Source: a virus (taxonomy: Duplodnaviria; Caudoviricetes). Taken from it: a stretch of 64,000 bases of DNA. The position numbers and the translations under genes are program-made. The notes under the pieces were generated by a model that did no database searches, was not told the DNA's origin, and worked only from the letters and a program-made list of their open reading frames with translations. The stretch lies in the IMG/VR virus record IMGVR_UViG_3300029305_001134, positions 36,080 through 100,079 of that record. One strand, given 5' to 3'. Shown piece by piece: positions 1 to 64,000 of the stretch. How positions within the stretch are numbered: position 1 is the stretch's first letter; the number at the start of each line of letters is the position of its first letter.

Positions 1-127
1 ATTGTAATGGCGATATGACGGCTGCTCTTGAACTTGCCGAAAAAATTCAGAAAGAAGAAAAAGATTTCATGTTTGATCAAGGTATAAAACATATTTTCGG
101 AGATTAATAAGAAAGGCGGTAGTAACT

Positions 128-388
128 ATGAAAAATATTAACTGGATTGTACGAATTAAAAACAAAAACTTTTGGATAGCTATTATTCCAGCAGTATTGC
201 TGTTGATTCAGGTGGTAGCTGCCGTGTTCGGATTCAGTCTTGACTTAGGCGATTTGGGTAATAAGTTACTCGCGGTTGTTAATGCTGTGTTTATGGTATT
301 ATCAATTCTCGGTGTAGTAGTAGACCCAACGACAGCTGGAATCGCAGACAGTACACAGGCTATGACTTACAGTGAACCAAAGAAATAA
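128..388 (+). CDS. Phage holin (phi LC3-like)
   Basis: MKNINWIVRIKNKNFW start, two hydrophobic helices, GVVVDPTTAGIADS motif typical of LC3-family holins. Confidence 0.9.
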   Translation: MKNINWIVRIKNKNFWIAIIPAVLLLIQVVAAVFGFSLDLGDLGNKLLAVVNAVFMVLSILGVVVDPTTAGIADSTQAMTYSEPKK

Positions 389-471
389 TGTGAATGAAGG
401 GCCTCGTTGAACAAACGGGGTCTTTTGTTTTTCTTCAAAATGGAATTCGCGACCTATACGAGTCCTTTTAT

Positions 472-620
472 GAGAGAGAATTAGGAATGACTCCAATGAC
501 GATATTAAATAAAGATATGAAAAAATTAATATTATCAGGAGACGCTGGCCTACTAGACGGTCTTTATCAGATACAGTCTAATTGAGCGGGTTCGAGTCCT
601 ACAGATACGCATTCTCTCTT
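472..620 (+). ncRNA. Putative sRNA 1 with paired ends
   Basis: Begins right after motif TTAT; AGAGAGAAT (473-481) pairs with ATTCTCTCT (611-619); TAGGA/TCCTA extends the stem; T-loop-like GGGTTCGAGTCC; no convincing RBS-ORF. Confidence 0.55.
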
Positions 621-632
621 ATTTTTCTATTT

Positions 633-665
633 GAACGAAGTGAAAACAGGTGAACTTTAGTTGAA
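633..665 (+). repeat. Second repeat GTGAGAACAGGTGAAACTTTAGTTGAA, copy 1 (others at 10294, 11341, 11827; degenerate near 2293 and 53363)
   Basis: Near-identical ~30-bp sequence between a terminator and the next TCGCG motif in four places. Confidence 0.85.
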
Positions 666-721
666 TTCGCGACCTATACATACCCTATTATGAGATAAAA
701 ACCAAAAAGGAGATGTTTAAC

Positions 722-931
722 ATGGAAGTTAAAACTAAAGGCTATGATATTGAGCAAGTAGTTGATGTAATTGAAATGTTATCATATTCACAAGGTTTTT
801 ACGGACGATTATTAGAAGAGATCCTATATATTGAGGAGAACGAACCAGCTAAGTACGAAGTATTTAAGCAAATTATCGAGAAACAGGAGTTTGAAGACCC
901 TGTGGACGTAGTGCTATTCTTCGAAGGCTAG
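722..931 (+). CDS. Cassette hypothetical protein
   Basis: AAAAGGAG RBS; motif upstream; hairpin GAGTCCTT/AAGGGCTC downstream. Confidence 0.8.
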   Translation: MEVKTKGYDIEQVVDVIEMLSYSQGFYGRLLEEILYIEENEPAKYEVFKQIIEKQEFEDPVDVVLFFEG

Positions 932-1003
932 GACGAGTCCTTAACAAGGGCTCTTCATTTTCTCTCGCGACCGAAACATTTCTTTTATGAGGAGGTGATA
1001 TGA

Positions 1004-1255
1004 ATGGTATGGTATAAATTAAAACAGGACTTTTCTAGAAAAGAAGCGAAACTAATTTTAAAGTATATGCAAGAAATTATTGACGAGTACGGCTATGTAA
1101 CTCTCGCCGATTTTTATGATCTCGTAGATGTTAGAAGAGTTGTCTACACGGATAATAAAAAACGTTGGCGTTCGTTAAATGGGGCTAGAGTATCGTTGTT
1201 TAAAGGTAAATATGGGTATAGAATAAAATTACCGGCTTTTGAGGAATTGTCATGA
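1004..1255 (+). CDS. Cassette protein carrying the YGxVTxADxYD domain, paralogous to the C-terminus of 16000..16596
   Basis: IIDEYGYVTLADFYDL vs VIETYGHVTVADMYDM. Confidence 0.75.
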   Translation: MVWYKLKQDFSRKEAKLILKYMQEIIDEYGYVTLADFYDLVDVRRVVYTDNKKRWRSLNGARVSLFKGKYGYRIKLPAFEELS

Positions 1256-1380
1256 CGTAAATCAATATCATATTGCACTAAAACAATAAGGGCTTAGGAG
1301 AAATCTTAGGCTCTTCTTTTTCTTTTCGCGCTTCCTACACTTCCTTTTATGGGAAAACATTTCGAAAGGGGACAATCAAA

Positions 1381-1701
1381 ATGGCTAGATTTAATGCGAA
1401 AGAAGAAACATGGTTGAAAGTAGAAGTCTTAGGAAAAGAAGGTTTATTTATAGATTTACGAATCGATAGAAAGACTGTTCCAGAAGGCTATCATATGTAC
1501 GAGGTAAGACACTCTGATGATGATTGGGGTGAACCTGTAGAGATAGGCGAATGGATTATGGTAAATTTCTTCGGCACGTTATTGATGAAAGAACCATTCG
1601 AATTAGAGAAATCTACTGCGGTCAATAATGCTTATTTGTGGTTAGAGAATCCAGAAGATTTTGGGTATCTTGGAGAAACTGTAGAATTTGGAGAGAGTTA
1701 A
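1381..1701 (+). CDS. LPD28-like (large polyvalent protein-associated domain) protein
   Basis: RIDRKTVPEGYHMYEVRHSDDDWGEP...VNFFGT resembles LPD28 as I recall it. Confidence 0.65.
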   Translation: MARFNAKEETWLKVEVLGKEGLFIDLRIDRKTVPEGYHMYEVRHSDDDWGEPVEIGEWIMVNFFGTLLMKEPFELEKSTAVNNAYLWLENPEDFGYLGETVEFGES

Positions 1702-1772
1702 ACATGCTCTCTTCTTTTCGCGTAAATTACTGATCCTCTTATAGAAAAACCAAAATAAAAGGAGGAAATATT

Positions 1773-2000
1773 ATGTTTGAAAATAAAATTATCAAAGGAG
1801 AGTATGCGAGTAGATATATCGCAAGCTGGATTCGAGTAGGTGGACAACTCAGATATGGTAAGGATGAAGATGATTTTAACGAATGGTTATTATCATTAGG
1901 TCTTACCGAAGATGAGGCGTACTACATTACGAATTTAGCACGATGTGGTAAACTCGAAATGCAGACACACGCACAGATGTTTTTAAAGAATAGACGTTAA
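1773..2000 (+). CDS. Cassette hypothetical protein
   Basis: GGAGG RBS, motif at 1717, downstream hairpin. Confidence 0.8.
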   Translation: MFENKIIKGEYASRYIASWIRVGGQLRYGKDEDDFNEWLLSLGLTEDEAYYITNLARCGKLEMQTHAQMFLKNRR

Positions 2001-2105
2001 TAGAATTCAAAATGGTTTGCGAGGGAGGTCTACAAAGGCTTCTCTTTTCTTTTTCGCTAAATAAACAATCTATATTATAGAAAAAACAATCAAGGAGGAA
2101 CGATT

Positions 2106-2267
2106 ATGAAAGTAGTAGTTGACAATTTTAGTTATAAGGGTAAATACTATGATAAATTTGAGTGTGAATTACCAGTATCGGATTTAAATAGTATTAGCAG
2201 TAAAGAATTATCGGCTATGTTTACCGAACAAATCGATATTTTTGAAGGAAGAAAGGAGTCTCACTAA
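2106..2267 (+). CDS. 53-aa cassette protein (not in ORF track)
   Basis: AAGGAGG RBS; MKVVVDNFSYKGKYYDKFECELP...; motif at 2053; hairpin overlaps the stop. Confidence 0.7.
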   Translation: MKVVVDNFSYKGKYYDKFECELPVSDLNSISSKELSAMFTEQIDIFEGRKESH

Positions 2268-2385
2268 TGGGGCTTCTTTTATTTTTCTGCTTGAATGAAA
2301 CGAGAACAGACGAATTGTACGGATGAGCTATTTCGCGCCTCTTACACGTCCTCTTATGAAGACAAATAGCGAAAGGATGATTGCT

Positions 2386-2610
2386 ATGTGTAAAGTGTAT
2401 GAATTCCCACAACAAACTGAGCTTCCAAAAGAAGAGGCGGAATTACTCGAAATTTTAGGCGAGGCGTATGTGAAAGCATTATACAACGCATTAGTCAAAA
2501 TGGTGGGTGGTGGAGCTTCTCGTGATGAAATGGAAGAGGTTAATGGGCTAGTACATCGAGCATTTTTGAAAGGTATGAACAAAGCGCTAGAGGAATATGA
2601 GAAGTCCTGA
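2386..2610 (+). CDS. Cassette hypothetical protein
   Basis: GAAAGGA RBS before MCKVYEFP; motif at 2332. Confidence 0.7.
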   Translation: MCKVYEFPQQTELPKEEAELLEILGEAYVKALYNALVKMVGGGASRDEMEEVNGLVHRAFLKGMNKALEEYEKS

Positions 2611-2669
2611 ACAAGGGCTTTTCTTTTTTCGCTAAATAAACACTTCGTTTTATGAGGAGGTGATTTGGA

Positions 2670-2849
2670 ATGATACAAACTGATTTCGTAAAACTCAATA
2701 ACAAAGACGAAAGATTCAGATTTTCAACAAAACTGGTATGCGTTATAAAACCGATTATTCGAGTAGTATTAACACCGATATTCTTGTTGATTAGATTATA
2801 TTGTTGGGTTTGGGATTACGATTATTACGAGATATTTTTCAAACGCTAA
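2670..2849 (+). CDS. 59-aa cassette protein (not in ORF track)
   Basis: GGAGGTG RBS; MIQTDFVKL...; motif at 2628; hairpin GGGCTC/GAGTCC downstream. Confidence 0.7.
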   Translation: MIQTDFVKLNNKDERFRFSTKLVCVIKPIIRVVLTPIFLLIRLYCWVWDYDYYEIFFKR

Positions 2850-2903
2850 AAACAATAGAACTGGGCTCATAACGAGTCCTTTTCTTTTTCTCCCCCAACC
2901 CAC

Positions 2904-3050
2904 TGGACTTTTTACCTTAAACAACCGTGTGCTGTCGAGTGAGCACCCTGATGATAAAGTCATTTCTCCGATTATATTTACTGTTGGACTTTTGACCTTA
3001 AACAACCGAGGGCTTCTCTGTACGCACTCTGTTCATAAAGTCGTTTCTCC
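2904..3050. repeat. Two tandem 66-bp att-like sites (2904-2969, 2985-3050)
   Basis: TGGACTTTT.ACCTTAAACAACCG + 26 nt + ATAAAGTC.TTTCTCC twice; GACTTT/AAAGTC inverted arms; directly downstream of the serine integrase. Confidence 0.6.
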
Positions 3051-3092
3051 AACATAAGAAAAACCCCGCCGTAGCAAGGTTTCTCAGGGTTG

Positions 3093-4943
3093 TTATATTT
3101 TCAGATGCATCACGATTTCCATGTCATCTTTGTCTGTTTTACGTCTTGTGAGCTTAGTTGTCTTCGAATATATGATTCTGTTTATGATTGATTTCAATGA
3201 CTCATTCTTTTGTGGTATACTCATATTGTCGTATTCATTTAAGCAGTCTTCCAATTTGGGGATTGCTTTTTTATATCTAATTAACTTTTCTTCCTCTTCG
3301 GTATTTTCGAATTTGGCCAGTTTACGTTCAATCGAATCAATTTCTTTTTCGATGTCGTTCTTCAACTCGATATAATCATCGTATGATATTTCTTCACGAT
3401 TTCGAGTACGTAATAAATTCTTCCGTTCAGTTTTTAATCCAGTCAATTTCTTCTCTAATTTCAAAATGGTTTTGTGCGTATCGTCTCTTTCTTTAATAAT
3501 TTCCTCTTCATAGTTATCTACATAATATTTAAAATCTTTTAATTCTTCTTTTAGCTGCCTTAATACTTCTTTCTCTAATTTCGGAAGCACGCAAGACACC
3601 ATATCGCAGTTTTGGTTACTACACATGAACGTATCTGCTCCAGGTGGTTTCTCCTCATATGTTAGTAATTGCTTATCGAATTCATCAGTCTCGATATCTA
3701 GGAAGAATTTTAACTCGAACCATTTTTCGCTGAATAAATCCGTGTAATGTAGCTTCTCAGGATCAGGTCTAAACCAATCATTTATCTTACTACGAGATAC
3801 TCCGAGAAAATCTGCTATCTGTTGACTGGTAACACCCTTCTTAGCTCTAGCTTCTCGAATTAATTGGTTGATAGCCACTTTATTAACTTTATATTTTCGT
3901 ACCCGTTTAATTTCTTTCTTTCTACGATTCTGTACCCGAACGAGTGAGTAACCGCATTTCTTACAGAACACCAAACCAGCCAAAGGATTCTTTAGTTCTC
4001 GATTCCAGCCAGTTTTGTCAGGCTTATTTTTCCGCAGTCTCTCCTGTGCCATATCCCATTTCTCTTTACTGATAATACCTTCTTGTCTACCTCGAACTAA
4101 CATATATTCTTCTGGGCTTGGTCTAAACTTGTGTAACTCTCCGTTTATAAGTTTCTTTACTACTGGTCTTTTACCCCAAGCGAGATCGCCGTAATAAACT
4201 TCATTCTTTAAAATATGTCGGACCATTTCGTCATTCCATAGTTCAGCTATACGAGGTTTTAATTCGTGCTTGTTCAAATAATTCGCTGTCTCCAGAGTAG
4301 ATAAACCATCATCAACAAAAGCTGAGAACAGAGCTTCAACGATTGGTGCTTCATTCTGGTCTTTAATTAACATGAATCCTCTATCGAGTGGCTTACGAGC
4401 ATAACCAAAAGGAGGAGTGCTACCAATCCATTTACCTTCACGTAATGATAATTGTCTACCACGACCTAATATTTCTTTTGTATATTCCAAATATTTATTA
4501 CCTTGTAGTAATTGAGCTTCGAATATTTCTTTATCAAATTTGTTATTCAAATCATATGCTTTGGTTATTGTGGCGATTATCGTATTCGTATATTTCAGAA
4601 TTTGTACAACACGACCACAGTCTAACATTTCACCACGAGATATACGCTGAGGTTCAATCACGAGTAATACAGAACCTTCTTCCTTCTCTAATCGATGAAA
4701 CACCTTCTTAATCTCAACACGATCGTCTATTGTCTCGCCAGAAACAACTTCACGATAGATATTTTCTTCAGGTATTTTCTCTCCGAATGTTTGTATAGCA
4801 TATTCTTGAAGAATCGTTTCATGTCGGGATAATACTTCTTCAACACTTTCTTTACCTTCCGCACGAGATTTCCTCAGATAGATAATTACTCGTCGTACAC
4901 TTATTTTTCCTAATTCGTATGGTGTTATGATATTTAAGCTCAT
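3093..4943 (-). CDS. Large serine recombinase (integrase) with an inserted XRE-like HTH
   Basis: YLRKS catalytic Ser, RISR motif, PPFGY recombinase domain, CKKC/CSNQNC zinc ribbon, coiled coil; AAAGGAG RBS favours the start at 4943. Confidence 0.93.
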   Translation of the reverse strand: MSLNIITPYELGKISVRRVIIYLRKSRAEGKESVEEVLSRHETILQEYAIQTFGEKIPEENIYREVVSGETIDDRVEIKKVFHRLEKEEGSVLLVIEPQRISRGEMLDCGRVVQILKYTNTIIATITKAYDLNNKFDKEIFEAQLLQGNKYLEYTKEILGRGRQLSLREGKWIGSTPPFGYARKPLDRGFMLIKDQNEAPIVEALFSAFVDDGLSTLETANYLNKHELKPRIAELWNDEMVRHILKNEVYYGDLAWGKRPVVKKLINGELHKFRPSPEEYMLVRGRQEGIISKEKWDMAQERLRKNKPDKTGWNRELKNPLAGLVFCKKCGYSLVRVQNRRKKEIKRVRKYKVNKVAINQLIREARAKKGVTSQQIADFLGVSRSKINDWFRPDPEKLHYTDLFSEKWFELKFFLDIETDEFDKQLLTYEEKPPGADTFMCSNQNCDMVSCVLPKLEKEVLRQLKEELKDFKYYVDNYEEEIIKERDDTHKTILKLEKKLTGLKTERKNLLRTRNREEISYDDYIELKNDIEKEIDSIERKLAKFENTEEEEKLIRYKKAIPKLEDCLNEYDNMSIPQKNESLKSIINRIIYSKTTKLTRRKTDKDDMEIVMHLKI

Positions 4944-5214
4944 GGAAAAATTTACTCCTTTTCTTAGATGACTTTTTATATTACGCTTCAAATAGTAAAC
5001 TTTCATAATTTGCTGAATACTTACATATCTTTCATCGAGGTGGTTAAAAACATGAAAATTACAGTTGTCAGAAACGAACCAACGAAGGAAGTCCTTCAAA
5101 ATATTTATGACGTAATGAACAGAAATATTAAAAATCCAAAATGTTTTTATACGTCAGAAGAAACTAAAAAATTAAAGAAGGACAAATCCAACGTGTGGCT
5201 GTAATGGCTGCGCG

Positions 5215-5598
5215 TTATTTTTTAATTTGCTCTCTGACTGATAAGTATAATTTCATGATATTTTCGTATAGGTCTTGTTTCTCTTCTAATGATACTTTGT
5301 CATTTTCAAATATTAGTCTAGCTCGTTCTAATAAATCTACAGTTTCTATTTCATCGGTTTTACATCCAAGTGTCTCGATTGAAACGTTAAAATAATCTGC
5401 GAGTATCTTTATTTGATGGATATTTAAGTTCCTTTTACCTGTCTCTAGATTTGATACTTGTCCTCTCGATAACGGTCTTCCTGTTGCTCTATTTCCTAAA
5501 ACTATTCCTAACTCATCTTGTGTTATATTTCTCATTTTTCTTAATTGTCTCACCCGACCACCTATTTCTTTTGTATCGAGCGTCTTTTGAATTTGCAT
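5215..5598 (-). CDS. XRE-family repressor, no peptidase domain
   Basis: IGGRVRQLRKMRNITQDELG...VSNLETGKRN...LADYFNVS. Confidence 0.88.
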   Translation of the reverse strand: MQIQKTLDTKEIGGRVRQLRKMRNITQDELGIVLGNRATGRPLSRGQVSNLETGKRNLNIHQIKILADYFNVSIETLGCKTDEIETVDLLERARLIFENDKVSLEEKQDLYENIMKLYLSVREQIKK

Positions 5599-5694
5599 CG
5601 GATATCACTTTCCTTTCTTATAATAAAGTACATGTTTCATTCTACACAAAAATATTCAAATAGCAAACTTTTTAGTTCGAAATTTAAAAACTTA

Positions 5695-5754
5695 TTTACA
5701 AATTCTAAAAATTATATTAAGATAGCAATGTAAACACGTATGGAACATACGTTC
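5695..5754 (+). promoter_or_regulatory. sigma-A-type promoter with downstream LexA (SOS) box
   Basis: TTTACA-17-TAAGAT (5695-5723); GAACATACGTTC (5743-5754) fits the Firmicutes GAAC-N4-GTTC box. Confidence 0.6.
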
Positions 5755-5782
5755 TAATCTTAATCGATAGGAGTGAACCGCT

Positions 5783-5959
5783 GTGGATGGTGTAGCGAAG
5801 GTTATTGACGAATTGGGATTGATGATTTTACAGAAAGATATTGAGCTTGAATTAAAACAAAATGAGATCGATAAATTAAAAAGAAAGATAGAAATGATTG
5901 AACAATACTTAGACATGTACGAGGATAATTGCAACTACGATTTCGCATTAAAACGATAA
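5783..5959 (+). CDS. 58-aa coiled-coil protein (not in ORF track)
   Basis: AGGAGTG RBS, GTG start, MDGVAKVIDELGLMILQKDIELELK... Confidence 0.65.
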   Translation: MDGVAKVIDELGLMILQKDIELELKQNEIDKLKRKIEMIEQYLDMYEDNCNYDFALKR

Positions 5960-6053
5960 TACATATACATACTTAATCTAATCATTCCCTTGCCCCGGTA
6001 CTTATGGTTAGATACTTTTTTAAACATAGTGCGTCAAATAGTAAACTAATGAG

Positions 6054-6278
6054 GTGAAAAGTTTGCATAGAAGAAAGAAATTAGTGTTTTGGAGAATAGA
6101 ACGACGAATGAGACAGAGGGATTTGTGTGAGAGGTTAGGAATCACTACAGCTCATTACTCGAATATCGAACGAGGTATATCAGATCCGTCTTATGTTTTA
6201 TTAATGAAATTTCGAGAGTTATACGATGGTGATGTTTTAGATTTGTTTGAAAAGGAGAATTCAAAATGGCAACAGTAA
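6054..6278 (+). CDS. Cro-like XRE HTH regulator
   Basis: RMRQRDLCERLGITTAHYSNIERG; divergent from the repressor. Confidence 0.85.
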   Translation: MKSLHRRKKLVFWRIERRMRQRDLCERLGITTAHYSNIERGISDPSYVLLMKFRELYDGDVLDLFEKENSKWQQ

Positions 6279-6685
6279 TACGTGCGGAAATTTCAGAAAA
6301 GAATAAATATTGGATAGATAAACATAGACATTACGAGTTAAAACATTTCTGCCTACAATATCCCGAATGGAAAAGAGCTTATATGGAATTTGATAATCCA
6401 AGTATCCCTTTATCAATGATGGAAAGAGTTCCTACAAGTAATCTACCAGGCGATCCTACTGCTAAACGAGCGATGATGAAATCATATTATGGTGAACGAA
6501 TTAAATTACTCGAACAGATTGCTTTAGAAGCTGATAACTGTTTACATAATTATATTTTAAAAGCTGTCACCGAAGGATTGTCTTATACATACTTAAACAC
6601 TCGATTAGGGATTCCTTGTAGTAGAGATTTATATTACGATCGCTATAGGAAATTCTTCTGGTTACTTAGTAAGGCGCGAGGATAA
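6266..6685 (+). CDS. Phage protein, possible transcriptional regulator (RinA/ArpU-like C-terminus)
   Basis: ELKHFCLQY...GLSY...YYDRYRKFFWLL. Confidence 0.6.
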   Translation: MATVIRAEISEKNKYWIDKHRHYELKHFCLQYPEWKRAYMEFDNPSIPLSMMERVPTSNLPGDPTAKRAMMKSYYGERIKLLEQIALEADNCLHNYILKAVTEGLSYTYLNTRLGIPCSRDLYYDRYRKFFWLLSKARG

Positions 6686-6725
6686 CATCTCCTTTTATGA
6701 AAATATATTTAAAGGAGGAATACTT

Positions 6726-6977
6726 ATGTTAGTATTAGGATTTTTGGGATATTTAGTAATTGGATACGCGAGCTTATTCGTGGTTGTGATGATCCACATA
6801 ATTAAAGCTGAAAAAGCAGGTTATGATTGTCTAAATTGGTGGGGTAAACATACCGCCAATATTGGAAATCAAATCGATGACAACTTTATCATTGGATTGA
6901 TTATCTGGCCGGTACGATTAATGCAATTCATTATTGATATTCCGGAATATTATGAACAGTATGGCTTTAAATATTAA
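6726..6977 (+). CDS. Cassette membrane protein
   Basis: GGAGG RBS; hydrophobic helices. Confidence 0.75.
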   Translation: MLVLGFLGYLVIGYASLFVVVMIHIIKAEKAGYDCLNWWGKHTANIGNQIDDNFIIGLIIWPVRLMQFIIDIPEYYEQYGFKY

Positions 6978-7080
6978 GGAGGACTCACATCGAGTCTTCT
7001 TTTTTTGTTATTCGCGAAATTTACAACATCTATTATGGAAAATACATTACAAATTTATATATTATAGGAGGAAATATTTT

Positions 7081-7359
7081 ATGAAAAAAGTATTAATTAT
7101 GATTGGGGGAGTATGTGGTGTGATTGGCAATTTTATCGCAACTGAAAACAAATATTACGATGAAGTAGCAAAAGCTGAAGAAGCTGTGGCTAGCTTTAAC
7201 GAAGTAGAAGTAATCGGTGCGTATGAAAAGGCTAGTCTCGAAACAGACTGGAATAATGGTACATACGGAATCACAGTACGATTATATACAGCAGATGGAA
7301 CTATGATCTCATCTGTAGTGTATGAAGATGTGAATGATTTTATCGAGAGGGAGTTCTAG
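7081..7359 (+). CDS. Cassette protein with signal/anchor helix
   Basis: AGGAGG RBS; MKKVLIMIGG... Confidence 0.75.
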   Translation: MKKVLIMIGGVCGVIGNFIATENKYYDEVAKAEEAVASFNEVEVIGAYEKASLETDWNNGTYGITVRLYTADGTMISSVVYEDVNDFIEREF

Positions 7360-7441
7360 GAACTCTTCTCTTTTTTTTTCGCTATTTTTACACAGTGTAT
7401 TATAGAAAATACAAAATCATTAATTGAAAGGAGATATAACT

Positions 7442-7519
7442 ATGATGAATTTAGACAAATTATTCGACGAGCTTATGCAAGAATTCGAGGAAATGATTGA
7501 GCATTTTAAAAACAGTTGA
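7442..7519 (+). CDS. 25-aa acidic peptide MMNLDKLFDELMQEFEEMIEHFKNS
   Basis: GAAAGGAG RBS; own motif (7378) and hairpin. Confidence 0.6.
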   Translation: MMNLDKLFDELMQEFEEMIEHFKNS

Positions 7520-7622
7520 GAGGCTTCGGCTTCTCTTTTTCTTTAATTGTACATTCGCGCGAAAAACATACCCCTTTATGAAAAACTATTTAATTAATGA
7601 ATTCAAAATGGAGGTATGAATT

Positions 7623-7871
7623 ATGTTACGCAAAATGATTGAACAGATTATTGAGAAGAGACAAGCAGTTAGAAAGGCATTGGTGAAGGAAACTTTTGGG
7701 GATATGCATACATTAGTAGGTATGTCGGACGAGGAGTTTAAATTCATGAAAGCGGTTCTGGAATTAGAAAACATGACTGATGATCTGTTGGGAACAGTAG
7801 GTGTAGAAATCGAGAAACTTCAAAATGATGTTGATAAATTAAATAAGGAAATGTTAGAGAGGGCTAAATAA
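7623..7871 (+). CDS. Cassette coiled-coil protein
   Basis: GGAGGT RBS; motif at 7554. Confidence 0.75.
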   Translation: MLRKMIEQIIEKRQAVRKALVKETFGDMHTLVGMSDEEFKFMKAVLELENMTDDLLGTVGVEIEKLQNDVDKLNKEMLERAK

Positions 7872-7947
7872 GCCTTTCTCTTTTCTTTTTCGCGAATTAA
7901 ACACAGTATATTATGAGAAAAATTTATATATTTAGGAGGAAATCAAA

Positions 7948-8079
7948 ATGAAAAAAGTTGGAGTATTTATCAAAAAGCACATGAAGAAATTTATCGGAGG
8001 CGCTATTGGGTTAGTATTAACAATTGTATCATTAGGTTTATACCAAGTGTATAAAAGTAAACAAGAAGAGGAGGCTTAG
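7948..8079 (+). CDS. 43-aa single-TM peptide
   Basis: AGGAGG RBS; motif at 7889. Confidence 0.65.
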   Translation: MKKVGVFIKKHMKKFIGGAIGLVLTIVSLGLYQVYKSKQEEEA

Positions 8080-8219
8080 GCTTCTTCTTTTTATTTTCGA
8101 ACATATTTCTAATCTAGATTAAAACCACCTCTAACCTAGAATAGAAAAACCGTACGTAGGTGACTGAGATCAATGCTACATTCGTAGTGTGATAAATATT
8201 TTTAAGAAAGGAGAATGCT

Positions 8220-8438
8220 ATGGAAATTATTATCGCTATTATTTTTGGAGGTGTGCTTGGATTCGTATTAGGTGTATTAATCGCTCGTAAAACCAAACCA
8301 GACGGGATATTACGAATCGATCATACCAACCCAGAGAAAGATACCTATCGATTTGAAATTGACGAGATTGATAAGTTATCGAATAAAAGATACATACGAT
8401 TGAAAGTAGATAACAACGCCAATCTTTCGCAAGATTAA
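8220..8438 (+). CDS. Small membrane-anchored protein
   Basis: AAGGAG RBS; N-terminal TM helix. Confidence 0.75.
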   Translation: MEIIIAIIFGGVLGFVLGVLIARKTKPDGILRIDHTNPEKDTYRFEIDEIDKLSNKRYIRLKVDNNANLSQD

Positions 8439-8481
8439 CATGGTCTTTTATGAAGTATTATATTTAAAGGAGGGCTTTATT

Positions 8482-8898
8482 ATGCCAGAAAAGAAATCTT
8501 TAAAACAGTTGATGGAAGAGGTAGCAGCTGAAAAATTGCAATATGTGTTAGAACATGAACAGGGGGATGACGATGCAGAAGAAGCATTCGATCAGGCCAT
8601 TACAGCTGTGAAAGTTTATAATGACATGGTTAAGATTGACGATGCTCATGATGAAGAACTTAAACGTCAGGAGATTGAGAAAGACAAACAAGAGGCGGAT
8701 AAGAAATTCAAAATGAGTGAATCGACAAAAGAAAAGATCATGAAAGGAATTGAACTCGGAGCAGTTGTAATCGTTACACCTGTAATCGGGTATTTCTCGA
8801 ACAAGAATCTCGCTAAGTTCTTATGCAAAGCTGAGCAGTTTGAGACCTTTACAACAACTGCCGGAAGATCTTTGGGCAAGATGTTTAAGTTCAAATAA
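8482..8898 (+). CDS. Cassette hypothetical protein
   Basis: AAGGAGG RBS; motif at 8426. Confidence 0.75.
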   Translation: MPEKKSLKQLMEEVAAEKLQYVLEHEQGDDDAEEAFDQAITAVKVYNDMVKIDDAHDEELKRQEIEKDKQEADKKFKMSESTKEKIMKGIELGAVVIVTPVIGYFSNKNLAKFLCKAEQFETFTTTAGRSLGKMFKFK

Positions 8899-8954
8899 TG
8901 AGTAATACTCGTAGGGAGGGCTATGGAAACATAGTCTTCTCTTTTTCTTTTATC

Positions 8955-9115
8955 TCATACTATTCGTAGTAGTAACAGGTCATTTTATTTTTTTTTATTT
9001 AATATTTATATGTAATAACATTAACTTTTGTTAATAAATATAAACTATTGTTAATGTAAGTATATAAGTAATTAAAAGAAATATTTTTTTTTACGAATAG
9101 TAGTAGCAGGTCTCA
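8955..9115. other. Very AT-rich tract bounded by repeats (origin-like)
   Basis: TACTATTCGTA/TACGAATAGTA inverted pair; TAGTAGTA(A/G)CAGGTC direct pair; core TTAACTTTTGTTAA. Confidence 0.45.
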
Positions 9116-9167
9116 CGAATTTTACACGCTCCTTTATGAGAATTAATTTCAAAGGAGGATTTATATT

Positions 9168-9347
9168 ATGAGTAAAAGAACAAGAATTGATGCGAGTAGA
9201 GAGGCTAGACTTTGGTTGAAAGAAGTTTTATTACCAGCGGGAGCGTTGATAGTAACAGCTATTTCAATTCCAGAGGTTAGGAATACTGGCGAGAAGTTAC
9301 TTACGAAGAGTAAAGACTTTATTGAATCGAAATTCAAAAGAAACTAA
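9168..9347 (+). CDS. 59-aa cassette protein (not in ORF track)
   Basis: AAGGAGG RBS; MSKRTRIDASREARLWL... Confidence 0.7.
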   Translation: MSKRTRIDASREARLWLKEVLLPAGALIVTAISIPEVRNTGEKLLTKSKDFIESKFKRN

Positions 9348-9416
9348 GAGATTAGGGGCTTAACGGCTCCTTTTCTTTTTCTACGAATGATACGCGAAAT
9401 ATACAACGAATATTAT

Positions 9417-9695
9417 AGAAAGAAAGCATATCGAGAGAGGGAGACCGGCTCTACATTCAGTAGTGAAGAGTACGAACTATACAAACCGAGGCTCGAATCG
9501 AAAGATTGACAGTAATGGTCCAGAGGACGAATGGTCGTAGTGAATATCGGAGGCTGATATGCTATATATACTGATAACAATGTCGGAGATTTTGATATTA
9601 TAAGTATCGACGGCAGGCAAATGGTGCGCTGACTTGGGAGCAGTCTTTATGATCGATCCCTGGGAAAATTGGAACATTGTGTTTTATTTTTTCTT
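9417..9695 (+). ncRNA. Putative ~280-nt structured RNA (sRNA 2)
   Basis: Between motifs 9392 and 9697; no RBS-ORF; AGCATATCG (9425)/TGATATGCT (9555) stem; ATC-GAAA-GAT tetraloop hairpin; more GC-rich than flanks. Confidence 0.6.
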
Positions 9696-9742
9696 TTTCG
9701 CATAATATACAGCCTCTCTTATAGAAAAGATTATAGGAGGAT

Positions 9743-9952
9743 ATGATTATGGGTATCAGAGGATTGAAATGGATTAAATGTAAGAACGGACAGAAACCAA
9801 ATCGTGAGGTCGAACACAAAATACAAGACGAATCTCGCGTGAGGCAGATGGTTGAAACTGAATTGTATCTATTGAGTTGGGAGGTACGTAAAATCATGGA
9901 TGACATGAGATTGGAAAGAACAGTATTAAGCAAGTTACATAAGGCTAGCTAA
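9743..9952 (+). CDS. Cassette hypothetical protein
   Basis: AGGAGG RBS; motif at 9697. Confidence 0.7.
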   Translation: MIMGIRGLKWIKCKNGQKPNREVEHKIQDESRVRQMVETELYLLSWEVRKIMDDMRLERTVLSKLHKAS

Positions 9953-10050
9953 TGCTGGTCTTTTTTTTTTCTTCATATTCGTCCACTCGCGTTAATTACA
10001 TCGAATATTATAGAAACATATTAAATAAAATTACAATGGAGGATAAATAT

Positions 10051-10266
10051 ATGTTTAACGGTAAAGAGAGAAAGACTTTGTTGAAAGAGCTTGAAAGCAA
10101 GATTGAGGTATTACATTCGAACGTGATACTTATGGAACACGATTTTATGGCACTCAAAGATGGAGGTAGTGAATTATTTATTAAAGACTTTGAGTATCGT
10201 AAGGAAATGATTCGTAAGAATATGATCGACACGAATGTATTACTCACAAGACTGAAGGAACTGTAA
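10051..10266 (+). CDS. Cassette coiled-coil protein
   Basis: GGAGG RBS; motif at 9987. Confidence 0.7.
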   Translation: MFNGKERKTLLKELESKIEVLHSNVILMEHDFMALKDGGSELFIKDFEYRKEMIRKNMIDTNVLLTRLKEL

Positions 10267-10390
10267 CAGGTTCTTTCTCTTTTTTTTCTTTTCGAACATA
10301 GTGAGAACAGGTGAAACTTTAGTTGAACGTTCGCGTAAAAATCATATCCTCTAATGAAACTAAAAGTTTAAGAAAATGGAGGATTGGAAT

Positions 10391-10606
10391 ATGAGCGAAA
10401 CTAATAGAAATGGACAGATTATTGACTTCTTGAACAAATGGGATGAAATGCTTAAAGCGGCTAATGAAATCGAAGGATTTAAATGGGATTTCAAAGTCCG
10501 CATTACGAGTAATAATTCCCTGATTGAAGATAGAGTCAGAACTATCAATGGAATTAATGAATCGTTTAGTAGGAATCATATGACTTGGACGAGTAGTAAC
10601 AACTAA
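10391..10606 (+). CDS. Cassette hypothetical protein
   Basis: GGAGG RBS; motif at 10330. Confidence 0.7.
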   Translation: MSETNRNGQIIDFLNKWDEMLKAANEIEGFKWDFKVRITSNNSLIEDRVRTINGINESFSRNHMTWTSSNN

Positions 10607-10656
10607 AGAGGGCTTCGGCTTCTCTTTTATTTTATTTTGTAAGGAGTTGACACAAA

Positions 10657-11016
10657 TTGCGTTATCACTATGAAAAACCAGATCTATATCATTCTATGTA
10701 TGGTGAAAATTACGAATGCGATCATCCAGTTTACGATAGATGTACTTTATTCAAAATAGGTAAGAAAGGTTTAGCCGTAATTCAACAACGTTACGACCCA
10801 GAAACTAAAAATACATACTGGAACGAAATAGACCCCTGGCTTACTGACTCGATATATTTACATAAGAAATTTAAAGAATATTTTGATAAACGCTCAGGCG
10901 AATGCACGAATGGAATATATCCGACAGTTACGATTCGTCAATTAATGTGGAGCTTACGAATGAAACCAATATCTAAAGAACGTTGGGAGACTTGTTTCGA
11001 TAGACGAGAAATTTGA
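10657..11016 (+). CDS. Hypothetical phage protein
   Basis: AAGGAG RBS, TTG start, 119-aa ORF. Confidence 0.75.
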   Translation: MRYHYEKPDLYHSMYGENYECDHPVYDRCTLFKIGKKGLAVIQQRYDPETKNTYWNEIDPWLTDSIYLHKKFKEYFDKRSGECTNGIYPTVTIRQLMWSLRMKPISKERWETCFDRREI

Positions 11017-11067
11017 CGCGATGAAAACATACTCCTTTATGAAATATTAAATTAGGAGGTAACTTAT

Positions 11068-12330
11068 ATGAAGAAAGCATTATTATTTGTAACAGGAGCA
11101 GGTATTGGAGCAGTGACAGGATTTGTAGGAGCTGTAGTATGCTTACTCATTGGAGTTGCAGGAGAGGATAAAGTACTCTATGAAGACGACAAAATGAGAA
11201 TTAGAGCAGCAACTGATAGTACTGAAGCTGAAACAGGTTTTGCCGTGGTTACATATAAAAAGCAAACAACAGAAACCAACGAATAATATTCGGGGATTGA
11301 GGATTCATTACGAGTCCTCTTTCTTTCTGCTCGAATCCCATGAGAACAGGTGAAACTTTAGTTGAGCATTCGCGAAAAATACAGGACCTATTATAGAAAA
11401 TAACGGAAAATAAAATATGAAAGGAGAAAATTATCATGATGGAATTATTGAAAGTATTTGTTAACGTATGGTTTTTAGGCGGAGACATGTATAACAATAA
11501 TGATTATGGTGTTAGATTCTAATAAGAATTTGGCGTTATTAATCGAAAAGGCGAGTCTTAACTAAGGCTCTTCCTTTTACTTTCCATCATGATTCGCGAT
11601 ATTTACACGCTCCTTTATGAAATAATATTTAAGGAGGATAAAATATGATTATGTTTATGATTTTATTATTAATAGCAGGAGTTATACTGGCAATGTTTAG
11701 TGTGGTGGCAATCTTACTAATCGAGCCAATTGTATGTTTCCTGATTATCTATGGAATCTACAGATTGATCAAATTTATTAGAAAGAAACATTAACGAGAG
11801 GGGCTTAGGCTTCTCTTTTCTATTTAAACGAAGTGAGAACAGGTGAAACTTTAGTTGAACATTCGCGACTAATACAGCCTCTTTTGTGAAGAGAAAAGGA
11901 GGTAATTAGACATGAAAATCATAATGAATATACTAGTGACGATATTGGCGTTAGGGTTATTAGGATTGGCGTTGATTATCGCGTGTATATGCGTATTAGC
12001 ATTTTAAGATTATCGAATGGACAAATCGGATTGGGAGGATTGAATTATGATCCTCTTAGTCTTCATATTCGCGAAGAATACATACCCTTTAATGAAAGAT
12101 AAATCAAAATAAAACTAATTTAGGAGGAATTTATTATGTTGGAAATGATTGTATTAGGATTAACAATCGTAATTGGAATGGTGTTAGCTAGTTTAGCAAT
12201 GTTGGTGATAACATTCAAAATTATGCTTAGCAAGAAATGGATGTTATGGTTTGTTAAGAAATACATGAAAATGATTAATGAAATCACCGAAGAAGTGACA
12301 GAAGATTTATTAAAAGTTGAGGCTGAGTAA
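11068..12330 (+). CDS. Run of five single-gene cassettes, mostly hydrophobic peptides (11068-11286, 11436-11522, 11645-11794, 11912-12007, 12136-12330)
   Basis: Each has its own motif, GGAG(G) RBS and downstream hairpin. Confidence 0.7.
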
Positions 12331-12388
12331 AACCAGTCTCTTTCTTTTTTCATCAAAACGGATTCGCGAAATTTACAACGGATATTAT

Positions 12389-12540
12389 GAAAGAAAACTA
12401 ATATTCGAAAGGGCAGTGAAGTTGGAGGGCCGAAGATTGTCGGTACCGCATCGGGCACGTCGCTGAGGTGAAAACCTGACAAATGAGCGTGAGCAAAATA
12501 ACGGCGTCCTTCGAGTAGAACAATCCTAGAGTTTTCTTTT
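12389..12540 (+). ncRNA. Putative ~150-nt structured RNA (sRNA 3)
   Basis: AAAGAAAACT (12390)/AGTTTTCTTT (12530) perfect 10-bp closing stem; TATTCGAAAGGGC/GTCCTTCGAGTA inner stem; AGGT-GAAA-ACCT hairpin. Confidence 0.7.
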
Positions 12541-12599
12541 ACTTTCGCGAAATTTACAAGCTCCATTATAGGAAATACTATAAAAGGAGGATAAAGGAT

Positions 12600-12683
12600 A
12601 TGGCATTTATGATTATACCAGCATTGGTTATGACATTATGTGTATACGAATCCGTAATGGGTTGTATTACAAATTTAAGATAG
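12600..12683 (+). CDS. 27-aa hydrophobic peptide
   Basis: GGAGG/AAGGA RBS; own motif (12544) and hairpin. Confidence 0.55.
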   Translation: MAFMIIPALVMTLCVYESVMGCITNLR

Positions 12684-12748
12684 GGACAAATTATAAGTCT
12701 CTATTTTTCTTTTAATTCCATATTCGCGAAATTTACAAGTCCTTTTAT

Positions 12749-12843
12749 GAGAGAAAGATAAGGTAACTATTACCTAGAATGATCGCATTTTAAGAGCTGA
12801 GAAAAATGGGAATTGGCGGTAGCTTCATTCGTATCATTCTCTT
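12749..12843 (+). ncRNA. Putative ~95-nt RNA or structured leader (sRNA 4)
   Basis: GAGAGAAAGATA/TATCATTCTCTT closing stem; AGGTAA-CTA-TTACCT hairpin; GAATGA/TCATTC stem. Confidence 0.55.
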
Positions 12844-12889
12844 TTTGTTCTTCCTACTTCACAAATCCAACCGAAAGGTGTTGTCACAA

Positions 12890-13675
12890 ATGAATGGCCT
12901 AGTTAATAGCGTCAAAATATTTGGTAAACGTAATGCATCAACAATTCTTACAGTGGTAGGAGGCGTTGGCGTGTTAATTACTTCTATCATGGCAGTGAAA
13001 GCGACACCTAAAGCTATGACGATATTAGAACAAGCGAAGGATGAGAAAGGTGAAGAGTTAACTAAATTTGAGAAATTCAAAATGGCGGGTCCTAGTTATA
13101 TTCCAGCTACAATCGTAGGTATTGGGACGGTTACTTGTATATTCGGAGCTAACGTACTAAATAAACGTCAACAAGCAGCTCTAGTTAGTGCGTATACATT
13201 AGTAGATAGCTCCTACAAACAATATCGCCATAAATTAGTTGAATTATACGGTAAAGATACACATAATGAAATCGTGGACGCCATCGCCGTAGAAAAAGCT
13301 GAAGAAGTTGGGATTTATGCTGAAAGTCTATGTGCGAATACTTGTCTAACTGACGAAGAATCTTGCGGAGAACCAGTTTTGTTCTATGACGAATTCGGTG
13401 GAAGATATTTTGAGTCGACTATCGAACAAGTTATCGCGGCTGAGTATCATACAAATCGCAATTTTACACTACGTGGGTACGCAGTATTAAACGAACTATA
13501 CGAATTTCTCGGTTTAGAACCTACTGATTATGGTAATACAGTTGGCTGGGCTGTAGATAGCGACCTATATTGGATCGATTTCAATCATAGGAAGACTGTA
13601 CTTGAAGATGGACTCGAATGTTATATTCTAGAGTCTTACTGGTCTCCAAGTGCTGACTTTTTAGAATATTATTAA
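12890..13675 (+). CDS. DUF6353-like phage protein, paralog 1
   Basis: AVKATPKA...YIP...LNELYEFLGL...GW pattern shared with 14002 and 19123. Confidence 0.7.
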   Translation: MNGLVNSVKIFGKRNASTILTVVGGVGVLITSIMAVKATPKAMTILEQAKDEKGEELTKFEKFKMAGPSYIPATIVGIGTVTCIFGANVLNKRQQAALVSAYTLVDSSYKQYRHKLVELYGKDTHNEIVDAIAVEKAEEVGIYAESLCANTCLTDEESCGEPVLFYDEFGGRYFESTIEQVIAAEYHTNRNFTLRGYAVLNELYEFLGLEPTDYGNTVGWAVDSDLYWIDFNHRKTVLEDGLECYILESYWSPSADFLEYY

Positions 13676-13774
13676 TTACCGCACACAGGTGACAAAAATC
13701 GGTGATAAATTGTTAATGAATTCGCGGTGAAAACAAGCCGTATTATGAGAAAACTAATTTAGGAGGAATTTATA

Positions 13775-13945
13775 ATGAAAAACTTTAAATTTAATGGCGG
13801 ATTGTTTGGTTTTATTATGATTATTGGAGCTGCATTAGGCGCGGCTGCACAAGAAATGACCATGCAATCGATCGAGAAAAAACAAAAAGAACAGGATGAA
13901 CGTATCGCTAAATTGGAAGGTAAAAACGTAGGGGAGTCTCAGTAA
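13775..13945 (+). CDS. 56-aa cassette protein (not in ORF track)
   Basis: AGGAGG RBS; motif at 13721. Confidence 0.65.
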   Translation: MKNFKFNGGLFGFIMIIGAALGAAAQEMTMQSIEKKQKEQDERIAKLEGKNVGESQ

Positions 13946-14001
13946 TGAGGCTCTTTTATTTATTTTTATAAGGTTACACACATTAAGGAGGAGAATTAAA
14001 A

Positions 14002-14787
14002 ATGAATATGTCAAACGTAACTAAAGTATTAAAAACAATCGGAACTGGATTAAATAAACACAAGCCAGCGATTCTTACAGGCATGGGTATTGCTGCGGGT
14101 GTAACATCCACAGTATTAGCAGTTAAAGCCACACCAGATGCTATGGAATCTATCAAAATGGCAGAAGAAGAAAAAGGCGAAAAATTGACTAAAATGGAAG
14201 TTGTAAAAGTAACTTGGAAACATTATATCCCAGCGATTGCTACAGGGGTTACAGCGGGTGTATGTGTTGTTGGTGCTAATGCTGTTCATAATAAACGTAG
14301 TGCCGCTTTAGCAACTGCATGTCAGATTTCTGCGACAGCCCTTAACGAATACAAAGAGAAAACTATCGAGACTGTAGGTGAAGAAGCCGAGAAACAGATT
14401 CGTGAGAAAATTGTTAAGGATAGAAAAGATAAAGTTGAGAAAAAAACAGCGAGTGAGAATCATACTGTATTCGTTTCGGAAGATGGCGAATATACAATTC
14501 GTGAACCTTATTCCAATCAGACTTTTAGATCATCCGAAGAAAAAGTAATAAAAATCATGAATAATCTCAACGGACGAATGATCGATGGAGCTGAAATGTA
14601 TATGTCCGTAAATGAATTACTCGATGAATTCGGTTTGGACCATTACGAGTTGGGTGATGATATCGGATGGACCGTAAATGATCGAATTGATTTAATGATT
14701 GATGTAGAGAAATCAAAAACAGGCAAACCACGAGCTGTTATCAGATATTTGAACCCAGCAAAACATGATTTCAGAAAATTACACTAA
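14002..14787 (+). CDS. DUF6353-like phage protein, paralog 2
   Basis: AVKATPDA...YIPA...GW. Confidence 0.7.
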   Translation: MNMSNVTKVLKTIGTGLNKHKPAILTGMGIAAGVTSTVLAVKATPDAMESIKMAEEEKGEKLTKMEVVKVTWKHYIPAIATGVTAGVCVVGANAVHNKRSAALATACQISATALNEYKEKTIETVGEEAEKQIREKIVKDRKDKVEKKTASENHTVFVSEDGEYTIREPYSNQTFRSSEEKVIKIMNNLNGRMIDGAEMYMSVNELLDEFGLDHYELGDDIGWTVNDRIDLMIDVEKSKTGKPRAVIRYLNPAKHDFRKLH

Positions 14788-14858
14788 TTCGCGAAAAATA
14801 CAAGAACTATTATGAGATATTATTAATCTAATTTTTATACAAAGAAAGGAATATAATT

Positions 14859-15140
14859 ATGAAAAAAAATCAGGAAGTTGAAACAGTTAATGTAGAAACA
14901 GTTAATGTAGAAACAGCAGAGGTTGATAAAGCTGAAGTTGATAACATTGAACAGGAACCTAAGAAAGTTGGATTCTGGAAATCAAAAACAGGAAAAAACA
15001 TTATTAGAGTTACTGTAGGTCTTATCGCATTCGGTTTGGGAGCTACTGCCGCTTCATACGTGAACAGTAAGAAGAATGGAACAGCTACTGACGAAACAGA
15101 AGATGATTATTCTGAAGACGTGGAAATTACAGAATTTTAA
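14859..15140 (+). CDS. Cassette acidic membrane protein
   Basis: Motif at 14788; ETVNV tandem repeat; one TM helix. Confidence 0.7.
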   Translation: MKKNQEVETVNVETVNVETAEVDKAEVDNIEQEPKKVGFWKSKTGKNIIRVTVGLIAFGLGATAASYVNSKKNGTATDETEDDYSEDVEITEF

Positions 15141-15430
15141 GATTCTCAACAAGAGGGATTTACCTGTAACAGGGTATTTCCCTTTTTAGTTTTCAAAAGT
15201 AACAAGGAGGCTTTATGTACGAGGAATACCACAGATATGAATACGAAGGACCTGTTATGGAATTTGGTATTTGTATCGCTAATAACTGGAAGGGAGAAAC
15301 TGTAGCTCCAACCGAAAGAAAAGCAAGAAGTAACTTAGCGTATCAGTATAAAAAGAATAATAACAAATTATCTGATACGAGAATTACGTTACCAGGAAAA
15401 ATTACCATGATTTATTAAAAGGAGAATGCT

Positions 15431-15973
15431 ATGAAAAAAGAAACATTTGGAATTATTATGGGTGTTATTGGATTTGGATGTGCTATTTATACTGCTTATA
15501 AAGCGGACAAAATGTGCAAGAAAGTAGATAAGTCTATCGAGGATTTATCAGGCGATATTAAAGTCGACGTTAATGAAACTATTATCGAGAAAGCTGTAGA
15601 TAAAGCAGTTGAAAGAGACGTTAAAGAAGCTATCGATGTTGCTACAAATAAGATCATTAAAGATATTCGTAATGATATTCATAAACAGGTTAAAGATGCC
15701 GTTGACGATTCTTACTCTGATATTCGTAAGTCTGTTTCCGACGAGTTAGCGAGAAAGGTGTCTGACATTAACATTAACCGTCTGAAAGAAGATGTGACTT
15801 ATAAAGCCGAACAGAAAATCGTTGAGAAATTCGATGGTAATTTAGACGGTTTATTATCGAAGTTTAATAGTGATTTAGATAATGTATCTAAAATCTATAA
15901 TTCTATCGCCACAAACATTACTCGAAGTTATGGACAAAACAACAATAGCGGTATGACATTCAAAATCAATTAA
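15431..15973 (+). CDS. Membrane-anchored helical-repeat protein
   Basis: N-terminal TM helix; amphipathic repeats. Confidence 0.7.
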   Translation: MKKETFGIIMGVIGFGCAIYTAYKADKMCKKVDKSIEDLSGDIKVDVNETIIEKAVDKAVERDVKEAIDVATNKIIKDIRNDIHKQVKDAVDDSYSDIRKSVSDELARKVSDININRLKEDVTYKAEQKIVEKFDGNLDGLLSKFNSDLDNVSKIYNSIATNITRSYGQNNNSGMTFKIN

Positions 15974-15999
15974 TTCGACTTGAGAGGAGTGACTAAACA

Positions 16000-16596
16000 A
16001 TGGCAGAGTATCCATCTAATTCTCACCGCAGTAAAACAGAGGCTGCGGAAAGAGAAAAGAGAGTAGAAAAAGTAGTAAAAGGTAAAGCGAGCACTAGTAA
16101 AAACAACGGACGTAAATTCACGAATATATTTGTATCTGAGGATGCATCCAGTGTTAAGAAATATGTTATCGAGGATGTGTTGATTCCAACTGCCAAAGAT
16201 ACTATTGCGAATATCGTAAAGAACGTTATTGATATTATCTTATTCGGTGAATCGCAGGGCAATAGATCGCGTTCTAAGAGTAAGGTATCTTATCGCAGCT
16301 ATTACGATGATGAGAAAGAAAAAAGTCGTGCCACAACTTCCAGTCGTTCAAGATTCGATTACGATGACATCAAATTCGAAACAAGAGCCGAAGCAGAAGA
16401 AGTTCGTGACCAAATGGATAACGTAATCGAAACATACGGTCATGTAACTGTTGCTGATATGTACGATATGGCCGATTTAACAGCACCATACACAGCGAAC
16501 GATTACGGTTGGAAATCTGTAGTTAACGCTGATATTGTTCGAGCTCGTGATGGCGGATGGATTTTAAAATTACCTAACGCAAGACCTATTAACTAA
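16000..16596 (+). CDS. Phage protein with YGxVTxADxYD domain
   Basis: RBS; paralogous to 1004 and 17315. Confidence 0.75.
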   Translation: MAEYPSNSHRSKTEAAEREKRVEKVVKGKASTSKNNGRKFTNIFVSEDASSVKKYVIEDVLIPTAKDTIANIVKNVIDIILFGESQGNRSRSKSKVSYRSYYDDEKEKSRATTSSRSRFDYDDIKFETRAEAEEVRDQMDNVIETYGHVTVADMYDMADLTAPYTANDYGWKSVVNADIVRARDGGWILKLPNARPIN

Positions 16597-16956
16597 TTAG
16601 CGAATGACAGAAAGATAGAGGAATAAATATATGTCATTACTGTATGAAAAAATAAAAGAAATTCACTATTATAAACTACTAGATGATCGTATTAAAGTAT
16701 CTCACGGTGATTTATTAGGCAATCCGCATACTATCAGTCGATATTTTCAAGATGAAAACGGATGTATAAAAGTCGCAAGCGAACCTGGCAAAGTATTTTA
16801 CCGCGCTGTGTGGTTTGAGGAATCAAATTTAGAAGAAGCGAAAATAGCACTACTCGAATATCTTTCTGACCAGCGAGAAGAATTATCGACGAAATTAGAA
16901 AGTTTAGTTCGTTTAGTAAATATCGTCGAACAGACAGAATAAAAACCTTACAAAGG

Positions 16957-17280
16957 ATGTGCGTTACGATGATGTTAATGACCAAAGAGTTAGAGAAAAC
17001 ATTCGAGAAATATCCTATCGGTTCGCAAGAAGGAAAAATGGAAGACGCTGAAGTAGTAGTCAAGTATTTCAATCCATGTGGAGCTGGTACTTGGCTTATT
17101 ACAGAAGGCGAGAAACAATCAGACGGTGACTGGTTATTATTTGGTTACTGTCATATTTTCGAATGGGAATGGGGTTACGTGATGCTTTCTGAACTAGAGA
17201 GTGTGCGTCTACCTTTTGGTTTAAAAATCGAACGCGAAATGTATGTAACAGGTGGTAAGGTAAGAGATTATATTGATTAA
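16957..17280 (+). CDS. DUF2958-like protein
   Basis: VVVKYFNPCGAGTWLITE...EWGYV.LSEL...GLKIER. Confidence 0.7.
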   Translation: MCVTMMLMTKELEKTFEKYPIGSQEGKMEDAEVVVKYFNPCGAGTWLITEGEKQSDGDWLLFGYCHIFEWEWGYVMLSELESVRLPFGLKIEREMYVTGGKVRDYID

Positions 17281-17314
17281 CTGTATGTCATATATGAAAG
17301 GAGAAATTAATGCT

Positions 17315-17776
17315 ATGCGTAAAACAAATAAATATAATCCAGGATATTCAGATCCAATTTTCGAATCGTTAGAAGAAGCCAAGAATGTTTTAAATCAAAT
17401 GCATGAAATCATTAATGAATATGGGTTTGTGACCATTGCTGACATGTATGATTTGGCTGACTTAACTGCACCATATACGGCGAGTAAATACTGTTGGGAT
17501 GATTTGAGTGGATTTAAGATATTGTCTAACTATATCAATCAACACTATATTCTAAGAACTAATGAACGTACGCTAAAATCAACCGATGATGTATGTAAAG
17601 CGGCAGACATGTTGTACGAGAAATTGTATGAGAAAAAAGAAACACCTCCAGCATGGGTCTGTGAAGTTAGACTCAATCTCGAAGAAGTTATCGAGGATTT
17701 AATCAAACACGGATATCATTACTCAGATCCAATCGTGGTTAAATTGCGTGAAACTTACGAATTACTCAACAAATAG
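17315..17776 (+). CDS. YGxVTxADxYD-domain paralog
   Basis: ADMYDLADLTAPYTA is nearly identical to the same segment in 16000..16596. Confidence 0.7.
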   Translation: MRKTNKYNPGYSDPIFESLEEAKNVLNQMHEIINEYGFVTIADMYDLADLTAPYTASKYCWDDLSGFKILSNYINQHYILRTNERTLKSTDDVCKAADMLYEKLYEKKETPPAWVCEVRLNLEEVIEDLIKHGYHYSDPIVVKLRETYELLNK

Positions 17777-19122
17777 AAAGGAAAATGTTATGGAAGATAA
17801 AGCAAGAAAAGTCGGACAAGCTGTTGGAACGTTATTCGCTTATATTGTAGCTGGATGTATTTCTGCAACTGCGGTAGCTTTAACGGTTAAATTTATCATG
17901 TGGTTATTCTAGGAGGTAATAAATGAGCGATAGAATCAACATGACAGTAAAAGATTTGAGAGATATTTTAAAAGAGTTACCTGATGACATGGACGTAATT
18001 ATTCCAGTTGTTGATGAAGACGATGCAAATTATATCGTATCTTTCAGACATGTCCGTACAGCTGGAATTCTTAAACATCATTATGTACCAGAGCCAGCGT
18101 TATGTATCAGTACCTCCGCGGACGGAGTTGATATGCATACATTGATCAAACTGTTTAATGGTGACGTTACGTGTGAGAAAGTATTATTTTGAGGTGATGC
18201 GATGACAAATGAAAGATTCAAAGAATTACTCGAAGAATTAGATGGTAATAGTGTTAAAACTTTAGCTGAGAAAAATGCTAGATATTCCGCAGACAGTGGT
18301 GACGCATTACACAATTTCAAAGAGGGTGCCGAGATTGCAGGTGGTACTCCGGCTCAGGCTTGTTGGGGTTATATGACCAAACATCTTGTAGCCCTCCGAG
18401 ACAAAGTAGAACGAAACGATTTCTCTGACAAGGAAGACTTCTTAGAAAAATGCCAAGATACGATTAATTATATTCGTTTCTTATGGTGTATTGGGAATGA
18501 AGGTGGAACTATCGAGCATAACTGCAAAAATATTAAAATGACAGTTACTGATAAATGCGGAAAAACTTCTACGTTAGAAACGAAAGATGCGGGTGATATC
18601 TCAGTAACGGTTAGTGAGAAAGACGACCGTGATCCAATCGTTCTTAATATTTACGAACGTATATCTGACAGAAAATTAGCCAATATCTAAAATCTGCCAA
18701 ACCGATAATTGAAGATATCAACGGTTTTGAATTTACCGTTACGTATACTTCGTCCGTCGGACAAATAAAAAATGCATACCCACGAGACAAATATTATTAC
18801 GAGATTATCTAAAAAAAAAAGGAGAATGCCATGTATTATAAATTAGAAAGTGTTAATGGAGTCCTCAATAGAGTCCTCATTATACCGAATACAAAAGATT
18901 TAACATTTATCATTCTCGGAAAATCTGGACCTACAGGTAAAACTTGGCTATGTAATGAACTTAGAGCACGTGGGTTAAATGCTATTGAAATAAGCGAACA
19001 GATATGTTCATTCGTTGGCTATAAGACTTATAACAACGAAAATTATATTACTACAATCGGACGCGATAACCAGGTAGTAATAGTTTTAAATAAAAGACTT
19101 AAATAAAAAGGAGAGAACAATC

Positions 19123-20079
19123 ATGACAAAAGTAGAATTAATGAATAAAGCAAGTAGAGCTATGCATAAAGTAGCTTTCAAATTTAAAAAACACAGCCCT
19201 GAAATTATGATTGTGACAGGTGTTGTTGGTGTTGTAACAAGTGCGGTAATGGCTTGTAAAGCTACTACTAAACTTAGTGAAATTATGGAAGAAGCAAATA
19301 ATCAGATTGACGAAATCAAATACGCGATGGAACATCCTGAAACCGTGCCAGCAACTTCCAAAGGAGAATATACAGAAGAAGCTGGTAAGCATGATTTGAC
19401 TATCACTTATGCGAAAACAGGATTTGAATTGTTTAAACTCTACGCTCCAGCTGTAGGTGTAGGCATTGCTTCTATTACTATGATTCTTGCAGGTCACAAT
19501 ATTACTCGTAAGCGTTTGGCGGTTTCTACAGCAGCTTATACAGCACTCGATACAGCATTCAAAGATTATCGTGGACGTTTGATCGAACGATTCGGTAAAG
19601 ATTTGGACAAAGAATTACGATACAACTTAAAAACAAAAGAAGTAGAAGAAGTAATCGTGAATGAAGATGGCTCTGAGACTATCGTTAAGAAAACAGTCGA
19701 GGAAGTTGACAATCCATTGGCATTGTACAGCGATTATGCTAAATTCTTTGACGCTAGCTGCCCAGATTTCGAAAAAGACCCAGAACTTAACTTTATGTTC
19801 TTACGTGCTCAGGAACGTTATGCGAATGAACAGTTAAAACGTAAAGGTTATATGTTTTTGAATGATGTATACGAATTAGTTGGTATTCCACGTACAAAAG
19901 CAGGGCAGTTCGTTGGTTGGATTTACGACGATAAAAATCCAGAACATGACGGTGATAATTTCATCGATTTCGGTATTACAGACAGAACTAAAGAAGGTAG
20001 TCGTTTGTTTGTTAACGGTCGCGAAAGTGTTATTCTGTTAGACTTCAACGTTGACGGACCTATCGTTGATTTAATCTGA
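19123..20079 (+). CDS. DUF6353-like phage protein, paralog 3
   Basis: ACKATTK...FLNDVYELVGIPRTKAGQFVGW...LDFNVDG. Confidence 0.7.
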   Translation: MTKVELMNKASRAMHKVAFKFKKHSPEIMIVTGVVGVVTSAVMACKATTKLSEIMEEANNQIDEIKYAMEHPETVPATSKGEYTEEAGKHDLTITYAKTGFELFKLYAPAVGVGIASITMILAGHNITRKRLAVSTAAYTALDTAFKDYRGRLIERFGKDLDKELRYNLKTKEVEEVIVNEDGSETIVKKTVEEVDNPLALYSDYAKFFDASCPDFEKDPELNFMFLRAQERYANEQLKRKGYMFLNDVYELVGIPRTKAGQFVGWIYDDKNPEHDGDNFIDFGITDRTKEGSRLFVNGRESVILLDFNVDGPIVDLI

Positions 20080-21297
20080 AATGTAGGACTCGATAATTGT
20101 TTTTCAGGGAATATTTATCGAGATATGTTTGATTTTCCAGACTTATTTCCACTCGGTATATATGGTCTAGAAGGAGAATCATACTTGGATGGAGGTTATT
20201 AAATGACAGGAAAGGAATTAATCTTCTATATTTTAAACAACAATTTGACGAACATACCAGTATTTATGGATAATAGAATATTAGGTTTGTTAACAATAGA
20301 ACAAGCAGCTATTAAGCGAAATGTCGGTACAGCCACAATCACAGCATATATCATGATGAAACGTGTTGATTTTATTACAGTCAACGGTATGACATTCATT
20401 ATCGATAACGATAGATTGAAAAATGCTTGAGAGGTGATATAGTGATGGATAATAAACTCCCAAAAATAACTTATGCATTTGTAACACTTGCTGGGGTTTG
20501 TTTCGTAAGTGGACTTGCCATATTAACTAAATAAAAACAAAGGGAGTTGGGTTCTTATGAATCGGTTAGAAGGGATCATGGCGTCACTCGAATATTTATT
20601 AGGCAATAAACGTAAGCGTCATATTATGGGAGGTGTTCTTATGAGTACCTCTCTTTTGTTTGCGGGTTTAGCTATCACTATTATTACGTTAAAATTAGAA
20701 GAAAGGGAAATGGAAAGCGAAGATGAAGATGAATCATTTATTGAATAAAAGTATTATATTCGCTGTTGGGGCCGCTATCGGCTCCGCAGTTACTTGGGCG
20801 ATTGTAAAAAACAAATACAAAAAACTTGCTCAGGAAGATATTGAAGCTGTCAGAGAGTTTTATAAAGATAAATATAAGAACTGTACTGGCGGAACAGAAG
20901 AATTAAAAGAAGAAACTGAAGACGCTGAAGATGAAGATGAAGAAATCGATGATAGTGATATTCCAGACGAGTATTACGAATCTTATAAATCAGTGTTAAA
21001 ATCAAATAAATACAGTCCAGAAGAGGAGGATGATGAGGAAATGGATAAATTCGAGGTGCTTTCACCAGAAGAATATGAAGAATGTGATTACCCTACGATT
21101 TCATTGACATATTACAAAGACGGGATTCTAACTAACGACAGAGGTAAAATTATTAGAAATGTAGATGAAGTTGTTGGTAAAGGGTCTCTTGGTAGATTTG
21201 GAGAATATGAAGAAGATAGTGTATTCGTAGCAGACCATGACTTACGAGTTGTATACGAAATTCTTAGAGACTACGATAACTTCCTGGAGCGTGATTA

Positions 21298-21837
21298 ATG
21301 GGAAATAAAAGTTTAGAGCAACAATATTTCGATTGGCTGTATAAAACCGTATGCGAGGGACGATATTCGAAAGAGCGTACTTATCGAAAATTATTTACTG
21401 CTCTACACGATATCGACTTCACATATATTATTCCAAATGACAGCAATCGAGCAGATGACGGTAAGCAGCTTCGACGTCGTTTTGCTATTGATATTCTTAA
21501 CGATGAGGAAGCAGAACATAAAATACTAGGACCATGTAGCGTACTCGAAATGATGATAGCTCTTGCTATTAGATGTGAAACTATTATGGATGATCCTGAG
21601 TATGGCGATAGAACGAAACAATGGTTCTGGCAGATGATTACTAATCTAGAACTCGGTGGGCTACACGATGATAGTTTTGATATTCATTATGTAGAAAGCA
21701 CTATAGCTAGATTTCTTAATCGTGATATCGAACCGGATGGGCGTGGCGGATTATTTATCGTCAAGAACTGTGAACAGGATTTACGAGATATGGAAATATG
21801 GAATCAATTAATGAGATGGCTAGATAACGTCTATTAA
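21298..21837 (+). CDS. Phage protein upstream of the primase
   Basis: NRADDG, CSVLEMMIALAIRCE, GRGGLF, EIWNQL motifs. Confidence 0.75.
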   Translation: MGNKSLEQQYFDWLYKTVCEGRYSKERTYRKLFTALHDIDFTYIIPNDSNRADDGKQLRRRFAIDILNDEEAEHKILGPCSVLEMMIALAIRCETIMDDPEYGDRTKQWFWQMITNLELGGLHDDSFDIHYVESTIARFLNRDIEPDGRGGLFIVKNCEQDLRDMEIWNQLMRWLDNVY

Positions 21838-21877
21838 ACTAATTAGGAGCTGAGAAAAATGAAAGGGGAATAAAAAC

Positions 21878-24646
21878 GTGCTTGACTTTTTAATAATTTC
21901 AACACGTCCTACGAGAAATGGCATCGAGATTTACCCAAACTGGCGAATGTATCCCAAAAGTAAAGACCTTATGATTCGAGGTGGGGATTTCTACGCGGTT
22001 TGGGTTGAAGAACTTGGACTTTGGTCTACGAATGAAGATGATGTTTTTAAACTCGTGGACCGTGAGTTAGACAGATATGTGAATGAACACACAGACAAAT
22101 TCGATGGACATCCTAGAATTTTGTATATGTGGGATTCTCAATCCGGTATGGTTGATTCGTTTCATAAGTATTGTCAAAAACAGATGAGAGATTCTTATGA
22201 AGTATTAGATGAGGAATTGATATTTTCTAATACTGAAACAAAACGAGAAAACTATGCCAGTAAAAAACTTGAATATCCTCTCGAAGTAGGGAGTATCACA
22301 GCGTACGATAAGCTTATTGGTACTTTATATTCTCCAGAGGAAAGACATAAACTCGAATGGGCTATCGGAGCTATCGTATCAGGAGATTCGAGATACATTC
22401 AGAAGTTTATGGTATTGTATGGTGCAGCCGGAACAGGTAAATCTACAATTTTAAATATTATTCAGAAACTTTTTAACGGTTATTATGCGGTGTTCGATGC
22501 TAAGGCGTTGGGCTCGTCTAATAACCGTTTTGCTTTGGGTGCATTTTCGAATAACCCATTAGTGGCGATTCAGCATGACGGTGATTTGTCCAGAATTGAA
22601 GACAACACGATTCTTAACTCGTTAGTATCTCACGAAGAAATGCCTGTAGATGAGAAATTCAAGAGACCGTATGTAACTCGATTCAAATGTTTCTTATTTA
22701 TGGGTACGAATAAACACGTAAAGATTACTGACGGTAAATCTGGTTTGTTGAGACGTCTGATTGATGTTTCTCCTACTGGAAATAAAGTTAGTCCTGAAGA
22801 ATACGAAAGATTGATCGGACAGGTTGATTTTGAGTTAGGTGCTATCGCTCAGCATTGTTTGGACGTTTATAATGATGATCCAGATTTCTATGACGATTAT
22901 ATTCCAACATCAATGATTGAAGCCTCTAACGATTTTCATAACTTCATTATCGATTCGTATGATGTTTTTAAGAAAGAAGATGGAACAACACTTAAAGCTG
23001 CATGGGAAATGTATAAAACCTATTGTGAAGAAGCTAGAGTACCTTATCCGTTTTCTAAGAGAAACTTTCAGGAGGAATTGAAGAACTATTTTAAGAATTT
23101 CGATAGAACATACGAAGATGAAAACGGTAATACTCTGAGACAGTATTATAGCGTGTTCAATATGAAGTTATTGAGGGAGTTCGAGAAAGAGGTAGTTTAT
23201 AGCGATAAGAAAGAAGAACCTAAACAAATCGAGAAAAAGAAGAGTTGGTTGGAGTTTAATTGTACAACTTCACTATTCGATGAGGAGTATAAAGATTGCC
23301 CTGCTCAATATGCTAATTCAGCTGGAACGCCTAATAAAAAATGGGAAGATGTTAAAACAACGTTAGGAATGCTCGATACAAGTAAAGTTCACTATGTAAA
23401 AGTCCCTGAAGTTCATATCGTAGCGGATTTTGATCTCAAGGATGAAACTGGTGAGAAATCATTCGAGTTGAACTACGAAGCGGCTAGTAAATGGCCCGCT
23501 ACATATGCCGAACTAAGTAAAAGTGGTGCGGGTATTCATTTACATTATATTTATACTGGCGATGTATCGCAGCTCAGTAGAATTTACGATGATGATATTG
23601 AAATCAAAGTATTCACGGGCGGTAGTTCGCTGAGACGTAGATTAAGTAAATGTAATGATATTCCGATTGCTACTATTAGTTCTGGTTTACCTTTAAAGGA
23701 GGTGAAAGGAAATATGATGAATTTTGATGGCATTCAGAGTGAGAAAGCTTTACGTACTCTCCTCAAACGCCATTTGAATAAAGAAATTATGGGATTTACA
23801 AAACCCAGCGTTGATATGATTTACAAGATTTTAAATGAAGCATACGAAAGTGGCGTTGGGTATGATGTTAGCGACTTACAGGATGCTGTTTATGCTTTGG
23901 CTATGAGTAGTTCGAATCAGGCTAACGCTTGTATCAAAATGGTTAATCAGATGAAGTTTAAGTCTGAAGAGGCTAATGAGACGATAAATGATAGTGGAGA
24001 TGATAGATTGATATTTTATGACGTGGAAGTGTTTCCTAATTTGTTCTTGGTTAACTGGAAAGTCCAAGGTGAAGGAAAGAAAGTTGTTCGTATGATCAAC
24101 CCAAAACCACATGAGATTGAGGAATTGATTAAACATAAGCTTGTGGGCTTTAACAATTTAAATTATGACAATCATATGATTTATGGCTGTTTAATGGGAT
24201 ATTCAAACGAAGAATTATACAGATTGTCGCAACGTTTGGTTAGTAACGATAAAGAGTTACAAAGAAATTCAAAATTCAGCGAGGCATATAACTTATCGTA
24301 TACAGATGTTTATGATTTTTCAGCTAAGAAACAAAGTTTAAAGAAATGGGAAATTGAACTTGGTATAAAACATCATGAATTAGGACTTGATTGGGATAAA
24401 CCAGTACCGGAAGAAATGTGGGAAAAAGTAGCCGAATATTGTGACTCAGACGTTGTGGCAACGGAAGCTGTATTTAACAATAGACATGCTGACTGGGTGA
24501 CTAGACAAATTTTAGCCAAATTATCCGGGTTAACGGTAAACGAAACTAATCGTAGACATATCAATAGATATATTTTTGGTACAAACAGAAAACCTGAGTT
24601 GCTATATACAGATTTAGCTACAGGTGAACAATTCCCAGGGAGGTGA
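21878..24646 (+). CDS. SF3 helicase / primase / 3'-5' exonuclease fusion (N-terminal part of a split DNA polymerase)
   Basis: Walker A GAAGTGKST; DFD and SKSGAGIHLHY primase motifs; Exo motifs FYDVE, FNNLNYD, YCDSD. Confidence 0.85.
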   Translation: MLDFLIISTRPTRNGIEIYPNWRMYPKSKDLMIRGGDFYAVWVEELGLWSTNEDDVFKLVDRELDRYVNEHTDKFDGHPRILYMWDSQSGMVDSFHKYCQKQMRDSYEVLDEELIFSNTETKRENYASKKLEYPLEVGSITAYDKLIGTLYSPEERHKLEWAIGAIVSGDSRYIQKFMVLYGAAGTGKSTILNIIQKLFNGYYAVFDAKALGSSNNRFALGAFSNNPLVAIQHDGDLSRIEDNTILNSLVSHEEMPVDEKFKRPYVTRFKCFLFMGTNKHVKITDGKSGLLRRLIDVSPTGNKVSPEEYERLIGQVDFELGAIAQHCLDVYNDDPDFYDDYIPTSMIEASNDFHNFIIDSYDVFKKEDGTTLKAAWEMYKTYCEEARVPYPFSKRNFQEELKNYFKNFDRTYEDENGNTLRQYYSVFNMKLLREFEKEVVYSDKKEEPKQIEKKKSWLEFNCTTSLFDEEYKDCPAQYANSAGTPNKKWEDVKTTLGMLDTSKVHYVKVPEVHIVADFDLKDETGEKSFELNYEAASKWPATYAELSKSGAGIHLHYIYTGDVSQLSRIYDDDIEIKVFTGGSSLRRRLSKCNDIPIATISSGLPLKEVKGNMMNFDGIQSEKALRTLLKRHLNKEIMGFTKPSVDMIYKILNEAYESGVGYDVSDLQDAVYALAMSSSNQANACIKMVNQMKFKSEEANETINDSGDDRLIFYDVEVFPNLFLVNWKVQGEGKKVVRMINPKPHEIEELIKHKLVGFNNLNYDNHMIYGCLMGYSNEELYRLSQRLVSNDKELQRNSKFSEAYNLSYTDVYDFSAKKQSLKKWEIELGIKHHELGLDWDKPVPEEMWEKVAEYCDSDVVATEAVFNNRHADWVTRQILAKLSGLTVNETNRRHINRYIFGTNRKPELLYTDLATGEQFPGR

Positions 24647-24650
24647 GTAA

Positions 24651-25286
24651 ATGTTTTTTGAAGATGAGAATGATAGATATCAATATTTTCCACCACAATA
24701 CGTTTTCGGCGACGATTGTTATATACCGGATGAATATATGGAAGAAAAATGGTGGTATATGGATAATAATGACCCAAACTATATGATAAGTAATTACGGC
24801 AGAGTCTATTCGACTAAAACACGTCGATTCGTGAAGCCTAAAAAAATGGATAGAGAAGGCCATTTAGGAGTAGGATTATGTCGTGACGGTAAACGATTCT
24901 ATAGATATTTACATAGATTAATAGCAGAAGTCTTTATTCCTAATCCACATAATTATCCGATAGTACGACATCTTGACGATAATAAAGAAAATAATGATAT
25001 TGAAAATTTAGCTTGGGGAACACAAAAAGATAATATGCGTGATGCTGTTCGTAATGGGCGTAACCACAGGTTTACTGCCGAAGATAGAGAAAAAAATCTC
25101 GAAATACAGAGAATTCCCATCAGAGCGATCAATTTGGATACTGGTGAAGAAATAGTATTTAGAAGTCAATCGGAAGCTGCTAGAGAATTAGGTATTTATC
25201 AAGCAAATATTTGGAAAGTTCTTAATGGACAGCGTAATAAAACATGCGGATATTATTTCGAGTATTTAGAAAAACGAGGTGTGTGA
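24651..25286 (+). CDS. NUMOD4-HNH-NUMOD1 homing endonuclease
   Basis: YMISNYGRV; HRLIA; VRHLDDNKENNDIENL; SQSEAARELG. Confidence 0.9.
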   Translation: MFFEDENDRYQYFPPQYVFGDDCYIPDEYMEEKWWYMDNNDPNYMISNYGRVYSTKTRRFVKPKKMDREGHLGVGLCRDGKRFYRYLHRLIAEVFIPNPHNYPIVRHLDDNKENNDIENLAWGTQKDNMRDAVRNGRNHRFTAEDREKNLEIQRIPIRAINLDTGEEIVFRSQSEAARELGIYQANIWKVLNGQRNKTCGYYFEYLEKRGV

Positions 25287-25287
25287 G

Positions 25288-26625
25288 ATGAGTGAATATG
25301 TTAACGCATTTCCAGGCTACGAATTTAAATATGTAGAAGGATTTAAGACCAAACAGAATATGTATCGTGGAACTAACTTAGGGTTCGGTGGATACGTATA
25401 TTATGAAGAAGGCGCATATAGAAACGTTGCACTTCTTGATGTTCAATCCCTTCACCCAGCTTCAATTATCTCTCTGAACAAATTTGGTAAATATACCGAC
25501 AAATATCGAGAATTGCGTGATTTGAGAATTGCAATCAAAGAGCATGATCTCGATAGAGCTAGAAAGATGATGGGGGGAGCTTTAGCGGATTTTCTGAATA
25601 ACGAGGAGGAAGCCGACCAATTAGCACAAGCCGCCAAATTGATATTAAATTCGACCTATGGCTTTTGTTCAGCAACATTCGAAAACCCTTTTAAAGATTC
25701 GAGAGATTCAAATAATATCGTAGCCCTGAAAGGCGCGCTGATGATGCGAACATTACAAGATGAGGTTCAAAAAAGAGGGTTTACTGTAGCTCACATCAAG
25801 ACCGATAGTATAAAGATACCAGATGCTACTCCAGAAATCGTAGAATTTGTTATGGAATTCGCTAAACCTTATGGATACGTTTTCGAATTCGAAGCATTAT
25901 ACGACCGAATGTGTTTAGTTAATGGTAGTACTTATATCGCTAAGTATGCATCTCCAGAAACTTGTGAAAAAATTCACGGAAGAGTCCCTAAAGATAATAG
26001 AAAACATCCTAATGAATGGACAGCTACAGCCAAACAATTTCAAGTGCCATATGTATTTAAAACATTATTTAGCAAAGAACCAATCGAATTTAACGATTTA
26101 TGTGAGACGTTCGAAGTTAAAGCTGGTGTTCTGAATCTGGATATGAACGAAAATCTAACTGACGTATCGGTGTATGAAACTGAGTATGAAAAATTAGAGG
26201 ACAAATATAAAAAGGGTCAATTATCCGATACAACTTTCGAAAGCGAATGTCAAAGATTGAATGACTTAATCGCTGAAGGACATAATTATCGTTTTATCGG
26301 TAGGGTAGGTAGATTCTGTCCTGTACTACCTGGTAGTAATGGTGGGGTTCTGTATCGTAAACAGAATAATAAATATTATGCTGCTACCGGTTCAAAAGGA
26401 TTTAGATGGTTGGAAGCGGAGACTGTAGATTTATTAGATAAAAAAGATCAAATCGATAAATCGTATTATCATAAATTGGTAGATGATGCTGTCGAAGCTA
26501 TCTCTAAATATTGTGATTTTGAACAATTTGTCTCCGATGACCCTTACATACCAGAACCAAAAGAACCAGTATACGATTGGATGAACATTCCAGAAGATGC
26601 ACCAGAGGAGTTACCATTCGACTAA
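25288..26625 (+). CDS. Family B DNA polymerase catalytic part
   Basis: DVQSLHP (motif A), KLILNSTYG (motif B), HIKTDSI (motif C). Confidence 0.88.
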   Translation: MSEYVNAFPGYEFKYVEGFKTKQNMYRGTNLGFGGYVYYEEGAYRNVALLDVQSLHPASIISLNKFGKYTDKYRELRDLRIAIKEHDLDRARKMMGGALADFLNNEEEADQLAQAAKLILNSTYGFCSATFENPFKDSRDSNNIVALKGALMMRTLQDEVQKRGFTVAHIKTDSIKIPDATPEIVEFVMEFAKPYGYVFEFEALYDRMCLVNGSTYIAKYASPETCEKIHGRVPKDNRKHPNEWTATAKQFQVPYVFKTLFSKEPIEFNDLCETFEVKAGVLNLDMNENLTDVSVYETEYEKLEDKYKKGQLSDTTFESECQRLNDLIAEGHNYRFIGRVGRFCPVLPGSNGGVLYRKQNNKYYAATGSKGFRWLEAETVDLLDKKDQIDKSYYHKLVDDAVEAISKYCDFEQFVSDDPYIPEPKEPVYDWMNIPEDAPEELPFD

Positions 26626-26909
26626 TGACATTACAAGACAAAATCGACAGATTACAACGAATAATAATTTTACATTCTTATATTTACTACGAACTTAACG
26701 ATAACGTAATCTCAGATCGAGAGTATGACCTTAAATCAAAAGAACTAGTTAAATATAAGAATGACTATCCAGATTTATGGAGGAACTCCGAGTATTATAA
26801 ACAATTTGGAGACGATTATAACGGGTCAACTGGCTTCTCGTTATATCGTGATTTGAATAAACATCAACAAGCCATTATACGCTGCATAGCGAATTACAGA
26901 CATCAATAA
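26625..26909 (+). CDS. Stand-alone NAD-dependent ligase domain Ia-like protein
   Basis: HSYIYYELNDNVISDREYD matches the LigA N-terminal YY..D.P.ISD.EYD pattern. Confidence 0.65.
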   Translation: MTLQDKIDRLQRIIILHSYIYYELNDNVISDREYDLKSKELVKYKNDYPDLWRNSEYYKQFGDDYNGSTGFSLYRDLNKHQQAIIRCIANYRHQ

Positions 26910-26923
26910 AGGAGATTATATTT

Positions 26924-27421
26924 ATGAAAATGACATTTGGACCAAGAGACAGAGTAGAAATCGATGACGCTAGAATTTGTCGTAGACATTTCGGAGGACG
27001 TGACGACGGTAGATATAACGCGGAGGGAGATCATAACTTTACTCTGATTATTCCTAATATGGAAATGGCTGACGCACTTATGGAACGCGGATACGCTGTA
27101 TCTGTCAAACCACCGCAGGACGAATATGACGAGCCGTTCATAACTTTGAAAGTAAAAATATATGCAAATAAAGAAACCGGGGATGTCGAATTCGACACTA
27201 TCGTTAAATCCAGAGGTAATATTCAGCGCCTTACAAACGTTGATGAATTTGATATGCTCGACAGAATCGAATTTGCTAAGGTAGACCTGGATATTAAACC
27301 TCGTGACTGGACATACGGTAAGAGAAGCGGACGTACAGCACTTCTTGACGGTATTTGGGTAGAACAGAACGTTAACAGATTTCAGCGTAGACTTGCTGAA
27401 GAAGAGTATCCAGAGGAGTAA
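26924..27421 (+). CDS. Putative ssDNA-binding protein
   Basis: Position after the polymerase; acidic tail EEEYPEE. Confidence 0.6.
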   Translation: MKMTFGPRDRVEIDDARICRRHFGGRDDGRYNAEGDHNFTLIIPNMEMADALMERGYAVSVKPPQDEYDEPFITLKVKIYANKETGDVEFDTIVKSRGNIQRLTNVDEFDMLDRIEFAKVDLDIKPRDWTYGKRSGRTALLDGIWVEQNVNRFQRRLAEEEYPEE

Positions 27422-27712
27422 TTATGAGAAGATTTATTGTATATTTAGTTCGTAAGAGATTAGGAGTTAAGAAGTTCCAGAACTTTAGATTCACTAATCA
27501 GAAAGATAAAGCCGTGTATTACTTCACCAACTACGAATTAAAGAAAGTCGAATATATTGGCGAGGGTGACAATATGCAGGAACGAGTTTCCTATTCAAAC
27601 GCGAGTCTTAATTGGCTTATTAACGATGACTGCAAAGTCGAAATCGTAGAATCAACTCGCGAGTAAAACACGTTATATTATGAGAGATAACTAAATATCT
27701 GGAGGGATTGTC

Positions 27713-27835
27713 ATGAACAAAAATATGTTTAAAGAAATGATTGATCATCCGATTGCAACATTCTTTGTAGTAGGAGTGTTGGTGGATGGAGTATCAATTC
27801 TGGCGCATAACTTAGCGAATGTATTCCGAAAGTAG
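27713..27835 (+). CDS. 40-aa TM cassette peptide (not in ORF track)
   Basis: GGAGG RBS; motif at 27657; hairpin GGGCTCGGC/GCTGGGTCC. Confidence 0.65.
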   Translation: MNKNMFKEMIDHPIATFFVVGVLVDGVSILAHNLANVFRK

Positions 27836-27983
27836 TTTGGTTATTATGAAAGGGCTCGGCTTAAACGCTGGGTCCTTTCTTTTTAATTTTGAGCTATGTG
27901 ATAAATTGCGTAGCGTTATTTTAGTAGCATTCTTCTCCGACACTTAGCCATTGGACAAAACTAACGTAAAGGGCGTGTCCACC

Positions 27984-28454
27984 ATGAGAGTAGTCAAATA
28001 TCGTACCAAACTTACTGAGGATCAAAAAGCTGTATTAGAAAAAGAGATTAGTGTTAACTGTCCTGAAGTGAACAGAAAAATGAATAGTCCGGAAGCAGCT
28101 GTTGGATTAGGTAAGTATTATCTAAAAATGCAGGAACAGACAGAGGAATACCTTTACATGCTTTGTCTGAATGTGAAATTAGAAATGACTGGCGTATTCG
28201 AATTGTCTCATGGAAATGTTAATAGTTCGATTGTAAGTGTTAGAGAAATGTTTCAAAAGGCACTACTCGCAAATGCTGTATCGATTATAGTAATGCACAA
28301 CCATCCGAGTGGTGACCCAACTCCTAGCCGAGAAGATATTCAAGTGACTAGAAGAATGAAAGATGCTGGAGAATTATTAGGTGTTCAGGTTTTGGACCAT
28401 ATCATTATCGGTCGACCTGGATACACAAGTTTGAAAGAGAAAGGATATTTGTAG
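27984..28454 (+). CDS. radC: RadC-like JAB domain protein
   Basis: HNHPSGDPTPSRED...LDHIIIG. Confidence 0.9.
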   Translation: MRVVKYRTKLTEDQKAVLEKEISVNCPEVNRKMNSPEAAVGLGKYYLKMQEQTEEYLYMLCLNVKLEMTGVFELSHGNVNSSIVSVREMFQKALLANAVSIIVMHNHPSGDPTPSREDIQVTRRMKDAGELLGVQVLDHIIIGRPGYTSLKEKGYL

Positions 28455-29925
28455 GGTAAGATTTATGAAATTGTTTGTTACGAAAAAGAAATTAATTAAA
28501 CATTTAGCAGAAGAATTGGCATATTTACAGATTAGAGCTGACTGGTGGTATTACTGTTTCCCAAACGATGTGGTAGATAAGGAAAACAATATAACAAAAC
28601 AGGATATGTCATCTAGTGCGTTAGATCTAGTTACAGAAGTAAGAAACATTGCAAAACGTTTGGATATTCTGAAAGAAGTATATGAAGAGGCTTACAAAAC
28701 TTCACGAAAATGCAGTAAACGAACTTAAATCACTATTCGATTCGTATGTTAATGCTGGGTTCACGAGATTAGAAGCTTTACATTTAGCGTCGACTATGTT
28801 ATCCAGTGCTGTGAAAAATGTTAATTAAGAAAGGAATAAAAATATGGGAATTTGGCAGGTTATTTGGTTAGGATTAATGATGCTATCTTTAGGGATTAAT
28901 TTGGCCCATCACGGTAGACCGAAGACAGGTAAAGATAATTTCTGGTATGCGCTTGTTGGTTTTGGTATACATTTCGTGATTTTATATTATGGCGGATTCT
29001 TTAGATAGGAGGTGCTTATGACTTATACAACATGGGATGAAATGCTTAAAGCGGCTGTCGACATCGAATGTATTACCGGTATGACTTTACCGGAATTACG
29101 AAATAAATTCGCGGCGGGTTATACATTACAGGCACCAAAAGTAAAATACGGATTGTGTCCAGAACATGAAAGCGATTTGGAACTCCTTCCCAGATGAAGA
29201 TAAACCCGAGTGGCTAACTTGGGATGAATTATTAGAGTACGAGAGGGAAATGACATGAAACGAAAAGTAGATATGATCGAAAATGAAATTGCGAGAATGA
29301 GAGATTCGTTGGAAGAAGAGACATACGGACTTAATCGATACGATCCTGAGTATGATATTTGTATGGCTAAGATAACTCTCTGCGAACAATTTCTGAGTTA
29401 TATCGATAGTTTAGGTAGGAGAAAGTGATTATGGCACGAGAAGATAGACGAGCTTTAAATGTAGGAGAATTAATCGAGGAGTTACAGAAGTACCCGAAAG
29501 ATATGATTGTGGCTAAAGCGCCGTATTTACCTATTTGGGGTGTAAAAACGGACAGATTCTTGGTAGATCATAGGGATTTAGGTGGAGATTGTGATAAAGA
29601 AGTTGATGTCGTGGTAGTTTGGTAGGAAGGAGATAAAATATGATTCCGAAACAGTTTACAAAAGAATTTATGGCATATGTCGAAGAAATGCTCAGTTCAA
29701 ACGATCAAAAACTGACTGGTGATATCACTAGCGGTTATAGATATGGCGAACCGACACGATTAACTATTAAAAAAGTTATATTTAACAACCCAGCTACAAT
29801 TATTTTATGGAGTGATAAAACTAAAACCGTAGTAAAAAACGATGACCGAGAATGTTTTGATCCAGAAAAAGGAATGGCTATGGCTATTTGCAAGAAAGTA
29901 ATGGGCAACAAAGGTAACTATTATA

Positions 29926-31188
29926 ATGAGTTTAAGAAGTGGGTTGATACGAGTGGAAAGTAAAAAGAAACCCGATTTTCTCTATCCACACCAAAAAGAC
30001 GCACTTACTCGAATGTTTAACGGTTGTATACTGAATGGCGGCACCGGAAGTGGCAAGAGTCGAACTGGTTTATATTACTATTTCGAAAAAAATGGAGGCA
30101 GTATAGACCCGGACTATAAACCTATGAAATATAGACCGCCGGATATGTATATCATAACAACAGCTAAAAAGAGGAATGATATGGAGTGGGAACAAGAATT
30201 ATCACATTTTCGTATATCTTCTGATTTCAAACTTAACGGGTTATACGGCAATCATGTTGTTATCGACAGTTGGCAAAATATTAAGAAATACGTAAATGTT
30301 ACCGGGGCTCAATTTATATTCGATGAGGATAAAGTTTGCGGTAATGGTGTATGGGTTAAGAGTTTCCTCAAAATAGCTAGAAACAATGAATGGATTATTC
30401 TAAGTGCCACGGCTGGAGATAAGTGGGAAGATTTCATACCAGTATTTATTGCTAATGGCTTCTACAAAAACAGAACAGAATTCAGCAATGAGCATTTGGT
30501 ATATTCTAGATTCGCTAAATACCCCCAAGTGACTGGATATATGAACGAAGGTAGATTAATACGATTACGAAATAAAATCCTTATTGATATGGACTTTGAA
30601 CGACATACTGTCCAGCATCATGAGGATATTTTTGTGCGCTACGATACAAGTAAGTATAGACAAGCTATTCGTGATAGATGGGACCCTTATAGAAACGAAC
30701 CGATACAACAAGCTTCCGGATTATGTCATGTTTTACGACGAATAGTGAACTCTGATGAATCTCGTCAAGTAGCATTATTAGAATTACTGGACGATCATCC
30801 AAAAGCTATAATCTTCTACAACCACGATTTCGAGCTTGATATTTTGTTGAATCTTGCGTATCCCGAAGGAACTGTTGTAGCGCAGTATAACGGTCACAAA
30901 CACGAAAAAATACCCGATAGCGATCGATGGGTATACTTGACTCAATATACTGCGGGTTGTGAAGGATGGAATAACACTGATACGGACACAATTATATTTT
31001 ATAGTCAGAATTATTCGTATAAAGTTATGATTCAAGCTGCGGGTAGAATCGATAGATTAAATACCAAATTCAAAGATTTATATTATTATCATTTACGCTC
31101 ACGCTCGGGTATTGATTTGGCGATTACGAAAGCTCTTAATAACAAAAAGAAATTCAACGAATCACGATGGTGCAAATGGAATAAATAA
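29926..31188 (+). CDS. SF2 helicase (true start possibly GTG at 29953)
   Basis: LYPHQ, GTGSGKS, FDE, SAT, QAAGRIDR. Confidence 0.88.
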   Translation: MSLRSGLIRVESKKKPDFLYPHQKDALTRMFNGCILNGGTGSGKSRTGLYYYFEKNGGSIDPDYKPMKYRPPDMYIITTAKKRNDMEWEQELSHFRISSDFKLNGLYGNHVVIDSWQNIKKYVNVTGAQFIFDEDKVCGNGVWVKSFLKIARNNEWIILSATAGDKWEDFIPVFIANGFYKNRTEFSNEHLVYSRFAKYPQVTGYMNEGRLIRLRNKILIDMDFERHTVQHHEDIFVRYDTSKYRQAIRDRWDPYRNEPIQQASGLCHVLRRIVNSDESRQVALLELLDDHPKAIIFYNHDFELDILLNLAYPEGTVVAQYNGHKHEKIPDSDRWVYLTQYTAGCEGWNNTDTDTIIFYSQNYSYKVMIQAAGRIDRLNTKFKDLYYYHLRSRSGIDLAITKALNNKKKFNESRWCKWNK

Positions 31189-31245
31189 ATCCGCGAAAAA
31201 TTCATAGTCCTTTATAGAAAAATAAAATCTATAGGAGGATTATAC

Positions 31246-31581
31246 ATGAACGAATTATTATCAAAAATTAATGACATTGGGATGGAATTGACTCGCTTGT
31301 ACGATGAGATCGGAGAAATGGAAGAAGAGCGTAGATTCATTTATAGAAACTATGAATTCAGCTATAAGAAGAATCGAGAGACTTATGAAAGATATTGGAA
31401 CTTAGATAAAGCTATCGATCGTAAAAAAGAATTAGTTGAATATCTGAAACACAAAAGAGAACTACTTCGATGTTCATATAGAAGATCACGCGTAGGTTAT
31501 GAGTATTATAATCCATTATCCGAAACGGATATTCGAGATATCATTCATGCGGATGGATCTATTATTGGATTTAAATTATAA
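31246..31581 (+). CDS. Cassette hypothetical protein
   Basis: Motif at 31191, AGGAGG RBS, hairpin GAGTCTGAGC/GCTTGGGCTC. Confidence 0.75.
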   Translation: MNELLSKINDIGMELTRLYDEIGEMEEERRFIYRNYEFSYKKNRETYERYWNLDKAIDRKKELVEYLKHKRELLRCSYRRSRVGYEYYNPLSETDIRDIIHADGSIIGFKL

Positions 31582-33497
31582 GACTAAGAGTCTGAGCAGA
31601 AATGCTTGGGCTCTTTTCTTTATATTTCCAGGAGGTGAGTACAATGACAAAAGTAATCGCTGTTGGAAAGTGTATTCGTGGAAAAGTGATATTTACTAAA
31701 ATTGTGGAGGTGGGTCGTCATGAATCGTAAGTTATATCTTGCTATGACTCGTACGAAAGAATGTCTCGAAAGATTACGTGTTATGTATGTTCAAATAGGC
31801 GAGACGTGTTATCGCAACAATGACTTTGCTGGACGTGATTATTGGAATGAACGATTCTTTCAGTTAGGTTTAGAAATCGAGAAAATTGATATGGATCTTC
31901 GAAAACTAAAAGAAGAGAGTGAATCCTAATGAGAAAACATACGGATCAATGGTATCACAATCGATTGAAAAGATATTTTGACGATTATTATAAACCGTAC
32001 GAAGAAACAGCCGAATGGTATGTAAACCCAGCGAATAACAAGTGGAAATTCAGAATACCAGAACTCAAGCTGATTATTACTCTTACTTGTAATACTAAAG
32101 GAACTGTAACAGAATCTCGAACAAAATATTAATGAGAGGATTTGATATTTATGCGTAACTCTAAAGTGTTAGAGATGCTAGAATCGAATCGTATTGAAGA
32201 ACTAAAAACCATGCTCCAAGATGAAATTTATGAAGAGTCTTTAAAAAGTAAACTGGGAGCGAAGAAACGTTACACAGCTATGAAAAAGTATTTCAAGTAC
32301 CATAGCCCAGTTCGAGAATGTTTACAAAAACCTTGTTGGATTACATTCGATGGTAAGGAATATATCTCTTTCACAAATTCTTGGTCATTGATATTTACTA
32401 CTGAGGAATGCGGAGAAATTGAGATGTTCGAGGATAAAGAGCGTTATCCTGATGTATCTCGATTGATGCATACCAGCGGAGAAGAGCGAATGATTGATAT
32501 TCATAAAGTAATAGCAGAAGCAAAGAGTATAGGATACAAATTGACCAAATCCGAAGTGACTTTTAACTATAAATATTTGATGTTATACGATGGAACTTAC
32601 TTTAAGATTGGCTTGCTCGATTCATCTTACGCTATTATTGACGACGGTAAACCAGCTGTTGCTTATCACGAATCAGGTTCACGCAGACCACTCACAATTA
32701 AGAATGATATTGGTTATTGTATGCTCATGCCTGTGAAATACGATGGAGACCCAGAAGAGAACGGAATTGTAGTTATAAAAGTCGATTGAAAGGATTGATA
32801 TTCTTGGATTTAGCATTAATATTACTTTTCGCAAGTTGTGTAATAGGTATCGCTTTATTATTACTTAATTGAAAGGAGACGAAAATGCAGGTTAGAAACA
32901 TCGATGAAGTATGCGAAGAAGCTATCGAATATTTAGACTCAGCCCATGAACGAGGTCAAAAAATCTCGCCGTGGGATATTCGAGGTTACTTTGTGGAGAT
33001 TAGAAATCTATATTTGTCAGGTGAAGATGATTTGAAATAGGAGAAAATTATGGGAGTTGTAAAATGTGAAAGTTTAGAAACTTATCGTCAAACAGCTATA
33101 ACTACCGCTAAAGAATTATTCTATGGCGAAAAAGTAATCAAAGCTATTAAAGAAGCTAAAACTGAAGGTGAAATTGTCAGAATTATGAGAACAGCAAGAC
33201 AACGTAAAAATTAAAGGAGCTGTTAATAATGAGATACGTCGATTATGTTTATGATATTATTCGATTAGACATGGACGGTTTAGATGCTGTCTATAAAGAT
33301 TATATTCTACGAGAGGTTGGAACTTATGGGTTTAACGCTTTGTATGAACATAAATTAATCGAATCTTGTGGTGTTGTAAACGGAAGACAGTTGTATGCTT
33401 TAGTGGAAAAGAAATGAATAGTTGAAATATTGGGCTGGCATCTTCGCGGTGCTGGCCTTTTATTTATATTTTTACATATTAAGAAAGGAATAGAATT

Positions 33498-34062
33498 ATG
33501 GGAAAGAAATACGAATTTACAGGGGAAACAACAAAGTTATTTTGGAATAACATTACACAGAATCAAAGCTGTTGTAAAAATTGAGCTTAGCTGGAAAACT
33601 GTTGAAATCGGTGAGCTTGGAGGATGGATCGAGAAAGAAACCAACTTATCACATGAGGGTAATGCTTGGGTCTGTGGTAATGCTAAGGTCTATGGTAATG
33701 CTTGGGTCTATGGTAATGCTGAGGTCTGTGGCAATGCTAGGGTCTATGGTAATGCTGAGGTCTGTGGCAATGCTAGGGTCTATGGCAATGCTAGGGTCTA
33801 TGGCAATGCTTGGGTCTATGACAATGCTGAGGTCCTTCGAACAGAACATTATATGGTATTTGGGCCAGCCGGAAGTAGAAATTCGTTTACAACATTCTAT
33901 CGAAATAAACAGCATGGAATTTCAGTTAAATGCGGATGTTTTGACGGAACAATTGATGAATTTGTCGCAAAAGTCGAACAAACGCATGGCGAATCTAAAC
34001 ACGCTAAGGTGTATAAGTTAGCAGTTGAATTAGCAAAAGAACAGATTAAATTGGAAGATTGA
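33498..34062 (+). pseudogene. Hexapeptide (GNAxVy) repeat beta-helix protein with an apparent +1 frameshift near 33540
   Basis: RBS + MGKKYEFTGET is in a different frame from FGITLHRIKA...LGGWIE; 18-bp tandem repeats at ~33658-33835. Confidence 0.6.
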
Positions 34063-34086
34063 TATTTTAGTAAAGGAGAAAGAATT

Positions 34087-34332
34087 ATGAAGAAAAGATT
34101 ATTAGTTATTGGTTTATTGTGTGGAGTTTTATTAACAGGTTGCGGAAATCATGCATTATTTGACACAGTTTATACTTTCGATAAGGCAATCATTAATCTC
34201 GGAAATGGTGAAGTTATCGAAGTTGATGTTAAGTCATGGGAAGATTACGAAGGTGAACAGCTCCAGATCATTGCCGAGGATGGAACTGTATATTTGACTA
34301 GCTCTTATAATTGTACGCTGATTAGGGAGTGA
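34087..34332 (+). CDS. Lipoprotein
   Basis: LLTGC lipobox. Confidence 0.75.
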   Translation: MKKRLLVIGLLCGVLLTGCGNHALFDTVYTFDKAIINLGNGEVIEVDVKSWEDYEGEQLQIIAEDGTVYLTSSYNCTLIRE

Positions 34333-34648
34333 TAGATATGAAACTATTATTATTTATATTATGGGCTATAGTTGGATGTCTTGTGATGTCTCAAAACCAA
34401 ATAGCGCATGCTCAATATGGTTTATTATTGTTTACATATTTGATAAAATTGCTTTGCGATTATATACGTGAGGGGTGACAATGGAATGAAAATTATATTT
34501 GATAACGAAAAACAAAAGGAAACTTTTATCAAAACCTGTTGTCCTTGCGATTTCGATAGAGAATACCCTGGATATAATTGTGACGATTGTGAATCTTCGA
34601 TGAATTGTGAGAAATGTTTCGAGAAATACATAGAAATGGAGGTTAAAC

Positions 34649-35113
34649 ATGATTGATATTTGTAAAATTGTAGGAAGTATTGAATTCGATAAAAAGACTT
34701 TAGATGTATATTCGTCGCTCGATGAACCTTTATTTAGAGCATCTGACGTGGCGGTTCTTATCGATTATAGTGCTAATAACGTGTGGAAAATGCTCGAAGC
34801 TTGTGAACAGGACGAAAAGCTGATACTACCAGTAGTAGTTGGAGGTCAGAGAAGAAATGTTTGCTTTGTTGATGAACGAGGACTGTACAATATTTTAGCT
34901 CAGAGCCGTAAACCAATCGCTAGAAAATGGAGACGAGTTATCTTTGACCAGCTTATTCGTATGAGAGTTGATCGTGATATGGATATTTCCGAGCAGTTTG
35001 AAGAATGGGATCACGCTCTGGATGATATTTATTGGGATGAAGAATTAGGTATGTTGATGCAGTCGGTTACCGTAGCGGGTGGAGATGTAGAGCAAATACC
35101 GTTTGAAGGGTAG
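34649..35113 (+). CDS. BRO-N domain protein
   Basis: EPLFRASDVA...GGQRR..FVDERGLY...SRKPIA. Confidence 0.85.
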   Translation: MIDICKIVGSIEFDKKTLDVYSSLDEPLFRASDVAVLIDYSANNVWKMLEACEQDEKLILPVVVGGQRRNVCFVDERGLYNILAQSRKPIARKWRRVIFDQLIRMRVDRDMDISEQFEEWDHALDDIYWDEELGMLMQSVTVAGGDVEQIPFEG

Positions 35114-35583
35114 GAGGAATAATAATGAAAGTAGAATGTAATTTCAAAGATAAGTGTTATACTGCTAGAACAAATCCTAAAAAGTGTGAAAAATGCAGTC
35201 ATAATACAATGCGAAATTATATAGAAGATTATTTTATTGAAGCCAAAGATAACCCAATACCAGATAAATGTCCTAAATTGACATACAATGGTCCTGCCGA
35301 ACAAACCAGCGGTTATAAATGTCCTGTGTGTGGAGGTTTTACCAATCCTTACGCGATGCGTGATAATTTATGTGGGTGTTGCGGATATCGATTGAACGTT
35401 TGATAGGAGGAAGAAGAATGAAAATTATATTTGATGATGAAAAAGAAAAAGACCTATTCGTACGAAAATTATGTCCACTTGACGTATTGAATGAAGCTGA
35501 TGAGATTTGTTATGCGTACGAAGGCTCTCCTGATAAATGTGAAGAATGCTGGGAGAAGAATATTGGGATGGAGGTAAAGAAAG

Positions 35584-36576
35584 ATGTTGAAGATTGAAAA
35601 TGCTGAAGTGGTAGGTTTTAATCCTGCGATTAGAGGTATGAGGAATCCGAAGAACAGCCACGATAGAATGGATAGTAAAGAGTGTATTGATAACTGTGAT
35701 GACTGTGATAATTTCTCAATCTGCAATACAAATTACGCACCGTATTTCAGGAATTTTTGGGTTGGCGGGCCTATCGATAATAATTATGCTATCGGTCCAA
35801 ACGATCACAGACTCATGACATCACTCGCTAAAGGTGGACCGGTTCATGCGAAATATCGAAGAATGATTGTTGTATATCTTGACATTACAGCCCCTTTATA
35901 TTGGTGGAAAGAATTCGATACATATAAGTTAGGTACAGTAGCGAATAGTTGTTCCACAATGCATAAGATTCATGCTAAAGAATTTGAATTAAGTGATTTT
36001 TCTATAGATAGAATGACTTCTGCACGTGCTACTCAGCTCATGTTAGACACTGTTGATGAACTTAACGAACAGCGTAAATTACATAATAACACCTCAGATT
36101 CTAGAATCAAGAAAGTACACTTCAATAATATGATTCAGCTCCTTCCTTCCTCTTACAATCAGAAAAGAACCGTTATGTTAAACTACGAGGTTCTCCACAA
36201 TATTTATTTCTCCCGCAAAGACCATAAGCTGACCGAGTGGCATACCCTCTGCGATTGGATTGAAACCCTCCCTTATTCAGAACTCATTACAACCCCAATG
36301 AAAAATTCCAATATCGAAATTGAAGATGCTATTAAAGTTCTCCAGGATGCTGGATTTATAGTTGTAAAAGAAGATAAAGCAGAAGATGTATTTGACGACG
36401 ATGAAGTTATAAATATCAACGTTGTATTTGATCCAGCTTGTGAGGGTTGCAAATATACATCCGGTGCTACACTTAAAGAACATATCAGTATTTGTGGTAA
36501 GTGTTATAGAGTAATGACCGAAAAATACAAACATCTAGGTACGGACAACTACACCCCACAGGAGGACACCAAATAA
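35584..36576 (+). CDS. ThyX-like flavin-dependent thymidylate synthase homolog
   Basis: APLYWWKEFDTYK, SCSTMH, LLPSSY, RKDHKLTEW; located in the nucleotide metabolism block. Confidence 0.55.
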   Translation: MLKIENAEVVGFNPAIRGMRNPKNSHDRMDSKECIDNCDDCDNFSICNTNYAPYFRNFWVGGPIDNNYAIGPNDHRLMTSLAKGGPVHAKYRRMIVVYLDITAPLYWWKEFDTYKLGTVANSCSTMHKIHAKEFELSDFSIDRMTSARATQLMLDTVDELNEQRKLHNNTSDSRIKKVHFNNMIQLLPSSYNQKRTVMLNYEVLHNIYFSRKDHKLTEWHTLCDWIETLPYSELITTPMKNSNIEIEDAIKVLQDAGFIVVKEDKAEDVFDDDEVININVVFDPACEGCKYTSGATLKEHISICGKCYRVMTEKYKHLGTDNYTPQEDTK

Positions 36577-37136
36577 TGCGATATCACAATATTACGACTG
36601 ACAATTTACTCAACGGCGATGGACTTAGAGTCGTATTATGGGTGGCTGGTTGTGAGCATCATTGTAAAAATTGCCAGAACCCAATTACATGGAATCCTGA
36701 AGGTGGAATAGAATTCGACACAAAATCCCTCCACGAATTGTATGGATATTTAGAGAAACCTTATATCGATGGGATTACTTTCTCAGGAGGAGATCCACTG
36801 CATCCAGATAACAGAGACTATATTTTCGCTTTGGCTGAAATCGTAAAAAGAAAGTATAAGAAAACTGTTTGGCTGTATACAGGTTACGAATGGGAAGAAA
36901 TAGTGAAGTTCATACATAAAGATTTACTTAAACGAATTGATATTCTCGTAGATGGTAAATTCGTAGAGGAATTGAAAGATGTTACTTATCACTGGGCTGG
37001 TAGCACAAATCAGCGAGTAATTGATGTACAAAAATCGTTGGAAACCGGTGAAGTAGTATTACATAAAAACCCAGAAATGTACGATAAGGATTACCATTTC
37101 GAACTTAGTAACTATAATTGCGGATGTGATAGTTAA
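36576..37136 (+). CDS. nrdG: Anaerobic ribonucleotide reductase activase
   Basis: NGDGLR, CEHHCKNC radical SAM motif, SGGDP, GSTNQRVID. Confidence 0.92.
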   Translation: MRYHNITTDNLLNGDGLRVVLWVAGCEHHCKNCQNPITWNPEGGIEFDTKSLHELYGYLEKPYIDGITFSGGDPLHPDNRDYIFALAEIVKRKYKKTVWLYTGYEWEEIVKFIHKDLLKRIDILVDGKFVEELKDVTYHWAGSTNQRVIDVQKSLETGEVVLHKNPEMYDKDYHFELSNYNCGCDS

Positions 37137-37181
37137 GGTCGCGCAAAAAACATTCTTTATTATAGAAAGGATGGTGATTAT

Positions 37182-37457
37182 ATGACAATTGAAGAATTTA
37201 CGAAGGTATATTATCCAGCGAAATATGAACTTGAAAGATACGCGCTCGAAAAACTTTGTCATGATGTATGCGGAAGAAAGAATGTAACTATTCGCAATGT
37301 CTTATTAAGAGGAGGTATTACGAGTATTAGCAAACTCTATGAAACTAGTGATGAAGATTTATTAAAGTTGCGTAATGTCGGTTCAATTAATCTGGAGTTA
37401 ATACACAAAATGAAAGATCGGATAAGACATAACTTAGAGAAAGGGTCTCAGTATTGA
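37182..37457 (+). CDS. Cassette protein resembling RNA polymerase alpha C-terminal domain
   Basis: RNVLLRGGITSISKL...DEDLLKLRNVG vs RpoA NCLKRAGI.TV.DL...EEDL.K.RNLG. Confidence 0.7.
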   Translation: MTIEEFTKVYYPAKYELERYALEKLCHDVCGRKNVTIRNVLLRGGITSISKLYETSDEDLLKLRNVGSINLELIHKMKDRIRHNLEKGSQY

Positions 37458-38080
37458 GGCTCTTCTTTTTATTTCAAGAAAGGAATAACACATATGTCAA
37501 CAAGAGCAGAATTAAGAAGAGCTCAAAAACAAGATAAGAAAGCTAAGACGGCTACTTATAATTTCACACAAGCCCAGTTAGATGCGGTTATTAAAGAATA
37601 CTTAGACAAATATATCGATCAAATTCAGGAGGCGGCTGCTCACGATGCTATGGGTAGCGCTCTTGAACTTATGCTTTATATTCCTATGAAAACTTTAATG
37701 GAGCATTACTGGCCGAAAACATACGAAAAGAAATTACCAGACTTCACAAAACACATGCTCGAATATTACAACCAGTGGGAAAATAACGAGTTTGATATGG
37801 ACGAGATGAGACAGGTTTTGTGGGATACTTGTGGATTTAAGATTGAGAAAGATGAGGGCTCCGATGAGAAAACTAGTTGAGTATTTTAGATCTGTATTTT
37901 GCAAACATGAATATGAGTTATTGGATAAATCGGAAGTGTATGCTGTAAGCGACATTGGAAGAGTTACAAATGAAGGTATACCGGTCTATAGACAATGGAC
38001 TTATATGTGCAAGAAATGCGGTTATGTGAAGATCGTAAGAACTAATCAAAAATAAAAGGAGAAATAAAAGGAGAAATAAA

Positions 38081-38419
38081 ATGAGATTAACAATGAACGA
38101 ATATCAGAAATTAGCAGCAAGAACTATTAATGAAAAATTAACACCTCGTAAAATGGAAGACCACGCAAAATGTGGAATGGTTGGTGAGATTGGAGAGATT
38201 AATAGTATCTATCAGAAAGTGTATCAGGAACATCCAATCGATTATTATCACATTAAAAAAGAACTTGGTGATTTGCTTTGGTTTATCGCTGAGTACTGTA
38301 CTGCTATGAATTGGGAATTAGGTGATGTAGCTCAGATGAACATCGATAAATTACGAGCTAGATATCCTGAAGGTTTTGAGACGGAAAGAAGCTTACATAG
38401 AGCAGAAGGAGATATTTAA
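38081..38419 (+). CDS. MazG-like NTP pyrophosphohydrolase
   Basis: EYQKLAART, GEIGE, ELGDLLW, NIDKLRARYP. Confidence 0.9.
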   Translation: MRLTMNEYQKLAARTINEKLTPRKMEDHAKCGMVGEIGEINSIYQKVYQEHPIDYYHIKKELGDLLWFIAEYCTAMNWELGDVAQMNIDKLRARYPEGFETERSLHRAEGDI

Positions 38420-39221
38420 GATATGTATGACGTATTAATAGGTTTAGGAATTGCACTCGCTATATTCACATATTTGGGTATCGGATTAGCACTCAGTATA
38501 TTTATTGACGCCGATGAGCTAGAAACGATTGTGCTATATCTCGTATGGCCGCTGTATGTGACTTTGGTATTGTTTATCTTATTCTTCTACGGCTGCTATC
38601 GAATGGGTGTGTTTGTCAAATCGAGAGTTTACCGTAGACAAAGATATTTAGAAAGGAGGAGAAAACAGAAAACGAAATGAAAAAGTGTTGCGAGAATTGT
38701 TACTTTGGCGAATTGATATTTAAGAGGTTTGGTTTTTATCGTTGTAAACCAACTAATAAAATTCGTCGTGGTAACAAGAAAAGAAGGTGTCCATTATTTT
38801 GGGCGGAATATAGTTTATAAGGAGAACGGGGTTAGATGAACAAAGTATGTAAAGTGAAACCGACGAGATGTCCTATTTGTATTGCTGCTGATAAAAATTA
38901 CGATATGAGTTACGACTGCGAGAAATGTAAAGAAAACAACGTAGTCTACGAATTGATATCTGTTGGACATACCGATTTAGATGGCGATTGGGCGATGGTT
39001 CTGAAAGATGGTATTATTCGTAGAGTTGAATTAAGTAGGGTTTGGGATGTGAAAGAATTCTTCGGGCATTGTACTAGTGGATATTTACAACCGTTACATA
39101 GTGATTTTAGAATTCCAGAATGTGTTACGACAACAGCAAGTACTCAGCGATAAACCTATAATGATCGACGGTGTAACTGGAAAAATCAAATGATATTCGC
39201 GTAAAATACATGATCTATTAT

Positions 39222-39324
39222 GAAAGAAAGAGAAAATAACTGAAATGAAACTGGCAACAGTGGACAAGTTAAAATGTAAGATGTGAGCGACAGTGACGAC
39301 CCAGACTCACACTCTCTTTCTTTT
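39222..39324 (+). ncRNA. Putative ~100-nt RNA (sRNA 5)
   Basis: AAAGAAAGAGA (39223)/TCTCTTTCTTT (39313) perfect 11-bp closing stem; ACTG-GCAA-CAGT tetraloop; GTGAG/CTCAC stem. Confidence 0.7.
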
Positions 39325-39359
39325 CCATTTATATTTTAAGTTAAGAAAGGAAAAGAAGT

Positions 39360-40667
39360 ATGTATAGTGCGTATATTACAACAATTAAGGGGCTTAGAAA
39401 ACATAGCAACGCAGATAGATTACAGTGTGTATCTATCTTTGGTAACAATGTGATTGTAGATTTGTCTTATAAGGAAGGTCAAAGAGTTATATTCTTCCCT
39501 ACCGATGGACAATTGAGTGAAGATTTTGCGACCCGTAATAACTTGGTTCGTAAGAAGGATGATACAGGGAATAGTGTTGGTGGATATTTAGACCCAGATA
39601 AAAGAAATATAACTGCGTTGAAATTACGTGGAGAAAAATCCGAAGGTTTAGTATTACCTATCGAAGTATTAGGAGTATATACGAATATTTCTAATCTTAA
39701 AGATGGAGATCAGATCACTGTTCTTAACGGACACGAAATTTGTAGAAAGTATATTCCTAAAGCAGATAAACCAAGTAACAAACATAATTCCTCAAACGGT
39801 AATAAAAAACGAAGTAAATCCGCAAATAACTCCATTACATATCCTCATTTCGCTGAACATAGTGATACAGCTCAGTTAGCATATAATCGAAACGCATTCA
39901 AAGAAGGTGATATCTGTTATATTACTTTGAAAATGCACGGTACATCAGCTCGTACTGCTAACACTGTTCTGATTACAAAGAAAAAAGCTCCTGCGTTCTT
40001 GAAAAAGATATTCCATGTCAAAGACAAAGAGACTATTACTTATAACTCAGTTAGCGGTACTAGACGTACAACTATCAATAATTTCGATGGTAATGGATAT
40101 CATGGTACTAACGCGTTTCGTCAGCCATATCACGATTTCTTTAAAGACAAATTGCCAAAGGGTATGGAAATCTTTTACGAGATTGTTGGTTGGGTTAACG
40201 AAGAAAAAACGATTATAGGACGTTGTTCTAACAAGTTAGTCAAAGATAAAGAATTCACAAAATTATACGGTAAAGAAACTGTATTTTCTTATGGATGTGA
40301 AGTAGGTCAAAACGATTGTTATGTTTATAGAATGACGATGACTAATCCTGATGGTTATGTAGTTGAACTTCCATGGGAACAGGTCATGTTAGAGTGTGAA
40401 AGAATGGGTGTTAAATGTGTACCATCATTCGAAAGATTCATATTTACAACATGGGATGATTTGATGGAAAGAGTAGAGAAATACTGTGATGGTACTGATC
40501 CTATTGGTAAAAATCATATTCGAGAAGGTGTTGTTGTTCGTATCGATAATCGTTCTAAATTCACAGCTTACAAACATAAAAACTTCTATTTCAAAGTACT
40601 TGAAGGCATTATTAAGGATACTTCAGACGTACCTGACATGGAAGAAGCTGAAGAATTGTTGGCTTGA
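39360..40667 (+). CDS. ATP-dependent RNA ligase (Rnl2/DRB0094-like)
   Basis: HSNADRL N-domain, LRGEKSEG, KMHG adenylation motif, EGVVVR, YKHK. Confidence 0.82.
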   Translation: MYSAYITTIKGLRKHSNADRLQCVSIFGNNVIVDLSYKEGQRVIFFPTDGQLSEDFATRNNLVRKKDDTGNSVGGYLDPDKRNITALKLRGEKSEGLVLPIEVLGVYTNISNLKDGDQITVLNGHEICRKYIPKADKPSNKHNSSNGNKKRSKSANNSITYPHFAEHSDTAQLAYNRNAFKEGDICYITLKMHGTSARTANTVLITKKKAPAFLKKIFHVKDKETITYNSVSGTRRTTINNFDGNGYHGTNAFRQPYHDFFKDKLPKGMEIFYEIVGWVNEEKTIIGRCSNKLVKDKEFTKLYGKETVFSYGCEVGQNDCYVYRMTMTNPDGYVVELPWEQVMLECERMGVKCVPSFERFIFTTWDDLMERVEKYCDGTDPIGKNHIREGVVVRIDNRSKFTAYKHKNFYFKVLEGIIKDTSDVPDMEEAEELLA

Positions 40668-43600
40668 TTGATATTTAAAGTGTGGGGTGTGGCGAGGAAA
40701 CTTGCTGCACCTCTTTGTTTAGAGAAAGGAAAACAATTATGACTCAAAAGATATTTATAACTAATTTTCGTAAACAAGTAAAAATACTACATGATGCAGA
40801 TTCAGAAAGATTAGAACAAAAAGTTAATGAATTTTTAGAAATATATGGCGACGCCATTATCGATATTAAATATCAGGCAAATGGGGAACATTATCCTACC
40901 AATTATAGTGTAATGATATTTTATCGTATTTAAGAAAGGAGAAGTAATGGGTACATTAGAAGAATTACCAACACTCGAATGTCCGGATGATCTATGCGAA
41001 TGTGAAAGCGAGACGATTTATTTGAGACGAGTATCAGCAGAAGAATACAGTTTCAATTTCAAGATTAGAACGATGTCTAACAACTGGTTACGATTACATA
41101 ATTTTAAGCCGCGAAGAATGAGATCTTATCATAAGGCGTTAGAAATGGACTGGAACCACATGCTTATGAATTATGAATGCAAACTATATTTCTTCAATCA
41201 CACTAATGGTAATGGCACTATTTATATTATGGAGGAGTGAAATATGATAAAAACAGGAGTAATGGCAACGTGTGATCGATGCGGTAAAAACGAATTTTTT
41301 AAAGACGATTTGGGTATATCCTCAGCCACTTTATACAACTGTAGCGGATGGGGTCCTATAGGAACTAAAAATGTTTGCCCAGAGTGTTACGACGAATACA
41401 ATGAACGCAGGCATAAAATGGATGAAGAATATTGGGATTATAGAAAGGAGGAAAAGCATGATATTTAACTTTTGGAGACCGTATCCATTAATGAAACCCA
41501 AACGAGATGGATGGTATCAGTGTACTATTCGCCATGGTGAAAATATGGAGAAGGCTTATGTAACTGATTTATTGTATAAGGTGAGATTGGACAGATGGAT
41601 CGATGTTCACCGCCAGAATGTGTTTGAAGGGTACAAGGTTTATAAAGGACATAAAGAAACGACTGAAGAGAATCGTGTGTATACCGACAAATTATGTAAT
41701 AGAGATTCTGTTGTGGCGTGGAAGAAGCTGCCTAGAGTTTATAAGGGAGGGAAGAGATGATTGTTTTATACGTAGTATTATATTTATGCGCTGGGGTTTT
41801 GTTTTGGACTATAACAAACGATGCATTAGAAATGTGGTGGGCCTCACCGATTAGAAAAATTTTCGCACCATTATTATGGCCGGTAACTATGGTTTTCGTT
41901 ATATTCTTTGGTGTTTATTATATCGTAAGAGATTGGGTTAAAGAAGTTAGAGATTATTATTCGAATGATGAGGAGGATTGATATGAGTAAAACGCCTTAT
42001 ATAATCGATATTCCAGCGGATGGTAACTGTATATACATACTCGGATATAAAATCGATGGTTTTGAAAGTTTCGAACAGTTTCTGGAATATCTAAATAACT
42101 ATCAAAAGTTAGAAAAAAGATGCAATAGATTGAAAGATTATATTACTAGCAAAGATACCATCGATGAATTATCAGAGGGGTGTTTACGAAACAAGCTTAC
42201 TCCGAACGATGTTCGATGGTTACTTGGTTATGATGAAATGCAGAAAAAGGAGGATTGATATTTATGGAAGCAAAAGATTTAAGTAAACAGAAATATATTT
42301 ACAAAGTATACACGAATGATAATCACGAGATTCATTGCGAGAAGTATCCTGTGGTTTATGCGAATAAAGAGCGTGTGTATTTTAAAGACAGCGGTCCTGA
42401 CTTAGACTCCACGATAACTTCAAACATTCGTGATGAATTAACGGTAAATGATATTGTTAATTGGAGAACGTTTTACTGGAAAGTCGATGAGAGTCTTATT
42501 AGCGATTTACAACGTAATTATAGAATTAATAAAATGAGATCAGATCTTAAAGTATTAGCTGGACAAGTGACTCGAACTGCGTACAACTATCAGCAAGTAA
42601 TCGCCGCTTATAATAAAATGGCGGAAGCACTCAAGAAACTGGAGGCAGAAAATGAAGAATCAAAACTGCTTTAATTGTCAACTATCTGAGAAATGTCATA
42701 TGCGATATCGAGAAATTGATACACATCACCAAAGATACAATAGGATACCGGGTTGTCCTGTTGATTATATCGAAAAATTTGAATTGAAAGAAAAGGAGAA
42801 AGAAAATGGATTTAGGAGCTTATGCACACATTTATGAACTGGATAAAATCGCCAAAAAGAATGGTATTGACGTACCGAGACTAAGAGGTTATCGATTAAT
42901 GAAAGACGAGGAACCTGTTAGCGAAGAAGAAATTAAAGAAACGGAGAAAAGCGTTGCTATTAGTACGGTGAAAAATTTATGCGAAGCCGAGCCTTTCTGG
43001 AGTTCTAAACCTGATTGGTACGTTTCTAGTAGATGGACTAGCTATTTGAAAGACTACTATCTCGTTAAGGATTCCGAGGGCGAGTATATTGATATTCGTT
43101 GGGATAGAATTCATGGTAAGAAACGAAAGATTCTGAAATTTGAAATAAAGAAAGAAAAACGTAGAATTCGTAAGCAGTGGGAGATGTGGAATAAATACGC
43201 TGGACAAGAGGGCGTACTTTATATTCATTCAAGAATTGGCGGTAATAACTGGAATTATTATAATGGACCTGAAAAAGTAGAAAAACAGCCTTGGTTCCTG
43301 GATAGAGTAGATGACCAATTCGATAGTACCTATTGTGATATTTATGCAAAAATTAATGTGGAATAAAGAAAAGGAGAAAGATTATGAGTAAAGCTGTATT
43401 AGTGTTGGAAAGAATGCCAAAAAGTTGTGACGAATGTTATTGCTACAATTCGAAATGTGGGGTTTGTGGCCCTGCGAATAAGGAAGTAAGTGTGGAAGAA
43501 ACTGTCGAGAAACGTCCTGAGTGGTGTCAGTTGAAAGAAGTTGTAGAGGGGTAATATTATGAATAACGATAGTACATATAATAACAAAATTCTAGATGCT

Positions 43601-45183
43601 ATACGTAAGAAGTATAGAGAAAGTTGTAAAAAACACTCGGTAGCCCTTCGTACCGCAGAAGAACAAACACGTAGAATGCATGAGGAAAGAGATAATCTTA
43701 CATATAAAGAATTCACGGACCTTTCATTCAGTACAAAAGAATTGTTATCAGAGGTCAGTAGATTAAGTATTGAAATAATGATTTGGGATCAAGCTAGGGA
43801 TATTTGTCTCGATATTTTAAGTGAGGAATTAGAAAATGAAGAACAGAGAACCGATGGGTAGAGTGATATTTAAAGATGGACATGAGGAACCAATTGTGTT
43901 TTATCGAATGTTTAGCATAGAATATGTTGAGTTTTTTACAGAGACTGGAGCTTTTTCGTATGAAAACTTTTCAGAGCCTAAATTTTACGAACATGAAGTA
44001 TTAATAGCTGGGGATCAATGGGACGACTTGTGGACTGAACGTCATGATATTGCCTACATTGAAATGTATTAGAAAAGGAGAATAGAATTATGAAGGACAT
44101 ATACACGAGAATAAAGATCCGTATTATCGTACAAATAGTGACGAACCTCTTAGAAGATTGATCAAACATAAAATCGATGAAGTATTAACTGAACATCAGG
44201 ATAAAATTGTAGAACTTGCAGCTACTATGTTGGCTGAGAAATTGGTTCGAACTAAAGTAGTTAAAGAAAAAGCTGCTAGTGTTGCTGAGGCTGTATTAAT
44301 GGAGGCGTAAAAAATGAAAGTAATTAAAAATGTAACTGTTGAACTTGGTGAGGAAGAACTTAAACTAATTGTTGCAGAGTATATGAAGAACGAAGGATAT
44401 AATGTCGAACCGCAAAACGTATCATTCAATCTCGGTACCAGATGTGTTGGTTATTTTATGGACGAACATGATGAACTATATTTTAAAGGTTGTACTGTTA
44501 ATTGTGTTATGAAATAAGGAGAAGAACTATGAAAATTAAGAAACAATTATCGGTTTATCTGAGCGTCAAAGAAATAAAAGACATCATTGTGGAACGCTTG
44601 GAAAAAGAAGGGGTATGTGTTGAACCTGGCGATATTAAATTCGTGATTAGTACCGATATGTGTAGTTACGATAAAGAAGTTTTTTACACTCATGAATTAA
44701 CCGGATGTGATATTGTACGAAATATTTAAGGAGAAAAAACTATGAAAGATCAGGAATTATATTTAAAAGGAATGAACGATTTACATGAAGCTATGAAATG
44801 GTATAGAAGCCAGGGCAATACTGTTATCGCAAAAATATTCGATGGGCATTGTTATGCAGTTGCATATACATTAGATGTTTATAAACCACAGGACTTTGTC
44901 AATCGTATCGAGAATTATAAGAAAGAACAGGCGAAACCTAAGCTTGGGGATGTGGTGGAGATTGAGCTTACTTATAATGAACGTATTAGAGCCATATACA
45001 TCGAAAAACTGGGAAGTTGTGAAATTGTTGTTCTTACTAACGGATGTGGTAAATATAAGACACGTACTTTAGTTATGGAGTCCATCAAATCCATCACCAA
45101 AACCGGAGAACATATTGATATTCAGGGGATGCTAGATAGTCTCGCGTAAAATTCTGTTGCTCTTATAGAAAGGAGTGATGGAT

Positions 45184-45447
45184 ATGCGTATTAGAGTACA
45201 AACCGACGATATTGTTATGACGGTTTATGAGGTGAGATATTTTATAACTCAAACAATGGTATTCGACGGCGCATACATGTCAGTTGAAGATTTATTAGAA
45301 TTAACAAATGGTTCTTTATTGGATTTACCGTTTGAGAATACAGGATGGTCTTTATCTGCTACAGGTATGCCTTCGGTTAAAAACATTAGTAAAGATGTTA
45401 TTGAAATTTCACCAGAGCCTGTAAAAGGATATTGGAGATTTTGGTAG
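45184..45447 (+). CDS. Cassette hypothetical protein
   Basis: Motif at 45142; hairpin GGGACTGCT/AGTGGTCC. Confidence 0.7.
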   Translation: MRIRVQTDDIVMTVYEVRYFITQTMVFDGAYMSVEDLLELTNGSLLDLPFENTGWSLSATGMPSVKNISKDVIEISPEPVKGYWRFW

Positions 45448-46829
45448 GTAATACATAACACTTAAGAAACTCAGGGACTGCTAGAAATAGTGGTCCTTTT
45501 AGTTTTATTTTTGGGAATATTTGGGAGAAAGAAAGGAGAAAAATGATGTTTAAAAGAGGTAATATTGTAGAAATTATTCGTGGATATGAAGGTAGCATTA
45601 ACGATCCAGACGTAGGAAAGATTTGTGTGGTATATGAGTCTAAGCAGGTTGGAAATGATATTCGTTATGGCATTTTGGAGTGTTCAACAGGTCTTGGTTC
45701 TGCTTGGTGGTATGAAGATCGATTGGAATTTGTAGCCGAAGGTGGAGAGGAAGAGATTCGTAAGGTGCTTGAGACAAGAAAAAGAAAGGTTGGGTGATTG
45801 AATGATGATGCATGTGTATAGCAGAAATAGTCCAACATTTAATAAATTATCCGAATATGATCAGAGAATAGTTTGTCATATCGTCAATGAAGTATGTTGT
45901 TCGTTAGAATATGCCGCCGAATGCTATTTAATGTTCGATAAAAACGTTGAAGCGACAAAAAGATATATCCGAAAAGAATTATTAGGCGCTAGATATTTAC
46001 AGCGCAAAGGATAAGAAAGGTTAGGTGAGAAAGATGCAGAGAGTTGTGAATGAAGAAGATGAATTGTTCTATTATAAATTGCTGTATATGGGGTTGTAGG
46101 AGAGGAGAAGAGAATAATGCATGATAAATTGACAATCGATTATGAAGTATTTGAAGAGGAATGTATTAGAGTTTTAACGGTTGGTCGTGGGGATGAAGCT
46201 TTGTGGCAGTTTCATGGCGATGAGGCTGAGGCGGTGTATAATTTCTTGACTAATAGAGTTTCAGCTATTAATAAAATGGTGACTTTTATTGAAAAATGGA
46301 GTGGTAAATGATTATGAGCAAATTAATATTTAAACAGACTAATTCGACTTGTCCAGAGGTTTATGAAGTCATTTGGAAACTTGATGAAGTATTAAAACAT
46401 GTGGGATTAGTTTCTTTACGTTTTGGTAAATTGACAGTGTTTTATTTGAGTATAGATACAGAACCACAATTGATATACGAAGCTTCTGTTGGTGATGAGT
46501 GGACTGGCAGATTTACGGATTATGAAGAAAAAATGAAACACTTTGAAGCTATTGAGAAGAAGATTTTGGAATTAGTGGAGGGGTGAATATGGAATTTTTA
46601 TTGTTATTAGGATACGTAGTTATAGCCGTCATCGTTGCTGGAGCCTTTAATCACGTTAACGAAGGAGATCCTGCTGGTATAATGATGGGAATATTTTGGT
46701 TCTTAAGTTTACCATTATTATTGATAGTATTGATATTTATGTGTTTAAGTAAGCTTGGACATATCATTGGCGATTTCTTGTCGTGGTTGTGGTGTGATGT
46801 ATTGGGTATGTAGAAAGGATTGATATTTT

Positions 46830-47129
46830 ATGAAGAAGAAAATTTTAGCAATTATATTGGGTATTATGCTCGGTGTCTCACTTGTTGGATGTGGTGGTAA
46901 CAGTCCTGAAAAAACGAGTGATGATACATATGAATATTTATTGATAGGTAATCGAAAATTCGTAGAAATCGAAACCAGCGGTGGTTTACTTGAACATTAC
47001 AGTTGTATTTATGTAGATTGTGAAACTAGAGTTCAATATGTAATGTTTAATGGCGGATATTATGGATCTATGAGTGCGTTATTAGATGCTGACGGAAAAC
47101 CTATTTTATACGAAGGAGAGTTGAAATGA
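46830..47129 (+). CDS. Lipoprotein
   Basis: LVGC lipobox; VD.ETRVQY, LLDADGKP. Confidence 0.75.
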   Translation: MKKKILAIILGIMLGVSLVGCGGNSPEKTSDDTYEYLLIGNRKFVEIETSGGLLEHYSCIYVDCETRVQYVMFNGGYYGSMSALLDADGKPILYEGELK

Positions 47130-47579
47130 GATATGTGTTTATGTGTATATTCTTAGTACTCATGATAGGATCACTCATTCGTATGTGCTCTTCTACAAAT
47201 GATTGGGCTAGTGAACGATTATGGTCAATAGCGGCTTCTATTAGTGCCACGATGTTAATTGTATTACATGCTTTATAGAAAGGATTGATATTTTATGAAA
47301 ATTGGTTTTGTATTACCGAGTTGTTCTTATAATATCGTGATATCGAAAGAGGAACTTGCGGGATTACTGGAAAAAGGTCATGCTCTTATACATGTCGGTA
47401 GAACATCTTGTAATACTGCACGAATAATAGTAGACGAAAGTGGTGATTTTAAATATATCGATAAAAAAGTGGTACCTAATAATTTGCAGATCCATTTAGA
47501 CGAACCAGTGGTCGATTGTGAAAAAGGTTATTGGCCCGTTCAGTTTTTGAACATACATATTGAAAGTGAGGATTAGATT

Positions 47580-48200
47580 ATGAAGAAAATTTTAGTTGTG
47601 GTAGATATGCAGAATGATTTTATTACTGGGCCTTTGGGAACACCAGAAGCTGTGAGTATTGTGGATAAAGTTGTGGAGAAGATTCGTGGGGAAGAGTGGG
47701 ATTGGATATTCGTTACCGTGGATACTCATTCTCCAGATTATCTCGATAATACACAAGAAGGTAAAAAGTTACCGGTTGAACATTGCATTTCAGGCACTGA
47801 CGGATGGAGACTGAATAGCAATATCGTAGAGGAATTAACCAAGCATGTTGATATTTACGACGAATATAGAAGACCTAAAATTGTTGCGAAAGATACGTTT
47901 GGTGCTGAAGAGTTGCCTAAAACTATGAAAAATATTATTCCGTTTTACAAATCACACGATTACGAATGTACCTTCATAGGCGTTTGTACTGATATTTGTG
48001 TAATCTCCAATGCTCTGTTATTGAAAGCGCATTACCCTGAGATGAGGATTGTGGTGGATGCTGCTTGTTGTGCGGGGACGACTCCTGAGAAGCATAGAAT
48101 GGCGTTGGAAGTTATGAAAAGTTGTCAAATCGACATCTTGAACGAAGTGAGTGGAGATCAGGTGGATGTGGTTAATTATATTCCGGATTGTGGGAGGTAA
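47580..48200 (+). CDS. Isochorismatase/nicotinamidase-family cysteine hydrolase
   Basis: VVDMQNDF, DTH, HC, GVCTDICV. Confidence 0.9.
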   Translation: MKKILVVVDMQNDFITGPLGTPEAVSIVDKVVEKIRGEEWDWIFVTVDTHSPDYLDNTQEGKKLPVEHCISGTDGWRLNSNIVEELTKHVDIYDEYRRPKIVAKDTFGAEELPKTMKNIIPFYKSHDYECTFIGVCTDICVISNALLLKAHYPEMRIVVDAACCAGTTPEKHRMALEVMKSCQIDILNEVSGDQVDVVNYIPDCGR

Positions 48201-48392
48201 AAGTTATGTATAAAAAGAAAAATGATATGAGCTATGAAGAGTTCGAAGGGGCGTATGACCATATCGATTATGATGAAACTCCTCGCTATAACGGAGAGGA
48301 TGAGGACTGTGATATTGATTGGGGTTCTTACTACGGTGATTTCGGGTGATTCGCTAAATAAACAACTTCTTTAATAGAAAGGAGTGATAAAC

Positions 48393-48767
48393 ATGAGTGT
48401 AACTATGGAATGCAAGGTGACGTTTGAGTTTACCGGAAAATTAAAAAACTGTAAATGGAAACAAGAACGAGTTATCAGAGACTTTTTGAAACAACGAGGT
48501 TTATTAGTTGATATTCTTAATAACGGGATTATAGATAATCTCAATAAGGAATTTGATGTTACTCATAAATGGTATGAGGGTATCTATTTCGATAAGGATT
48601 ATAAAAAATTCATACAAGAAGGTCAACAGAAATGGGCCGATATCGTTAATAAAAACGCAGGTACTGATATCGACGTCGAGTTATTTATCGATGAAGACGG
48701 TGATATTTACGGTAAAACGACACACCTACGAGAGATCTGTGAGATTCACATGGGTATCAAAATATAA
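48393..48767 (+). CDS. Cassette hypothetical protein
   Basis: Motif at 48350; downstream hairpin. Confidence 0.7.
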   Translation: MSVTMECKVTFEFTGKLKNCKWKQERVIRDFLKQRGLLVDILNNGIIDNLNKEFDVTHKWYEGIYFDKDYKKFIQEGQQKWADIVNKNAGTDIDVELFIDEDGDIYGKTTHLREICEIHMGIKI

Positions 48768-50447
48768 CAATTAAGGGCTTAGGCAGAAATGCTTGGGCTC
48801 TTTTGTTTTTAGTGGAGGAATAAAATTATGAGTAACAAAGTGGCAGTTATATATAAATATAGAGCCAATATAAACGACGATAATTATACGTTGGGTAGAC
48901 TGGTTACATATATTAAAGGTGACGTGATATCGATAGATGAACTCAGAGAAACAGAGGAAATGATATCTAGATACAGAGGAGTTTACGGGTATCCATTAAT
49001 CATTAATGTGTTTCCAGTATGTTGATGGAGGAATAAAATTATGGATAAAAGTTGGAAATTACAATTTGAAGATTTCGTATCTGGTAAACCTGAAAAAAGT
49101 GGGAACTATGTGGTTAGAAACAGATATGGAATGTTAGGAACTGACGATTATACGACTAGTTACGGAGGAATGTGGTGGAATAGCGCTAATGATGGTAGTA
49201 CGTTATATTCACCTAGTTCTTTCCGTGAATTGGGGAGTTATTAATGAAATCAATAAACAACGACAAACCATGTAAAAGAAAGAACTGTCCGTATTATTAT
49301 ATACATGGATATTCTAAGAGATGTGAGAGTTGCGATTGGAATCCAAAATGTGTGTGGACTGTGAGGAGGAAGAAAGTATGAGCTGTAATGGATATTTAGA
49401 ATCAGGAAAAATACCAAGGCGTTATTTCTTATATCTATGTAACAATATGCGCAAAATGCACGGCTTACCAATGAGGAGACGTAGAGCTTTGGAGAAATAT
49501 GAAAGAAAGTATGTGATTAGGAGGATTGCAGAATGATCAGAATCGTAGTTACAGAAATGCCAGAACATCCTAAAGATTGTCCTTTTAGTATATATGGATA
49601 CGATCGCGAGTGTTATGAATGTAAATTAAAAAGAGGAGTTAATGATACATGTGATTTGGAACATACGAAAGAGTGTGAACATCTGGTGGCGCCGTTTAAT
49701 CTACCAAGAACTGAGGAGAAAATGAAAGCGCACAATAGCACTGTATGTGTAAGTAATAGATTAGAAGCTGGAAAGAAGTTTATTGATTGTCGTCATTTAT
49801 GTGATATGGAATGTCCGTATAAAGTATATTAGGAGGAATAAATTATGACAAGATATTTAAATGATATTAGTGATGTAACCGCGTATGTACGACCTAAATT
49901 ATGTAAATATTATCATCCGCATATGAATACTATAGGATCTTATATTAATTGTTTGTATGAGATCGAAGATGGAAAAAATCAAAGTTATCGAGAAAATCAA
50001 TTTAGGGATGGGATTTAATGTTTTATGTTTATCATTGGCTGGAGTAATGGCAGTCGAATCGTTGAACGGACTGTATAAGCTTAGCATTAAAATGAAAGCA
50101 GATAAATCGATTAAAGAAGCTGCTAAAGTGATTAAGACGATTGATGAACTTTCAGAGTATTTTAACAAGATTAAGAAAGAAACTGAACAAGAACAGAAAG
50201 GAGAAGAGGAGGCTCAGTAATGGGTCTTCTTTTCTTTTAGAAAGGAGATTAATATGAAGGAACAGAAATTGAGACTTATATATAATTATTGGAATGCTGA
50301 AGGGACTAAAGGGGTGGCGAGCATGGATTTTACATACGATGAATTGAAAGAATACAAGTTCGAAAATTTAATGTGTTTAGAAGAATTTATCGCTAAAAGC
50401 AAAGGATATGATTCGGTAAAAACTATATCTCAGGGGATAACGGTGGT

Positions 50448-50840
50448 GTGATTATGAATAGGGAAATTCTTTTTAGAGGTCAATGGGTTAGAAATGGTGA
50501 ATGGGTTTATGGACATTATGTCTACAATCCTATATCCAATGAGCATTACATATTTCACGAAACGATGGTTGCAACAACGGTAAAACCAGGAACAGTTAGT
50601 CAGTATATTGGGTTGAATGATGTTAACGGTAATAAGATATTTGAGGGTGATTTTGTTGAGCAGCATTATCCTGATTACGACGTTAACCATTATTACAATA
50701 AACATAATGGACTTATCGTTAATTACGGATATGGTTGGAAAATTAAAGATGGAGATATTAGAGAAGTTTATGCCGGATTTGCGACTGTAAAAGTTATAGG
50801 TAACAAATGGGATAATCCGGAATTAGTGGAGGAGGAATAG
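50448..50840 (+). CDS. YopX-family protein
   Basis: REILFRG, QYIGLND.NG.KIFEGD, VIGNKWDNPEL. Confidence 0.88.
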   Translation: MIMNREILFRGQWVRNGEWVYGHYVYNPISNEHYIFHETMVATTVKPGTVSQYIGLNDVNGNKIFEGDFVEQHYPDYDVNHYYNKHNGLIVNYGYGWKIKDGDIREVYAGFATVKVIGNKWDNPELVEEE

Positions 50841-51278
50841 TTATGGAATATTATAAAATTTACAGTCATGTAGTTTGTGATAATTGTGGTGGGGTTATAG
50901 GTTCTTTTAACAGGAGTCCTTTTATTTGTGAACAATGCGGTAAAGAATTTGACATTGATAATATTAAACACGACTCTTTTATGCTGAATAGTAAAACAGG
51001 ATGGATATTTCCAATGGTGAAGAAAGAGAAAGGGGATTAAGATATGGGATTATTTAAAGATTTTATTATTTGGACAATATTTTACATAGCATGTACAAGT
51101 ATGGGTGCCTATACGATTTCGTCTGGTATAAAGTATTTGAAAGAAAAAGCGTGGTTTATGCTTGGTTTTGAAATATTCATGTTTTTGTATTGGGGTGGTT
51201 TATTTATTGTTAAATGTATTATACCACTCGCGTAAAAAACAACTTCCTTTATAGAATAATATTTAGGAGGATTGAATT

Positions 51279-51512
51279 ATGTTAAAAAACTTTATTAAAT
51301 TGGTGTGGATGCAATTAGTATACAAATTCTGGAGAGGATTATTTAACTTAAGTCAGAAACTATCATCGTATTATTACGGTAAGGGTAATGGATTTAAAGG
51401 TAAATATATTTCTCGATGGGGTTGGTATGCGTTTGGGTCACGTATGAATAAAGCGAAACAAAAATTCCGAACATATGTTCAGGAGAGTAGAAGAATGGAA
51501 GTCTATAACTAG
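51279..51512 (+). CDS. Cassette hypothetical protein
   Basis: Motif at 51228; AGGAGG RBS; hairpin overlapping the stop. Confidence 0.7.
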   Translation: MLKNFIKLVWMQLVYKFWRGLFNLSQKLSSYYYGKGNGFKGKYISRWGWYAFGSRMNKAKQKFRTYVQESRRMEVYN

Positions 51513-52901
51513 GCTTCTTTTCTTTTTATTTATGTAGATATTTAAGAAAGGTAAAAGATTTATGAGTAATATTGTAGAATGTAAATTTAAAAATGTGGAA
51601 GAATTCTTAGAAAAAACATATAAAATGGTTGGGGTAATGGGCTATCAGTATCAGGCGACTCGTCCTCGTGTGGTTTGTGCCGATGGATATTCTGTTAGTA
51701 TTCAGGCTGGTAAGTTTTTGTACTGTAGTAGCGATAGGGGACTTCGTGAAGATAGTAAGCGTTTCGAAAGTGTCGAGTTAGGTTTTCCATCCGTAGAAGA
51801 TGAATTAATTAACGACTTAGCCGAAGATCCTGAATGTCCAACTGATACAGTTTATGGGTATGTGCCTGTTAGATTGGTGAATAAATTGATGGAGAAACAT
51901 GGCGGTATTTGGGGAGTAGATTTCCGTAATACGAATGAGGTTTGGGATTTTAAGAAAGGAGATTAATATGAGAGTTACTATCGACAAATGTGATAGATGT
52001 GGAAAAGAAATCGGGAGACCTTGGCCTACTAATCCGATATATACTGTGGAAATCGATGGTCCGACGATGTTTAGTGATAAGAAATACGAAATATGTGGAG
52101 ACTGTAAAAAGATGCTTGATATTTTCTTCAGTACAGGGGTGACAGAAAATGATGATTAAATTATATAGAGAGTTAAAGGATTGTAGTGTGACAATGAAAA
52201 CTTCACCAGCTGTTTTGAGTGACGGTATGTATTTTGAATTCGTAAAAAGAGACAAGACACATCCTGCGCATATTGCTGACTTTGAAACTTTGGAAAATGA
52301 ACCGGAGATGGTGGAGACTATATTGATTTGCGAGTTGCATGATTTCTTACATAGATATTTTGGGATTGAGTAAGTGGAGTGAGTTGTGATGGATGAAATA
52401 ATGATGTTGCTGTGGTTACATAATATAGAAATGGTTATAAGAAAACATGAGTATAATAGTCAGTTAATTGTAGTTAAATTTCTCAAAAATAGATGGACTT
52501 GTGGTCCTTATCAAAGATGCAAGGTAATCGAAATAAATGTTAACGAATTAATAGAAGGGAAAGTCACCTATGTTGAATATTTACACCGTAGTTTATTGGA
52601 GTTTGTTAAGGAGCTAAACTATGAATAAATTGATGTTGAAACTTATGTATTATGGTATCAATATGACCGTGCGTCCTAGTGATTATGATAAATATATTAT
52701 CAGATTTGAGAAACAACAGGATTGGCCGTATAAGAAATCTCTTGAATGGATGGAATATCATGTGAATTGTCTAGAAGTCGATATGTGGAAAGCAGATTGG
52801 GAATGTATATTAGAAAAGTATTTGGATAGTTTTATTGAGGAGTTTCGCGACCAAAACTAGGACTCTTATGACAAAACATTTATATTATAGGAGGGAAATA
52901 T

Positions 52902-53336
52902 ATGAAAGTTACATTGGAATTGACAGTTGAGGAATTTGAGAGATTGCTTGGTGGAAAGAAAAAAACTAAAGAAGACAAGAAAACCGAACCAGAAATTGCC
53001 TACAGTCAGTATGCGAAATGTTTTGATAAGACGAGTAACGTATGGACTGAAGATCCAGAATACAACTTAATGTTCTTAAAACACATGGAGCTATATGCTA
53101 GTAATGTTTTAAGAGTTAAGGGACATGTATTCTTGAACGAAGTCTACGAATGGCTGGGATTACCAAAAACAAAAGCGGGACAGATTGTAGGATGGAAATT
53201 GGGAAAAGGTGATGATTATGTCAGCTTTGGGTTAAACAGTTTCGATCCGCAAGTATGTAAATTCATCAATGGCGAAAGTAATGTAGTAGTATTAGACTTC
53301 AATGTAGATGGAGTGATATTAGATGAGCTTGGGTGA
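52902..53336 (+). CDS. Cassette-borne C-terminal fragment paralog of 19123..20079
   Basis: YSQYAKCFD...FLNEVYEWLGLPKTKAGQIVGW...LDFNVDG. Confidence 0.8.
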   Translation: MKVTLELTVEEFERLLGGKKKTKEDKKTEPEIAYSQYAKCFDKTSNVWTEDPEYNLMFLKHMELYASNVLRVKGHVFLNEVYEWLGLPKTKAGQIVGWKLGKGDDYVSFGLNSFDPQVCKFINGESNVVVLDFNVDGVILDELG

Positions 53337-53405
53337 AAACCTGGGCTCTTTCTTTTTCCACTTGAACATGGTGAGAACAGTTGATATTTAGAAAGGAGAA
53401 AAGTA

Positions 53406-53848
53406 ATGGAGGAAGAAATTTGGAAAGATTGTGCGGGATATGAAGGTTTATACGAGGTTAGTAATTTAGGAAGGGTTAGAGATTCAGCATCTAAGAGTAT
53501 CATGAAAACTTGGGTGAATAGATGTAGTAATGATCGAAATTACATCATGGTGTATTGGATGATAAATTACTCGTTATACATAGGGACGGAAATTTCGAGA
53601 ACTGTTCTGTTGACAATCTGATAGTAATCGATAGAAGTAGTTATTATTGTTCGGAAGATATGTTCCCAAATTCAGACCATTTCGATAAGGGGATAAAAGT
53701 CAGATGCGTTGAGACCGGTACTGTGTATTATTCGGTGAGACAGTGCGCGTTAGATTTGGGTGTTGCTTGGTTGACTGTTGTTAAATGCGCAAAAGGTGGT
53801 ATACCGCAATTAAAAAACGGTTTGCATGTAGAATTCGTGGTGGATTGA
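53406..53848 (+). pseudogene. Degenerate NUMOD4-HNH endonuclease split across two frames
   Basis: EIWKD..GYEGLYEVSNLGRVR in one frame; HRDGNFENCSVDNL and VRCVETG in another. Confidence 0.7.
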
Positions 53849-54693
53849 TATTTAGAAAGGATAAACGTTATGGGATATTATAGTAGTTTAGTGGATACGC
53901 CTGTTGAAAAAATTAAAAAAGACGACATTGCGGTTTTGATCAGAGGTCTTCGCGGTGAGAGTACTGAGGCAAAACGTGGTAGAGCGATCAAGAAAACAAT
54001 CGATGCTATTGATTTTTACTATGAAGATAAAGATGGTTCATATAGCGATTTTATGCAGTTGTGTATGGATATGGCGATTAGTTTACTCATGGGATGTGAG
54101 GGTAATTTGAGTAAATTGGATCGTTGTACTGTTTGTTCTGAAGCTTTGAAATGGCTGGAGAGACTCGATGAGATTATTGCCGCTAAAGATACATTCAGAA
54201 GAGAGAAAATGTTAAGGAGGGGTGAGTGATAGTTATGACGTATATGGATAGAGTAGAACGAGTTAGATATTTAAAATTAGCAGCTGAACAGATCAAAGAA
54301 AATGCTGAGAGTATCGTTGGAACCGAGGATAGTCTTATGTCATTCGATGTTACTATTCGTATTAATCCCGGAGAAGCCCCTGTCATTGATGTTTATAAAG
54401 AATTGAGGGTAAAAGGATGAATATTATGGGTGAAAAAGTTATACCGGAAGAGAAAAAGAAGTTGCCTGCTATGCTGTATGCGATTCGTGACGATGATACT
54501 GGCGAGCTTATTTGGAATGCTAGAGGATATGCGTATAAATCGTTGAATAAAGCTATGAGAAAAATATTTGAATTAAGGGTGGCGAATCGTGAAAAGAGAT
54601 ATTCGTTGGTCATGTGGCGTCTAGACGATTATTGGTTGGACGGAGTATTTAGTACAGATATTGTGGAATTTACAAGTAGAAAGGTAAAGTAAC

Positions 54694-55197
54694 ATGGAAC
54701 GAGAATGGAGAGTAATTAGTTGGGCTCATAATTATGAGGTTAGTAATTATGGAGAAGTGAGAAGGGTTGATACGAAGAGATATTTACGTGGAAGTAAAAC
54801 TACGTATGGGAATTTGAATATATCTATTCCGGATGATAATGGTAATGAACGTAAGAGGACCATTGCTTCAATAGTTGCTGAAATGTTTATCGAGAAACCT
54901 GTTGCCATAAAGGGAAACATTATGGTTATGCATAAGGATCGAAATAAACTGAATAATCGTGTTGATAATTTGAAATGGATTGGTAAATCAGATTTTAATA
55001 GAAAATATGTTACTCGTGGTCAGACATTCGGTATGACATATAATCGTACGAAAATAAAATGTGTTGAGACGGATATCGTGTATGACAATATGGCTGAGGC
55101 TGCGAGACTTATGGGTATAGACAGATCAGGTATAAATCGCTGCGCTAACGACCCAAATCGGACATATAAAGGCTTTCATTTCGTTAGGGTGAGTTAG
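54694..55197 (+). CDS. NUMOD4-HNH endonuclease
   Basis: YEVSNYGEVR; HKDRNKLNNRVDNLKW. Confidence 0.85.
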   Translation: MEREWRVISWAHNYEVSNYGEVRRVDTKRYLRGSKTTYGNLNISIPDDNGNERKRTIASIVAEMFIEKPVAIKGNIMVMHKDRNKLNNRVDNLKWIGKSDFNRKYVTRGQTFGMTYNRTKIKCVETDIVYDNMAEAARLMGIDRSGINRCANDPNRTYKGFHFVRVS

Positions 55198-55757
55198 TCT
55201 TCGGTGGAAATGAGAAAATCGATTCTAGGGGCAAATTTGGGGCTTGTAGATAGGTTCTGTGAGGATAATGGGAGAAAAATATATGGTAGATAAAATATTA
55301 TACGAAGGTGATGATGTAGTAGTTAGACTACCTTGGGATCAACTCGTGATGGAAGGACATAGTGCGGCCTTTTGTGAGTGTGGTTATGTGCTACACATCG
55401 AAACACCTGCTATTAAAAACTGGTATACAATTAAATGTCCGAAATGTGGTTTTGTAATCCAGCTGTATTGTGGAAAAGAAGGTAAACATCTGGATATGGC
55501 TATGGTAAGAAGTTGTTTGTAGGAGGAAAATATATGAGAACATTTTATACAAAAATTAAACCTGGAACTAAGGTAGCTATTCGTGGGGTGATTAAAGGTA
55601 CGATGGGTGCGTTTTGTGGCAATGTTACGTCACTCGGGAATGATGTTTATAAAGTTAGATGTGGTGAGGCGGAGTATAAGAAATTCGCTGATTGGGTTAA
55701 GGAAAGATATCCTAGAGTTTGTATGTTTGATTATAAGATGTAGGGAGGTAGTAAAAA

Positions 55758-56132
55758 ATGATTAAACGTGATAAAGATTTTGAAGATATGACTATCGATG
55801 AAATGTTGGAACTTTATAGAAATAATAAGACGGTAACTAATAGATTGGAAAGAACTAAGGACTTATTAGGTGAATGTGGATTAGAAAATACCACATTGCG
55901 AGAAAGACGAGAACTTAGCGGTACTGAAGCAAGATTAAAAGAACGCATGGAAGTTAATATTAAAAAGACTATAAGATATTTAAAGCAAGGATTGTCTCAG
56001 GCTGAAATCGCTATAGAATTAGGAGTTGGGGTTAGTCATGTTAGAAAACTGATTGATATTATTCGTACATCGGAAGAAAGACGTATAGCAATCGAAGAAG
56101 CAATGTCGCGTGGAAAACATACTCCTTTATGA
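55758..56132 (+). CDS. HTH protein
   Basis: GLSQAEIAIELGVGVSHVRK. Confidence 0.7.
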   Translation: MIKRDKDFEDMTIDEMLELYRNNKTVTNRLERTKDLLGECGLENTTLRERRELSGTEARLKERMEVNIKKTIRYLKQGLSQAEIAIELGVGVSHVRKLIDIIRTSEERRIAIEEAMSRGKHTPL

Positions 56133-56168
56133 CAAATATTAAACTAAAAATTATAGGAGGATGGAAAT

Positions 56169-56861
56169 ATGTTTAAGAAAATTTTGAAAGGTTTAGCAAT
56201 TGTATTAGGTATAGGAGCGCTTGTGGATCTGACAGATATTTGTGGAAAAGCTGCGGCATATCATGCGATGAGTCTTCATAATAAGGAGGCCGTTGATGAT
56301 TTACTGGAGTATTTGGAAAACGATGAAAATCTGGAAGAAGAAGGGCTTTCTAAGGCTAAACAATATCGAGTAGGAATGGTTACAAAATGTACAAGATTCT
56401 TTATGGAAAATCGTTGATATTTGTGGGAAGAGCGTTTGGAGAAATCTGAGCGCTCTTTTGTTTTTCGCTAAAAAATCGTAGGCTATTATGAAACAAAATA
56501 AAAATTTTTAATAAAGAAAAGGAGACGAAATATGAGTAAAGTTAGAGAATTTTGGGGAGAACACAAGGTAGAAATCGCTATAGCGGCCGGAATCGGAATT
56601 AGTTTAGTTGTAGGCGGAGTCATTGGGTGGAAAGCATCTGGATATCTCAGACCTGGTAGTAAGACAACAGACATGTTTTTGAAGTCTGCAAGTCACGCAC
56701 ATCCGGGAATTTGGGCTAACGGATATGACATGAAGACCATTGAAAACGCGTATAAAACTACTGATTTAGGTAAATTTGGTGAGTTATTAATCGAACTTGG
56801 TGCTCCTACAGACCACAAATTCACACATATTTTAGCAATTGGACCGAAAATGGTTGAATAA
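56169..56861 (+). CDS. Two adjacent cassette membrane proteins (56169-56417, 56532-56861)
   Basis: Motifs at 56106 and 56464; RBSs; hairpins. Confidence 0.7.
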
Positions 56862-56946
56862 TTGGTTTTAAATCGAGAGGGCTTGAGTAGAAATACTCGG
56901 GCTCTTTTGTTTTAAAATATAGATTCGTAAAAAGAAAGGAGAATTT

Positions 56947-57246
56947 ATGGAAAGACACAGTAGAAACGGGGCTAGAAAACGTGGGAGACCGAGAGAGGAG
57001 GGAGCTAGACGTCATTATCTGAAGACTTTATGTAGTGATTCCGAAATTGATAAAATTAAAAGTGCTTCTAGAAAATATGGAGTTACTCAATCGGATATCA
57101 TTCGAAGAGGCATAGAAATGTATATTCGAGAATTGGAATCGAGTAACGCAGAACCTAATGAAGAATTTTTTGATTATGATTATTGGGATGAAGATTATTA
57201 TGAAGACCTAGAAGACGAGGAAAATGACGATGAAAACTGGAATTAA
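56947..57246 (+). CDS. AT-hook/RHH-like DNA-binding protein with acidic tail
   Basis: KRGRPR; GVTQSDIIRRGI; adjacent to the iteron region. Confidence 0.6.
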   Translation: MERHSRNGARKRGRPREEGARRHYLKTLCSDSEIDKIKSASRKYGVTQSDIIRRGIEMYIRELESSNAEPNEEFFDYDYWDEDYYEDLEDEENDDENWN

Positions 57247-57517
57247 CATGGTCATAGAAAATAATTTACATGGTCATAGAAAATAATTTACATGGTCATA
57301 ATAATTCGCGAAAATCGAGAAAAAGTAGCTAAAAATCGAGAAAAACGCTCATTTTTGGATGTATTTTACATGGTCATAATAATTAGTGAAAAAATATATA
57401 TTTAATATTACTATGTGATTGTTTTAACAAAAGTTAAAGAAATTAAAATTAAGTTAAAACAACCTATAGAGGATTTTTTTTTTATATTTTTTTTGAATTA
57501 ACATGGCCATAATAATT
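57246..57517. repeat. Iteron-like repeats with AT-rich tract (putative origin)
   Basis: ACATGG(T/C)CATA at 57246, 57268, 57290 (22-bp period), 57368 and 57501; AAAATCGAGAAAAA twice. Confidence 0.7.
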
Positions 57518-57546
57518 ACAAGATTAACAAATTAAAGGAGAAAGAG

Positions 57547-57843
57547 ATGAAAATGAATAATGCTGAAAAACGAATTAAAGAAAGTTTGAAAAACGAATCA
57601 AACAACGAAAACTTACGAATTAATGTGGAAAGAAACGAAGCAGGATGGCGACATGCATTCGCGAATAACTTAGCAAAAAACATGCATGATAAATACATAA
57701 GTCAGTCCGAACTATCGAATGTTACGGGGATATCGTCGGTAAGTTTGAGTAGATATATAAACGAACGAGCGACACCAAGCGGTTATAATCTTGAGAAAAT
57801 AGCAGATGCTTTAGGATGCGACATTACGGATCTTATTCGATAA
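57547..57843 (+). CDS. XRE HTH regulator
   Basis: ISQSELSNVTGISSVSLSRYIN..ATP. Confidence 0.85.
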   Translation: MKMNNAEKRIKESLKNESNNENLRINVERNEAGWRHAFANNLAKNMHDKYISQSELSNVTGISSVSLSRYINERATPSGYNLEKIADALGCDITDLIR

Positions 57844-57860
57844 AAGAAAGGAATGTGATT

Positions 57861-58325
57861 ATGAATTCTGTTATAAAAATGAATAATATGTGGGATTATG
57901 CTCTTACGGAATTCGGTATGCATTATCCACATTTAATAGATTCTGTCGTCGATTGGTATCCATGCGGACAAATGGAAATTACAATAAAATTATCAAATGG
58001 TAAAAAAATACTGTTCAAATGGATGGATAAAACATGTCGTAATTTATCGAATAGTGGGTCTACTATATGTGATATATATTCTCCTGACGAACATGATGAG
58101 AAGTATATTGATGAAGAAAAATGGCGTAAAAAATTCTCTGCGAAATTGAACGAAAAAATACTTGTTAATTGTATTTCACAAGAAGAATTATCAGAACGTA
58201 CTGGTATATCGCAAGTTATGATCAGTAAATATTTAAACGCAAAAGCAACTCCGAGTTTCTATCGCATTGAACAAATAGCACGAGTGTTAAAATGCTCAGT
58301 TTCGGAACTTGGAAATATTAGATAG
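57861..58325 (+). CDS. XRE HTH regulator
   Basis: ISQEELSERTGISQVMISKYLNAKATP. Confidence 0.85.
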   Translation: MNSVIKMNNMWDYALTEFGMHYPHLIDSVVDWYPCGQMEITIKLSNGKKILFKWMDKTCRNLSNSGSTICDIYSPDEHDEKYIDEEKWRKKFSAKLNEKILVNCISQEELSERTGISQVMISKYLNAKATPSFYRIEQIARVLKCSVSELGNIR

Positions 58326-58335
58326 AAAGGACTAA

Positions 58336-58827
58336 GTGATGGAAAGATGGAAAACATGTAGGGAATTCCCGAACTATGATGTTAGTGACCACGGGCGAAT
58401 TAGAAATAATAATACTGGGTATATTTTAAACCCGAGTCTCGATGCTAACGGTATTCAGCGAGTAACTTTATTATATAATGGTTTTAGAAAATATAAACAT
58501 GTACATAATCTAGTTGCCGAAGCATTTGTGCCTGGGGAAACCGAATATAGTATGGTCGTTCATAAAGATGATGATCAAACTAATTGTTATGCGAATAATC
58601 TGAAATGGGTTGAACGCGGAGAACGATATAGATATTTTTACGATAGCGGCAAGTGTAACAATAACCATTTTAAAAAGAGAGTAAGATGTGTTGAGACAGG
58701 AGAAATATTCGAATCTATTACTGAATGCTCAGAAATCACAGGACTTAATTATCGAGTGATTAGCAGATGCGTTAACAATCCGGTAACTCGTACGCGAGAT
58801 GGATTACACTTTAGATTCGTAGATTGA
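58336..58827 (+). CDS. NUMOD4-HNH endonuclease
   Basis: FPNYDVSDHGRIR; HNLVAEAF; HKDDDQTNCYANNLKW. Confidence 0.85.
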   Translation: MMERWKTCREFPNYDVSDHGRIRNNNTGYILNPSLDANGIQRVTLLYNGFRKYKHVHNLVAEAFVPGETEYSMVVHKDDDQTNCYANNLKWVERGERYRYFYDSGKCNNNHFKKRVRCVETGEIFESITECSEITGLNYRVISRCVNNPVTRTRDGLHFRFVD

Positions 58828-59021
58828 TATTTAAAAGATTAAAGAGGGTGCTGATTTTACAGGCTCTCTTTTTTTTTATCATTTCCTAATTATGGTTCCG
58901 TCTTTACCCGCTATTAGAACATGCTATTTTATGAGAGAAAGGTAGAAAGGTCAAATTTTGGCCTATATTTTACGTTTTCCTTTTCGTTTTTAGAAAATAC
59001 AACATAGAAAGGAGACCACAC

Positions 59022-59312
59022 ATGCTGGAAAGTAAATTTCAGGCGAAACTCATAAAAGAGCTAAAATATATATTTCCAGGCTGTATCGTGTTAAAAAACG
59101 ACAGCTCATGTTTGCAGGGTATACCGGACTTGCTTGTACTTTATAAAAACAAATGGTGTATGTTGGAAGTTAAGCAGAGTGCTAGAGCTTCACACAGACC
59201 AAACCAAGAATACTATGTAAACAAACTCGACGACATGTCCTTTGCTCGATTTGTTTATCCCGAGAATAAAGACGAGGTTCTAGACGAGTTAGATTTATAT
59301 TTTACTTATTGA
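59022..59312 (+). CDS. VRR-NUC nuclease
   Basis: GIPDL...LEVK...RPNQ. Confidence 0.85.
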   Translation: MLESKFQAKLIKELKYIFPGCIVLKNDSSCLQGIPDLLVLYKNKWCMLEVKQSARASHRPNQEYYVNKLDDMSFARFVYPENKDEVLDELDLYFTY

Positions 59313-59326
59313 AGGAGAACACACAT

Positions 59327-59884
59327 ATGAAATTCAACAACCATCACAATCTTGCTGGACTTCACGCTCCATTCAGTCCGAGTCAATCAAGCTGGCTCAG
59401 ATATGATGATGAAAAAGCGAGAGAAGTTTACAACAACAAAAAAGCTGCCGAATTGGGAACGAGATTACACGAATGGGCAGCCGAAACTATTAATCTTGGA
59501 ATTAAACAACCTAAATCCAAAAAGACCCTTTCCGCGTATGTGAACGATGCGATTGGTTTCAAGATGGATACAGAGGTTGTTTTGTTTTATTCTGAAAGAT
59601 TCTTTGGTACAGCCGATGCGATTTGTTATCGAGATGGTATCCTGCGAATTCACGATTTAAAAACAGGAAAGACTGCGGTAAAAATGGAACAGCTTATGGT
59701 TTACGTAGCTTTGTTCTGTCTCGAATATATGATCAAACCTGGCGAAATCAAACAGATCGAATTACGAATCTATCAGAATGACGAAATCTTATATCATAAT
59801 CCAGAAGCTGACGAAATAGCTCCTATTATGGATAAAATTATTCATTTAAATAAATTATTAGCAAAGATGGAAGAGGAGGTGTGA
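59327..59884 (+). CDS. PD-(D/E)XK (Cas4/RecB-like) exonuclease
   Basis: GTRLH, E, GTADAI, IHDLKTG, QLMVY. Confidence 0.8.
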   Translation: MKFNNHHNLAGLHAPFSPSQSSWLRYDDEKAREVYNNKKAAELGTRLHEWAAETINLGIKQPKSKKTLSAYVNDAIGFKMDTEVVLFYSERFFGTADAICYRDGILRIHDLKTGKTAVKMEQLMVYVALFCLEYMIKPGEIKQIELRIYQNDEILYHNPEADEIAPIMDKIIHLNKLLAKMEEEV

Positions 59885-59888
59885 GACT

Positions 59889-60584
59889 ATGAGAGATTAT
59901 TACGAAGATGAATATTATGACGAGTACGATAATTACGATGAATATTATCCGGAAGAATATGAAGATGACTATGATTATGAAGAAAGTCGTTTCTGTAAAC
60001 GTTGTGGATATCCTGTAAGAATGAATGAAGAACCAATCTTTGATGATTTTGAAGATCCAGAAGCTGGTGTATGGGCTACAATTCCCGATTTCCCTAACTA
60101 TGAAGTTAGTATTTACGGCGAAGTTAGAGAAAAAGATACTGGACGCATATTGCGCGGATATATAAACCCGGACGGTTATCACATGGTGTCGTTACGAGGA
60201 CAGCATCCAATATCGGTTCATCGACTGGTTGCGACAACATTTTATGGTAGACCTTCTGACCCGCGTATGCAAGTTAATCATATTAACTGTGTTAGAAATG
60301 ACAATAGAGTAATAAATCTCGAATGGGTTACACCTAGTAGAAATGTTAAATGGGCGGTAATGCGTGGAAATCTCGATTGGAAAAAGGGTTTACAACGAGC
60401 TACCGAAGTAAACAAACGCCCGGTAAGAATCGTTGAAACAGGACAAGTATTTGCTAGTCTCCAAGATTGCGCAAATTATTTAGGTGTCACAAGAGGGAAC
60501 GTTAGTCGAGTTCTTTCTGGGGAACGAAAAGGACAAAGACTACACGGTTATCATATAGAGTACGTTCGAGAGGAGGAAATGTGA
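59889..60584 (+). CDS. NUMOD4-HNH endonuclease with acidic N-terminus
   Basis: FPNYEVS; VHRLVA; VNHINCVRNDNRVINLEW. Confidence 0.88.
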   Translation: MRDYYEDEYYDEYDNYDEYYPEEYEDDYDYEESRFCKRCGYPVRMNEEPIFDDFEDPEAGVWATIPDFPNYEVSIYGEVREKDTGRILRGYINPDGYHMVSLRGQHPISVHRLVATTFYGRPSDPRMQVNHINCVRNDNRVINLEWVTPSRNVKWAVMRGNLDWKKGLQRATEVNKRPVRIVETGQVFASLQDCANYLGVTRGNVSRVLSGERKGQRLHGYHIEYVREEEM

Positions 60585-63500
60585 TGTTATCCGTAGCTGA
60601 TGAAATAGCTTTATTTTTAGATGGTGATTATTCCATCGACGAAGAACTCATTCATTACGGTATGAAATTCCGCAGTGGGAGGTATCCATATGGCAGTGGG
60701 GAAGATCCTTACCAGCACAGCCGAGACTTCCTCGGACGAATCGAAGAGCTTAAGAAATCCAATTTTACATACACAGACAAAGACGGTAAAACATGGACAG
60801 GTGATAACGCAATTGCTAAATCTATGGATCTCACGACAACCGAATATCGTAGACAGGTAAGTTGGGCGAATTATGAACGTCGTCTTCTTAATGTAGAAAC
60901 AGCCAAATCCTTACGAGAAGATGGTCTTGGTTATACTGAAATTGGTAGAAAAATGGGAATGCCGGAATCAACAATCCGTTCTCTGCTTAATCCAAAATCA
61001 GAAGACCGTATGCAGCAAGCTATGAATACAGTAGATTTCTTACGTAAACAGCTTGAAGAAAAAGGTATGATCGACGTAGGTACAGGTGTTGAGCGAGAGT
61101 TAAGAATCTCCAAAGAACGTCTTGATATGGCTCTCGATTATTTGGAGAAAGCTGAAGGATGTCCAGTTTATAAAGGCGGTGTTCCTCAGCCAACAAATCC
61201 AGGACAGCAGACAAACCAGAGAGTTCTTTGTTTACCTGGAACCAAACATAGCGAAATCTACGATTACGATAGAGTAAAAACCATCAACGATTATATTACA
61301 CGTGATGATGGTGTTACATACGAGAAGAAATTCAAATACCCAGAAAGCATGGATTCTAGTCGATTGATGATTCGTTATAAAGATGATGCTGGTCCTGACG
61401 GAATAACCGGTATTGAAAAAGACGGTATTATCGAGATCAGACCAGGTGTTGCAGACTTATCCTTAGGTGAATCCCGATATTCTCAGGTACGAATCTTAGT
61501 AGACGGCGATAGATATTTAAAAGGTATGGCTGTTTACTCTGACGACTTACCAGATGGTGTTGATGTTGTATTTAACACTAACAAAGGTAGAGATGTGGCG
61601 CCACGAGATGTAATGAAAGAAATTAAGAACGATCCAGATAATCCATTTGGTTCTGCGATTAAAGATGCTGATCAGGGCGGACAGTATTGGTATGACGCTG
61701 ACACTGGAAAACGTTGTAGCGCAACCGACCCGAATGTTAAAAACAAGAAACTCGGTCTTATCAATAAACGTGCCGACGAAGGTGACTGGTCTGAATGGGC
61801 TGACGCTTTACCTTCACAGTTCTTAGGTAAACAGAGTAGAGCTATGGCTAAGAAACAGCTTGATTTGGCTAGAAAAGATTCTCTTGCTGAATTTGAAGAA
61901 TATTGTAGTATCAACAACCCAACAATTAAGAAACATATGTTGGAGAAATTTGCGGATAGTTGTGATTCAGCAGCCGTAAATCTGAAAGCAGCTGCATTAC
62001 CAGGACAGAAGTATCACGTAATCATTCCGATTAATACTCTGAAAGAAACAGAAGTATATGCACCTAACTATGAAAATGGTAGCAAACTCGCTTTAATTCG
62101 TTACCCTCACGGTGGAACATTCGAGATTCCTATTTTAACAGTTAATAACAAAAACCCATTAGCGAATAAAATATTAGGAAGCGATGTTGGAGATGCCGTT
62201 GGTATCAATGCTAAAGTTGCGGAACGATTATCTGGAGCAGACTTCGATGGCGATACGGTTATGTGTATTCCTACGCATGATGCTGGTGGAAAGGTAAAGA
62301 TTACTTCTACTCATTCATTAAAAGGTCTTGAAGGATTCGATCCTAAGACTTCGTATGGTACAACTATGCAGCTCGATGAAGAAGGTAATAAACGTTATTA
62401 TCGTAACGGCCAGGAAATTAAAGTCATGAAGAATACTGGAACAGAGATGGGCAAAGTTTCAAATCTGATTACAGACATGACATTGGCTGGAGCTAAAGAA
62501 GATGAATTAGCGAGAGCTGTTAGACATTCCATGGTTGTTATCGATGCTGAGAAACATAAGCTGGACTATAAAGCTTCCGAAATTGAAAACGACATTGCTG
62601 CTCTTAAGAGAAAGTATCAGAAGAAAGTTGATGCTGATGGTAATATTGTAGGATATGGTGGGGCTGCTACGATTCTATCTCGTGCTAAAGGTGAAACATC
62701 CGTAGATAAACGACAGGGGTCATACAAGATTAACATGAAAGACTCCCCGGATTACGATCCAACTAAACCGGAGGGTGCTAAATTATGGAAGACCGCCGAT
62801 GATTTATACTACCCGGATAGGAAGTATGATAAGAAGACCGGTACCATGACATTACGTACCGCGGATGGTAAGAAGATAACCTACGATATCAAAGATAAGG
62901 ACGCCCATGAGAGGTATAACCCAGTAGAGGTGAAGGACCCGGTGACAGGCGAGGTATCCTATACCAACAAAGATGGTAGTATCTCCTATCGAGTTAGAAC
63001 CCGTACCCAGGAGAGTACTAAGATGGCGGAAACAGATGATGCATATACCCTGGTATCCGCAGCAAGACACCCTATGGAAGTATTATATGCAGACTATGCG
63101 AATGATATGAAGGCCCTTGGTAATAAGGCTCGTGTAGAGATGAAGACTACGGGTAAGATTGCATATAGCGCACAGGCTAAGGCTAAATATGCTGACGAAG
63201 TAAAGGCTCTTGAAGAAAAGCTTAATACCGCCCTCCTTAACACAACTAGGGAAAGGGCTGCTTTGCGTTTAGCTAATGCTGAGATTAACGAGGCTAAGAA
63301 ACTTAATCCAGACATGAAAGCAGAAGACATTAAGAAGAAGAGTCAAAGAGCAGTTACTAAATATAGAGCTGAAGTAGGTTCTGTTGCTAGACGTAATCGT
63401 AATATCGAAATTACAGACAAAGAATGGGAAGCTATTCAGGCTGGTGCTATTAGCGAGAATAAACTTAAACAGATTCTTAATAATACAGACATCGATAAGC

Positions 63501-63661
63501 TTAGAGAAAGAGCTACACCACGAATAACTACATCTTTATCAGCTACACAAGTAGCAAGAGCAAAAGCTATGGCTTCATCTAACTATACGTTGAATGACAT
63601 TGCTAAGAAGCTTGGTGTTTCTTCTACAACTGTAAGTAAATACTTGAAAGGAGTGAAATAA
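60581..63661 (+). CDS. Single-subunit two-barrel RNA polymerase (YonO/QDE-1-like) with N- and C-terminal HTH
   Basis: LIRYPH (RxP) and LSGADFDGD (62240-62254); GKVSNLIT and VIDAEK segments resemble RNAi RdRP/YonO; HTHs GLGYTEIGRKMG and TLNDIAKKLGVSSTTVSKYL. Confidence 0.78.
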   Translation: MMLSVADEIALFLDGDYSIDEELIHYGMKFRSGRYPYGSGEDPYQHSRDFLGRIEELKKSNFTYTDKDGKTWTGDNAIAKSMDLTTTEYRRQVSWANYERRLLNVETAKSLREDGLGYTEIGRKMGMPESTIRSLLNPKSEDRMQQAMNTVDFLRKQLEEKGMIDVGTGVERELRISKERLDMALDYLEKAEGCPVYKGGVPQPTNPGQQTNQRVLCLPGTKHSEIYDYDRVKTINDYITRDDGVTYEKKFKYPESMDSSRLMIRYKDDAGPDGITGIEKDGIIEIRPGVADLSLGESRYSQVRILVDGDRYLKGMAVYSDDLPDGVDVVFNTNKGRDVAPRDVMKEIKNDPDNPFGSAIKDADQGGQYWYDADTGKRCSATDPNVKNKKLGLINKRADEGDWSEWADALPSQFLGKQSRAMAKKQLDLARKDSLAEFEEYCSINNPTIKKHMLEKFADSCDSAAVNLKAAALPGQKYHVIIPINTLKETEVYAPNYENGSKLALIRYPHGGTFEIPILTVNNKNPLANKILGSDVGDAVGINAKVAERLSGADFDGDTVMCIPTHDAGGKVKITSTHSLKGLEGFDPKTSYGTTMQLDEEGNKRYYRNGQEIKVMKNTGTEMGKVSNLITDMTLAGAKEDELARAVRHSMVVIDAEKHKLDYKASEIENDIAALKRKYQKKVDADGNIVGYGGAATILSRAKGETSVDKRQGSYKINMKDSPDYDPTKPEGAKLWKTADDLYYPDRKYDKKTGTMTLRTADGKKITYDIKDKDAHERYNPVEVKDPVTGEVSYTNKDGSISYRVRTRTQESTKMAETDDAYTLVSAARHPMEVLYADYANDMKALGNKARVEMKTTGKIAYSAQAKAKYADEVKALEEKLNTALLNTTRERAALRLANAEINEAKKLNPDMKAEDIKKKSQRAVTKYRAEVGSVARRNRNIEITDKEWEAIQAGAISENKLKQILNNTDIDKLRERATPRITTSLSATQVARAKAMASSNYTLNDIAKKLGVSSTTVSKYLKGVK

Positions 63662-63664
63662 TCA

Positions 63665-63931
63665 ATGGAAAACAAACTGTTTATGTTGACAACAATTGAC
63701 AATCCTTTTGATCCATTTGAAGATTTTACTTCTTGGTTTTGCTTTGATGCTTCAAAAGGTTACAATTCTTGTGGAATACTTGCACGAATTCTTGATACAT
63801 TTGATGTTGAGTTCGATGAATTAACAGAAAAAGAAGAAAGTGCAGTGATTGAACAAGCAATTGATGCTTGGATTTCTGTAAATCCTTTTAATAATTATAA
63901 AAAAGCTACACGAATTGATAACGTAAACTAA
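63665..63931 (+). CDS. Phage protein downstream of the RNAP
   Basis: MLTTIDNPFDPF..F..W..FD..KGY; GAAAGGAG RBS. Confidence 0.75.
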   Translation: MENKLFMLTTIDNPFDPFEDFTSWFCFDASKGYNSCGILARILDTFDVEFDELTEKEESAVIEQAIDAWISVNPFNNYKKATRIDNVN

Positions 63932-63957
63932 TCAACGTATATCATGAGCTGGCAAAA

Positions 63958-63996
63958 GGGTATAGGGGGAGGTCTTTGAAAACACACCCCCTCCCC
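63958..63996. other. G/C-rich inverted repeat (possible terminator or packaging/terminus signal)
   Basis: GGGGGAGG...CCCCCTCCCC in an otherwise AT-rich genome. Confidence 0.45.
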
Positions 63997-64000
63997 AAAT

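Follow-up and report, generated by a model that had tools for sequence, protein, structure and literature searches.

Thirty-nine copies of a promoter-like element in a gut phage genome, and a single-chain RNA polymerase as their candidate reader

The 100,079-bp genome of a gut phage (Duplodnaviria; Caudoviricetes) contains 39 copies of a 30-base element that, judged by sequence and placement, are almost certainly promoters of a phage-specific class. It is probable that they are read by the phage's own 1026-aa polymerase. Coordinates below are those of the window, the whole 64,000-nucleotide stretch analysed (genome positions 36,080 to 100,079), unless genome positions are specified.

The repeated element and the units that it heads

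An iterated weight matrix run over the whole genome yields 39 copies scoring 23.6-41.7 bits, and the next best site genome-wide scores 8.8 bits, so that the scores are bimodal with a wide gap. All of the copies are on the + strand, from 446 to 58936, each upstream of genes; the matrix finds none on the minus strand of the genome, none in genome positions 1-36,500, where the 36-kb structural half lies, and none at 14,818-27,655. The original prediction had about 40 copies, always on the + strand, and its coordinates for the first and last (446 and 58933) match exactly. The consensus is wT-TCGCG-aaaaww-ACA-n4-C-TwTTAT-R-RRA, with an invariant distance between TCGCG and the TTAT box. The strict pattern TCGCD-N16-TTATR has 30 matches, where shuffled sequence would give 1.06. 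All are on the + strand, and one of the 30, at 270, is a chance match.

Copies of the element (number; window coordinates; strand; weight-matrix score in bits)
1; 446-475; +; 36.2; terminator hairpin upstream
2; 666-695; +; 38.1
3; 1325-1354; +; 33.9; terminator 1288-1315 upstream
4; 1717-1746; +; 33.4
5; 2053-2082; +; 35.3; terminator 2021-2046 upstream
6; 2332-2361; +; 34.0
7; 2628-2657; +; 29.7; Shine-Dalgarno offset 0 after TTAT, start codon +11 nt
8; 6673-6702; +; 30.7; overlaps end of ORF 6266-6685
9; 7011-7040; +; 40.7; terminator 6976-7002
10; 7378-7407; +; 31.3; terminator 7349-7367
11; 7554-7583; +; 38.4; terminator 7518-7535
12; 7889-7918; +; 38.8; terminator 7859-7877
13; 8426-8455; +; 31.8
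14; 9112-9141; +; 31.7
15; 9391-9420; +; 27.2; 306-nt unit, no ORF found
16; 9697-9726; +; 35.5
17; 9986-10015; +; 30.4
18; 10330-10359; +; 26.9
19; 11015-11044; +; 29.9
20; 11369-11398; +; 37.5
21; 11593-11622; +; 40.3
22; 11862-11891; +; 33.6
23; 12068-12097; +; 39.8
24; 12363-12392; +; 35.3; 181-nt unit, no ORF found
25; 12544-12573; +; 40.4
26; 12723-12752; +; 41.7; precedes DUF6353 gene 12806-13675
27; 13721-13750; +; 29.6
28; 14788-14817; +; 37.3; heads 12.9-kb replication operon, about 23 ORFs
29; 27656-27685; +; 33.2; heads 8-ORF operon
30; 31190-31219; +; 33.1; heads operon, about 17 ORFs
31; 37138-37167; +; 23.6
32; 39196-39225; +; 38.5; precedes RNA-ligase-like gene 39360-40667
33; 45141-45170; +; 24.6
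34; 48350-48379; +; 31.7
35; 51227-51256; +; 36.5
36; 52844-52873; +; 31.5
37; 56105-56134; +; 31.9; single ORF downstream
38; 56464-56493; +; 30.7; terminator 56426-56459 upstream
39; 58907-58936; +; 26.0; heads endonuclease-exonuclease-HNH-polymerase-p88 operon

The copies head two kinds of unit. The 27 at 447-13,722 are spaced 176-1067 nt apart with 0-2 ORFs each, and a 4-kb gap among them spans the lysogeny module. From 14,789 onward each of the 12 copies is followed by an operon of 5-23 ORFs, with the exception of that at 56,106 (a single ORF). The genome-wide library of cassettes with one ORF or RNA per copy that had been proposed is thus confined to the left 15 kb and does not describe these 12. 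The core block noted at ~15.2-27.6 kb does lack copies, but it does not fall outside the promoter class, because it lies directly downstream of the copy at 14,789. A takeover or accessory regulon is also too narrow a description, as this promoter also stands before the operons for replication and for the polymerase itself.

Hairpin and T-run terminators number 27 in window positions 1-16,000 against 6.7 expected, and one lies no more than 75 nt upstream of 20 of the 39 copies, compared with 12 of 200 random positions. Of the 12 copies from 14,789 onward, only two have a terminator upstream. G-U pairs make up 47 of the 220 stem pairs, so the hairpins form at the RNA level and are specific to one strand, in line with the RNA-level structure originally suggested. 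Among the units that lack an ORF, that of copy 15 folds no better than shuffles and that of copy 24 has a fold z-score of -0.87.

Cassette content is very different among relatives whereas the element is constant; the left-region genes common to them are one small ORF and the DUF6353 genes. This variability, the occurrence of element-plus-gene units in unrelated mobile elements, and the resemblance of the terminator-element composite to the PeSL composites proposed as cassette-swapping signals (PMC2839356) would suit a repeat that is primarily a recombination or mobility signal, or an RNA-processing site, rather than a promoter. We consider this extremely unlikely: a constant orientation, a set distance from the ribosome-binding sites and a conserved purine start run are promoter traits, and copies also head long conserved operons without evident shuffling. 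A role in recombination could be a by-product of repetition, and is compatible with promoter function.

Start site and promoter geometry

Across six genomes we surveyed 136 copies, 120 of which have a recognisable Shine-Dalgarno sequence and start codon. The Shine-Dalgarno begins 0-5 nt after TTAT in 38 of the 120, and most of their start codons lie 10-20 nt further on. Because it adjoins TTAT, the start of transcription must, by this reasoning, be position 25 of the element, the conserved purine. The element therefore includes its own start site, as befits the non-sigma-A promoter originally envisaged, and the TCGCG-TTAT distance is, as also claimed, fixed and below the spacing of a -35/-10 pair.

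A sigma-70 promoter was considered and rejected. At the A(-11) equivalent 16 of the 39 copies have A, 17 have T and 6 have C, alternatives for T(-7) also fail, and there is no -35 box at 16-18 bp in any register with conserved A(-11)/T(-7). With A(-11) unconserved, the -35 absent and the Shine-Dalgarno adjoining TTAT, a sigma-70 reading is ruled out. Sigma-70-like sites are not enriched either (55 versus 65 expected; 72 versus 63 expected), and we know of no sigma-70-family holoenzyme that uses TwTTAT at -6 to -1 as a -10.

The polymerase gene and the distribution of the element

The operon headed by copy 39, which has a homologous copy at the same position in every relative examined, and the features of the polymerase are as follows.

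58841-58871, +, terminator hairpin and T-run, insulating the polymerase operon from upstream transcription
59022-59312, +, endonuclease gene (phrog_93), first in the operon
59309-59884, +, exonuclease gene (phrog_3953)
59889-60584, +, HNH endonuclease gene, outside the ORF set common to three or more relatives
60581-63661, +, single-chain two-barrel RNA polymerase, 1026 aa (phrog_4291, E=0)
Polymerase aa 25-40, N-terminal peptide, disordered, invariant
Polymerase about aa 112-136, N-terminal HTH (Pfam HTH match)
Polymerase aa 552-558, GADFDGD loop
Polymerase aa 986-1023, C-terminal HTH (Pfam HTH match)
63665-63931, +, p88, 88-aa conserved protein (phrog_4303), always after the polymerase gene
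63965-63996, +, conserved GC-rich hairpin at the contig end

The product of ORF 60581 is, by its predicted fold, a two-barrel polymerase. Foldseek searches with the AF2 model (pLDDT 89.2) match QDE-1 (E 4e-8), the RNA polymerases of Thermus phages P74 (gp62) and P32 (gp64) (E about 1e-6; 1.4e-6 for P32 gp64), and further RDR2 and then cellular RNAP. GADFDGD is invariant across 100 diverse polymerase representatives, and both HTH domains are kept in all eight lineages aligned. This is the sole DxDGD protein in the genome, which encodes neither a Sigma70_r2 domain nor a T7-type RNAP. Contigs G000 and G024 start at the same homologous base, and G003 reads through it; the GC-rich hairpin is likely to be the cos site, or physical end of the genome, separating the polymerase from the late genes.

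The polymerase gene is present in 15 of 27 multi-match viral records with the element and in 12 of the 13 with a completeness of 90% or more, a co-occurrence confounded by shared ancestry. The thirteenth (G002) ends just before the gene, about 0.6 kb past the copy that precedes it in its twin G021. Three DUF6353 paralogues and p88 co-occur with the element as well as the polymerase does. A common architecture, CGC-N7-ACA-N5-TxxAT-purine, is shared by phages of Faecalibacterium, Lactococcus, Gordonia and Streptomyces that carry the polymerase. Spacing is identical across all phage lineages compared, the sequence variants are lineage-specific, and co-variation is seen. The gut relatives, at polymerase identities of 46-61%, retain TCGCG..ACA..TwTTATG. 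In Faecalibacterium phage FP_oengus the form is rCGCG..CA..CTTTATGG (14 copies), TCGCA..ACA..TATAATGAGACCCC is present at least 12 times in each of Gordonia phage Tanis and Streptomyces phage Scarif, and Lactococcus phage 1706 has CaCA..ACA..TATAGTAGAAAG (9 copies). The pairing, as identified from these genomes, thus recurs in phages of two phyla, Firmicutes and Actinobacteria. The original description of the element as the promoter of this DFDGD polymerase holds in that it tracks the HTH-bearing two-barrel lineage; that the polymerase reads it we infer.

No complete phage with the element and without the polymerase was found, but single, conserved copies do precede cargo genes of bacterial mobile elements without one. 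Bacterial genomes with a single high-scoring copy in which the polymerase was not found include that of Ruminococcus callidus ATCC 27760, which is complete. A relaxed pattern has just 1-2 matches in host genomes, and the element is therefore not a host regulon. Purifying selection acts on the single copies, as would be expected more readily of elements that answer to a phage factor supplied in trans than of elements recognised by the host.

These copies would also be accounted for if the element were an ordinary strong early promoter for the host holoenzyme (sigma-A or an alternative sigma), a reading already put forward for the 50-bp motif of Gordonia phage Vardy. Phages of the T4, T5 and SPO1 types typically have early one-gene cassettes that combine strong host promoters with terminators, and the question of how the first polymerase is made would vanish. 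The -6 to -1 segment is a perfect TATAAT in the actinophages, interpreted as a sigma-70 -10 box in a published note (PMC9671010), and TATAAT or TATAGT is present in the actinophages and phage 1706. FP_oengus has CTTTAT in its place, however, and the register and -35 failures, the ribosome-binding sites adjoining TTAT in many copies and the paucity of host-genome matches all weigh against this explanation. So does retention of the CGC-N7-ACA half between phages of Firmicutes and Actinobacteria; to our knowledge host promoters of the two phyla have no such common element. Recognition by a host holoenzyme is accordingly very unlikely.

Candidate readers and comparison with known systems

The polymerase at 60581-63661 is most likely the reader, and as judged from sequence the best candidate, a host enzyme being less so. 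The two HTH domains within it would do the work of a sigma factor; the upstream half (TCGCG, A/T tract and ACA, about -25 to -12) would be recognised, the A/T-rich C-TwTTAT (-7 to -1) melted, and transcription initiated at the purine run R-RRA (+1 to +4). Three types of unit would respond: the roughly 27 one-gene cassettes, insulated by terminators, that come right after the tail genes; the operons for replication and nucleotide metabolism; and the operon of the polymerase itself, giving positive feedback. The 36-kb structural block adjoins the polymerase operon on the far side of cos, so that on circular or concatemeric DNA it could be transcribed by read-through; it could also use another signal. 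No convincing sigma-A promoter was found upstream of the polymerase gene, which is preceded by a copy of the element and a terminator, and a self-reading system therefore needs a seed. The first molecules may come from virion delivery, leaky host transcription, or another factor in temperate members. The one candidate extra regulator, p139, beside a cro-like gene, was set aside as it is absent from three relatives that have the element.

An alternative that we judge unlikely, while giving it some weight, is that host core RNAP is redirected by a phage protein (a divergent sigma-like factor, or a MotA/AsiA-type activator binding TCGCG-ACA) and that the two-barrel polymerase transcribes the copy-free late block, directly downstream of its gene across cos, and nothing else, much as YonO transcribes late genes only, as one operon (PMC5467207). 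The TATAAT of the actinophage versions would suit this, and candidates exist among function-unassigned core proteins (the three DUF6353 paralogues, p88, and ORFs of 83, 144, 179, 191 and 198 aa) and in a 124-aa protein (55758-56132) with a sub-threshold sigma region-4-like HTH. The latter is outside the conserved core, however, and the genome has no region-2-containing sigma; a start at position 25 leaves TwTTAT where a sigma-70-family -10 would not be, the A(-11) equivalent is unconserved in the Firmicute lineages, and the bootstrapping problem is the same as for the polymerase.

For reading by the phage polymerase there is a precedent in Thermus phage P23-45, in which gp64, a structural relative, uses promoters of its own to transcribe early genes (PMC10770324). 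YonO, the closest characterised single-chain relative, differs in that it transcribes a late operon from one promoter, and not early genes (PMC5467207), whereas here the late block is the part of the genome without the element.

Genome organization and the repeated element

The window forms the final 64,000 bases of one virus record that is 100,079 bases long. Bases 1-36,000 of the record encode the terminase, portal, a protease-capsid fusion, an endolysin, the tail genes and a tape measure protein of 2455 aa. The window itself contains a series of tiny genes and many small ORFs, a lysogeny module, a replication block and, at its right end and in this order, an endonuclease, an exonuclease, an HNH protein, a 1026-aa DFDGD protein (the 60581 protein, here called the polymerase) and an 88-aa protein. 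Scans for tRNAs and Rfam families gave no matches in the window. The principal features are, in window coordinates:

3093-5099, minus strand: large serine recombinase of the lysogeny module
5215-5598, minus strand: CI-like repressor of the lysogeny module
6054-6278: Cro-like gene of the lysogeny module
6266-6685: 139-aa protein (p139; phrog_11237, unknown function), following the Cro-like gene, its stop codon inside motif copy 8
12806-13675, 14002-14787 and 19123-20079: three DUF6353 paralogues of unknown function, present in every relative including FP_oengus
21878-26625: PolB/primase (phrog_4210) of the replication block, in 922-aa and 448-aa parts interrupted by an HNH endonuclease gene (24651-25286)
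60581-63661, plus strand: the polymerase, the sole DxDGD protein in the genome

The PolB/primase is a single undivided gene in phages FP_oengus, Tanis, Scarif and 1706. This phage and its relative G024 have contigs that start at the same homologous base, right after a conserved GC hairpin (window 63965-64000, genome 1-40) that is followed by CTTTGATATTTCC and forms the contig ends in two independent assemblies; in genome G003 the hairpin is internal and the sequence continues through it. The shared start base and the read-through in G003 suggest that the record end is probably a physical (cos) end, with the polymerase gene abutting the late genes on the circle.

A 30-base element with the consensus wT-TCGCG-aaaaww-ACA-n4-C-TwTTAT-R-RRA is repeated through the window. 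A strict pattern has 30 matches, all on the plus strand, where 1.06 are expected, and an iterated weight matrix recovers 39 copies scoring 23.6-41.7 bits, with the next best site in the genome at 8.8 bits; in the weight-matrix scan of the genome, both the minus strand and the structural 36 kb were free of copies. The element is therefore real and confined to one strand, and the first and last copies reported in the original prediction coincide with weight-matrix copies. A strict-pattern match at window 270-295, within an ORF at 128-388, fails the weight matrix and is regarded as a chance hit. Information peaks at C1, G2, C3 (and G4), at A11, C12 and A13, at C18 and T19, at T21, T22, A23 and T24, and in a purine run at 25-28, and all copies point toward a gene.

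Hairpin terminators are over-represented (27 versus 6.7 expected in the first 16 kb of the window), and 20 of the 39 copies have a hairpin and T-run no more than 75 nt upstream, compared with 6% of random positions. G-U pairs make up 21% of the terminator stem pairs, which indicates that these are sense-strand RNA hairpins. The proposal that the copies drive single-gene cassettes holds for the 27 copies within 447-13,722, where there are 0-2 ORFs per unit and 18 copies have the upstream hairpin and T-run (within 75 nt), but it does not extend to the other 12, of which 11 head operons of 5-23 ORFs and the last (56,106) precedes a single ORF. The polymerase's own operon and the replication block both lie under motif copies; the replication block had been read as free of the motif, but it begins directly after the copy at 14,789. 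Two promoter-terminator units lack an ORF (window 9391-9697 and 12363-12544), and the RNA predicted from the second pairs its own 5' and 3' ends. The folding energies of these units are no better than those of shuffled sequences (z -0.87 to +0.70), and they match no Rfam family.

Promoter class and the candidate polymerase

We are close to certain that the motif is a promoter. A Shine-Dalgarno sequence and start codon are recognisable in 120 of 136 copies from six genomes, and in 38 of these 120 the Shine-Dalgarno begins 0-5 nt past TTAT and the start codon mostly follows after another 10-20 nt. An mRNA retaining a Shine-Dalgarno that abuts TTAT can begin no later than the conserved purine at position 25, and a start at position 25 places TwTTAT at -6 to -1, as in the T7 class, and not at -12 to -7. 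Judged from these Shine-Dalgarno positions, the start would not fall 5-9 nt downstream of a -10 hexamer as in sigma-70 promoters. Position 20, the equivalent of A(-11), is A in 16 copies, T in 17 and C in 6; alternative sigma-70 registers put a purine at -7, so that the conserved A(-11) and T(-7) are not found there either, and FP_oengus reads CTTTAT where the -10 element would be. The TCGCG and ACA blocks lie 14 nt and 5 nt from TwTTAT, and no conserved hexamer occurs 16-18 bp upstream, the spacing of -35 and -10 elements. Generic sigma-70-like consensus sites show no enrichment in this genome. A perfect host consensus promoter (TTGACA, 16 nt with TG, TATAAT) is found in the late region of one lytic relative only (G021, reverse strand, ~23,326, L133). 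Spacing, the non-conserved A(-11) and the Shine-Dalgarno positions all misfit sigma-70, which bears out the earlier reading of a non-sigma-A promoter, and there is good support for placing the motif in a non-sigma-A class that goes with the lineage of the phage polymerase.

The 60581 protein matches phrog_4291 from end to end, and belongs to a family of 2203 clusters at 50% identity that most databases label as a DNA-binding regulator or 'RNA-dependent RNA polymerase'. Its GADFDGD loop spans aa 552-558, with D554, D556, G557 and D558 invariant in 100 representatives (≤62% identity); an N-terminal peptide (acidic-x-L-x-H-Y-G...SGRYPWGSG) is invariant among 100 diverse members, and all eight aligned lineages keep both a C-terminal HTH and an N-terminal one similar to sigma region 4. 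Sequence and profile searches of the PDB give HTH matches only, megablast of the gene against the phage collection gives no match, and Pfam RdRP (PF05183) scores 11.4 bits with the 60581 protein and 16.5 bits with its G021 homologue against a cut-off of 23.8, with the catalytic loop region alone aligning. An AF2 model made with the 100-representative alignment has a pLDDT of 89.2 (51.5 with a 6-sequence alignment) and a pTM of 0.82, with residues 1-47 disordered. Foldseek matches this model at a probability of 1.00 to QDE-1 (E 4e-8), Thermus phage P74 gp62 and P32 gp64 (E about 1e-6) and RDR2, and more weakly to P23-45 gp96, Pol II Rpb1 and AR9 beta'; low TM-scores (0.23-0.39) indicate that the domain arrangement differs from those of the solved members. 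By its DxDGD loop and modelled fold the protein is confidently assigned to the single-chain QDE-1/YonO/gp64 two-barrel clade, and DNA-templated, promoter-specific synthesis is predicted.

Conservation of the upstream half of the motif across two phyla, while A(-11) is not conserved, points to a reader encoded by the phage, and the two-barrel polymerase would, on the sequence evidence, be the probable one. Counting against this, the single-chain relative that has been characterised, YonO, initiates at one site and transcribes late genes (PMC5467207). Neither a sigma region 2 (Sigma70_r2) nor a match to a T7-type polymerase (PF00940) is present in the genome, although the control set also lacks a match, which limits the power of the latter test. 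Region-4-like matches considered as sigma-factor candidates are the HTHs of the polymerase, the recombinase and a non-core 124-aa protein. We also rejected p139 as a sigma-like reader or late activator, as it is missing from three motif-bearing relatives and its occurrence goes with that of the integrase instead. Reading by the host enzyme together with an unknown phage factor is a lesser possibility, which we consider unlikely.

Reading of the motif by the polymerase raises the question of how its own expression begins, as the polymerase operon itself sits behind a motif copy and terminator (58,841-58,871) and has no convincing or consistent host sigma-A promoter upstream; self-reading therefore needs a seed. 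In phage P23-45 this problem is met by a second polymerase, a virion enzyme fused to the tape measure (PMC10770324). A search for such an enzyme here found none: there is no second DxDGD protein and the tape measure is ordinary-looking. The leader of the polymerase (acidic-x-L-x-H-Y-G; window 60581-60720, aa 1-47) resembles, by eye only, those of three DUF7211 proteins whose genes neighbour those for the terminase and portal (locus L001), in genome coordinates:

7525-8640: DUF7211 protein
10438-10992: DUF7211 protein
11005-11652: DUF7211 protein

One DUF7211 protein is annotated as structural in phage 1706, whose record has no such annotation on its polymerase; even with E values up to 10 allowed, the DUF7211 Pfam model gives no match to the polymerase N-terminus. 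It is conceivable, though we think it doubtful, that the polymerase arrives with the virion, like the virion-delivered polymerases of N4, crAss-like phages, phiKZ/AR9 and P23-45 (gp96), and fires the 39 promoters at entry independently of the host enzyme, and that bacterial mobile elements have captured single copies that tie their cargo to phage arrival as a promoter trap, for defence or satellite induction; Tn4451-like integrative mobilisable elements, the defence-candidate gene PDC-S30 and a 206-aa family would be examples. Among the relatives examined p139 is present only in G024, which also has a recombinase homologue, and in a prophage piece (L163); it might serve in induction, when virion protein is absent.

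Occurrence in other phages and in bacterial genomes

Scanning IMG/VR with the strict motif identifies at least 116 stretches. Among the matches listed, the polymerase is present in 15 of the 27 multi-match records and in 12 of the 13 of these that are at least 90% complete, consistent with the expected co-occurrence of motif and enzyme. The one apparent exception (G002, '92% complete') is a truncated twin of G021, and its contig stops ~0.6 kb past the motif copy that in G021 precedes the polymerase gene. Co-occurrence with the motif is as good for the DUF6353 paralogues as for the polymerase. Relatives with 46-61% identical polymerases have 10-32 copies, on a single strand and with the consensus unchanged, and one copy always lies ~100 nt upstream of the endonuclease-exonuclease-polymerase genes. 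More distant phages that encode the polymerase have a homologous motif with identical spacing and letters of its own:

Motif versions in distant polymerase-bearing phages
FP_oengus (Faecalibacterium phage): 14 copies, rCGCG...CTTTATGG
Tanis (Gordonia phage): at least 12 copies, TCGCA..ACA..TATAATGAGACCCC
Scarif (Streptomyces phage): at least 13 copies, TCGCA..ACA..TATAATGAGACCCC
1706 (Lactococcus phage): 9 copies, CaCA...TATAGTAGAAAG

The HTH polymerase is the published signature gene of a supercluster comprising BI/AM/AU/AW/DJ/CC/EL with Lactococcus phage 1706 and FP_oengus (bioRxiv 10.1101/842583). Upstream of the 1706 polymerase gene is a 450-nt non-coding stretch (L141:2636-3060; 51.6-52.1 kb) with three to four ~35-nt repeats (CTATCACGAAAAAACTTCGGG...) and no motif copy.

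A pattern scan of bacterial contigs finds pieces of related prophages and at least 42 loci with exactly one copy, scoring 26-40 bits. No polymerase was found in three isolates with lone copies, among them Ruminococcus callidus ATCC 27760 with its complete genome, and these genomes have just 1-2 sites each under a relaxed pattern. The lone copies are mostly 11-40 nt upstream of a ribosome-binding site and start codon, and the genes that recur behind them include a 206-aa family (1218 homologues), a 310-430-aa family, MerR regulators and PDC-S30. The gene at L178:1595-2521, right after a lone copy, matches the PADLOC defence candidate PDC-S30 (E 1e-94), and relatives have the same arrangement at two further loci (L213 and L173). 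In R. callidus (L186; L268:9701-11613) the copy is flanked on either side by a cargo gene of a Tn4451-like integrative mobilisable element carrying a large serine recombinase, Rep, a resolvase and Mob_Pre, and lone copies also lie directly before cargo genes of polymerase-less mobile elements at L167, L187, L188, L196 and L262. The motif is also retained in another element, by a homologue of the 206-aa gene that is 70% identical. Comparison of four loci of the 206-aa family gives 70-93% identity for the motif and 38-51% for third codon positions, with no relationship between the flanks on the upstream side; the motif is thus far better conserved than third codon positions, which argues that it is under selection in genomes in which no polymerase was found.

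The presence of lone copies in polymerase-less genomes could mean that the host reads the motif. The single copy per genome and the misfit to sigma-70 disfavour this, and reading by the host enzyme alone seems to us very improbable. For the same two reasons we favour the alternative that the genes behind lone copies wait for a phage-borne reader. If lone copies do respond to the phage enzyme, they would represent a simple and previously undescribed form of lineage-specific phage sensing by cells or satellites.

Comparison with known phage transcription systems

Systems in which a phage polymerase has promoters of its own are already known. For single-chain two-barrel polymerases with built-in HTHs, we know of no promoter defined so far. 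Promoters of the T7/SP6 class are one contiguous ~30-bp element in which an upstream half serves binding, an A/T segment at -6 to -1 melts and transcription begins at a purine. The motif would work in the same way and likewise has many copies of graded strength on one strand, and the versions in 1706 and the actinophages read CTATAGT-purines, as in T7/SP6. However, the T7/SP6 enzyme fold is unrelated to that of the 60581 protein, so the resemblance would be convergent and the motif is not a member of that class.

The only published description of the motif that we found is in the genome announcement of the Gordonia cluster DJ phage Vardy, where a 50-bp intergenic motif in five copies is read as a host sigma-70 -10 box (PMC9671010). 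The Vardy motif and the Tanis/Scarif form (TCGCA..ACA..TATAATGAGACCCC) share a TATAAT box and a location among small genes after the tail genes; the Vardy paper draws no link to a polymerase gene or to Firmicute phages. The supercluster HTH polymerase belongs to the same protein family as the 60581 protein, with the DxDGD loop and N- and C-terminal HTHs, and that report describes neither promoter nor transcription units (bioRxiv 10.1101/842583). Connecting the motif to this enzyme would recast the actinophage 'sigma-70' motif. The PeSLs of T4-type phages place a terminator hairpin and then a promoter around small variable ORFs in a hyperplastic region, the same composite as here, but their promoters are host sigma-70 early promoters, whereas those described here are non-sigma-70 and also head conserved core operons (PMC2839356, PMC4122927).

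Among the enzymes, gp64 of Thermus phage P23-45 is likewise a single-chain two-barrel siphovirus polymerase and, through P74 gp62 and P32 gp64, a structural neighbour of the 60581 model. This non-virion polymerase has a promoter motif of its own in multiple copies, from which it transcribes the early genes and some of the middle ones, but it has no fused HTH, its promoters are GC-rich and its gene is switched on by the virion polymerase, whereas the 60581 protein has HTHs (PMC10770324). YonO of the Bacillus prophage SPbeta is also a single-chain, ~100-kDa two-barrel DNA-dependent RNA polymerase with a DxDGD loop from a temperate Firmicute siphovirus, and its promoter sequence is still undefined (PMC5467207). 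The two systems differ in that YonO serves a late operon from one start, whereas there are 39 candidate promoters here in the early/middle region and none in the late block, and in that the two HTH domains and the invariant N-terminal peptide are on the side of the 60581 enzyme. With a 30-bp candidate promoter that has a defined start, this enzyme can be tested directly in vitro; the YonO-like branch would gain its first promoter, and a compact orthogonal transcription system that needs no sigma factor could result for use in Gram-positive bacteria.

Follow-up and report, generated by a model that had tools for sequence, protein, structure and literature searches.

Five units behind a common phage promoter

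The window, the whole 64,000-nt stretch that was analysed, comes from a Caudoviricetes record of IMG/VR (IMGVR_UViG_3300029305_001134, positions 36,080 to 100,079). It holds five short units, each placed directly after a copy of the promoter motif TTCGCG-N5-TACg-N7-TTAT. The units are listed here with their promoters, which were located by motif scans, and with the genes discussed below; the closing helices were predicted with RNAfold.

446..471, + strand: promoter of unit 1
472..620, + strand: unit 1, a 149-nt RNA; helix 472-481 with 611-620 (10 bp), T arm 586-602, U-rich tail 621-628
9391..9416, + strand: promoter of unit 5, with one mismatch
9417..9698, + strand: unit 5, 282 nt; weak helix 9418-9426 with 9689-9697 (9 bp), beginning at +2
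12363..12388, + strand: promoter of unit 2
12389..12540, + strand: unit 2, short-form member of an RNA family; helix 12389-12399 with 12530-12540 (11 bp), core 12402-12518
12723..12748, + strand: promoter of unit 3
12749..12843, + strand: unit 3, a 95-nt closed module and apparent 5' leader of DUF6353 gene 1 (RNAfold; comparison of loci L332, L333, L334 and L335); helix 12749-12755 and 12757-12760 with 12832-12835 and 12837-12843 (7+4 bp)
12890..13675, + strand: DUF6353 gene 1, 261 aa (Pfam), without a promoter of its own
39196..39221, + strand: promoter of unit 4
39222..39324, + strand: unit 4, a 103-nt closed RNA; helix 39222-39233 with 39313-39324 (12 bp), GCAA tetraloop
39360..40667, + strand: RNA ligase gene (Pfam, PF09414), directly 3' of unit 4
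60581..63661, + strand: 1026-aa protein, candidate single-chain RNA polymerase; Pfam HTH domains at both ends, GADFDGD motif

The scans found about 30 copies of the promoter, all on the + strand, a number reached by none of 100 shuffles. The same promoter is present in at least 117 virus contigs and in the cultured Faecalibacterium phage FP_oengus.

Terminal pairing and coding potential of the five units

The original prediction described these units as cassettes for ORF-less RNAs whose 5' and 3' ends base-pair. The coordinates and the closing helices of 9-12 bp proved right for all five units, each of which starts after TTAT. Each unit opens with a run of purines and closes with a run of pyrimidines, and in every unit the pyrimidine-rich 3' end pairs with the first bases. 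Because of these runs, even non-cognate ends pair at about -3 to -14 kcal/mol. Pairing beyond that expected by chance was seen in only part of the set: the cognate duplex was clearly the best for unit 1 (-16.5 kcal/mol), unit 2 (-11.3 kcal/mol) and unit 4 (-14.4 kcal/mol), but it was marginal for unit 3 (-10.7 kcal/mol) and not the best for unit 5 (-8.3 kcal/mol). The ends of ORF-bearing cassettes of the same genome pair at just -2 to -8 kcal/mol. The z-scores of the folds relative to shuffles were modest, at -1.9, -2.3, -1.5, -2.9 and -0.3 for units 1 to 5. The predicted GNRA loops were found in unit 2 (GGU-GAAA-ACC), unit 4 (CUG-GCAA-CAG) and unit 5 (AUC-GAAA-GAU). An unpaired U tract comes directly after the helix in units 1 and 3, whereas the tract is part of the helix in units 2, 4 and 5. 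The coding cassettes of this genome end in a local hairpin and a U/C tail, and no tail-adjacent hairpin is present in the five units.

The claim that the units lack an ORF with a ribosome-binding site held cleanly for units 2 and 4 and has to be qualified for the remaining three. The longest frame that can be read for the DUF6353 gene includes unit 3. Unit 1 has an ORF of 22-32 codons with a poor, unspaced Shine-Dalgarno (SD) sequence, and the start of this ORF resembles that of a lipoprotein-like gene in L334. Unit 5 carries GGAGG-N5-ATG and a hydrophobic ORF of 14 codons at 9559-9603, which lies 142 nt from +1. None of the five follows the rule seen in 76% of cassettes, in which the SD is 5-10 nt from the start codon and at most about 70 nt from +1. 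Searches with tblastx gave no protein-level relative of any unit, except through the RNA similarity of unit 2.

The interiors, which had been called unrelated, are so by BLAST, but unit 5 has a 23-nt motif in common with long-form relatives of unit 2 (L040). The proposed comparison with Rfam gave nothing: with release 15 (4227 models) there were no matches in the window at the gathering threshold, the best permissive match on the units had an E value of 0.55, and the tRNA model RF00005 did not match any of the five even at E up to 10. ARAGORN found no tRNA gene in the whole window, and megablast and blastn searches of GenBank phages gave no match. Among five related phages of about 100 kb, unit 2 was the only one of the five units that was conserved. 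A new conserved family is represented by one of the five RNAs, and the other four are lineage-specific.

Unit 2 represents a conserved RNA family

The unit 2 family comprises 15 distinct sequences with a conserved core of GGCAGUGAAGU, AUCGGG, GGCUGA, AUGAGC and AAAUA-CG-CGUC. A covariance model of the short form, R1 (118 positions), scored unit 2 at 111 bits and its relatives at 55-138 bits; this model is narrow, in that it missed L040 and gave L226 just 19.5 bits. In the family alignment 95.6% of the cells are paired, compared with 38-49% in slid controls. The predicted covariation was observed, with compensatory changes in 12 of 32 pairs and no such number in any of 500 shuffles, although the count favours structure because the underlying alignment was fitted to the model. 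Unit 2 is 95.5% identical to its counterpart in L334, where the flanking genes are 65-82% identical, and its interior is the best conserved stretch of the neighbourhood. We conclude that unit 2 is a conserved structured RNA of a family absent from Rfam.

Units 1 and 5

No homolog of the whole of unit 1 was found, including in close relatives. In two other phages a tRNA-like gene has a T arm identical to a 19-nt stretch of the unit, a match that for a 19-mer is near chance expectation in a collection of that size. We propose that unit 1 is an RNA specific to this lineage that carries a tRNA-type T arm.

Unit 5, for which weaker end pairing had been noted, is weak by every measure: its z-score is -0.3, and its cognate ends pair no better than non-cognate ones. 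It was not found in close relatives. Under model R1 it scored 12.7 bits (E 0.12), the second-best score in 40 kb with filters off. We take it to be a relative of unit 2 that has decayed, or else a cassette that has decayed or encodes a micro-peptide.

Units 1, 2 and 5 are each followed immediately by the next promoter, and they would therefore regulate nothing downstream in cis.

Units 3 and 4 precede genes that lack a promoter

There is no promoter between unit 4 and the RNA ligase gene, and none between unit 3 and DUF6353 gene 1; units 3 and 4 therefore look more like 5' leaders. The start of DUF6353 gene 1 at 12890 agrees with the position of the SD, with the start of the Pfam match and with independent gene calls on identical contigs, and the gene would be expressed only through unit 3. 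The contigs fetched through identical proteins are 100% identical over units 2, 3 and 4 and are thus uninformative as strain variants.

Comparison with related loci showed that the frame of unit 3 is kept, namely the first 11 nt, the last 11 nt and the tail, but that the interior is not, even where the neighbouring protein is 82-89% identical. The interior is 33% identical to that of L334, and tRNA-like modules replace it in L332, L334 and L335. Across the related phages DUF6353 follows at least eight closed units and opens none of 315 coding cassettes (Fisher p=9e-8). A tblastn count gave 25 DUF6353 genes with an ORF-less leader, and only 3 of the 73 with a promoter within 400 nt lie directly behind it. 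The predicted fold of DUF6353 was poor (pLDDT 60), Foldseek returned nothing at E below 0.5, and a literature search on the domain gave no paper.

For unit 4 no homolog was found; an exact-word scan matched just an unrelated GC-rich contig, by chance. The closest other homolog of the RNA ligase is 79% identical, and at 37 ligase loci of other phages both the promoter and a unit 4 leader are missing. The gene seems to have been acquired recently and in this lineage only. In FP_oengus, an endonuclease gene is preceded by a bare hairpin that lies at +1 and has a U tail.

ORF-less cassettes in related phages

We collected 410 distinct cassettes from related phages and classed as ORF-less those without an SD-ORF within 120 nt, which gave 69 cassettes. 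The median energy of the best 5'-end duplex was -12.6 kcal/mol in ORF-less and -7.7 kcal/mol in coding cassettes (p=6e-17). Within the ORF-less class, cognate ends paired at -11.9 kcal/mol and non-cognate ends at -8.7 kcal/mol (p=7e-11). A T-rich tail lies 3' of the helix in 41 of 51 closed units, and 23 of the 51 are followed by a gene without a promoter.

Many class members in the relatives are tRNAs or tRNA look-alikes, in which the ends pair because this pairing is the acceptor stem. They include tRNA-like genes without CCA and with odd anticodon loops or suppressor-type anticodons, of which just one reached the Rfam tRNA threshold (13 loci scanned). The Rfam scan of these 13 related loci, which hold other ORF-less families, gave tRNA matches only. 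At least five recurrent ORF-less RNA families are present besides that of unit 2. These comparisons support the view that RNAs with paired ends and no ORF recur behind this promoter throughout the phage group and form a real class. The original proposal of a class of phage sRNAs is supported in part; the five units themselves are not one class.

Start site and candidate polymerase

Directly after TTAT, at +1, there is a G in 367 of the 410 cassettes and an A in the other 43, and the share of purines at +1 to +4 is at least 97%. In 47 of 51 independent closed units the helix begins at +1. Together, the purine and the start of the helix fit a transcription start at the base directly after TTAT, which agrees, indirectly, with the start site first proposed from the stems.

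The promoter is probably read by the phage's own HTH-flanked protein with a DxDGD motif (60581-63661). Copies of this 1026-aa protein that are 60-74% identical are present in five related phages, and it has no sequence relatives among solved structures. Its homolog in FP_oengus carries a polymerase annotation, and the polymerase candidate is described in bioRxiv 10.1101/842583. In the literature searched we found no description of a promoter for the putative single-chain polymerase. A sigma-70 reading of the motif was rejected by inspection: the distance from the TTCGCG or the TTTACA box to the TATTAT-like box is 14 or 7 nt.

Discussion

The explanation that we favour, and consider reasonably probable, is that the units are ordinary transcription cassettes of a 100-kb, FP_oengus-type gut siphophage in which a folded RNA takes the place of the RBS and ORF. 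The promoter would impose a run of purines on the start of each transcript, right behind TTAT, and a U/C-rich tail closes every cassette. In ORF-less cassettes the purine start would be matched to the tail, so that the first base pairs just before or within it. The closing helix could then replace the local GC hairpin of coding cassettes as a putative terminator stem, and it may hide both RNA ends from exonucleases and so yield stable short RNAs. On this explanation unit 2 would be a trans-acting structured RNA of a new conserved family. Units 3 and 4 would be leader modules that release a short closed RNA, with only read-through entering the promoter-less DUF6353 and RNA ligase genes, and unit 3 would occupy a slot that holds tRNA-like modules in relatives. 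Several points count against this explanation. The z-scores of the individual folds are modest, the interiors of units 1, 3, 4 and 5 have no homolog, and the alignment behind the covariation of unit 2 was fitted to its model. The U tract inside the helix of units 2, 4 and 5 is a non-canonical layout for an intrinsic terminator, and an efficient terminator would silence DUF6353 and the ligase unless there were read-through or an unseen promoter.

The promoter-less genes behind units 3 and 4 could also mean that the modules are cis attenuators only, which throttle or time the downstream gene, notably the membrane-anchored DUF6353, with the short RNA as a by-product whose interior is free to drift. 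The conserved frame and tail of unit 3 around an interior so unlike that of L334, the rarity of DUF6353 directly behind a promoter and the bare hairpin of FP_oengus all fit such a role. We regard it as possible but not likely. Against it, units 1, 2 and 5 are directly followed by another promoter, the interior of unit 2 is the best conserved part of its neighbourhood, and the interiors in relatives are elaborate tRNA-like folds rather than simple hairpins. That the cassettes deliver tRNA-mimic or other decoys, or spare parts, to counter tRNA-cutting or phage-RNA-sensing nucleases of the host, with the DUF6353 slot as a site of an arms race, comes close to the original inference and seems unlikely to us. 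The idea draws on the T arm in unit 1, the RNA ligase gene 3' of unit 4, the modules swapped among close relatives in the slot of unit 3, and the tRNA-like genes in the same cassette frame in relatives, with their missing CCA, unusual anticodons and single match to the Rfam threshold. In addition, phage tRNAs that counter retron defence are documented (bioRxiv 10.1101/2023.03.15.532788). However, units 2, 3, 4 and 5 are not tRNA-like, the ligase looks recently acquired, and some cassette tRNAs have ordinary anticodons ending in A or U and may do no more than help to translate an AT-rich genome.

Equally doubtful is the suggestion that some units, above all unit 5 and perhaps unit 1, are decayed or micro-peptide cassettes in which pairing is a default of composition. 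Non-cognate ends pair too, at energies put here at -6 to -13 kcal/mol, units 1 and 5 are absent from the close relatives searched, and micro-ORFs do occur in this phage, one of 27 aa lying at 12600-12683. Unit 5, with its z-score near zero, lack of cognate advantage, well-placed SD and hydrophobic ORF, fits this suggestion, as does the lipoprotein-like start of the ORF in unit 1. Yet the SD of that ORF is weak and unspaced, tblastx gave no protein-level relatives other than through unit 2, and the cognate ends have a clear advantage both in units 1, 2 and 4 and in the class as a whole.

A broader and quite improbable reading sees the promoter, purine start and pyrimidine tail as a plug-in frame for swapped trans-acting RNA payloads, with a preferred site just upstream of the first DUF6353 gene and DUF6353 functionally tied to the payloads. 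These would act, for example, as decoys or sponges against defences by which the host targets tRNAs or senses RNA, and unit 2 might be a new ribozyme. The payloads would comprise tRNA mimics and the family of unit 2, together with five or more further families that recur.

Phage non-coding RNAs are still little explored. In at least 109 loci and FP_oengus, about one promoter cassette in six holds a folded RNA and not a gene. The analysis adds one new conserved RNA family that covariation supports, several more families that recur, and an unexplained connection of the DUF6353 proteins with RNA modules. The rule for the start of the helix also provides a testable prediction of the start site for a putative single-chain polymerase, and because FP_oengus and its host can both be cultured, the predictions can be checked directly.

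Comparison with known systems

Bacterial Y RNAs (YrlA) and the phi29 pRNA are stable RNAs whose 5' and 3' ends are paired in a terminal helix, and YrlA also bears a tRNA-like T arm. The units resemble them in the terminal helix, but the phage is not phi29-like and no sequence or structural match was found. A Y RNA or YrlA identity was rejected, since Ro60/TROVE (PF05731) is absent from the phage genome, with positive controls, and no Rfam Y RNA matched.

In the type III toxin-antitoxin system ToxIN, a promoter, an RNA, a terminator and a protein gene follow one another. Units 3 and 4 have the same order of promoter, short structured RNA, U-rich stop and promoter-less gene. This identity was likewise rejected: tandem RNA repeats were not found in or near the units, and the downstream proteins are a membrane-anchored DUF6353 protein and an RNA ligase, not ToxN-type RNases. 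In addition, the RNA module is swapped among close relatives and the protein stays.

Like ROOL, GOLLD and HEARO, which Rfam lists among the orphan RNAs with complex folds from phages and gut metagenomes, the unit 2 family is a phage-carried, conserved multi-helix RNA with GNRA loops and invariant joining strands. In contrast to them it is much smaller (115-250 nt), always lies behind one specific phage promoter and has no match in Rfam 15, even at E up to 10.

Rho-independent terminators share with the units a terminal helix and a U-rich tract behind it, and their classical local form is that used by the coding cassettes of this phage. The units differ in that the transcript's very first bases close their "hairpin", which thus spans 70-260 enclosed nt, in that the U-rich tract of three units is part of the helix, and in that the polymerase is probably not the host enzyme.

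The tRNA genes of phages and the small stable RNAs of their tRNA clusters, such as the species 1 and 2 RNAs of T4 and the tRNA region of T5, offer a further parallel. The units are likewise predicted to be short, stable, ORF-less, early phage RNAs whose ends pair in the manner of an acceptor stem; relatives have tRNAs or look-alikes in the same cassette frame, and unit 1, alone among the five, has a T arm. By ARAGORN and Rfam none of the five is a tRNA, and no CCA end is encoded. Unlike the RNAs of those clusters, which are processed from a polycistron, the units are cassettes for one RNA each, with a phage-type promoter and a tail of their own.

The ORF-less cassettes and their promoter

The phage promoter, TTCGCG-N5-(T/A)ACA-N7-TTAT, occurs in about 30 copies in the window, throughout on the + strand, compared with a mean of 7 copies in shuffled sequence, and a stricter form of the motif is present in at least 117 virus contigs. 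In the majority of copies, an SD and a start codon lie 20-45 nt or less downstream, and the majority are followed by a next copy that is itself preceded by a hairpin and a U/C-rich tail. Across 410 distinct cassettes (promoter, payload and tail) from 109 loci of related phages, the base right after TTAT, taken as +1, is always a purine (G in 367, A in 43), and purines account for at least 97% at positions +1 to +4. Immediately 5' of two promoter copies stands a conserved element some 25 nt long, TGA(A/G)AACAGGTGAA(A)CTTTAGTTGA, which might function as an operator or mark a junction between cassettes:

641-664, conserved element
11342-11366, conserved element

A similar sequence, GACTTTAGTCGAAC, lies 5' of a promoter in the related locus L334 (3680-3693).

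Five cassettes of the window had been read as ORF-less RNAs with base-paired ends:

Unit 1, 472-620
Unit 2, 12389-12540
Unit 3, 12749-12843, adjoining DUF6353 gene 1
Unit 4, 39222-39324, adjoining the RNA ligase gene (39360-40667)
Unit 5, 9417-9698

The folds of all five contain a closing helix, which begins at +1 in units 1-4 and at +2 in unit 5, in line with the onset at the first or second base after TTAT that the original observation gave for units 1-4. That observation is largely right and the helices are real, but the end pairing is partly generic, because a purine start and a pyrimidine tail occur in every cassette, and the units are not uniform. When each 5' end was paired with each 3' end in a cross-matrix, the cognate partner was clearly best for units 1, 2 and 4, marginal for unit 3 and not the best for unit 5, which agrees with the weaker end pairing already ascribed to that unit (as 9417-9695). 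Coding cassettes of the same genome reach only -2 to -8 kcal/mol. The absence of ORFs likewise held in part: units 2 and 4 are clean, but a 32-codon ORF lacking a spaced SD lies in unit 1 (at 487), unit 5 contains a 14-codon ORF with an SD, and the DUF6353 gene in its longest frame extends over unit 3. The true start of that gene is 12890, as given by the SD position, the start of the Pfam match and independent gene calls on identical contigs.

End-paired ORF-less cassettes in related phages

An SD-ORF lies within 70 nt in 315 of the 410 distinct cassettes; in 69 of them, even the first 120 nt contain none. As a measure of end pairing, we took the best duplex of the first 14 nt with the next 30-330 nt. 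The median was -12.6 kcal/mol for ORF-less and -7.7 kcal/mol for coding cassettes (Mann-Whitney p=6e-17), and ORF-less cassettes paired better with their own downstream regions than with those of other ORF-less cassettes (-11.9 versus -8.7; Wilcoxon p=7e-11). In 47 of 51 strong cases the helix begins at +1, and a T-rich tail lies 3' of it in 41 of the 51; unit lengths range from 46 to 301 nt, most commonly 80-90 nt. Thus, ORF-less cassettes with paired ends really exist in this phage group and are widespread in it. The proposal that they form a class of phage small RNAs has support for the class as a whole and firm support for unit 2; decoy, sponge or anti-defence activities are hypothetical roles suggested for them.

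The payloads are varied. Some are tRNA-like genes lacking CCA, in which odd anticodon loops or CUA/UUA anticodons are frequent and the paired ends are no more than an acceptor stem that has been extended; others are T-arm-only RNAs, mini-hairpins, and members of the unit 2 family or of at least five further recurrent families. CCA-less tRNA-like genes driven by the promoter are seen at L041, L067, L161, L030, L038, L055, L116 and other loci; abnormal anticodon-loop sizes or stop-reading (CUA/UUA) anticodons occur in several, although code 11 gives a normal reading of the phage genes. Beyond the unit 2 family, at least six ORF-less RNA families recur, each in at least two phages and none recognized by Rfam, which on 13 loci with such families recognized tRNAs and nothing else:

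L060, L127, L098 and L072
L033 and L048
L117, L034 and L125
L115 and L056
L046 and L117
L026 and L334 (3719-3822)

FP_oengus (L318, NC_047916.1), a cultured phage of Faecalibacterium prausnitzii, contains the promoter variant ACGCGAAAA-N-ACA-N7-CTTTATGG and has two comparable features:

2490-2634, same promoter type, followed at 2515-2634 by a closed ORF-less cassette, about 120 nt long, that has no annotation
27684-27765, leader hairpin at +1 (27709-27755) with a U tail, 5' of an endonuclease gene

Unit 2 represents a conserved RNA family

Homologs of unit 2 were found in virus contigs and metagenomes. A short form with a core of about 115 nt occurs in the window and in L273, L240 and L253, and a long form with extra hairpins in L110, L201, L236, L161, L197, L040 and L226. 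Both are found by a covariance model for which four short forms served as the input. In the fitted alignment of 15 distinct homologous sequences, 95.6% of cells pair and 12 of 32 pairs show compensatory change, figures that are somewhat generous since alignment fitting favours structure. None of 500 shuffles matched the observed values, sliding the partners reduced pairing to 38-49%, and compensatory changes were also seen in plain MAFFT alignments. Furthermore, unit 2 is 95.5% identical to its counterpart in the close relative L334, whereas its neighbours are less so (upstream ORF 76.5%, next micro-ORF cassette 65%, DUF6353 genes 82%). Together with the compensatory changes, this contrast shows unit 2 to be a conserved, selected and structured RNA, one absent from Rfam.

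A hydrophobic micro-ORF of 27 codons, preceded by a strong SD, occupies its own cassette at 12600-12683; it was not called by gene callers on identical contigs, and its DNA is only about 65% identical in L334.

Units 3 and 4 as probable leader modules

No promoter separates unit 3 or unit 4 from the next gene, and in 23 of the 51 closed units the next gene similarly follows without one. It is more likely that these two of the five units are leader modules. A DUF6353 gene follows at least eight closed units but is the first gene in none of the 315 coding cassettes (Fisher p=9e-8). By tblastn, 25 DUF6353 genes have an ORF-less leader, a small ORF intervenes in 45 cases, and just 3 stand directly behind a promoter. 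Each phage has three paralogs with an N-terminal membrane helix, in the window as follows:

12890-13675, DUF6353 gene
14002-14787, DUF6353 gene
19123-20079, DUF6353 gene

An RNA module or small ORF in front of DUF6353 is also seen at L038, L047, L058, L124, L240, L046 and L110.

The closest relatives keep the frame of unit 3, with GAGAGAAAGAT at the 5' end, ATCnTTCTCTTTTT at the 3' end and a UTR with CCGAAAGGTG, around an interior that varies: L334 has a complete cloverleaf resembling a tRNA, L332 a tRNA-like module that is truncated, L335 a tRNA-like module whose T arm is canonical, and L333 a different, 140-nt RNA. In the relative G001, an RNA of the unit 2 type lies immediately 5' of DUF6353. 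The kept frame, the varied interiors and this substitution together indicate that the slot before DUF6353 accepts interchangeable RNA modules.

On the minus strand of L240, three consecutive ORF-less cassettes (starts 1256, 1421 and 1599 in reverse-complement coordinates) stand immediately 5' of a DUF6353 gene. Their payloads are a 127-nt RNA of no known kind, an RNA of the unit 2 family and a module resembling a tRNA, which suggests an RNA islet at this position.

Unit 4 is an orphan. A leader like it was not found at ligase homologs in other phages, nor was a relative of the RNA ligase closer than 79%.

Units 1 and 5

A canonical T loop is present in unit 1, which shares 19 identical bases with the T arm of a tRNA-like gene from two other phages; the rest is unmatched, and a homolog of the whole unit was not found. 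Unit 5 is doubtful. Its fold is no better than that of shuffled sequence, it has no cognate pairing advantage, and its match to the unit 2 model is borderline (12.7 bits, E 0.12). A motif of 23 nt is common to unit 5 and one long-form RNA of the unit 2 family, and unit 5 has an ORF at its middle:

9559-9603, 14-codon hydrophobic ORF, MLYILITMSEILIL, with GGAGG-N5-ATG

Unit 5 may be a decayed relative of the unit 2 family or the carrier of a 14-aa peptide.

A candidate polymerase for the promoter

The window spans bases 36080-100079 of a 100,079-bp virus record, with the terminase, portal and protease-capsid fusion on the left arm of the genome. It encodes a large serine recombinase, the DUF6353 genes, replication genes, the RNA ligase and a double-HTH protein:

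60581-63661, 1026-aa protein with an HTH domain at each end and RYP and GADFDGD motifs

Each of the five related ~100-kb phages has a copy of this protein, at 60-74% identity; Faecalibacterium phage FP_oengus has one at 46% (gp55, annotated as a "putative RNA polymerase"), and the protein is also kept in Lactococcus phages and about 230 actinophages. A preprint describes this HTH-flanked DxDGD protein as the signature gene of a phage group across Firmicutes and Actinobacteria (bioRxiv 10.1101/842583). The 1026-aa protein is a candidate single-chain RNA polymerase, and we infer that it reads the TTCGCG-type promoter; a search of the literature did not find a described promoter for this polymerase candidate.

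Proposed mechanism and comparison with known systems

Coding cassettes end in a local GC hairpin with a U/C tail. ORF-less cassettes are without such a hairpin and instead form, with the first transcript bases, a helix that adjoins or includes the tail. This end-closing helix would serve as the terminator stem and might also protect both RNA ends against exonucleases. In Firmicutes, a 5' helix starting at +1 guards RNAs against 5' exonuclease attack. The purine start is presumably set by the promoter, and because of this start the pyrimidine tail could double as stop signal and pairing partner.

The Rfam check proposed for the five units placed none of them in any family. None has the defining features of a tRNA, those of a Y RNA (a TROVE protein was sought and not found) or those of a type III antitoxin (repeats were sought and not found). 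The promoter-RNA-terminator-gene layout of type III toxin-antitoxin systems resembles that of the leader-type units. Among the systems nearest in kind to the units are phage tRNA genes and the small stable RNAs of phage tRNA clusters, intrinsic terminators, and the orphan structured RNAs of phages.

Follow-up and report, generated by a model that had tools for sequence, protein, structure and literature searches.

The gene near the right end of this phage genome encodes, according to its structure model, a single-chain two-barrel (double-psi β-barrel) predicted RNA polymerase with an intact RxP...DxDGD active site. The best explanation of its role, which we moderately favour, is that of a sigma-independent, promoter-specific transcriptase of early/middle genes guided by its HTH modules. 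Since the genome carries about 40 promoter copies that the host enzyme should not read, the polymerase is probably what transcribes the phage's early genes. Positions are those of the 64,000-nucleotide window that was analysed (Table 1); in the 100,079-bp record the gene occupies 96660-99737. The plus-strand ORF is genuine. Its probable start is ATG 60584 rather than GTG 60581, because the ATG lies 7 nt downstream of the RBS GAGGAGG (60570-60576) and Met-2 is invariant across an alignment of 75 homologues. Residues are numbered with GTG 60581 as codon 1, so that ATG 60584 is Met-2.

Table 1. Features of the polymerase locus and of the window.
Feature	Position	Strand	Basis and remarks
Serine integrase	3093-5099	-	genome annotation
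CI-like regulator	5215-5598	-	genome annotation
40 same-strand promoter-like elements, TCGCG-N6-ACA-N4-CT-N-TTAT-GA	447..58939	+	PWM; candidate polymerase targets
Promoter-like element, CCGCT variant	58908..58939	+	PWM 17.9; heads the endonuclease - exonuclease - HNH - polymerase - small ORF operon
Exonuclease, PHROG 3953	59309..59884	+	phrog_3953 E 1e-73; conserved upstream neighbour, same operon
HNH homing endonuclease	59889..60584	+	phrog_59 E 1e-36; between exonuclease and polymerase
RNA polymerase gene (predicted)	60581..63661	+	1026 codons from GTG 60581; ORF list and translation
N-terminal leader EELIHYGMKFRSGRYPYGSGEDPYQH	60641..60718	+	residues 21-46; conserved, predicted disordered, start resembles DUF7211 tags
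N-terminal tri-helical HTH	60863..61012	+	residues ~95-144; Sigma70_r4_2 / Sigma70_r4 matches at 112-136
Winged-helix-like domain	61013..61276	+	residues ~145-232; structural match of domain model
Catalytic core, two predicted double-psi β-barrels	61328..63160	+	residues ~250-860; VIA-align, Foldseek
QVRILVDGDRYLKGMAVYSDDLPDGVD, conserved stretch in first (beta-like) barrel	61484..61564	+	invariant columns, 75 homologues
R507-Y-P509, RxP motif of second (beta-prime-like) barrel	62099..62107	+	invariant R507, P509
G552-ADFDGD-558, metal-binding catalytic loop	62234..62254	+	invariant S551-G-A-D-x-D-G-D558
C-terminal HTH	63536..63652	+	residues ~986-1024; Pfam matches above cut-offs
Small acidic ORF, 88 aa, PHROG 4303, DNPFDPF motif	63665..63931	+	phrog_4303 E 4e-25

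A two-barrel RNA polymerase of about 1000 residues had been proposed in the first-pass annotation, and the predicted structure bears this out. The AlphaFold (AF2) model (pLDDT 87, pTM 0.78) matched in Foldseek, at E <= 1e-3, single-chain two-barrel polymerases exclusively: QDE-1 (E 4e-9), RDR2 and phage gp64/gp62. The same enzymes aligned with residues ~250-860, a fold-level match to double-psi β-barrels (Z ~15 with QDE-1/RDR2, Z 13 with the gp64 type). In VIA-align the core gave Z 14.9 with RDR2 (7w82; 366 aligned) and 14.8 with QDE-1, the latter covering model residues 255-858 and thus both barrels; RDR2 and QDE-1 alignments together ranged from 14.5 to 14.9, and phage P74 gp62 and P32 gp64 gave 13.0 and 12.9. 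The RYP and GADFDGD motifs on which the proposal drew were located at residues 507-509 and 552-558. RYP is present twice, as R34-Y-P36 in the N-terminal motif and as R507-Y-P509; the latter is the catalytic copy. It sits 47 residues ahead of D554, like the ~45 residues between RxP and DxDGD in QDE-1 (R962/P964 and D1007; PMC2919709). R507, P509, D554, D556 and D558 were invariant in alignments of both 150 and 75 homologues, as was G557 among the 150. Within QVRILVDGDRYLKGMAVYSDDLPDGVD, Q302, R304, K314, G315 and D328 were invariant in the 75 homologues; this stretch falls in the QDE-1-aligned region and holds candidate counterparts of QDE-1 D709/R738/K743. The whole-protein Pfam scan gave no RdRP match; PF05183 itself scored 11.4 bits (E 0.004) against a cut-off of 23.8, in a local match of the DxDGD loop to model positions 425-450.

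By sequence comparison the polymerase belongs over its full length to PHROG 4291, the family of Lactococcus phage 1706, actinophage and Faecalibacterium phage proteins (E=0, 1159 bits; residues 20-1024 aligned to 9-907 of the 909 profile positions). Homologues were detected by tblastn in 250 cultured-phage records, where they lie close to the right end of the complete genomes listed, and in 2203 representative clusters of the protein library. Neither the family nor its HTH-DxDGD architecture is new, both having been published before from sequence. The DxDGD loop and terminal HTHs of the 1706-type family were reported in 2010 and 2021 (Ruprich-Robert and Thuriaux, PMC2919709; bioRxiv 10.1101/842583), and Koert et al. 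described HTH domains at both termini (bioRxiv 10.1101/842583). In the published family work the enzyme is connected with neither a promoter nor a leader tag, and a literature search found no biochemistry on the PHROG 4291 family (purification, activity, template preference, promoter binding or start site).

The two built-in HTHs noticed in the first pass were recovered by Pfam at residues 112-136 and 986-1024, and the N-terminal model resolves into an HTH and, after it, a winged helix. Sigma70_r4_2 scored 28.6 bits with the whole protein, against a cut-off of 25.7, and 18.7, below the cut-off, with the N-terminal stretch alone. The N-terminal HTH domain model aligned with DeoR/SorC, ParB, resolvase, LuxR and sigma-4 HTHs (Z 5.7-7.3, rmsd ~2.2-3 Å). 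The following domain matched the extended winged helix of TFIIIC tau138 (Z 7.5, 84 residues, rmsd 2.4) and further winged helices of CtsR, Rpa2, TFIIE, GntR and MarR, with Z values all below 8 that indicate the fold class only. At the C-terminus, HTH_38, HTH_23 and HTH_3 scored 28.2, 26.6 and 25.4 bits (cut-offs 27, 24.6 and 23), and the structure model has three short helices at 988-1022. The predicted order is thus a disordered leader, an HTH, a winged helix, the catalytic core, a helical region and the second HTH.

The presumed targets are short elements repeated on the gene-coding strand of the early/replication half of the genome. A PWM with the 5-mer masked found 40 matches on the plus strand and 0 on the minus strand, 39 of which carry an nCGCG-like 5-mer; the exact pattern was counted 19 times where 0.00 were expected. 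The element is about 27-32 bp long with fixed geometry, TCGCG and ACA being one helical turn apart, and positions 26-31 are purine-only in 198 sites from relatives. Its sequence is not sigma-70-like, and the host enzyme should not read it: only 38% of the 198 sites have an A where a -10 box would carry its -11 A, and no -35 box was seen at 16-18 nt in the phage and 80 relatives (-11 A in 38-40%). Within positions 1-16000, sigma-70-like sites were not enriched (55 found, 65 expected) and terminators were (27 found, 6.7 expected); the transcription units each end in a hairpin-plus-T-run terminator, the type used by bacterial RNA polymerase. The 100-kb genome lacks a Sigma70_r2 domain and has no sigma factor.

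The element and the polymerase recur together. Of the element matches in 80 related loci, 234 share the strand of the polymerase and 17 are on the opposite one. In all 62 relatives whose upstream DNA suffices, an element heads the polymerase operon at ~950-1180 nt before the polymerase; here the operon's element lies 1745 nt before the HYG motif. Among contigs chosen by the element alone, the polymerase was present in 23/25 at >=90% completeness; such phages share most other genes too, so that the linkage is not specific to the polymerase. The Arthrobacter phage Circum has the same architecture, with the element upstream of the polymerase operon, and Lactococcus 1706 has it with a different 5-mer in the element. 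Downstream, the Circum element contains TATAAT and the 1706 element TATAGT, a good -10 box, so that in those hosts the element may be read by host RNA polymerase aided by a phage activator. No covariation of the 5-mer with HTH residues was seen among the few classes (15 T, 5 A). The suggestion that the HTHs read the TCGCG/TTAT element becomes more likely with these comparisons, given an element unlike sigma-70 promoters, the co-occurrence in 23 of 25 contigs and the recurrence in 1706 and the Arthrobacter phage.

The stop of the HNH gene overlaps the polymerase start. A PHROG 4303 ORF directly follows the polymerase in 69/73 related loci; the corresponding ORFs, of similar size, are 1706 orf76, homologous in sequence, and Circum gp99, equivalent in position only. 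The small ORF itself gave no Pfam or Atlas lead. The first-pass description of the phage as temperate is plausible from its serine integrase, its CI-like regulator and four element-bearing relatives classed as proviruses. The phage itself was not seen in integrated form.

The first-pass annotation had also likened the N-terminal leader to one on other proteins of similar phages, a likeness that held for its start. Key residues of EELIHYGMKFRSGRYPYGSGEDPYQH are 90-100% conserved in the 75-homologue alignment, and the leader has pLDDT 44-54 in the AF2 model. DUF7211 (PF23847) is a 25-residue model, L-x-H-[YH]-G-x-x-G-M-K-W-G-x-R-R. In hhalign the leader paired with DUF7211 tags (probability 87.6%, P 3.5e-6) over 13 columns, the first 13 only (d-e-L-x-H-Y-G-x-x), but the polymerase N-terminus did not match the DUF7211 HMM even at E <= 10. 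Translated in all six frames, the 100-kb genome contains just four instances of L-x-H-[YW]-G, each near an N-terminus: in the polymerase and in three proteins beside terL that match DUF7211 at E 1e-8 to 2e-11. In 1706, polymerase orf75 has no structural annotation, whereas the tag-bearing orf7 is annotated as structural.

We infer the following scheme. The fused DNA-binding modules would find the polymerase's own promoter without a sigma factor, TTAT would serve as the melting region directly before a purine start, and the enzyme would drive a host-independent early/middle programme from the 40 elements. The element ahead of its own operon would make the programme self-amplifying. Because the polymerase gene lies downstream of an element of the class it would itself read, the loop must first be set going, by enzyme brought in with the virion or by transcription from the host; a prophage at induction cannot rely on the former. 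More speculatively, a few virion-delivered copies, addressed by the N-terminal leader, may start the loop. In this extended form, which we put forward only tentatively, the HTH and winged helix of a sigma-independent, virion-delivered polymerase would read the 27-bp promoter, and the L-x-H-Y-G leader, a half-form of DUF7211, would load the enzyme into the capsid and be trimmed by the head protease. If true, a virion-delivered polymerase would run orthogonal, self-amplifying early transcription conserved in phages of Actinobacteria and Firmicutes.

It is unlikely, though worth serious weighing, that the enzyme is instead a late-gene polymerase like YonO of the Bacillus prophage SPbeta, which transcribes late genes (PMC5467207). 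Host RNA polymerase, perhaps with a phage HTH protein, would then read the 27-bp elements, and virion genes would use another signal, possibly the one-strand word TCAAAATGG. The polymerase gene does lie behind a 27-bp element, as an early/middle product should, and the virion half, in which the PWM found no such element, needs some transcriptase. TCAAAATGG occurs 30 times on a single strand, but at least eight copies simply contain the start codon of a long ORF. TATAAT and TATAGT inside the Circum and 1706 elements and the bacterial-type intrinsic terminators at unit ends would suit the host enzyme; the low frequency of A at -11, the missing -35 box and the unenriched sigma-70-like sites speak against it, as does a near-identical element in hosts as unlike as Arthrobacter and low-GC gut Firmicutes.

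GenBank and PHROG labels raise the quite improbable reading that the enzyme is an RNA-dependent RNA polymerase, copying or amplifying phage RNAs such as ORF-less cassette RNAs rather than DNA. Its best structural matches are indeed the cellular RdRPs QDE-1 and RDR2, and PHROG 4291 and many records use the name; the label rests on homology alone, however, and QDE-1 is described as copying DNA too (PMC9508822). Those phage relatives that have been characterised work on DNA: for YonO the evidence is biochemical, for gp64 and gp96 it is ChIP-seq across the phage genome (PMC10770324). The phage is itself dsDNA, and a DNA promoter array travels with an enzyme bearing three DNA-binding-type modules. 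We give least credence to an accessory role in replication or recombination in place of transcription, such as that of a primase-like RNA synthase acting together with the endonuclease and exonuclease encoded nearby. The gene closes the replication module and shares its operon with both nucleases; Circum keeps the endonuclease/exonuclease/polymerase order, and the constant distance from promoter to polymerase in 62 related loci implies it there too. The phage DNA polymerase, however, already has a primase-like region (phrog_864 match at residues 152-467), and an enzyme brought by its HTHs to 40 sites ahead of genes would fit transcription, not priming.

Among known polymerases, YonO is a phage-encoded transcriptase, a single polypeptide of ~100 kDa whose RxP and DxDGD are spaced as in the polymerase described here (PMC5467207). 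Sequence similarity to it was insignificant (hhalign with a 75-sequence profile, probability 0.2%, E 0.33); the catalytic motifs alone align, the best pairing setting LIRYPH...GADFDGD against ILRSPH...QFDNDGD, and no Bacillus phage was among the tblastn match organisms listed. YonO has no reported terminal HTHs and serves one late operon, against ~40 early units here. The closest solved phage structures are the small single-chain two-barrel enzymes Thermus P23-45 gp64 (a non-virion RNAP), P32 gp64 and P74 gp62 (PDB 8f72, 8f5m), with Z 13, ~340-350 residues aligned and 15-16% core identity; at ~590 residues they lack the ~250-residue HTH/winged-helix N-terminal and ~170-residue C-terminal extensions. 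gp64 has its own conserved promoter motif ahead of early genes (PMC10770324), GC-rich and unlike the TCGCG-N6-ACA element. QDE-1 (Neurospora) and RDR2 (plants), the best structural matches to the core at 12-16% identity, are eukaryotic silencing enzymes acting on RNA or single-stranded templates. For the speculative packaging part the functional models are the virion RNAPs crAss-like phi14:2 gp66, P23-45 gp96 and N4 vRNAP, which enter the cell with the phage DNA and read early promoters unusable by the host enzyme; gp66 and gp96 matched weakly in Foldseek (E 0.06 and 0.013), and N4 vRNAP has a different fold from two-barrel polymerases. These are proven virion components encoded in structural modules or tail-protein fusions, unlike the PHROG 4291 family, for which we found no literature report of virion proteomics showing the polymerase. 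T7-type promoters offer a functional analogy, being contiguous and highly conserved over ~25-30 bp with, at the end, a TATA-like melting segment, a purine-rich start and one-strand repeats, while the T7 polymerase superfamily and fold are unrelated to the two-barrel polymerases.

The nearest relatives are 1706 orf75 and the proteins of Faecalibacterium phage FP_oengus and the actinophage supercluster, with full-length homology and 36-41% identity to cultured members. Both HTHs, the DxDGD loop, the right genome end and the small downstream ORF are shared with this 1706-type family. In this phage, as in Circum, the exonuclease is the adjacent upstream neighbour, whereas in 1706 the endonuclease and exonuclease genes lie ~2.7 kb upstream of the polymerase gene. 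Unlike that family, the phage described here has an HNH endonuclease inserted just ahead of the polymerase gene, a genome of 100 kb with integrase and repressor against 55-60 kb, and as its host an uncultured low-GC gut bacterium.

The polymerase gene lies at the extreme right end (genome positions 96660-99737) of the 100,079-bp record, which is rated complete by CheckV and of which the window is the final 64 kb. An ATG at 60584 directly follows the GTG of the ORF and stands 7 nt downstream of a GAGGAGG ribosome-binding site; because of this spacing and because the encoded Met is invariant in 75 homologues, ATG 60584 is the likelier start. The motifs named in the first-pass annotation (GADFDGD, RYP and the N-terminal motif) were all found in the translation. 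R507, P509, D554, D556, G557 and D558 are invariant in two alignments of 150 and 75 homologues, and Q302, R304, K314, G315 and D328 are likewise invariant in the 75-sequence alignment. The G+C content of the polymerase region (window 60001-64000) is 0.39-0.41, above the 0.33-0.37 of the rest of the window.

Positions of the polymerase, its motifs and modules, and associated features
Feature	Position	Strand	Remarks
Polymerase ORF	window 60581-63661	+	1026 codons counted from GTG
N-terminal motif EELIHYGMKFRSGRYPYGSGEDPYQH	polymerase residues 21-46		
RYP, two copies	polymerase residues 34-36 and 507-509		first copy inside the N-terminal motif
Tri-helical HTH	polymerase residues ~95-144		resembles DeoR/SorC, ParB/KorB, resolvase, LuxR and sigma region-4 domains, Z 5.7-7.3, rmsd ~2.2-3 A
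Sigma70_r4_2 match	polymerase residues 112-136		
Winged helix	polymerase residues ~145-232		TFIIIC tau138 extended winged helix, Z 7.5 over 84 residues; also CtsR, Rpa2, TFIIE, GntR, MarR
GADFDGD	polymerase residues 552-558		
C-terminal HTH	polymerase residues 986-1024		Pfam HTH_38, HTH_23, HTH_3
Acidic 88-aa ORF, PHROG 4303	window 63665-63931		directly after polymerase gene; motif TTxDNPFDPF...EKGYN
Element at head of polymerase operon	window 58908	+	
Split DNA polymerase, first ORF	window 21878-24646		profile positions 1-927
Split DNA polymerase, second ORF	window 25279-26625		profile positions 922-1295
HNH endonuclease genes, phrog_59	window 24651-25286, 54694-55197, 58336-58827, 59889-60584		four paralogues
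RNA ligase gene	window 39360-40667		PHROG 968, E 1e-71; downstream of promoter element at 39197
TCAAAATGG	e.g. window 435, 1376, 6261, 13077, 14153, 23934	+	30 copies genome-wide
GTGAGAACAGGTGAAACTTTAGTTGAA	window ~640, 10300, 11340, 11835		~27 nt
L-x-H-[YW]-G ORFs	genome 7525-8640, 10438-10992, 11005-11652		flanking terL and portal gene; fourth ORF is the polymerase
Head fusion ORF	genome 12928-14811		627 aa, outside the window
Spacer sites of head fusion			FVMAH-SDD, LVLYH-SDD, EALKH-NEE, DVLSH-SEM, AVLAH-GIE
AAAACTTCGGGA	1706 record 51652-52028		seven direct copies within two larger repeats

The protein matched PHROG 4291, labelled 'RNA-dependent RNA polymerase', from end to end (E=0). Full-length homologues with 36-41% identity were detected by tblastn in 250 cultured-phage records, including phages of Arthrobacter, Gordonia, Streptomyces, Rhodococcus and Faecalibacterium and the Lactococcus phages 1706 and P162, and a human-gut scaffold carries a 70%-identical copy. 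Among the complete genomes listed, the gene lies at most a few hundred bases from the right genome end. An exhaustive HMMER search matched 2203 representative clusters, with 875 at E <= 1e-30; a megablast search of cultured phages gave no match.

An AlphaFold model built from the 75-sequence alignment was confident (pLDDT 87, pTM 0.78) with the exception of residues 1-48. All Foldseek matches at E <= 1e-3 were single-chain two-barrel polymerases, namely QDE-1 (E 4e-9), gp64 and gp62 of the Thermus phages P32 and P74 (E 1e-6) and plant RDR2; the weaker, non-significant matches were beta-prime subunits of multisubunit RNA polymerases, P23-45 gp96, AR9 and crAss gp66. VIA-align superpositions covered model residues ~250-860 and gave Z scores of 14.9 for RDR2 (366 residues), 14.8 for QDE-1 (386 residues), 13.0 for P74 gp62 and 12.9 for P32 gp64. 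The claim of a two-barrel RNA polymerase made in the first-pass annotation thus held in the structural comparison with enzymes of the QDE-1, RDR2 and phage gp64/gp62 type. Pfam RdRP scored 11.4 bits against a cut-off of 23.8, confined to the DxDGD loop. PDB sequence searches with the protein, the 75-sequence profile or the barrel segment alone returned HTH proteins and no polymerase, so that the kinship with solved polymerases is visible only at the fold level. Profile comparison with YonO was not significant (E 0.33), its best alignment placing ILRSPH...QFDNDGD opposite LIRYPH...GADFDGD of the polymerase. This thin sequence-level link to known families marks the present family as a separate one within the two-barrel superfamily, as already proposed by Ruprich-Robert and Thuriaux (2010; PMC2919709), who listed the phage-1706 protein among five YonO-like families.

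Pfam scanning of the polymerase detected helix-turn-helix models only. The C-terminal HTH matched three models, each above its cut-off, and the N-terminal Sigma70_r4_2 match passed only when both protein stretches were summed, scoring 18.7 bits alone against a cut-off of 25.7. Modelling of residues 49-252 separately (pLDDT 86.7) gave a tri-helical HTH followed by a winged helix. Since all their VIA-align Z scores are middling (at most 7.5), these modules were assigned to fold class only; Foldseek with the N-terminal domain alone gave no match at E <= 1e-3. The two HTHs seen in the first reading lie one at each end of the protein, backed by Pfam at the C-terminus and by the domain model at the N-terminus. 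Assignment of the N-terminal HTH to sigma region 4 was set aside, as that domain is among the VIA-align matches and not at their top; the idea that the two HTHs are duplicates is unsupported, the segments showing no BLASTP similarity. The C-terminal 170 residues are helical in the model and end in the Pfam-supported HTH. With an HTH and a winged helix in front and an HTH behind, at least three DNA-binding-type modules surround the core in the predicted structures. The terminal HTHs and the DxDGD loop of the family were described by Koert et al. (bioRxiv 10.1101/842583), and our literature search found no biochemical study and no virion proteomics of it. The present protein is a further member of a family described from sequence and biochemically uncharacterised, and the main reading in the first-pass annotation restates published work.

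Reading of all TCGCG sites revealed a fixed-length element, tTCGCG-(A/T-rich N6)-ACA-N4-CT-N-TTAT-GA-purines, on the + strand only. A ribosome-binding site and a start codon follow within 10-40 nt, and a hairpin-plus-T terminator often precedes. A weight matrix in which the 5-mer (TCGCG) was masked found 40 sites on the + strand and 0 on the - strand; as 39 of the 40 show TCGCG or differ from it by one or two bases, the 5-mer is independently validated. Exact matches to the core pattern number 19, with 0.00 expected. Sites range over window 447-58939, and none lies in the virion-gene half of the genome. GTGAGAACAGGTGAAACTTTAGTTGAA stands directly 5' of four elements and may represent either a 3' end that cassette genes have in common or a recombination joint. 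The start codons of long ORFs fall within at least eight of the TCAAAATGG copies, so that part of this signal may be a preferred translation-start context and not a promoter.

The element is not a sigma-70 promoter. Window 1-16000 shows no enrichment of sigma-70-like sites (55 found, 65 expected). With T20-n-T-T-A-T25 taken as the would-be -10 box, A occupies the -11 position in ~40% of the present sites and, among 198 sites of relatives, in 38%, and the -11 A is essential in a sigma-70 -10 box. The element has no -35 box at 16-18 nt from the would-be -10, and no Sigma70_r2 domain was matched in the genome, a search to which a highly divergent sigma, T4 gp55 for example, would be invisible. 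The only r4-like matches in the genome are the polymerase itself and a 124-aa ORF at 55758-56132. Terminators are enriched in window 1-16000 (27 found, 6.7 expected). Positions 26-31 of the element are nearly all purine, and a purine-rich initially transcribed region is a feature of phage-polymerase promoters. If the purine at position 26 is +1, the TCGCG is centred at ~-23 and the ACA at ~-13, one helical turn apart, a spacing that would suit two neighbouring DNA-binding modules bound to the same face of the DNA.

The element and the polymerase gene occur together. In 80 viral contigs with a 50-70% identical polymerase, the masked matrix gave 234 matches on the polymerase strand versus 17 on the opposite strand, and in 78-89% of distinct sites the bases at masked positions 2-5 are CGCG. 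In all 62 loci whose upstream DNA is long enough, an element lies ~950-1180 nt upstream of the polymerase, a position that fits the head of an endonuclease-exonuclease-polymerase operon, as here and in Arthrobacter phage Circum. The extra distance at the corresponding site in the present phage is accounted for by an inserted HNH gene, which sits between the exonuclease and polymerase genes; this junction is ~700 nt shorter in relatives. Conversely, when 31 large contigs were chosen by the exact promoter pattern alone, 24 encoded the polymerase; for the 25 contigs with a completeness of 90% or more, the count is 23. In two contigs with completeness ratings of 90-92% the pattern is present and no polymerase was detected; either these contigs lack the genome end bearing the gene, or they are relatives that naturally do without it, and the second case would be informative.

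Circum (40% identical polymerase, high-GC host) carries TCGCGTAAATTACAnGGGsTATAATrGA in early intergenic gaps and also before its own polymerase operon. Lactococcus phage 1706 has cCACAnnTTTTACAnnnnCTATAGTAGAAAG at 11 early sites, with the same ACA-N4-CT spacing and a different upstream 5-mer. Promoters in relatives came out of intergenic 6-mers and manual reading; genome-wide 8-mer enrichment, dominated by coding bias, revealed none. The TCGGGA repeats of 1706, considered as a dispersed promoter, are instead clustered locally, close to the 5' side of its polymerase gene. Copies of AAAACTTCGGGA fill the 450-bp non-coding gap immediately 5' of that gene; such repeats have no equivalent in the present phage, where an HNH gene abuts the polymerase. 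When the first base of the 5-mer was tested for mutual information with the columns of the polymerase alignment, the HTHs showed no signal (20 loci, 15 T and 5 A, with phylogeny confounding). Comparison of the HTH recognition helices of the present phage with those of Circum (likewise TCGCG) and 1706 (CCACA) did not lead to a clear assignment.

Of 73 related loci, 69 have the 88-aa ORF after the polymerase gene, as does 1706, and gp99 occupies the same position in Circum. Pfam and the ESM Atlas gave no lead on this conserved partner, which is possibly a polymerase cofactor. The DNA polymerase (PHROG 4210), a single 1304-position profile family-wide, is split here into two ORFs interrupted by the first of the HNH homing-endonuclease genes, and may represent an intron or a split gene.

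The N-terminal leader (residues 21-46) is 90-100% conserved in the family and predicted to be disordered. Translation of the 100-kb genome in all six frames contains L-x-H-[YW]-G four times; each copy lies 10-25 residues from the start of an ORF, with acidic residues before it. The three small proteins flanking terL and the portal gene match Pfam DUF7211 (E 1e-8 to 2e-11), and the polymerase leader gave no Pfam DUF7211 match. When 62 polymerase leaders and 68 DUF7211 tags were compared as profiles, the alignment covered the first 13 columns, d-e-L-x-H-Y-G-x-x (probability 87.6%, P 3.5e-6). Because the resemblance is limited to these columns, the likeness to a leader on other phage proteins that was named in the first-pass annotation holds for the first half of the motif. 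A head protease, a scaffold-like spacer and the major capsid protein are fused in one ORF, and the spacer contains five hydrophobic-L-x-H sites, each with S, N or G as the next residue. They resemble the start of DUF7211 tags and are candidates for protease cleavage; the last, AVLAH-GIE, lies about where the mature capsid protein would be expected to begin. Phage 1706 orf7, which bears the tag and lies just before terL, has an annotation as a structural protein; the polymerase orf75 has none of this kind. A capsid-targeting and protease-site role of the leader is a reasonable if speculative idea.

From the observed fold, intact catalytic residues, DNA-binding-type modules, promoter array and its co-occurrence with the polymerase gene, we infer a DNA-dependent transcriptase that would recognise the 27-bp element by itself and transcribe ~40 early and replication units, its own operon among them. 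An operon behind its own promoter class needs a starter, for which an enzyme delivered with the virion is a candidate. Delivery cannot explain prophage induction in a temperate phage, so some host-driven expression must also exist; no convincing sigma-70-type site was found near the polymerase operon. The enzyme could instead be a late polymerase like YonO, with host RNA polymerase reading the elements. YonO is a precedent for this arrangement, which would account for the otherwise unexplained transcription of virion genes and fits the TATAAT (Circum) or TATAGT (1706) segment and the terminators of bacterial type; we consider it unlikely, however, because the -11 A and the -35 box are missing here and the element is nearly identical across very different hosts. 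That the protein is a true RNA-dependent polymerase, as annotated, is quite improbable, as the label is based on homology only and the characterised phage relatives work on DNA. A role as a replication accessory appears more improbable still.

The gene itself adds no new principle beyond published sequence work and is little surprise; its value is that of one more member, well preserved and with an exceptionally rich promoter array. Neither the promoter pairing nor the leader appears in the literature searched. How single-chain two-barrel RNA polymerases find promoters is stated explicitly as an open question in the YonO paper (PMC5467207). The present family offers a direct handle on it, having its own DNA-binding modules and a sharply defined candidate promoter, dozens per genome. 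Its cultured members, Lactococcus phage 1706 and many Arthrobacter, Gordonia and Streptomyces phages, make the promoter-polymerase pairing testable at the bench at once. If this pairing is true, it would explain early gene expression in a very large phage group (2203 representative clusters, 250 cultured-phage records), and the family would provide a compact transcription system that is promoter-specific, needs no sigma factor and compares in use with T7 RNA polymerase but, unlike that enzyme, comes from the cellular-type polymerase lineage.
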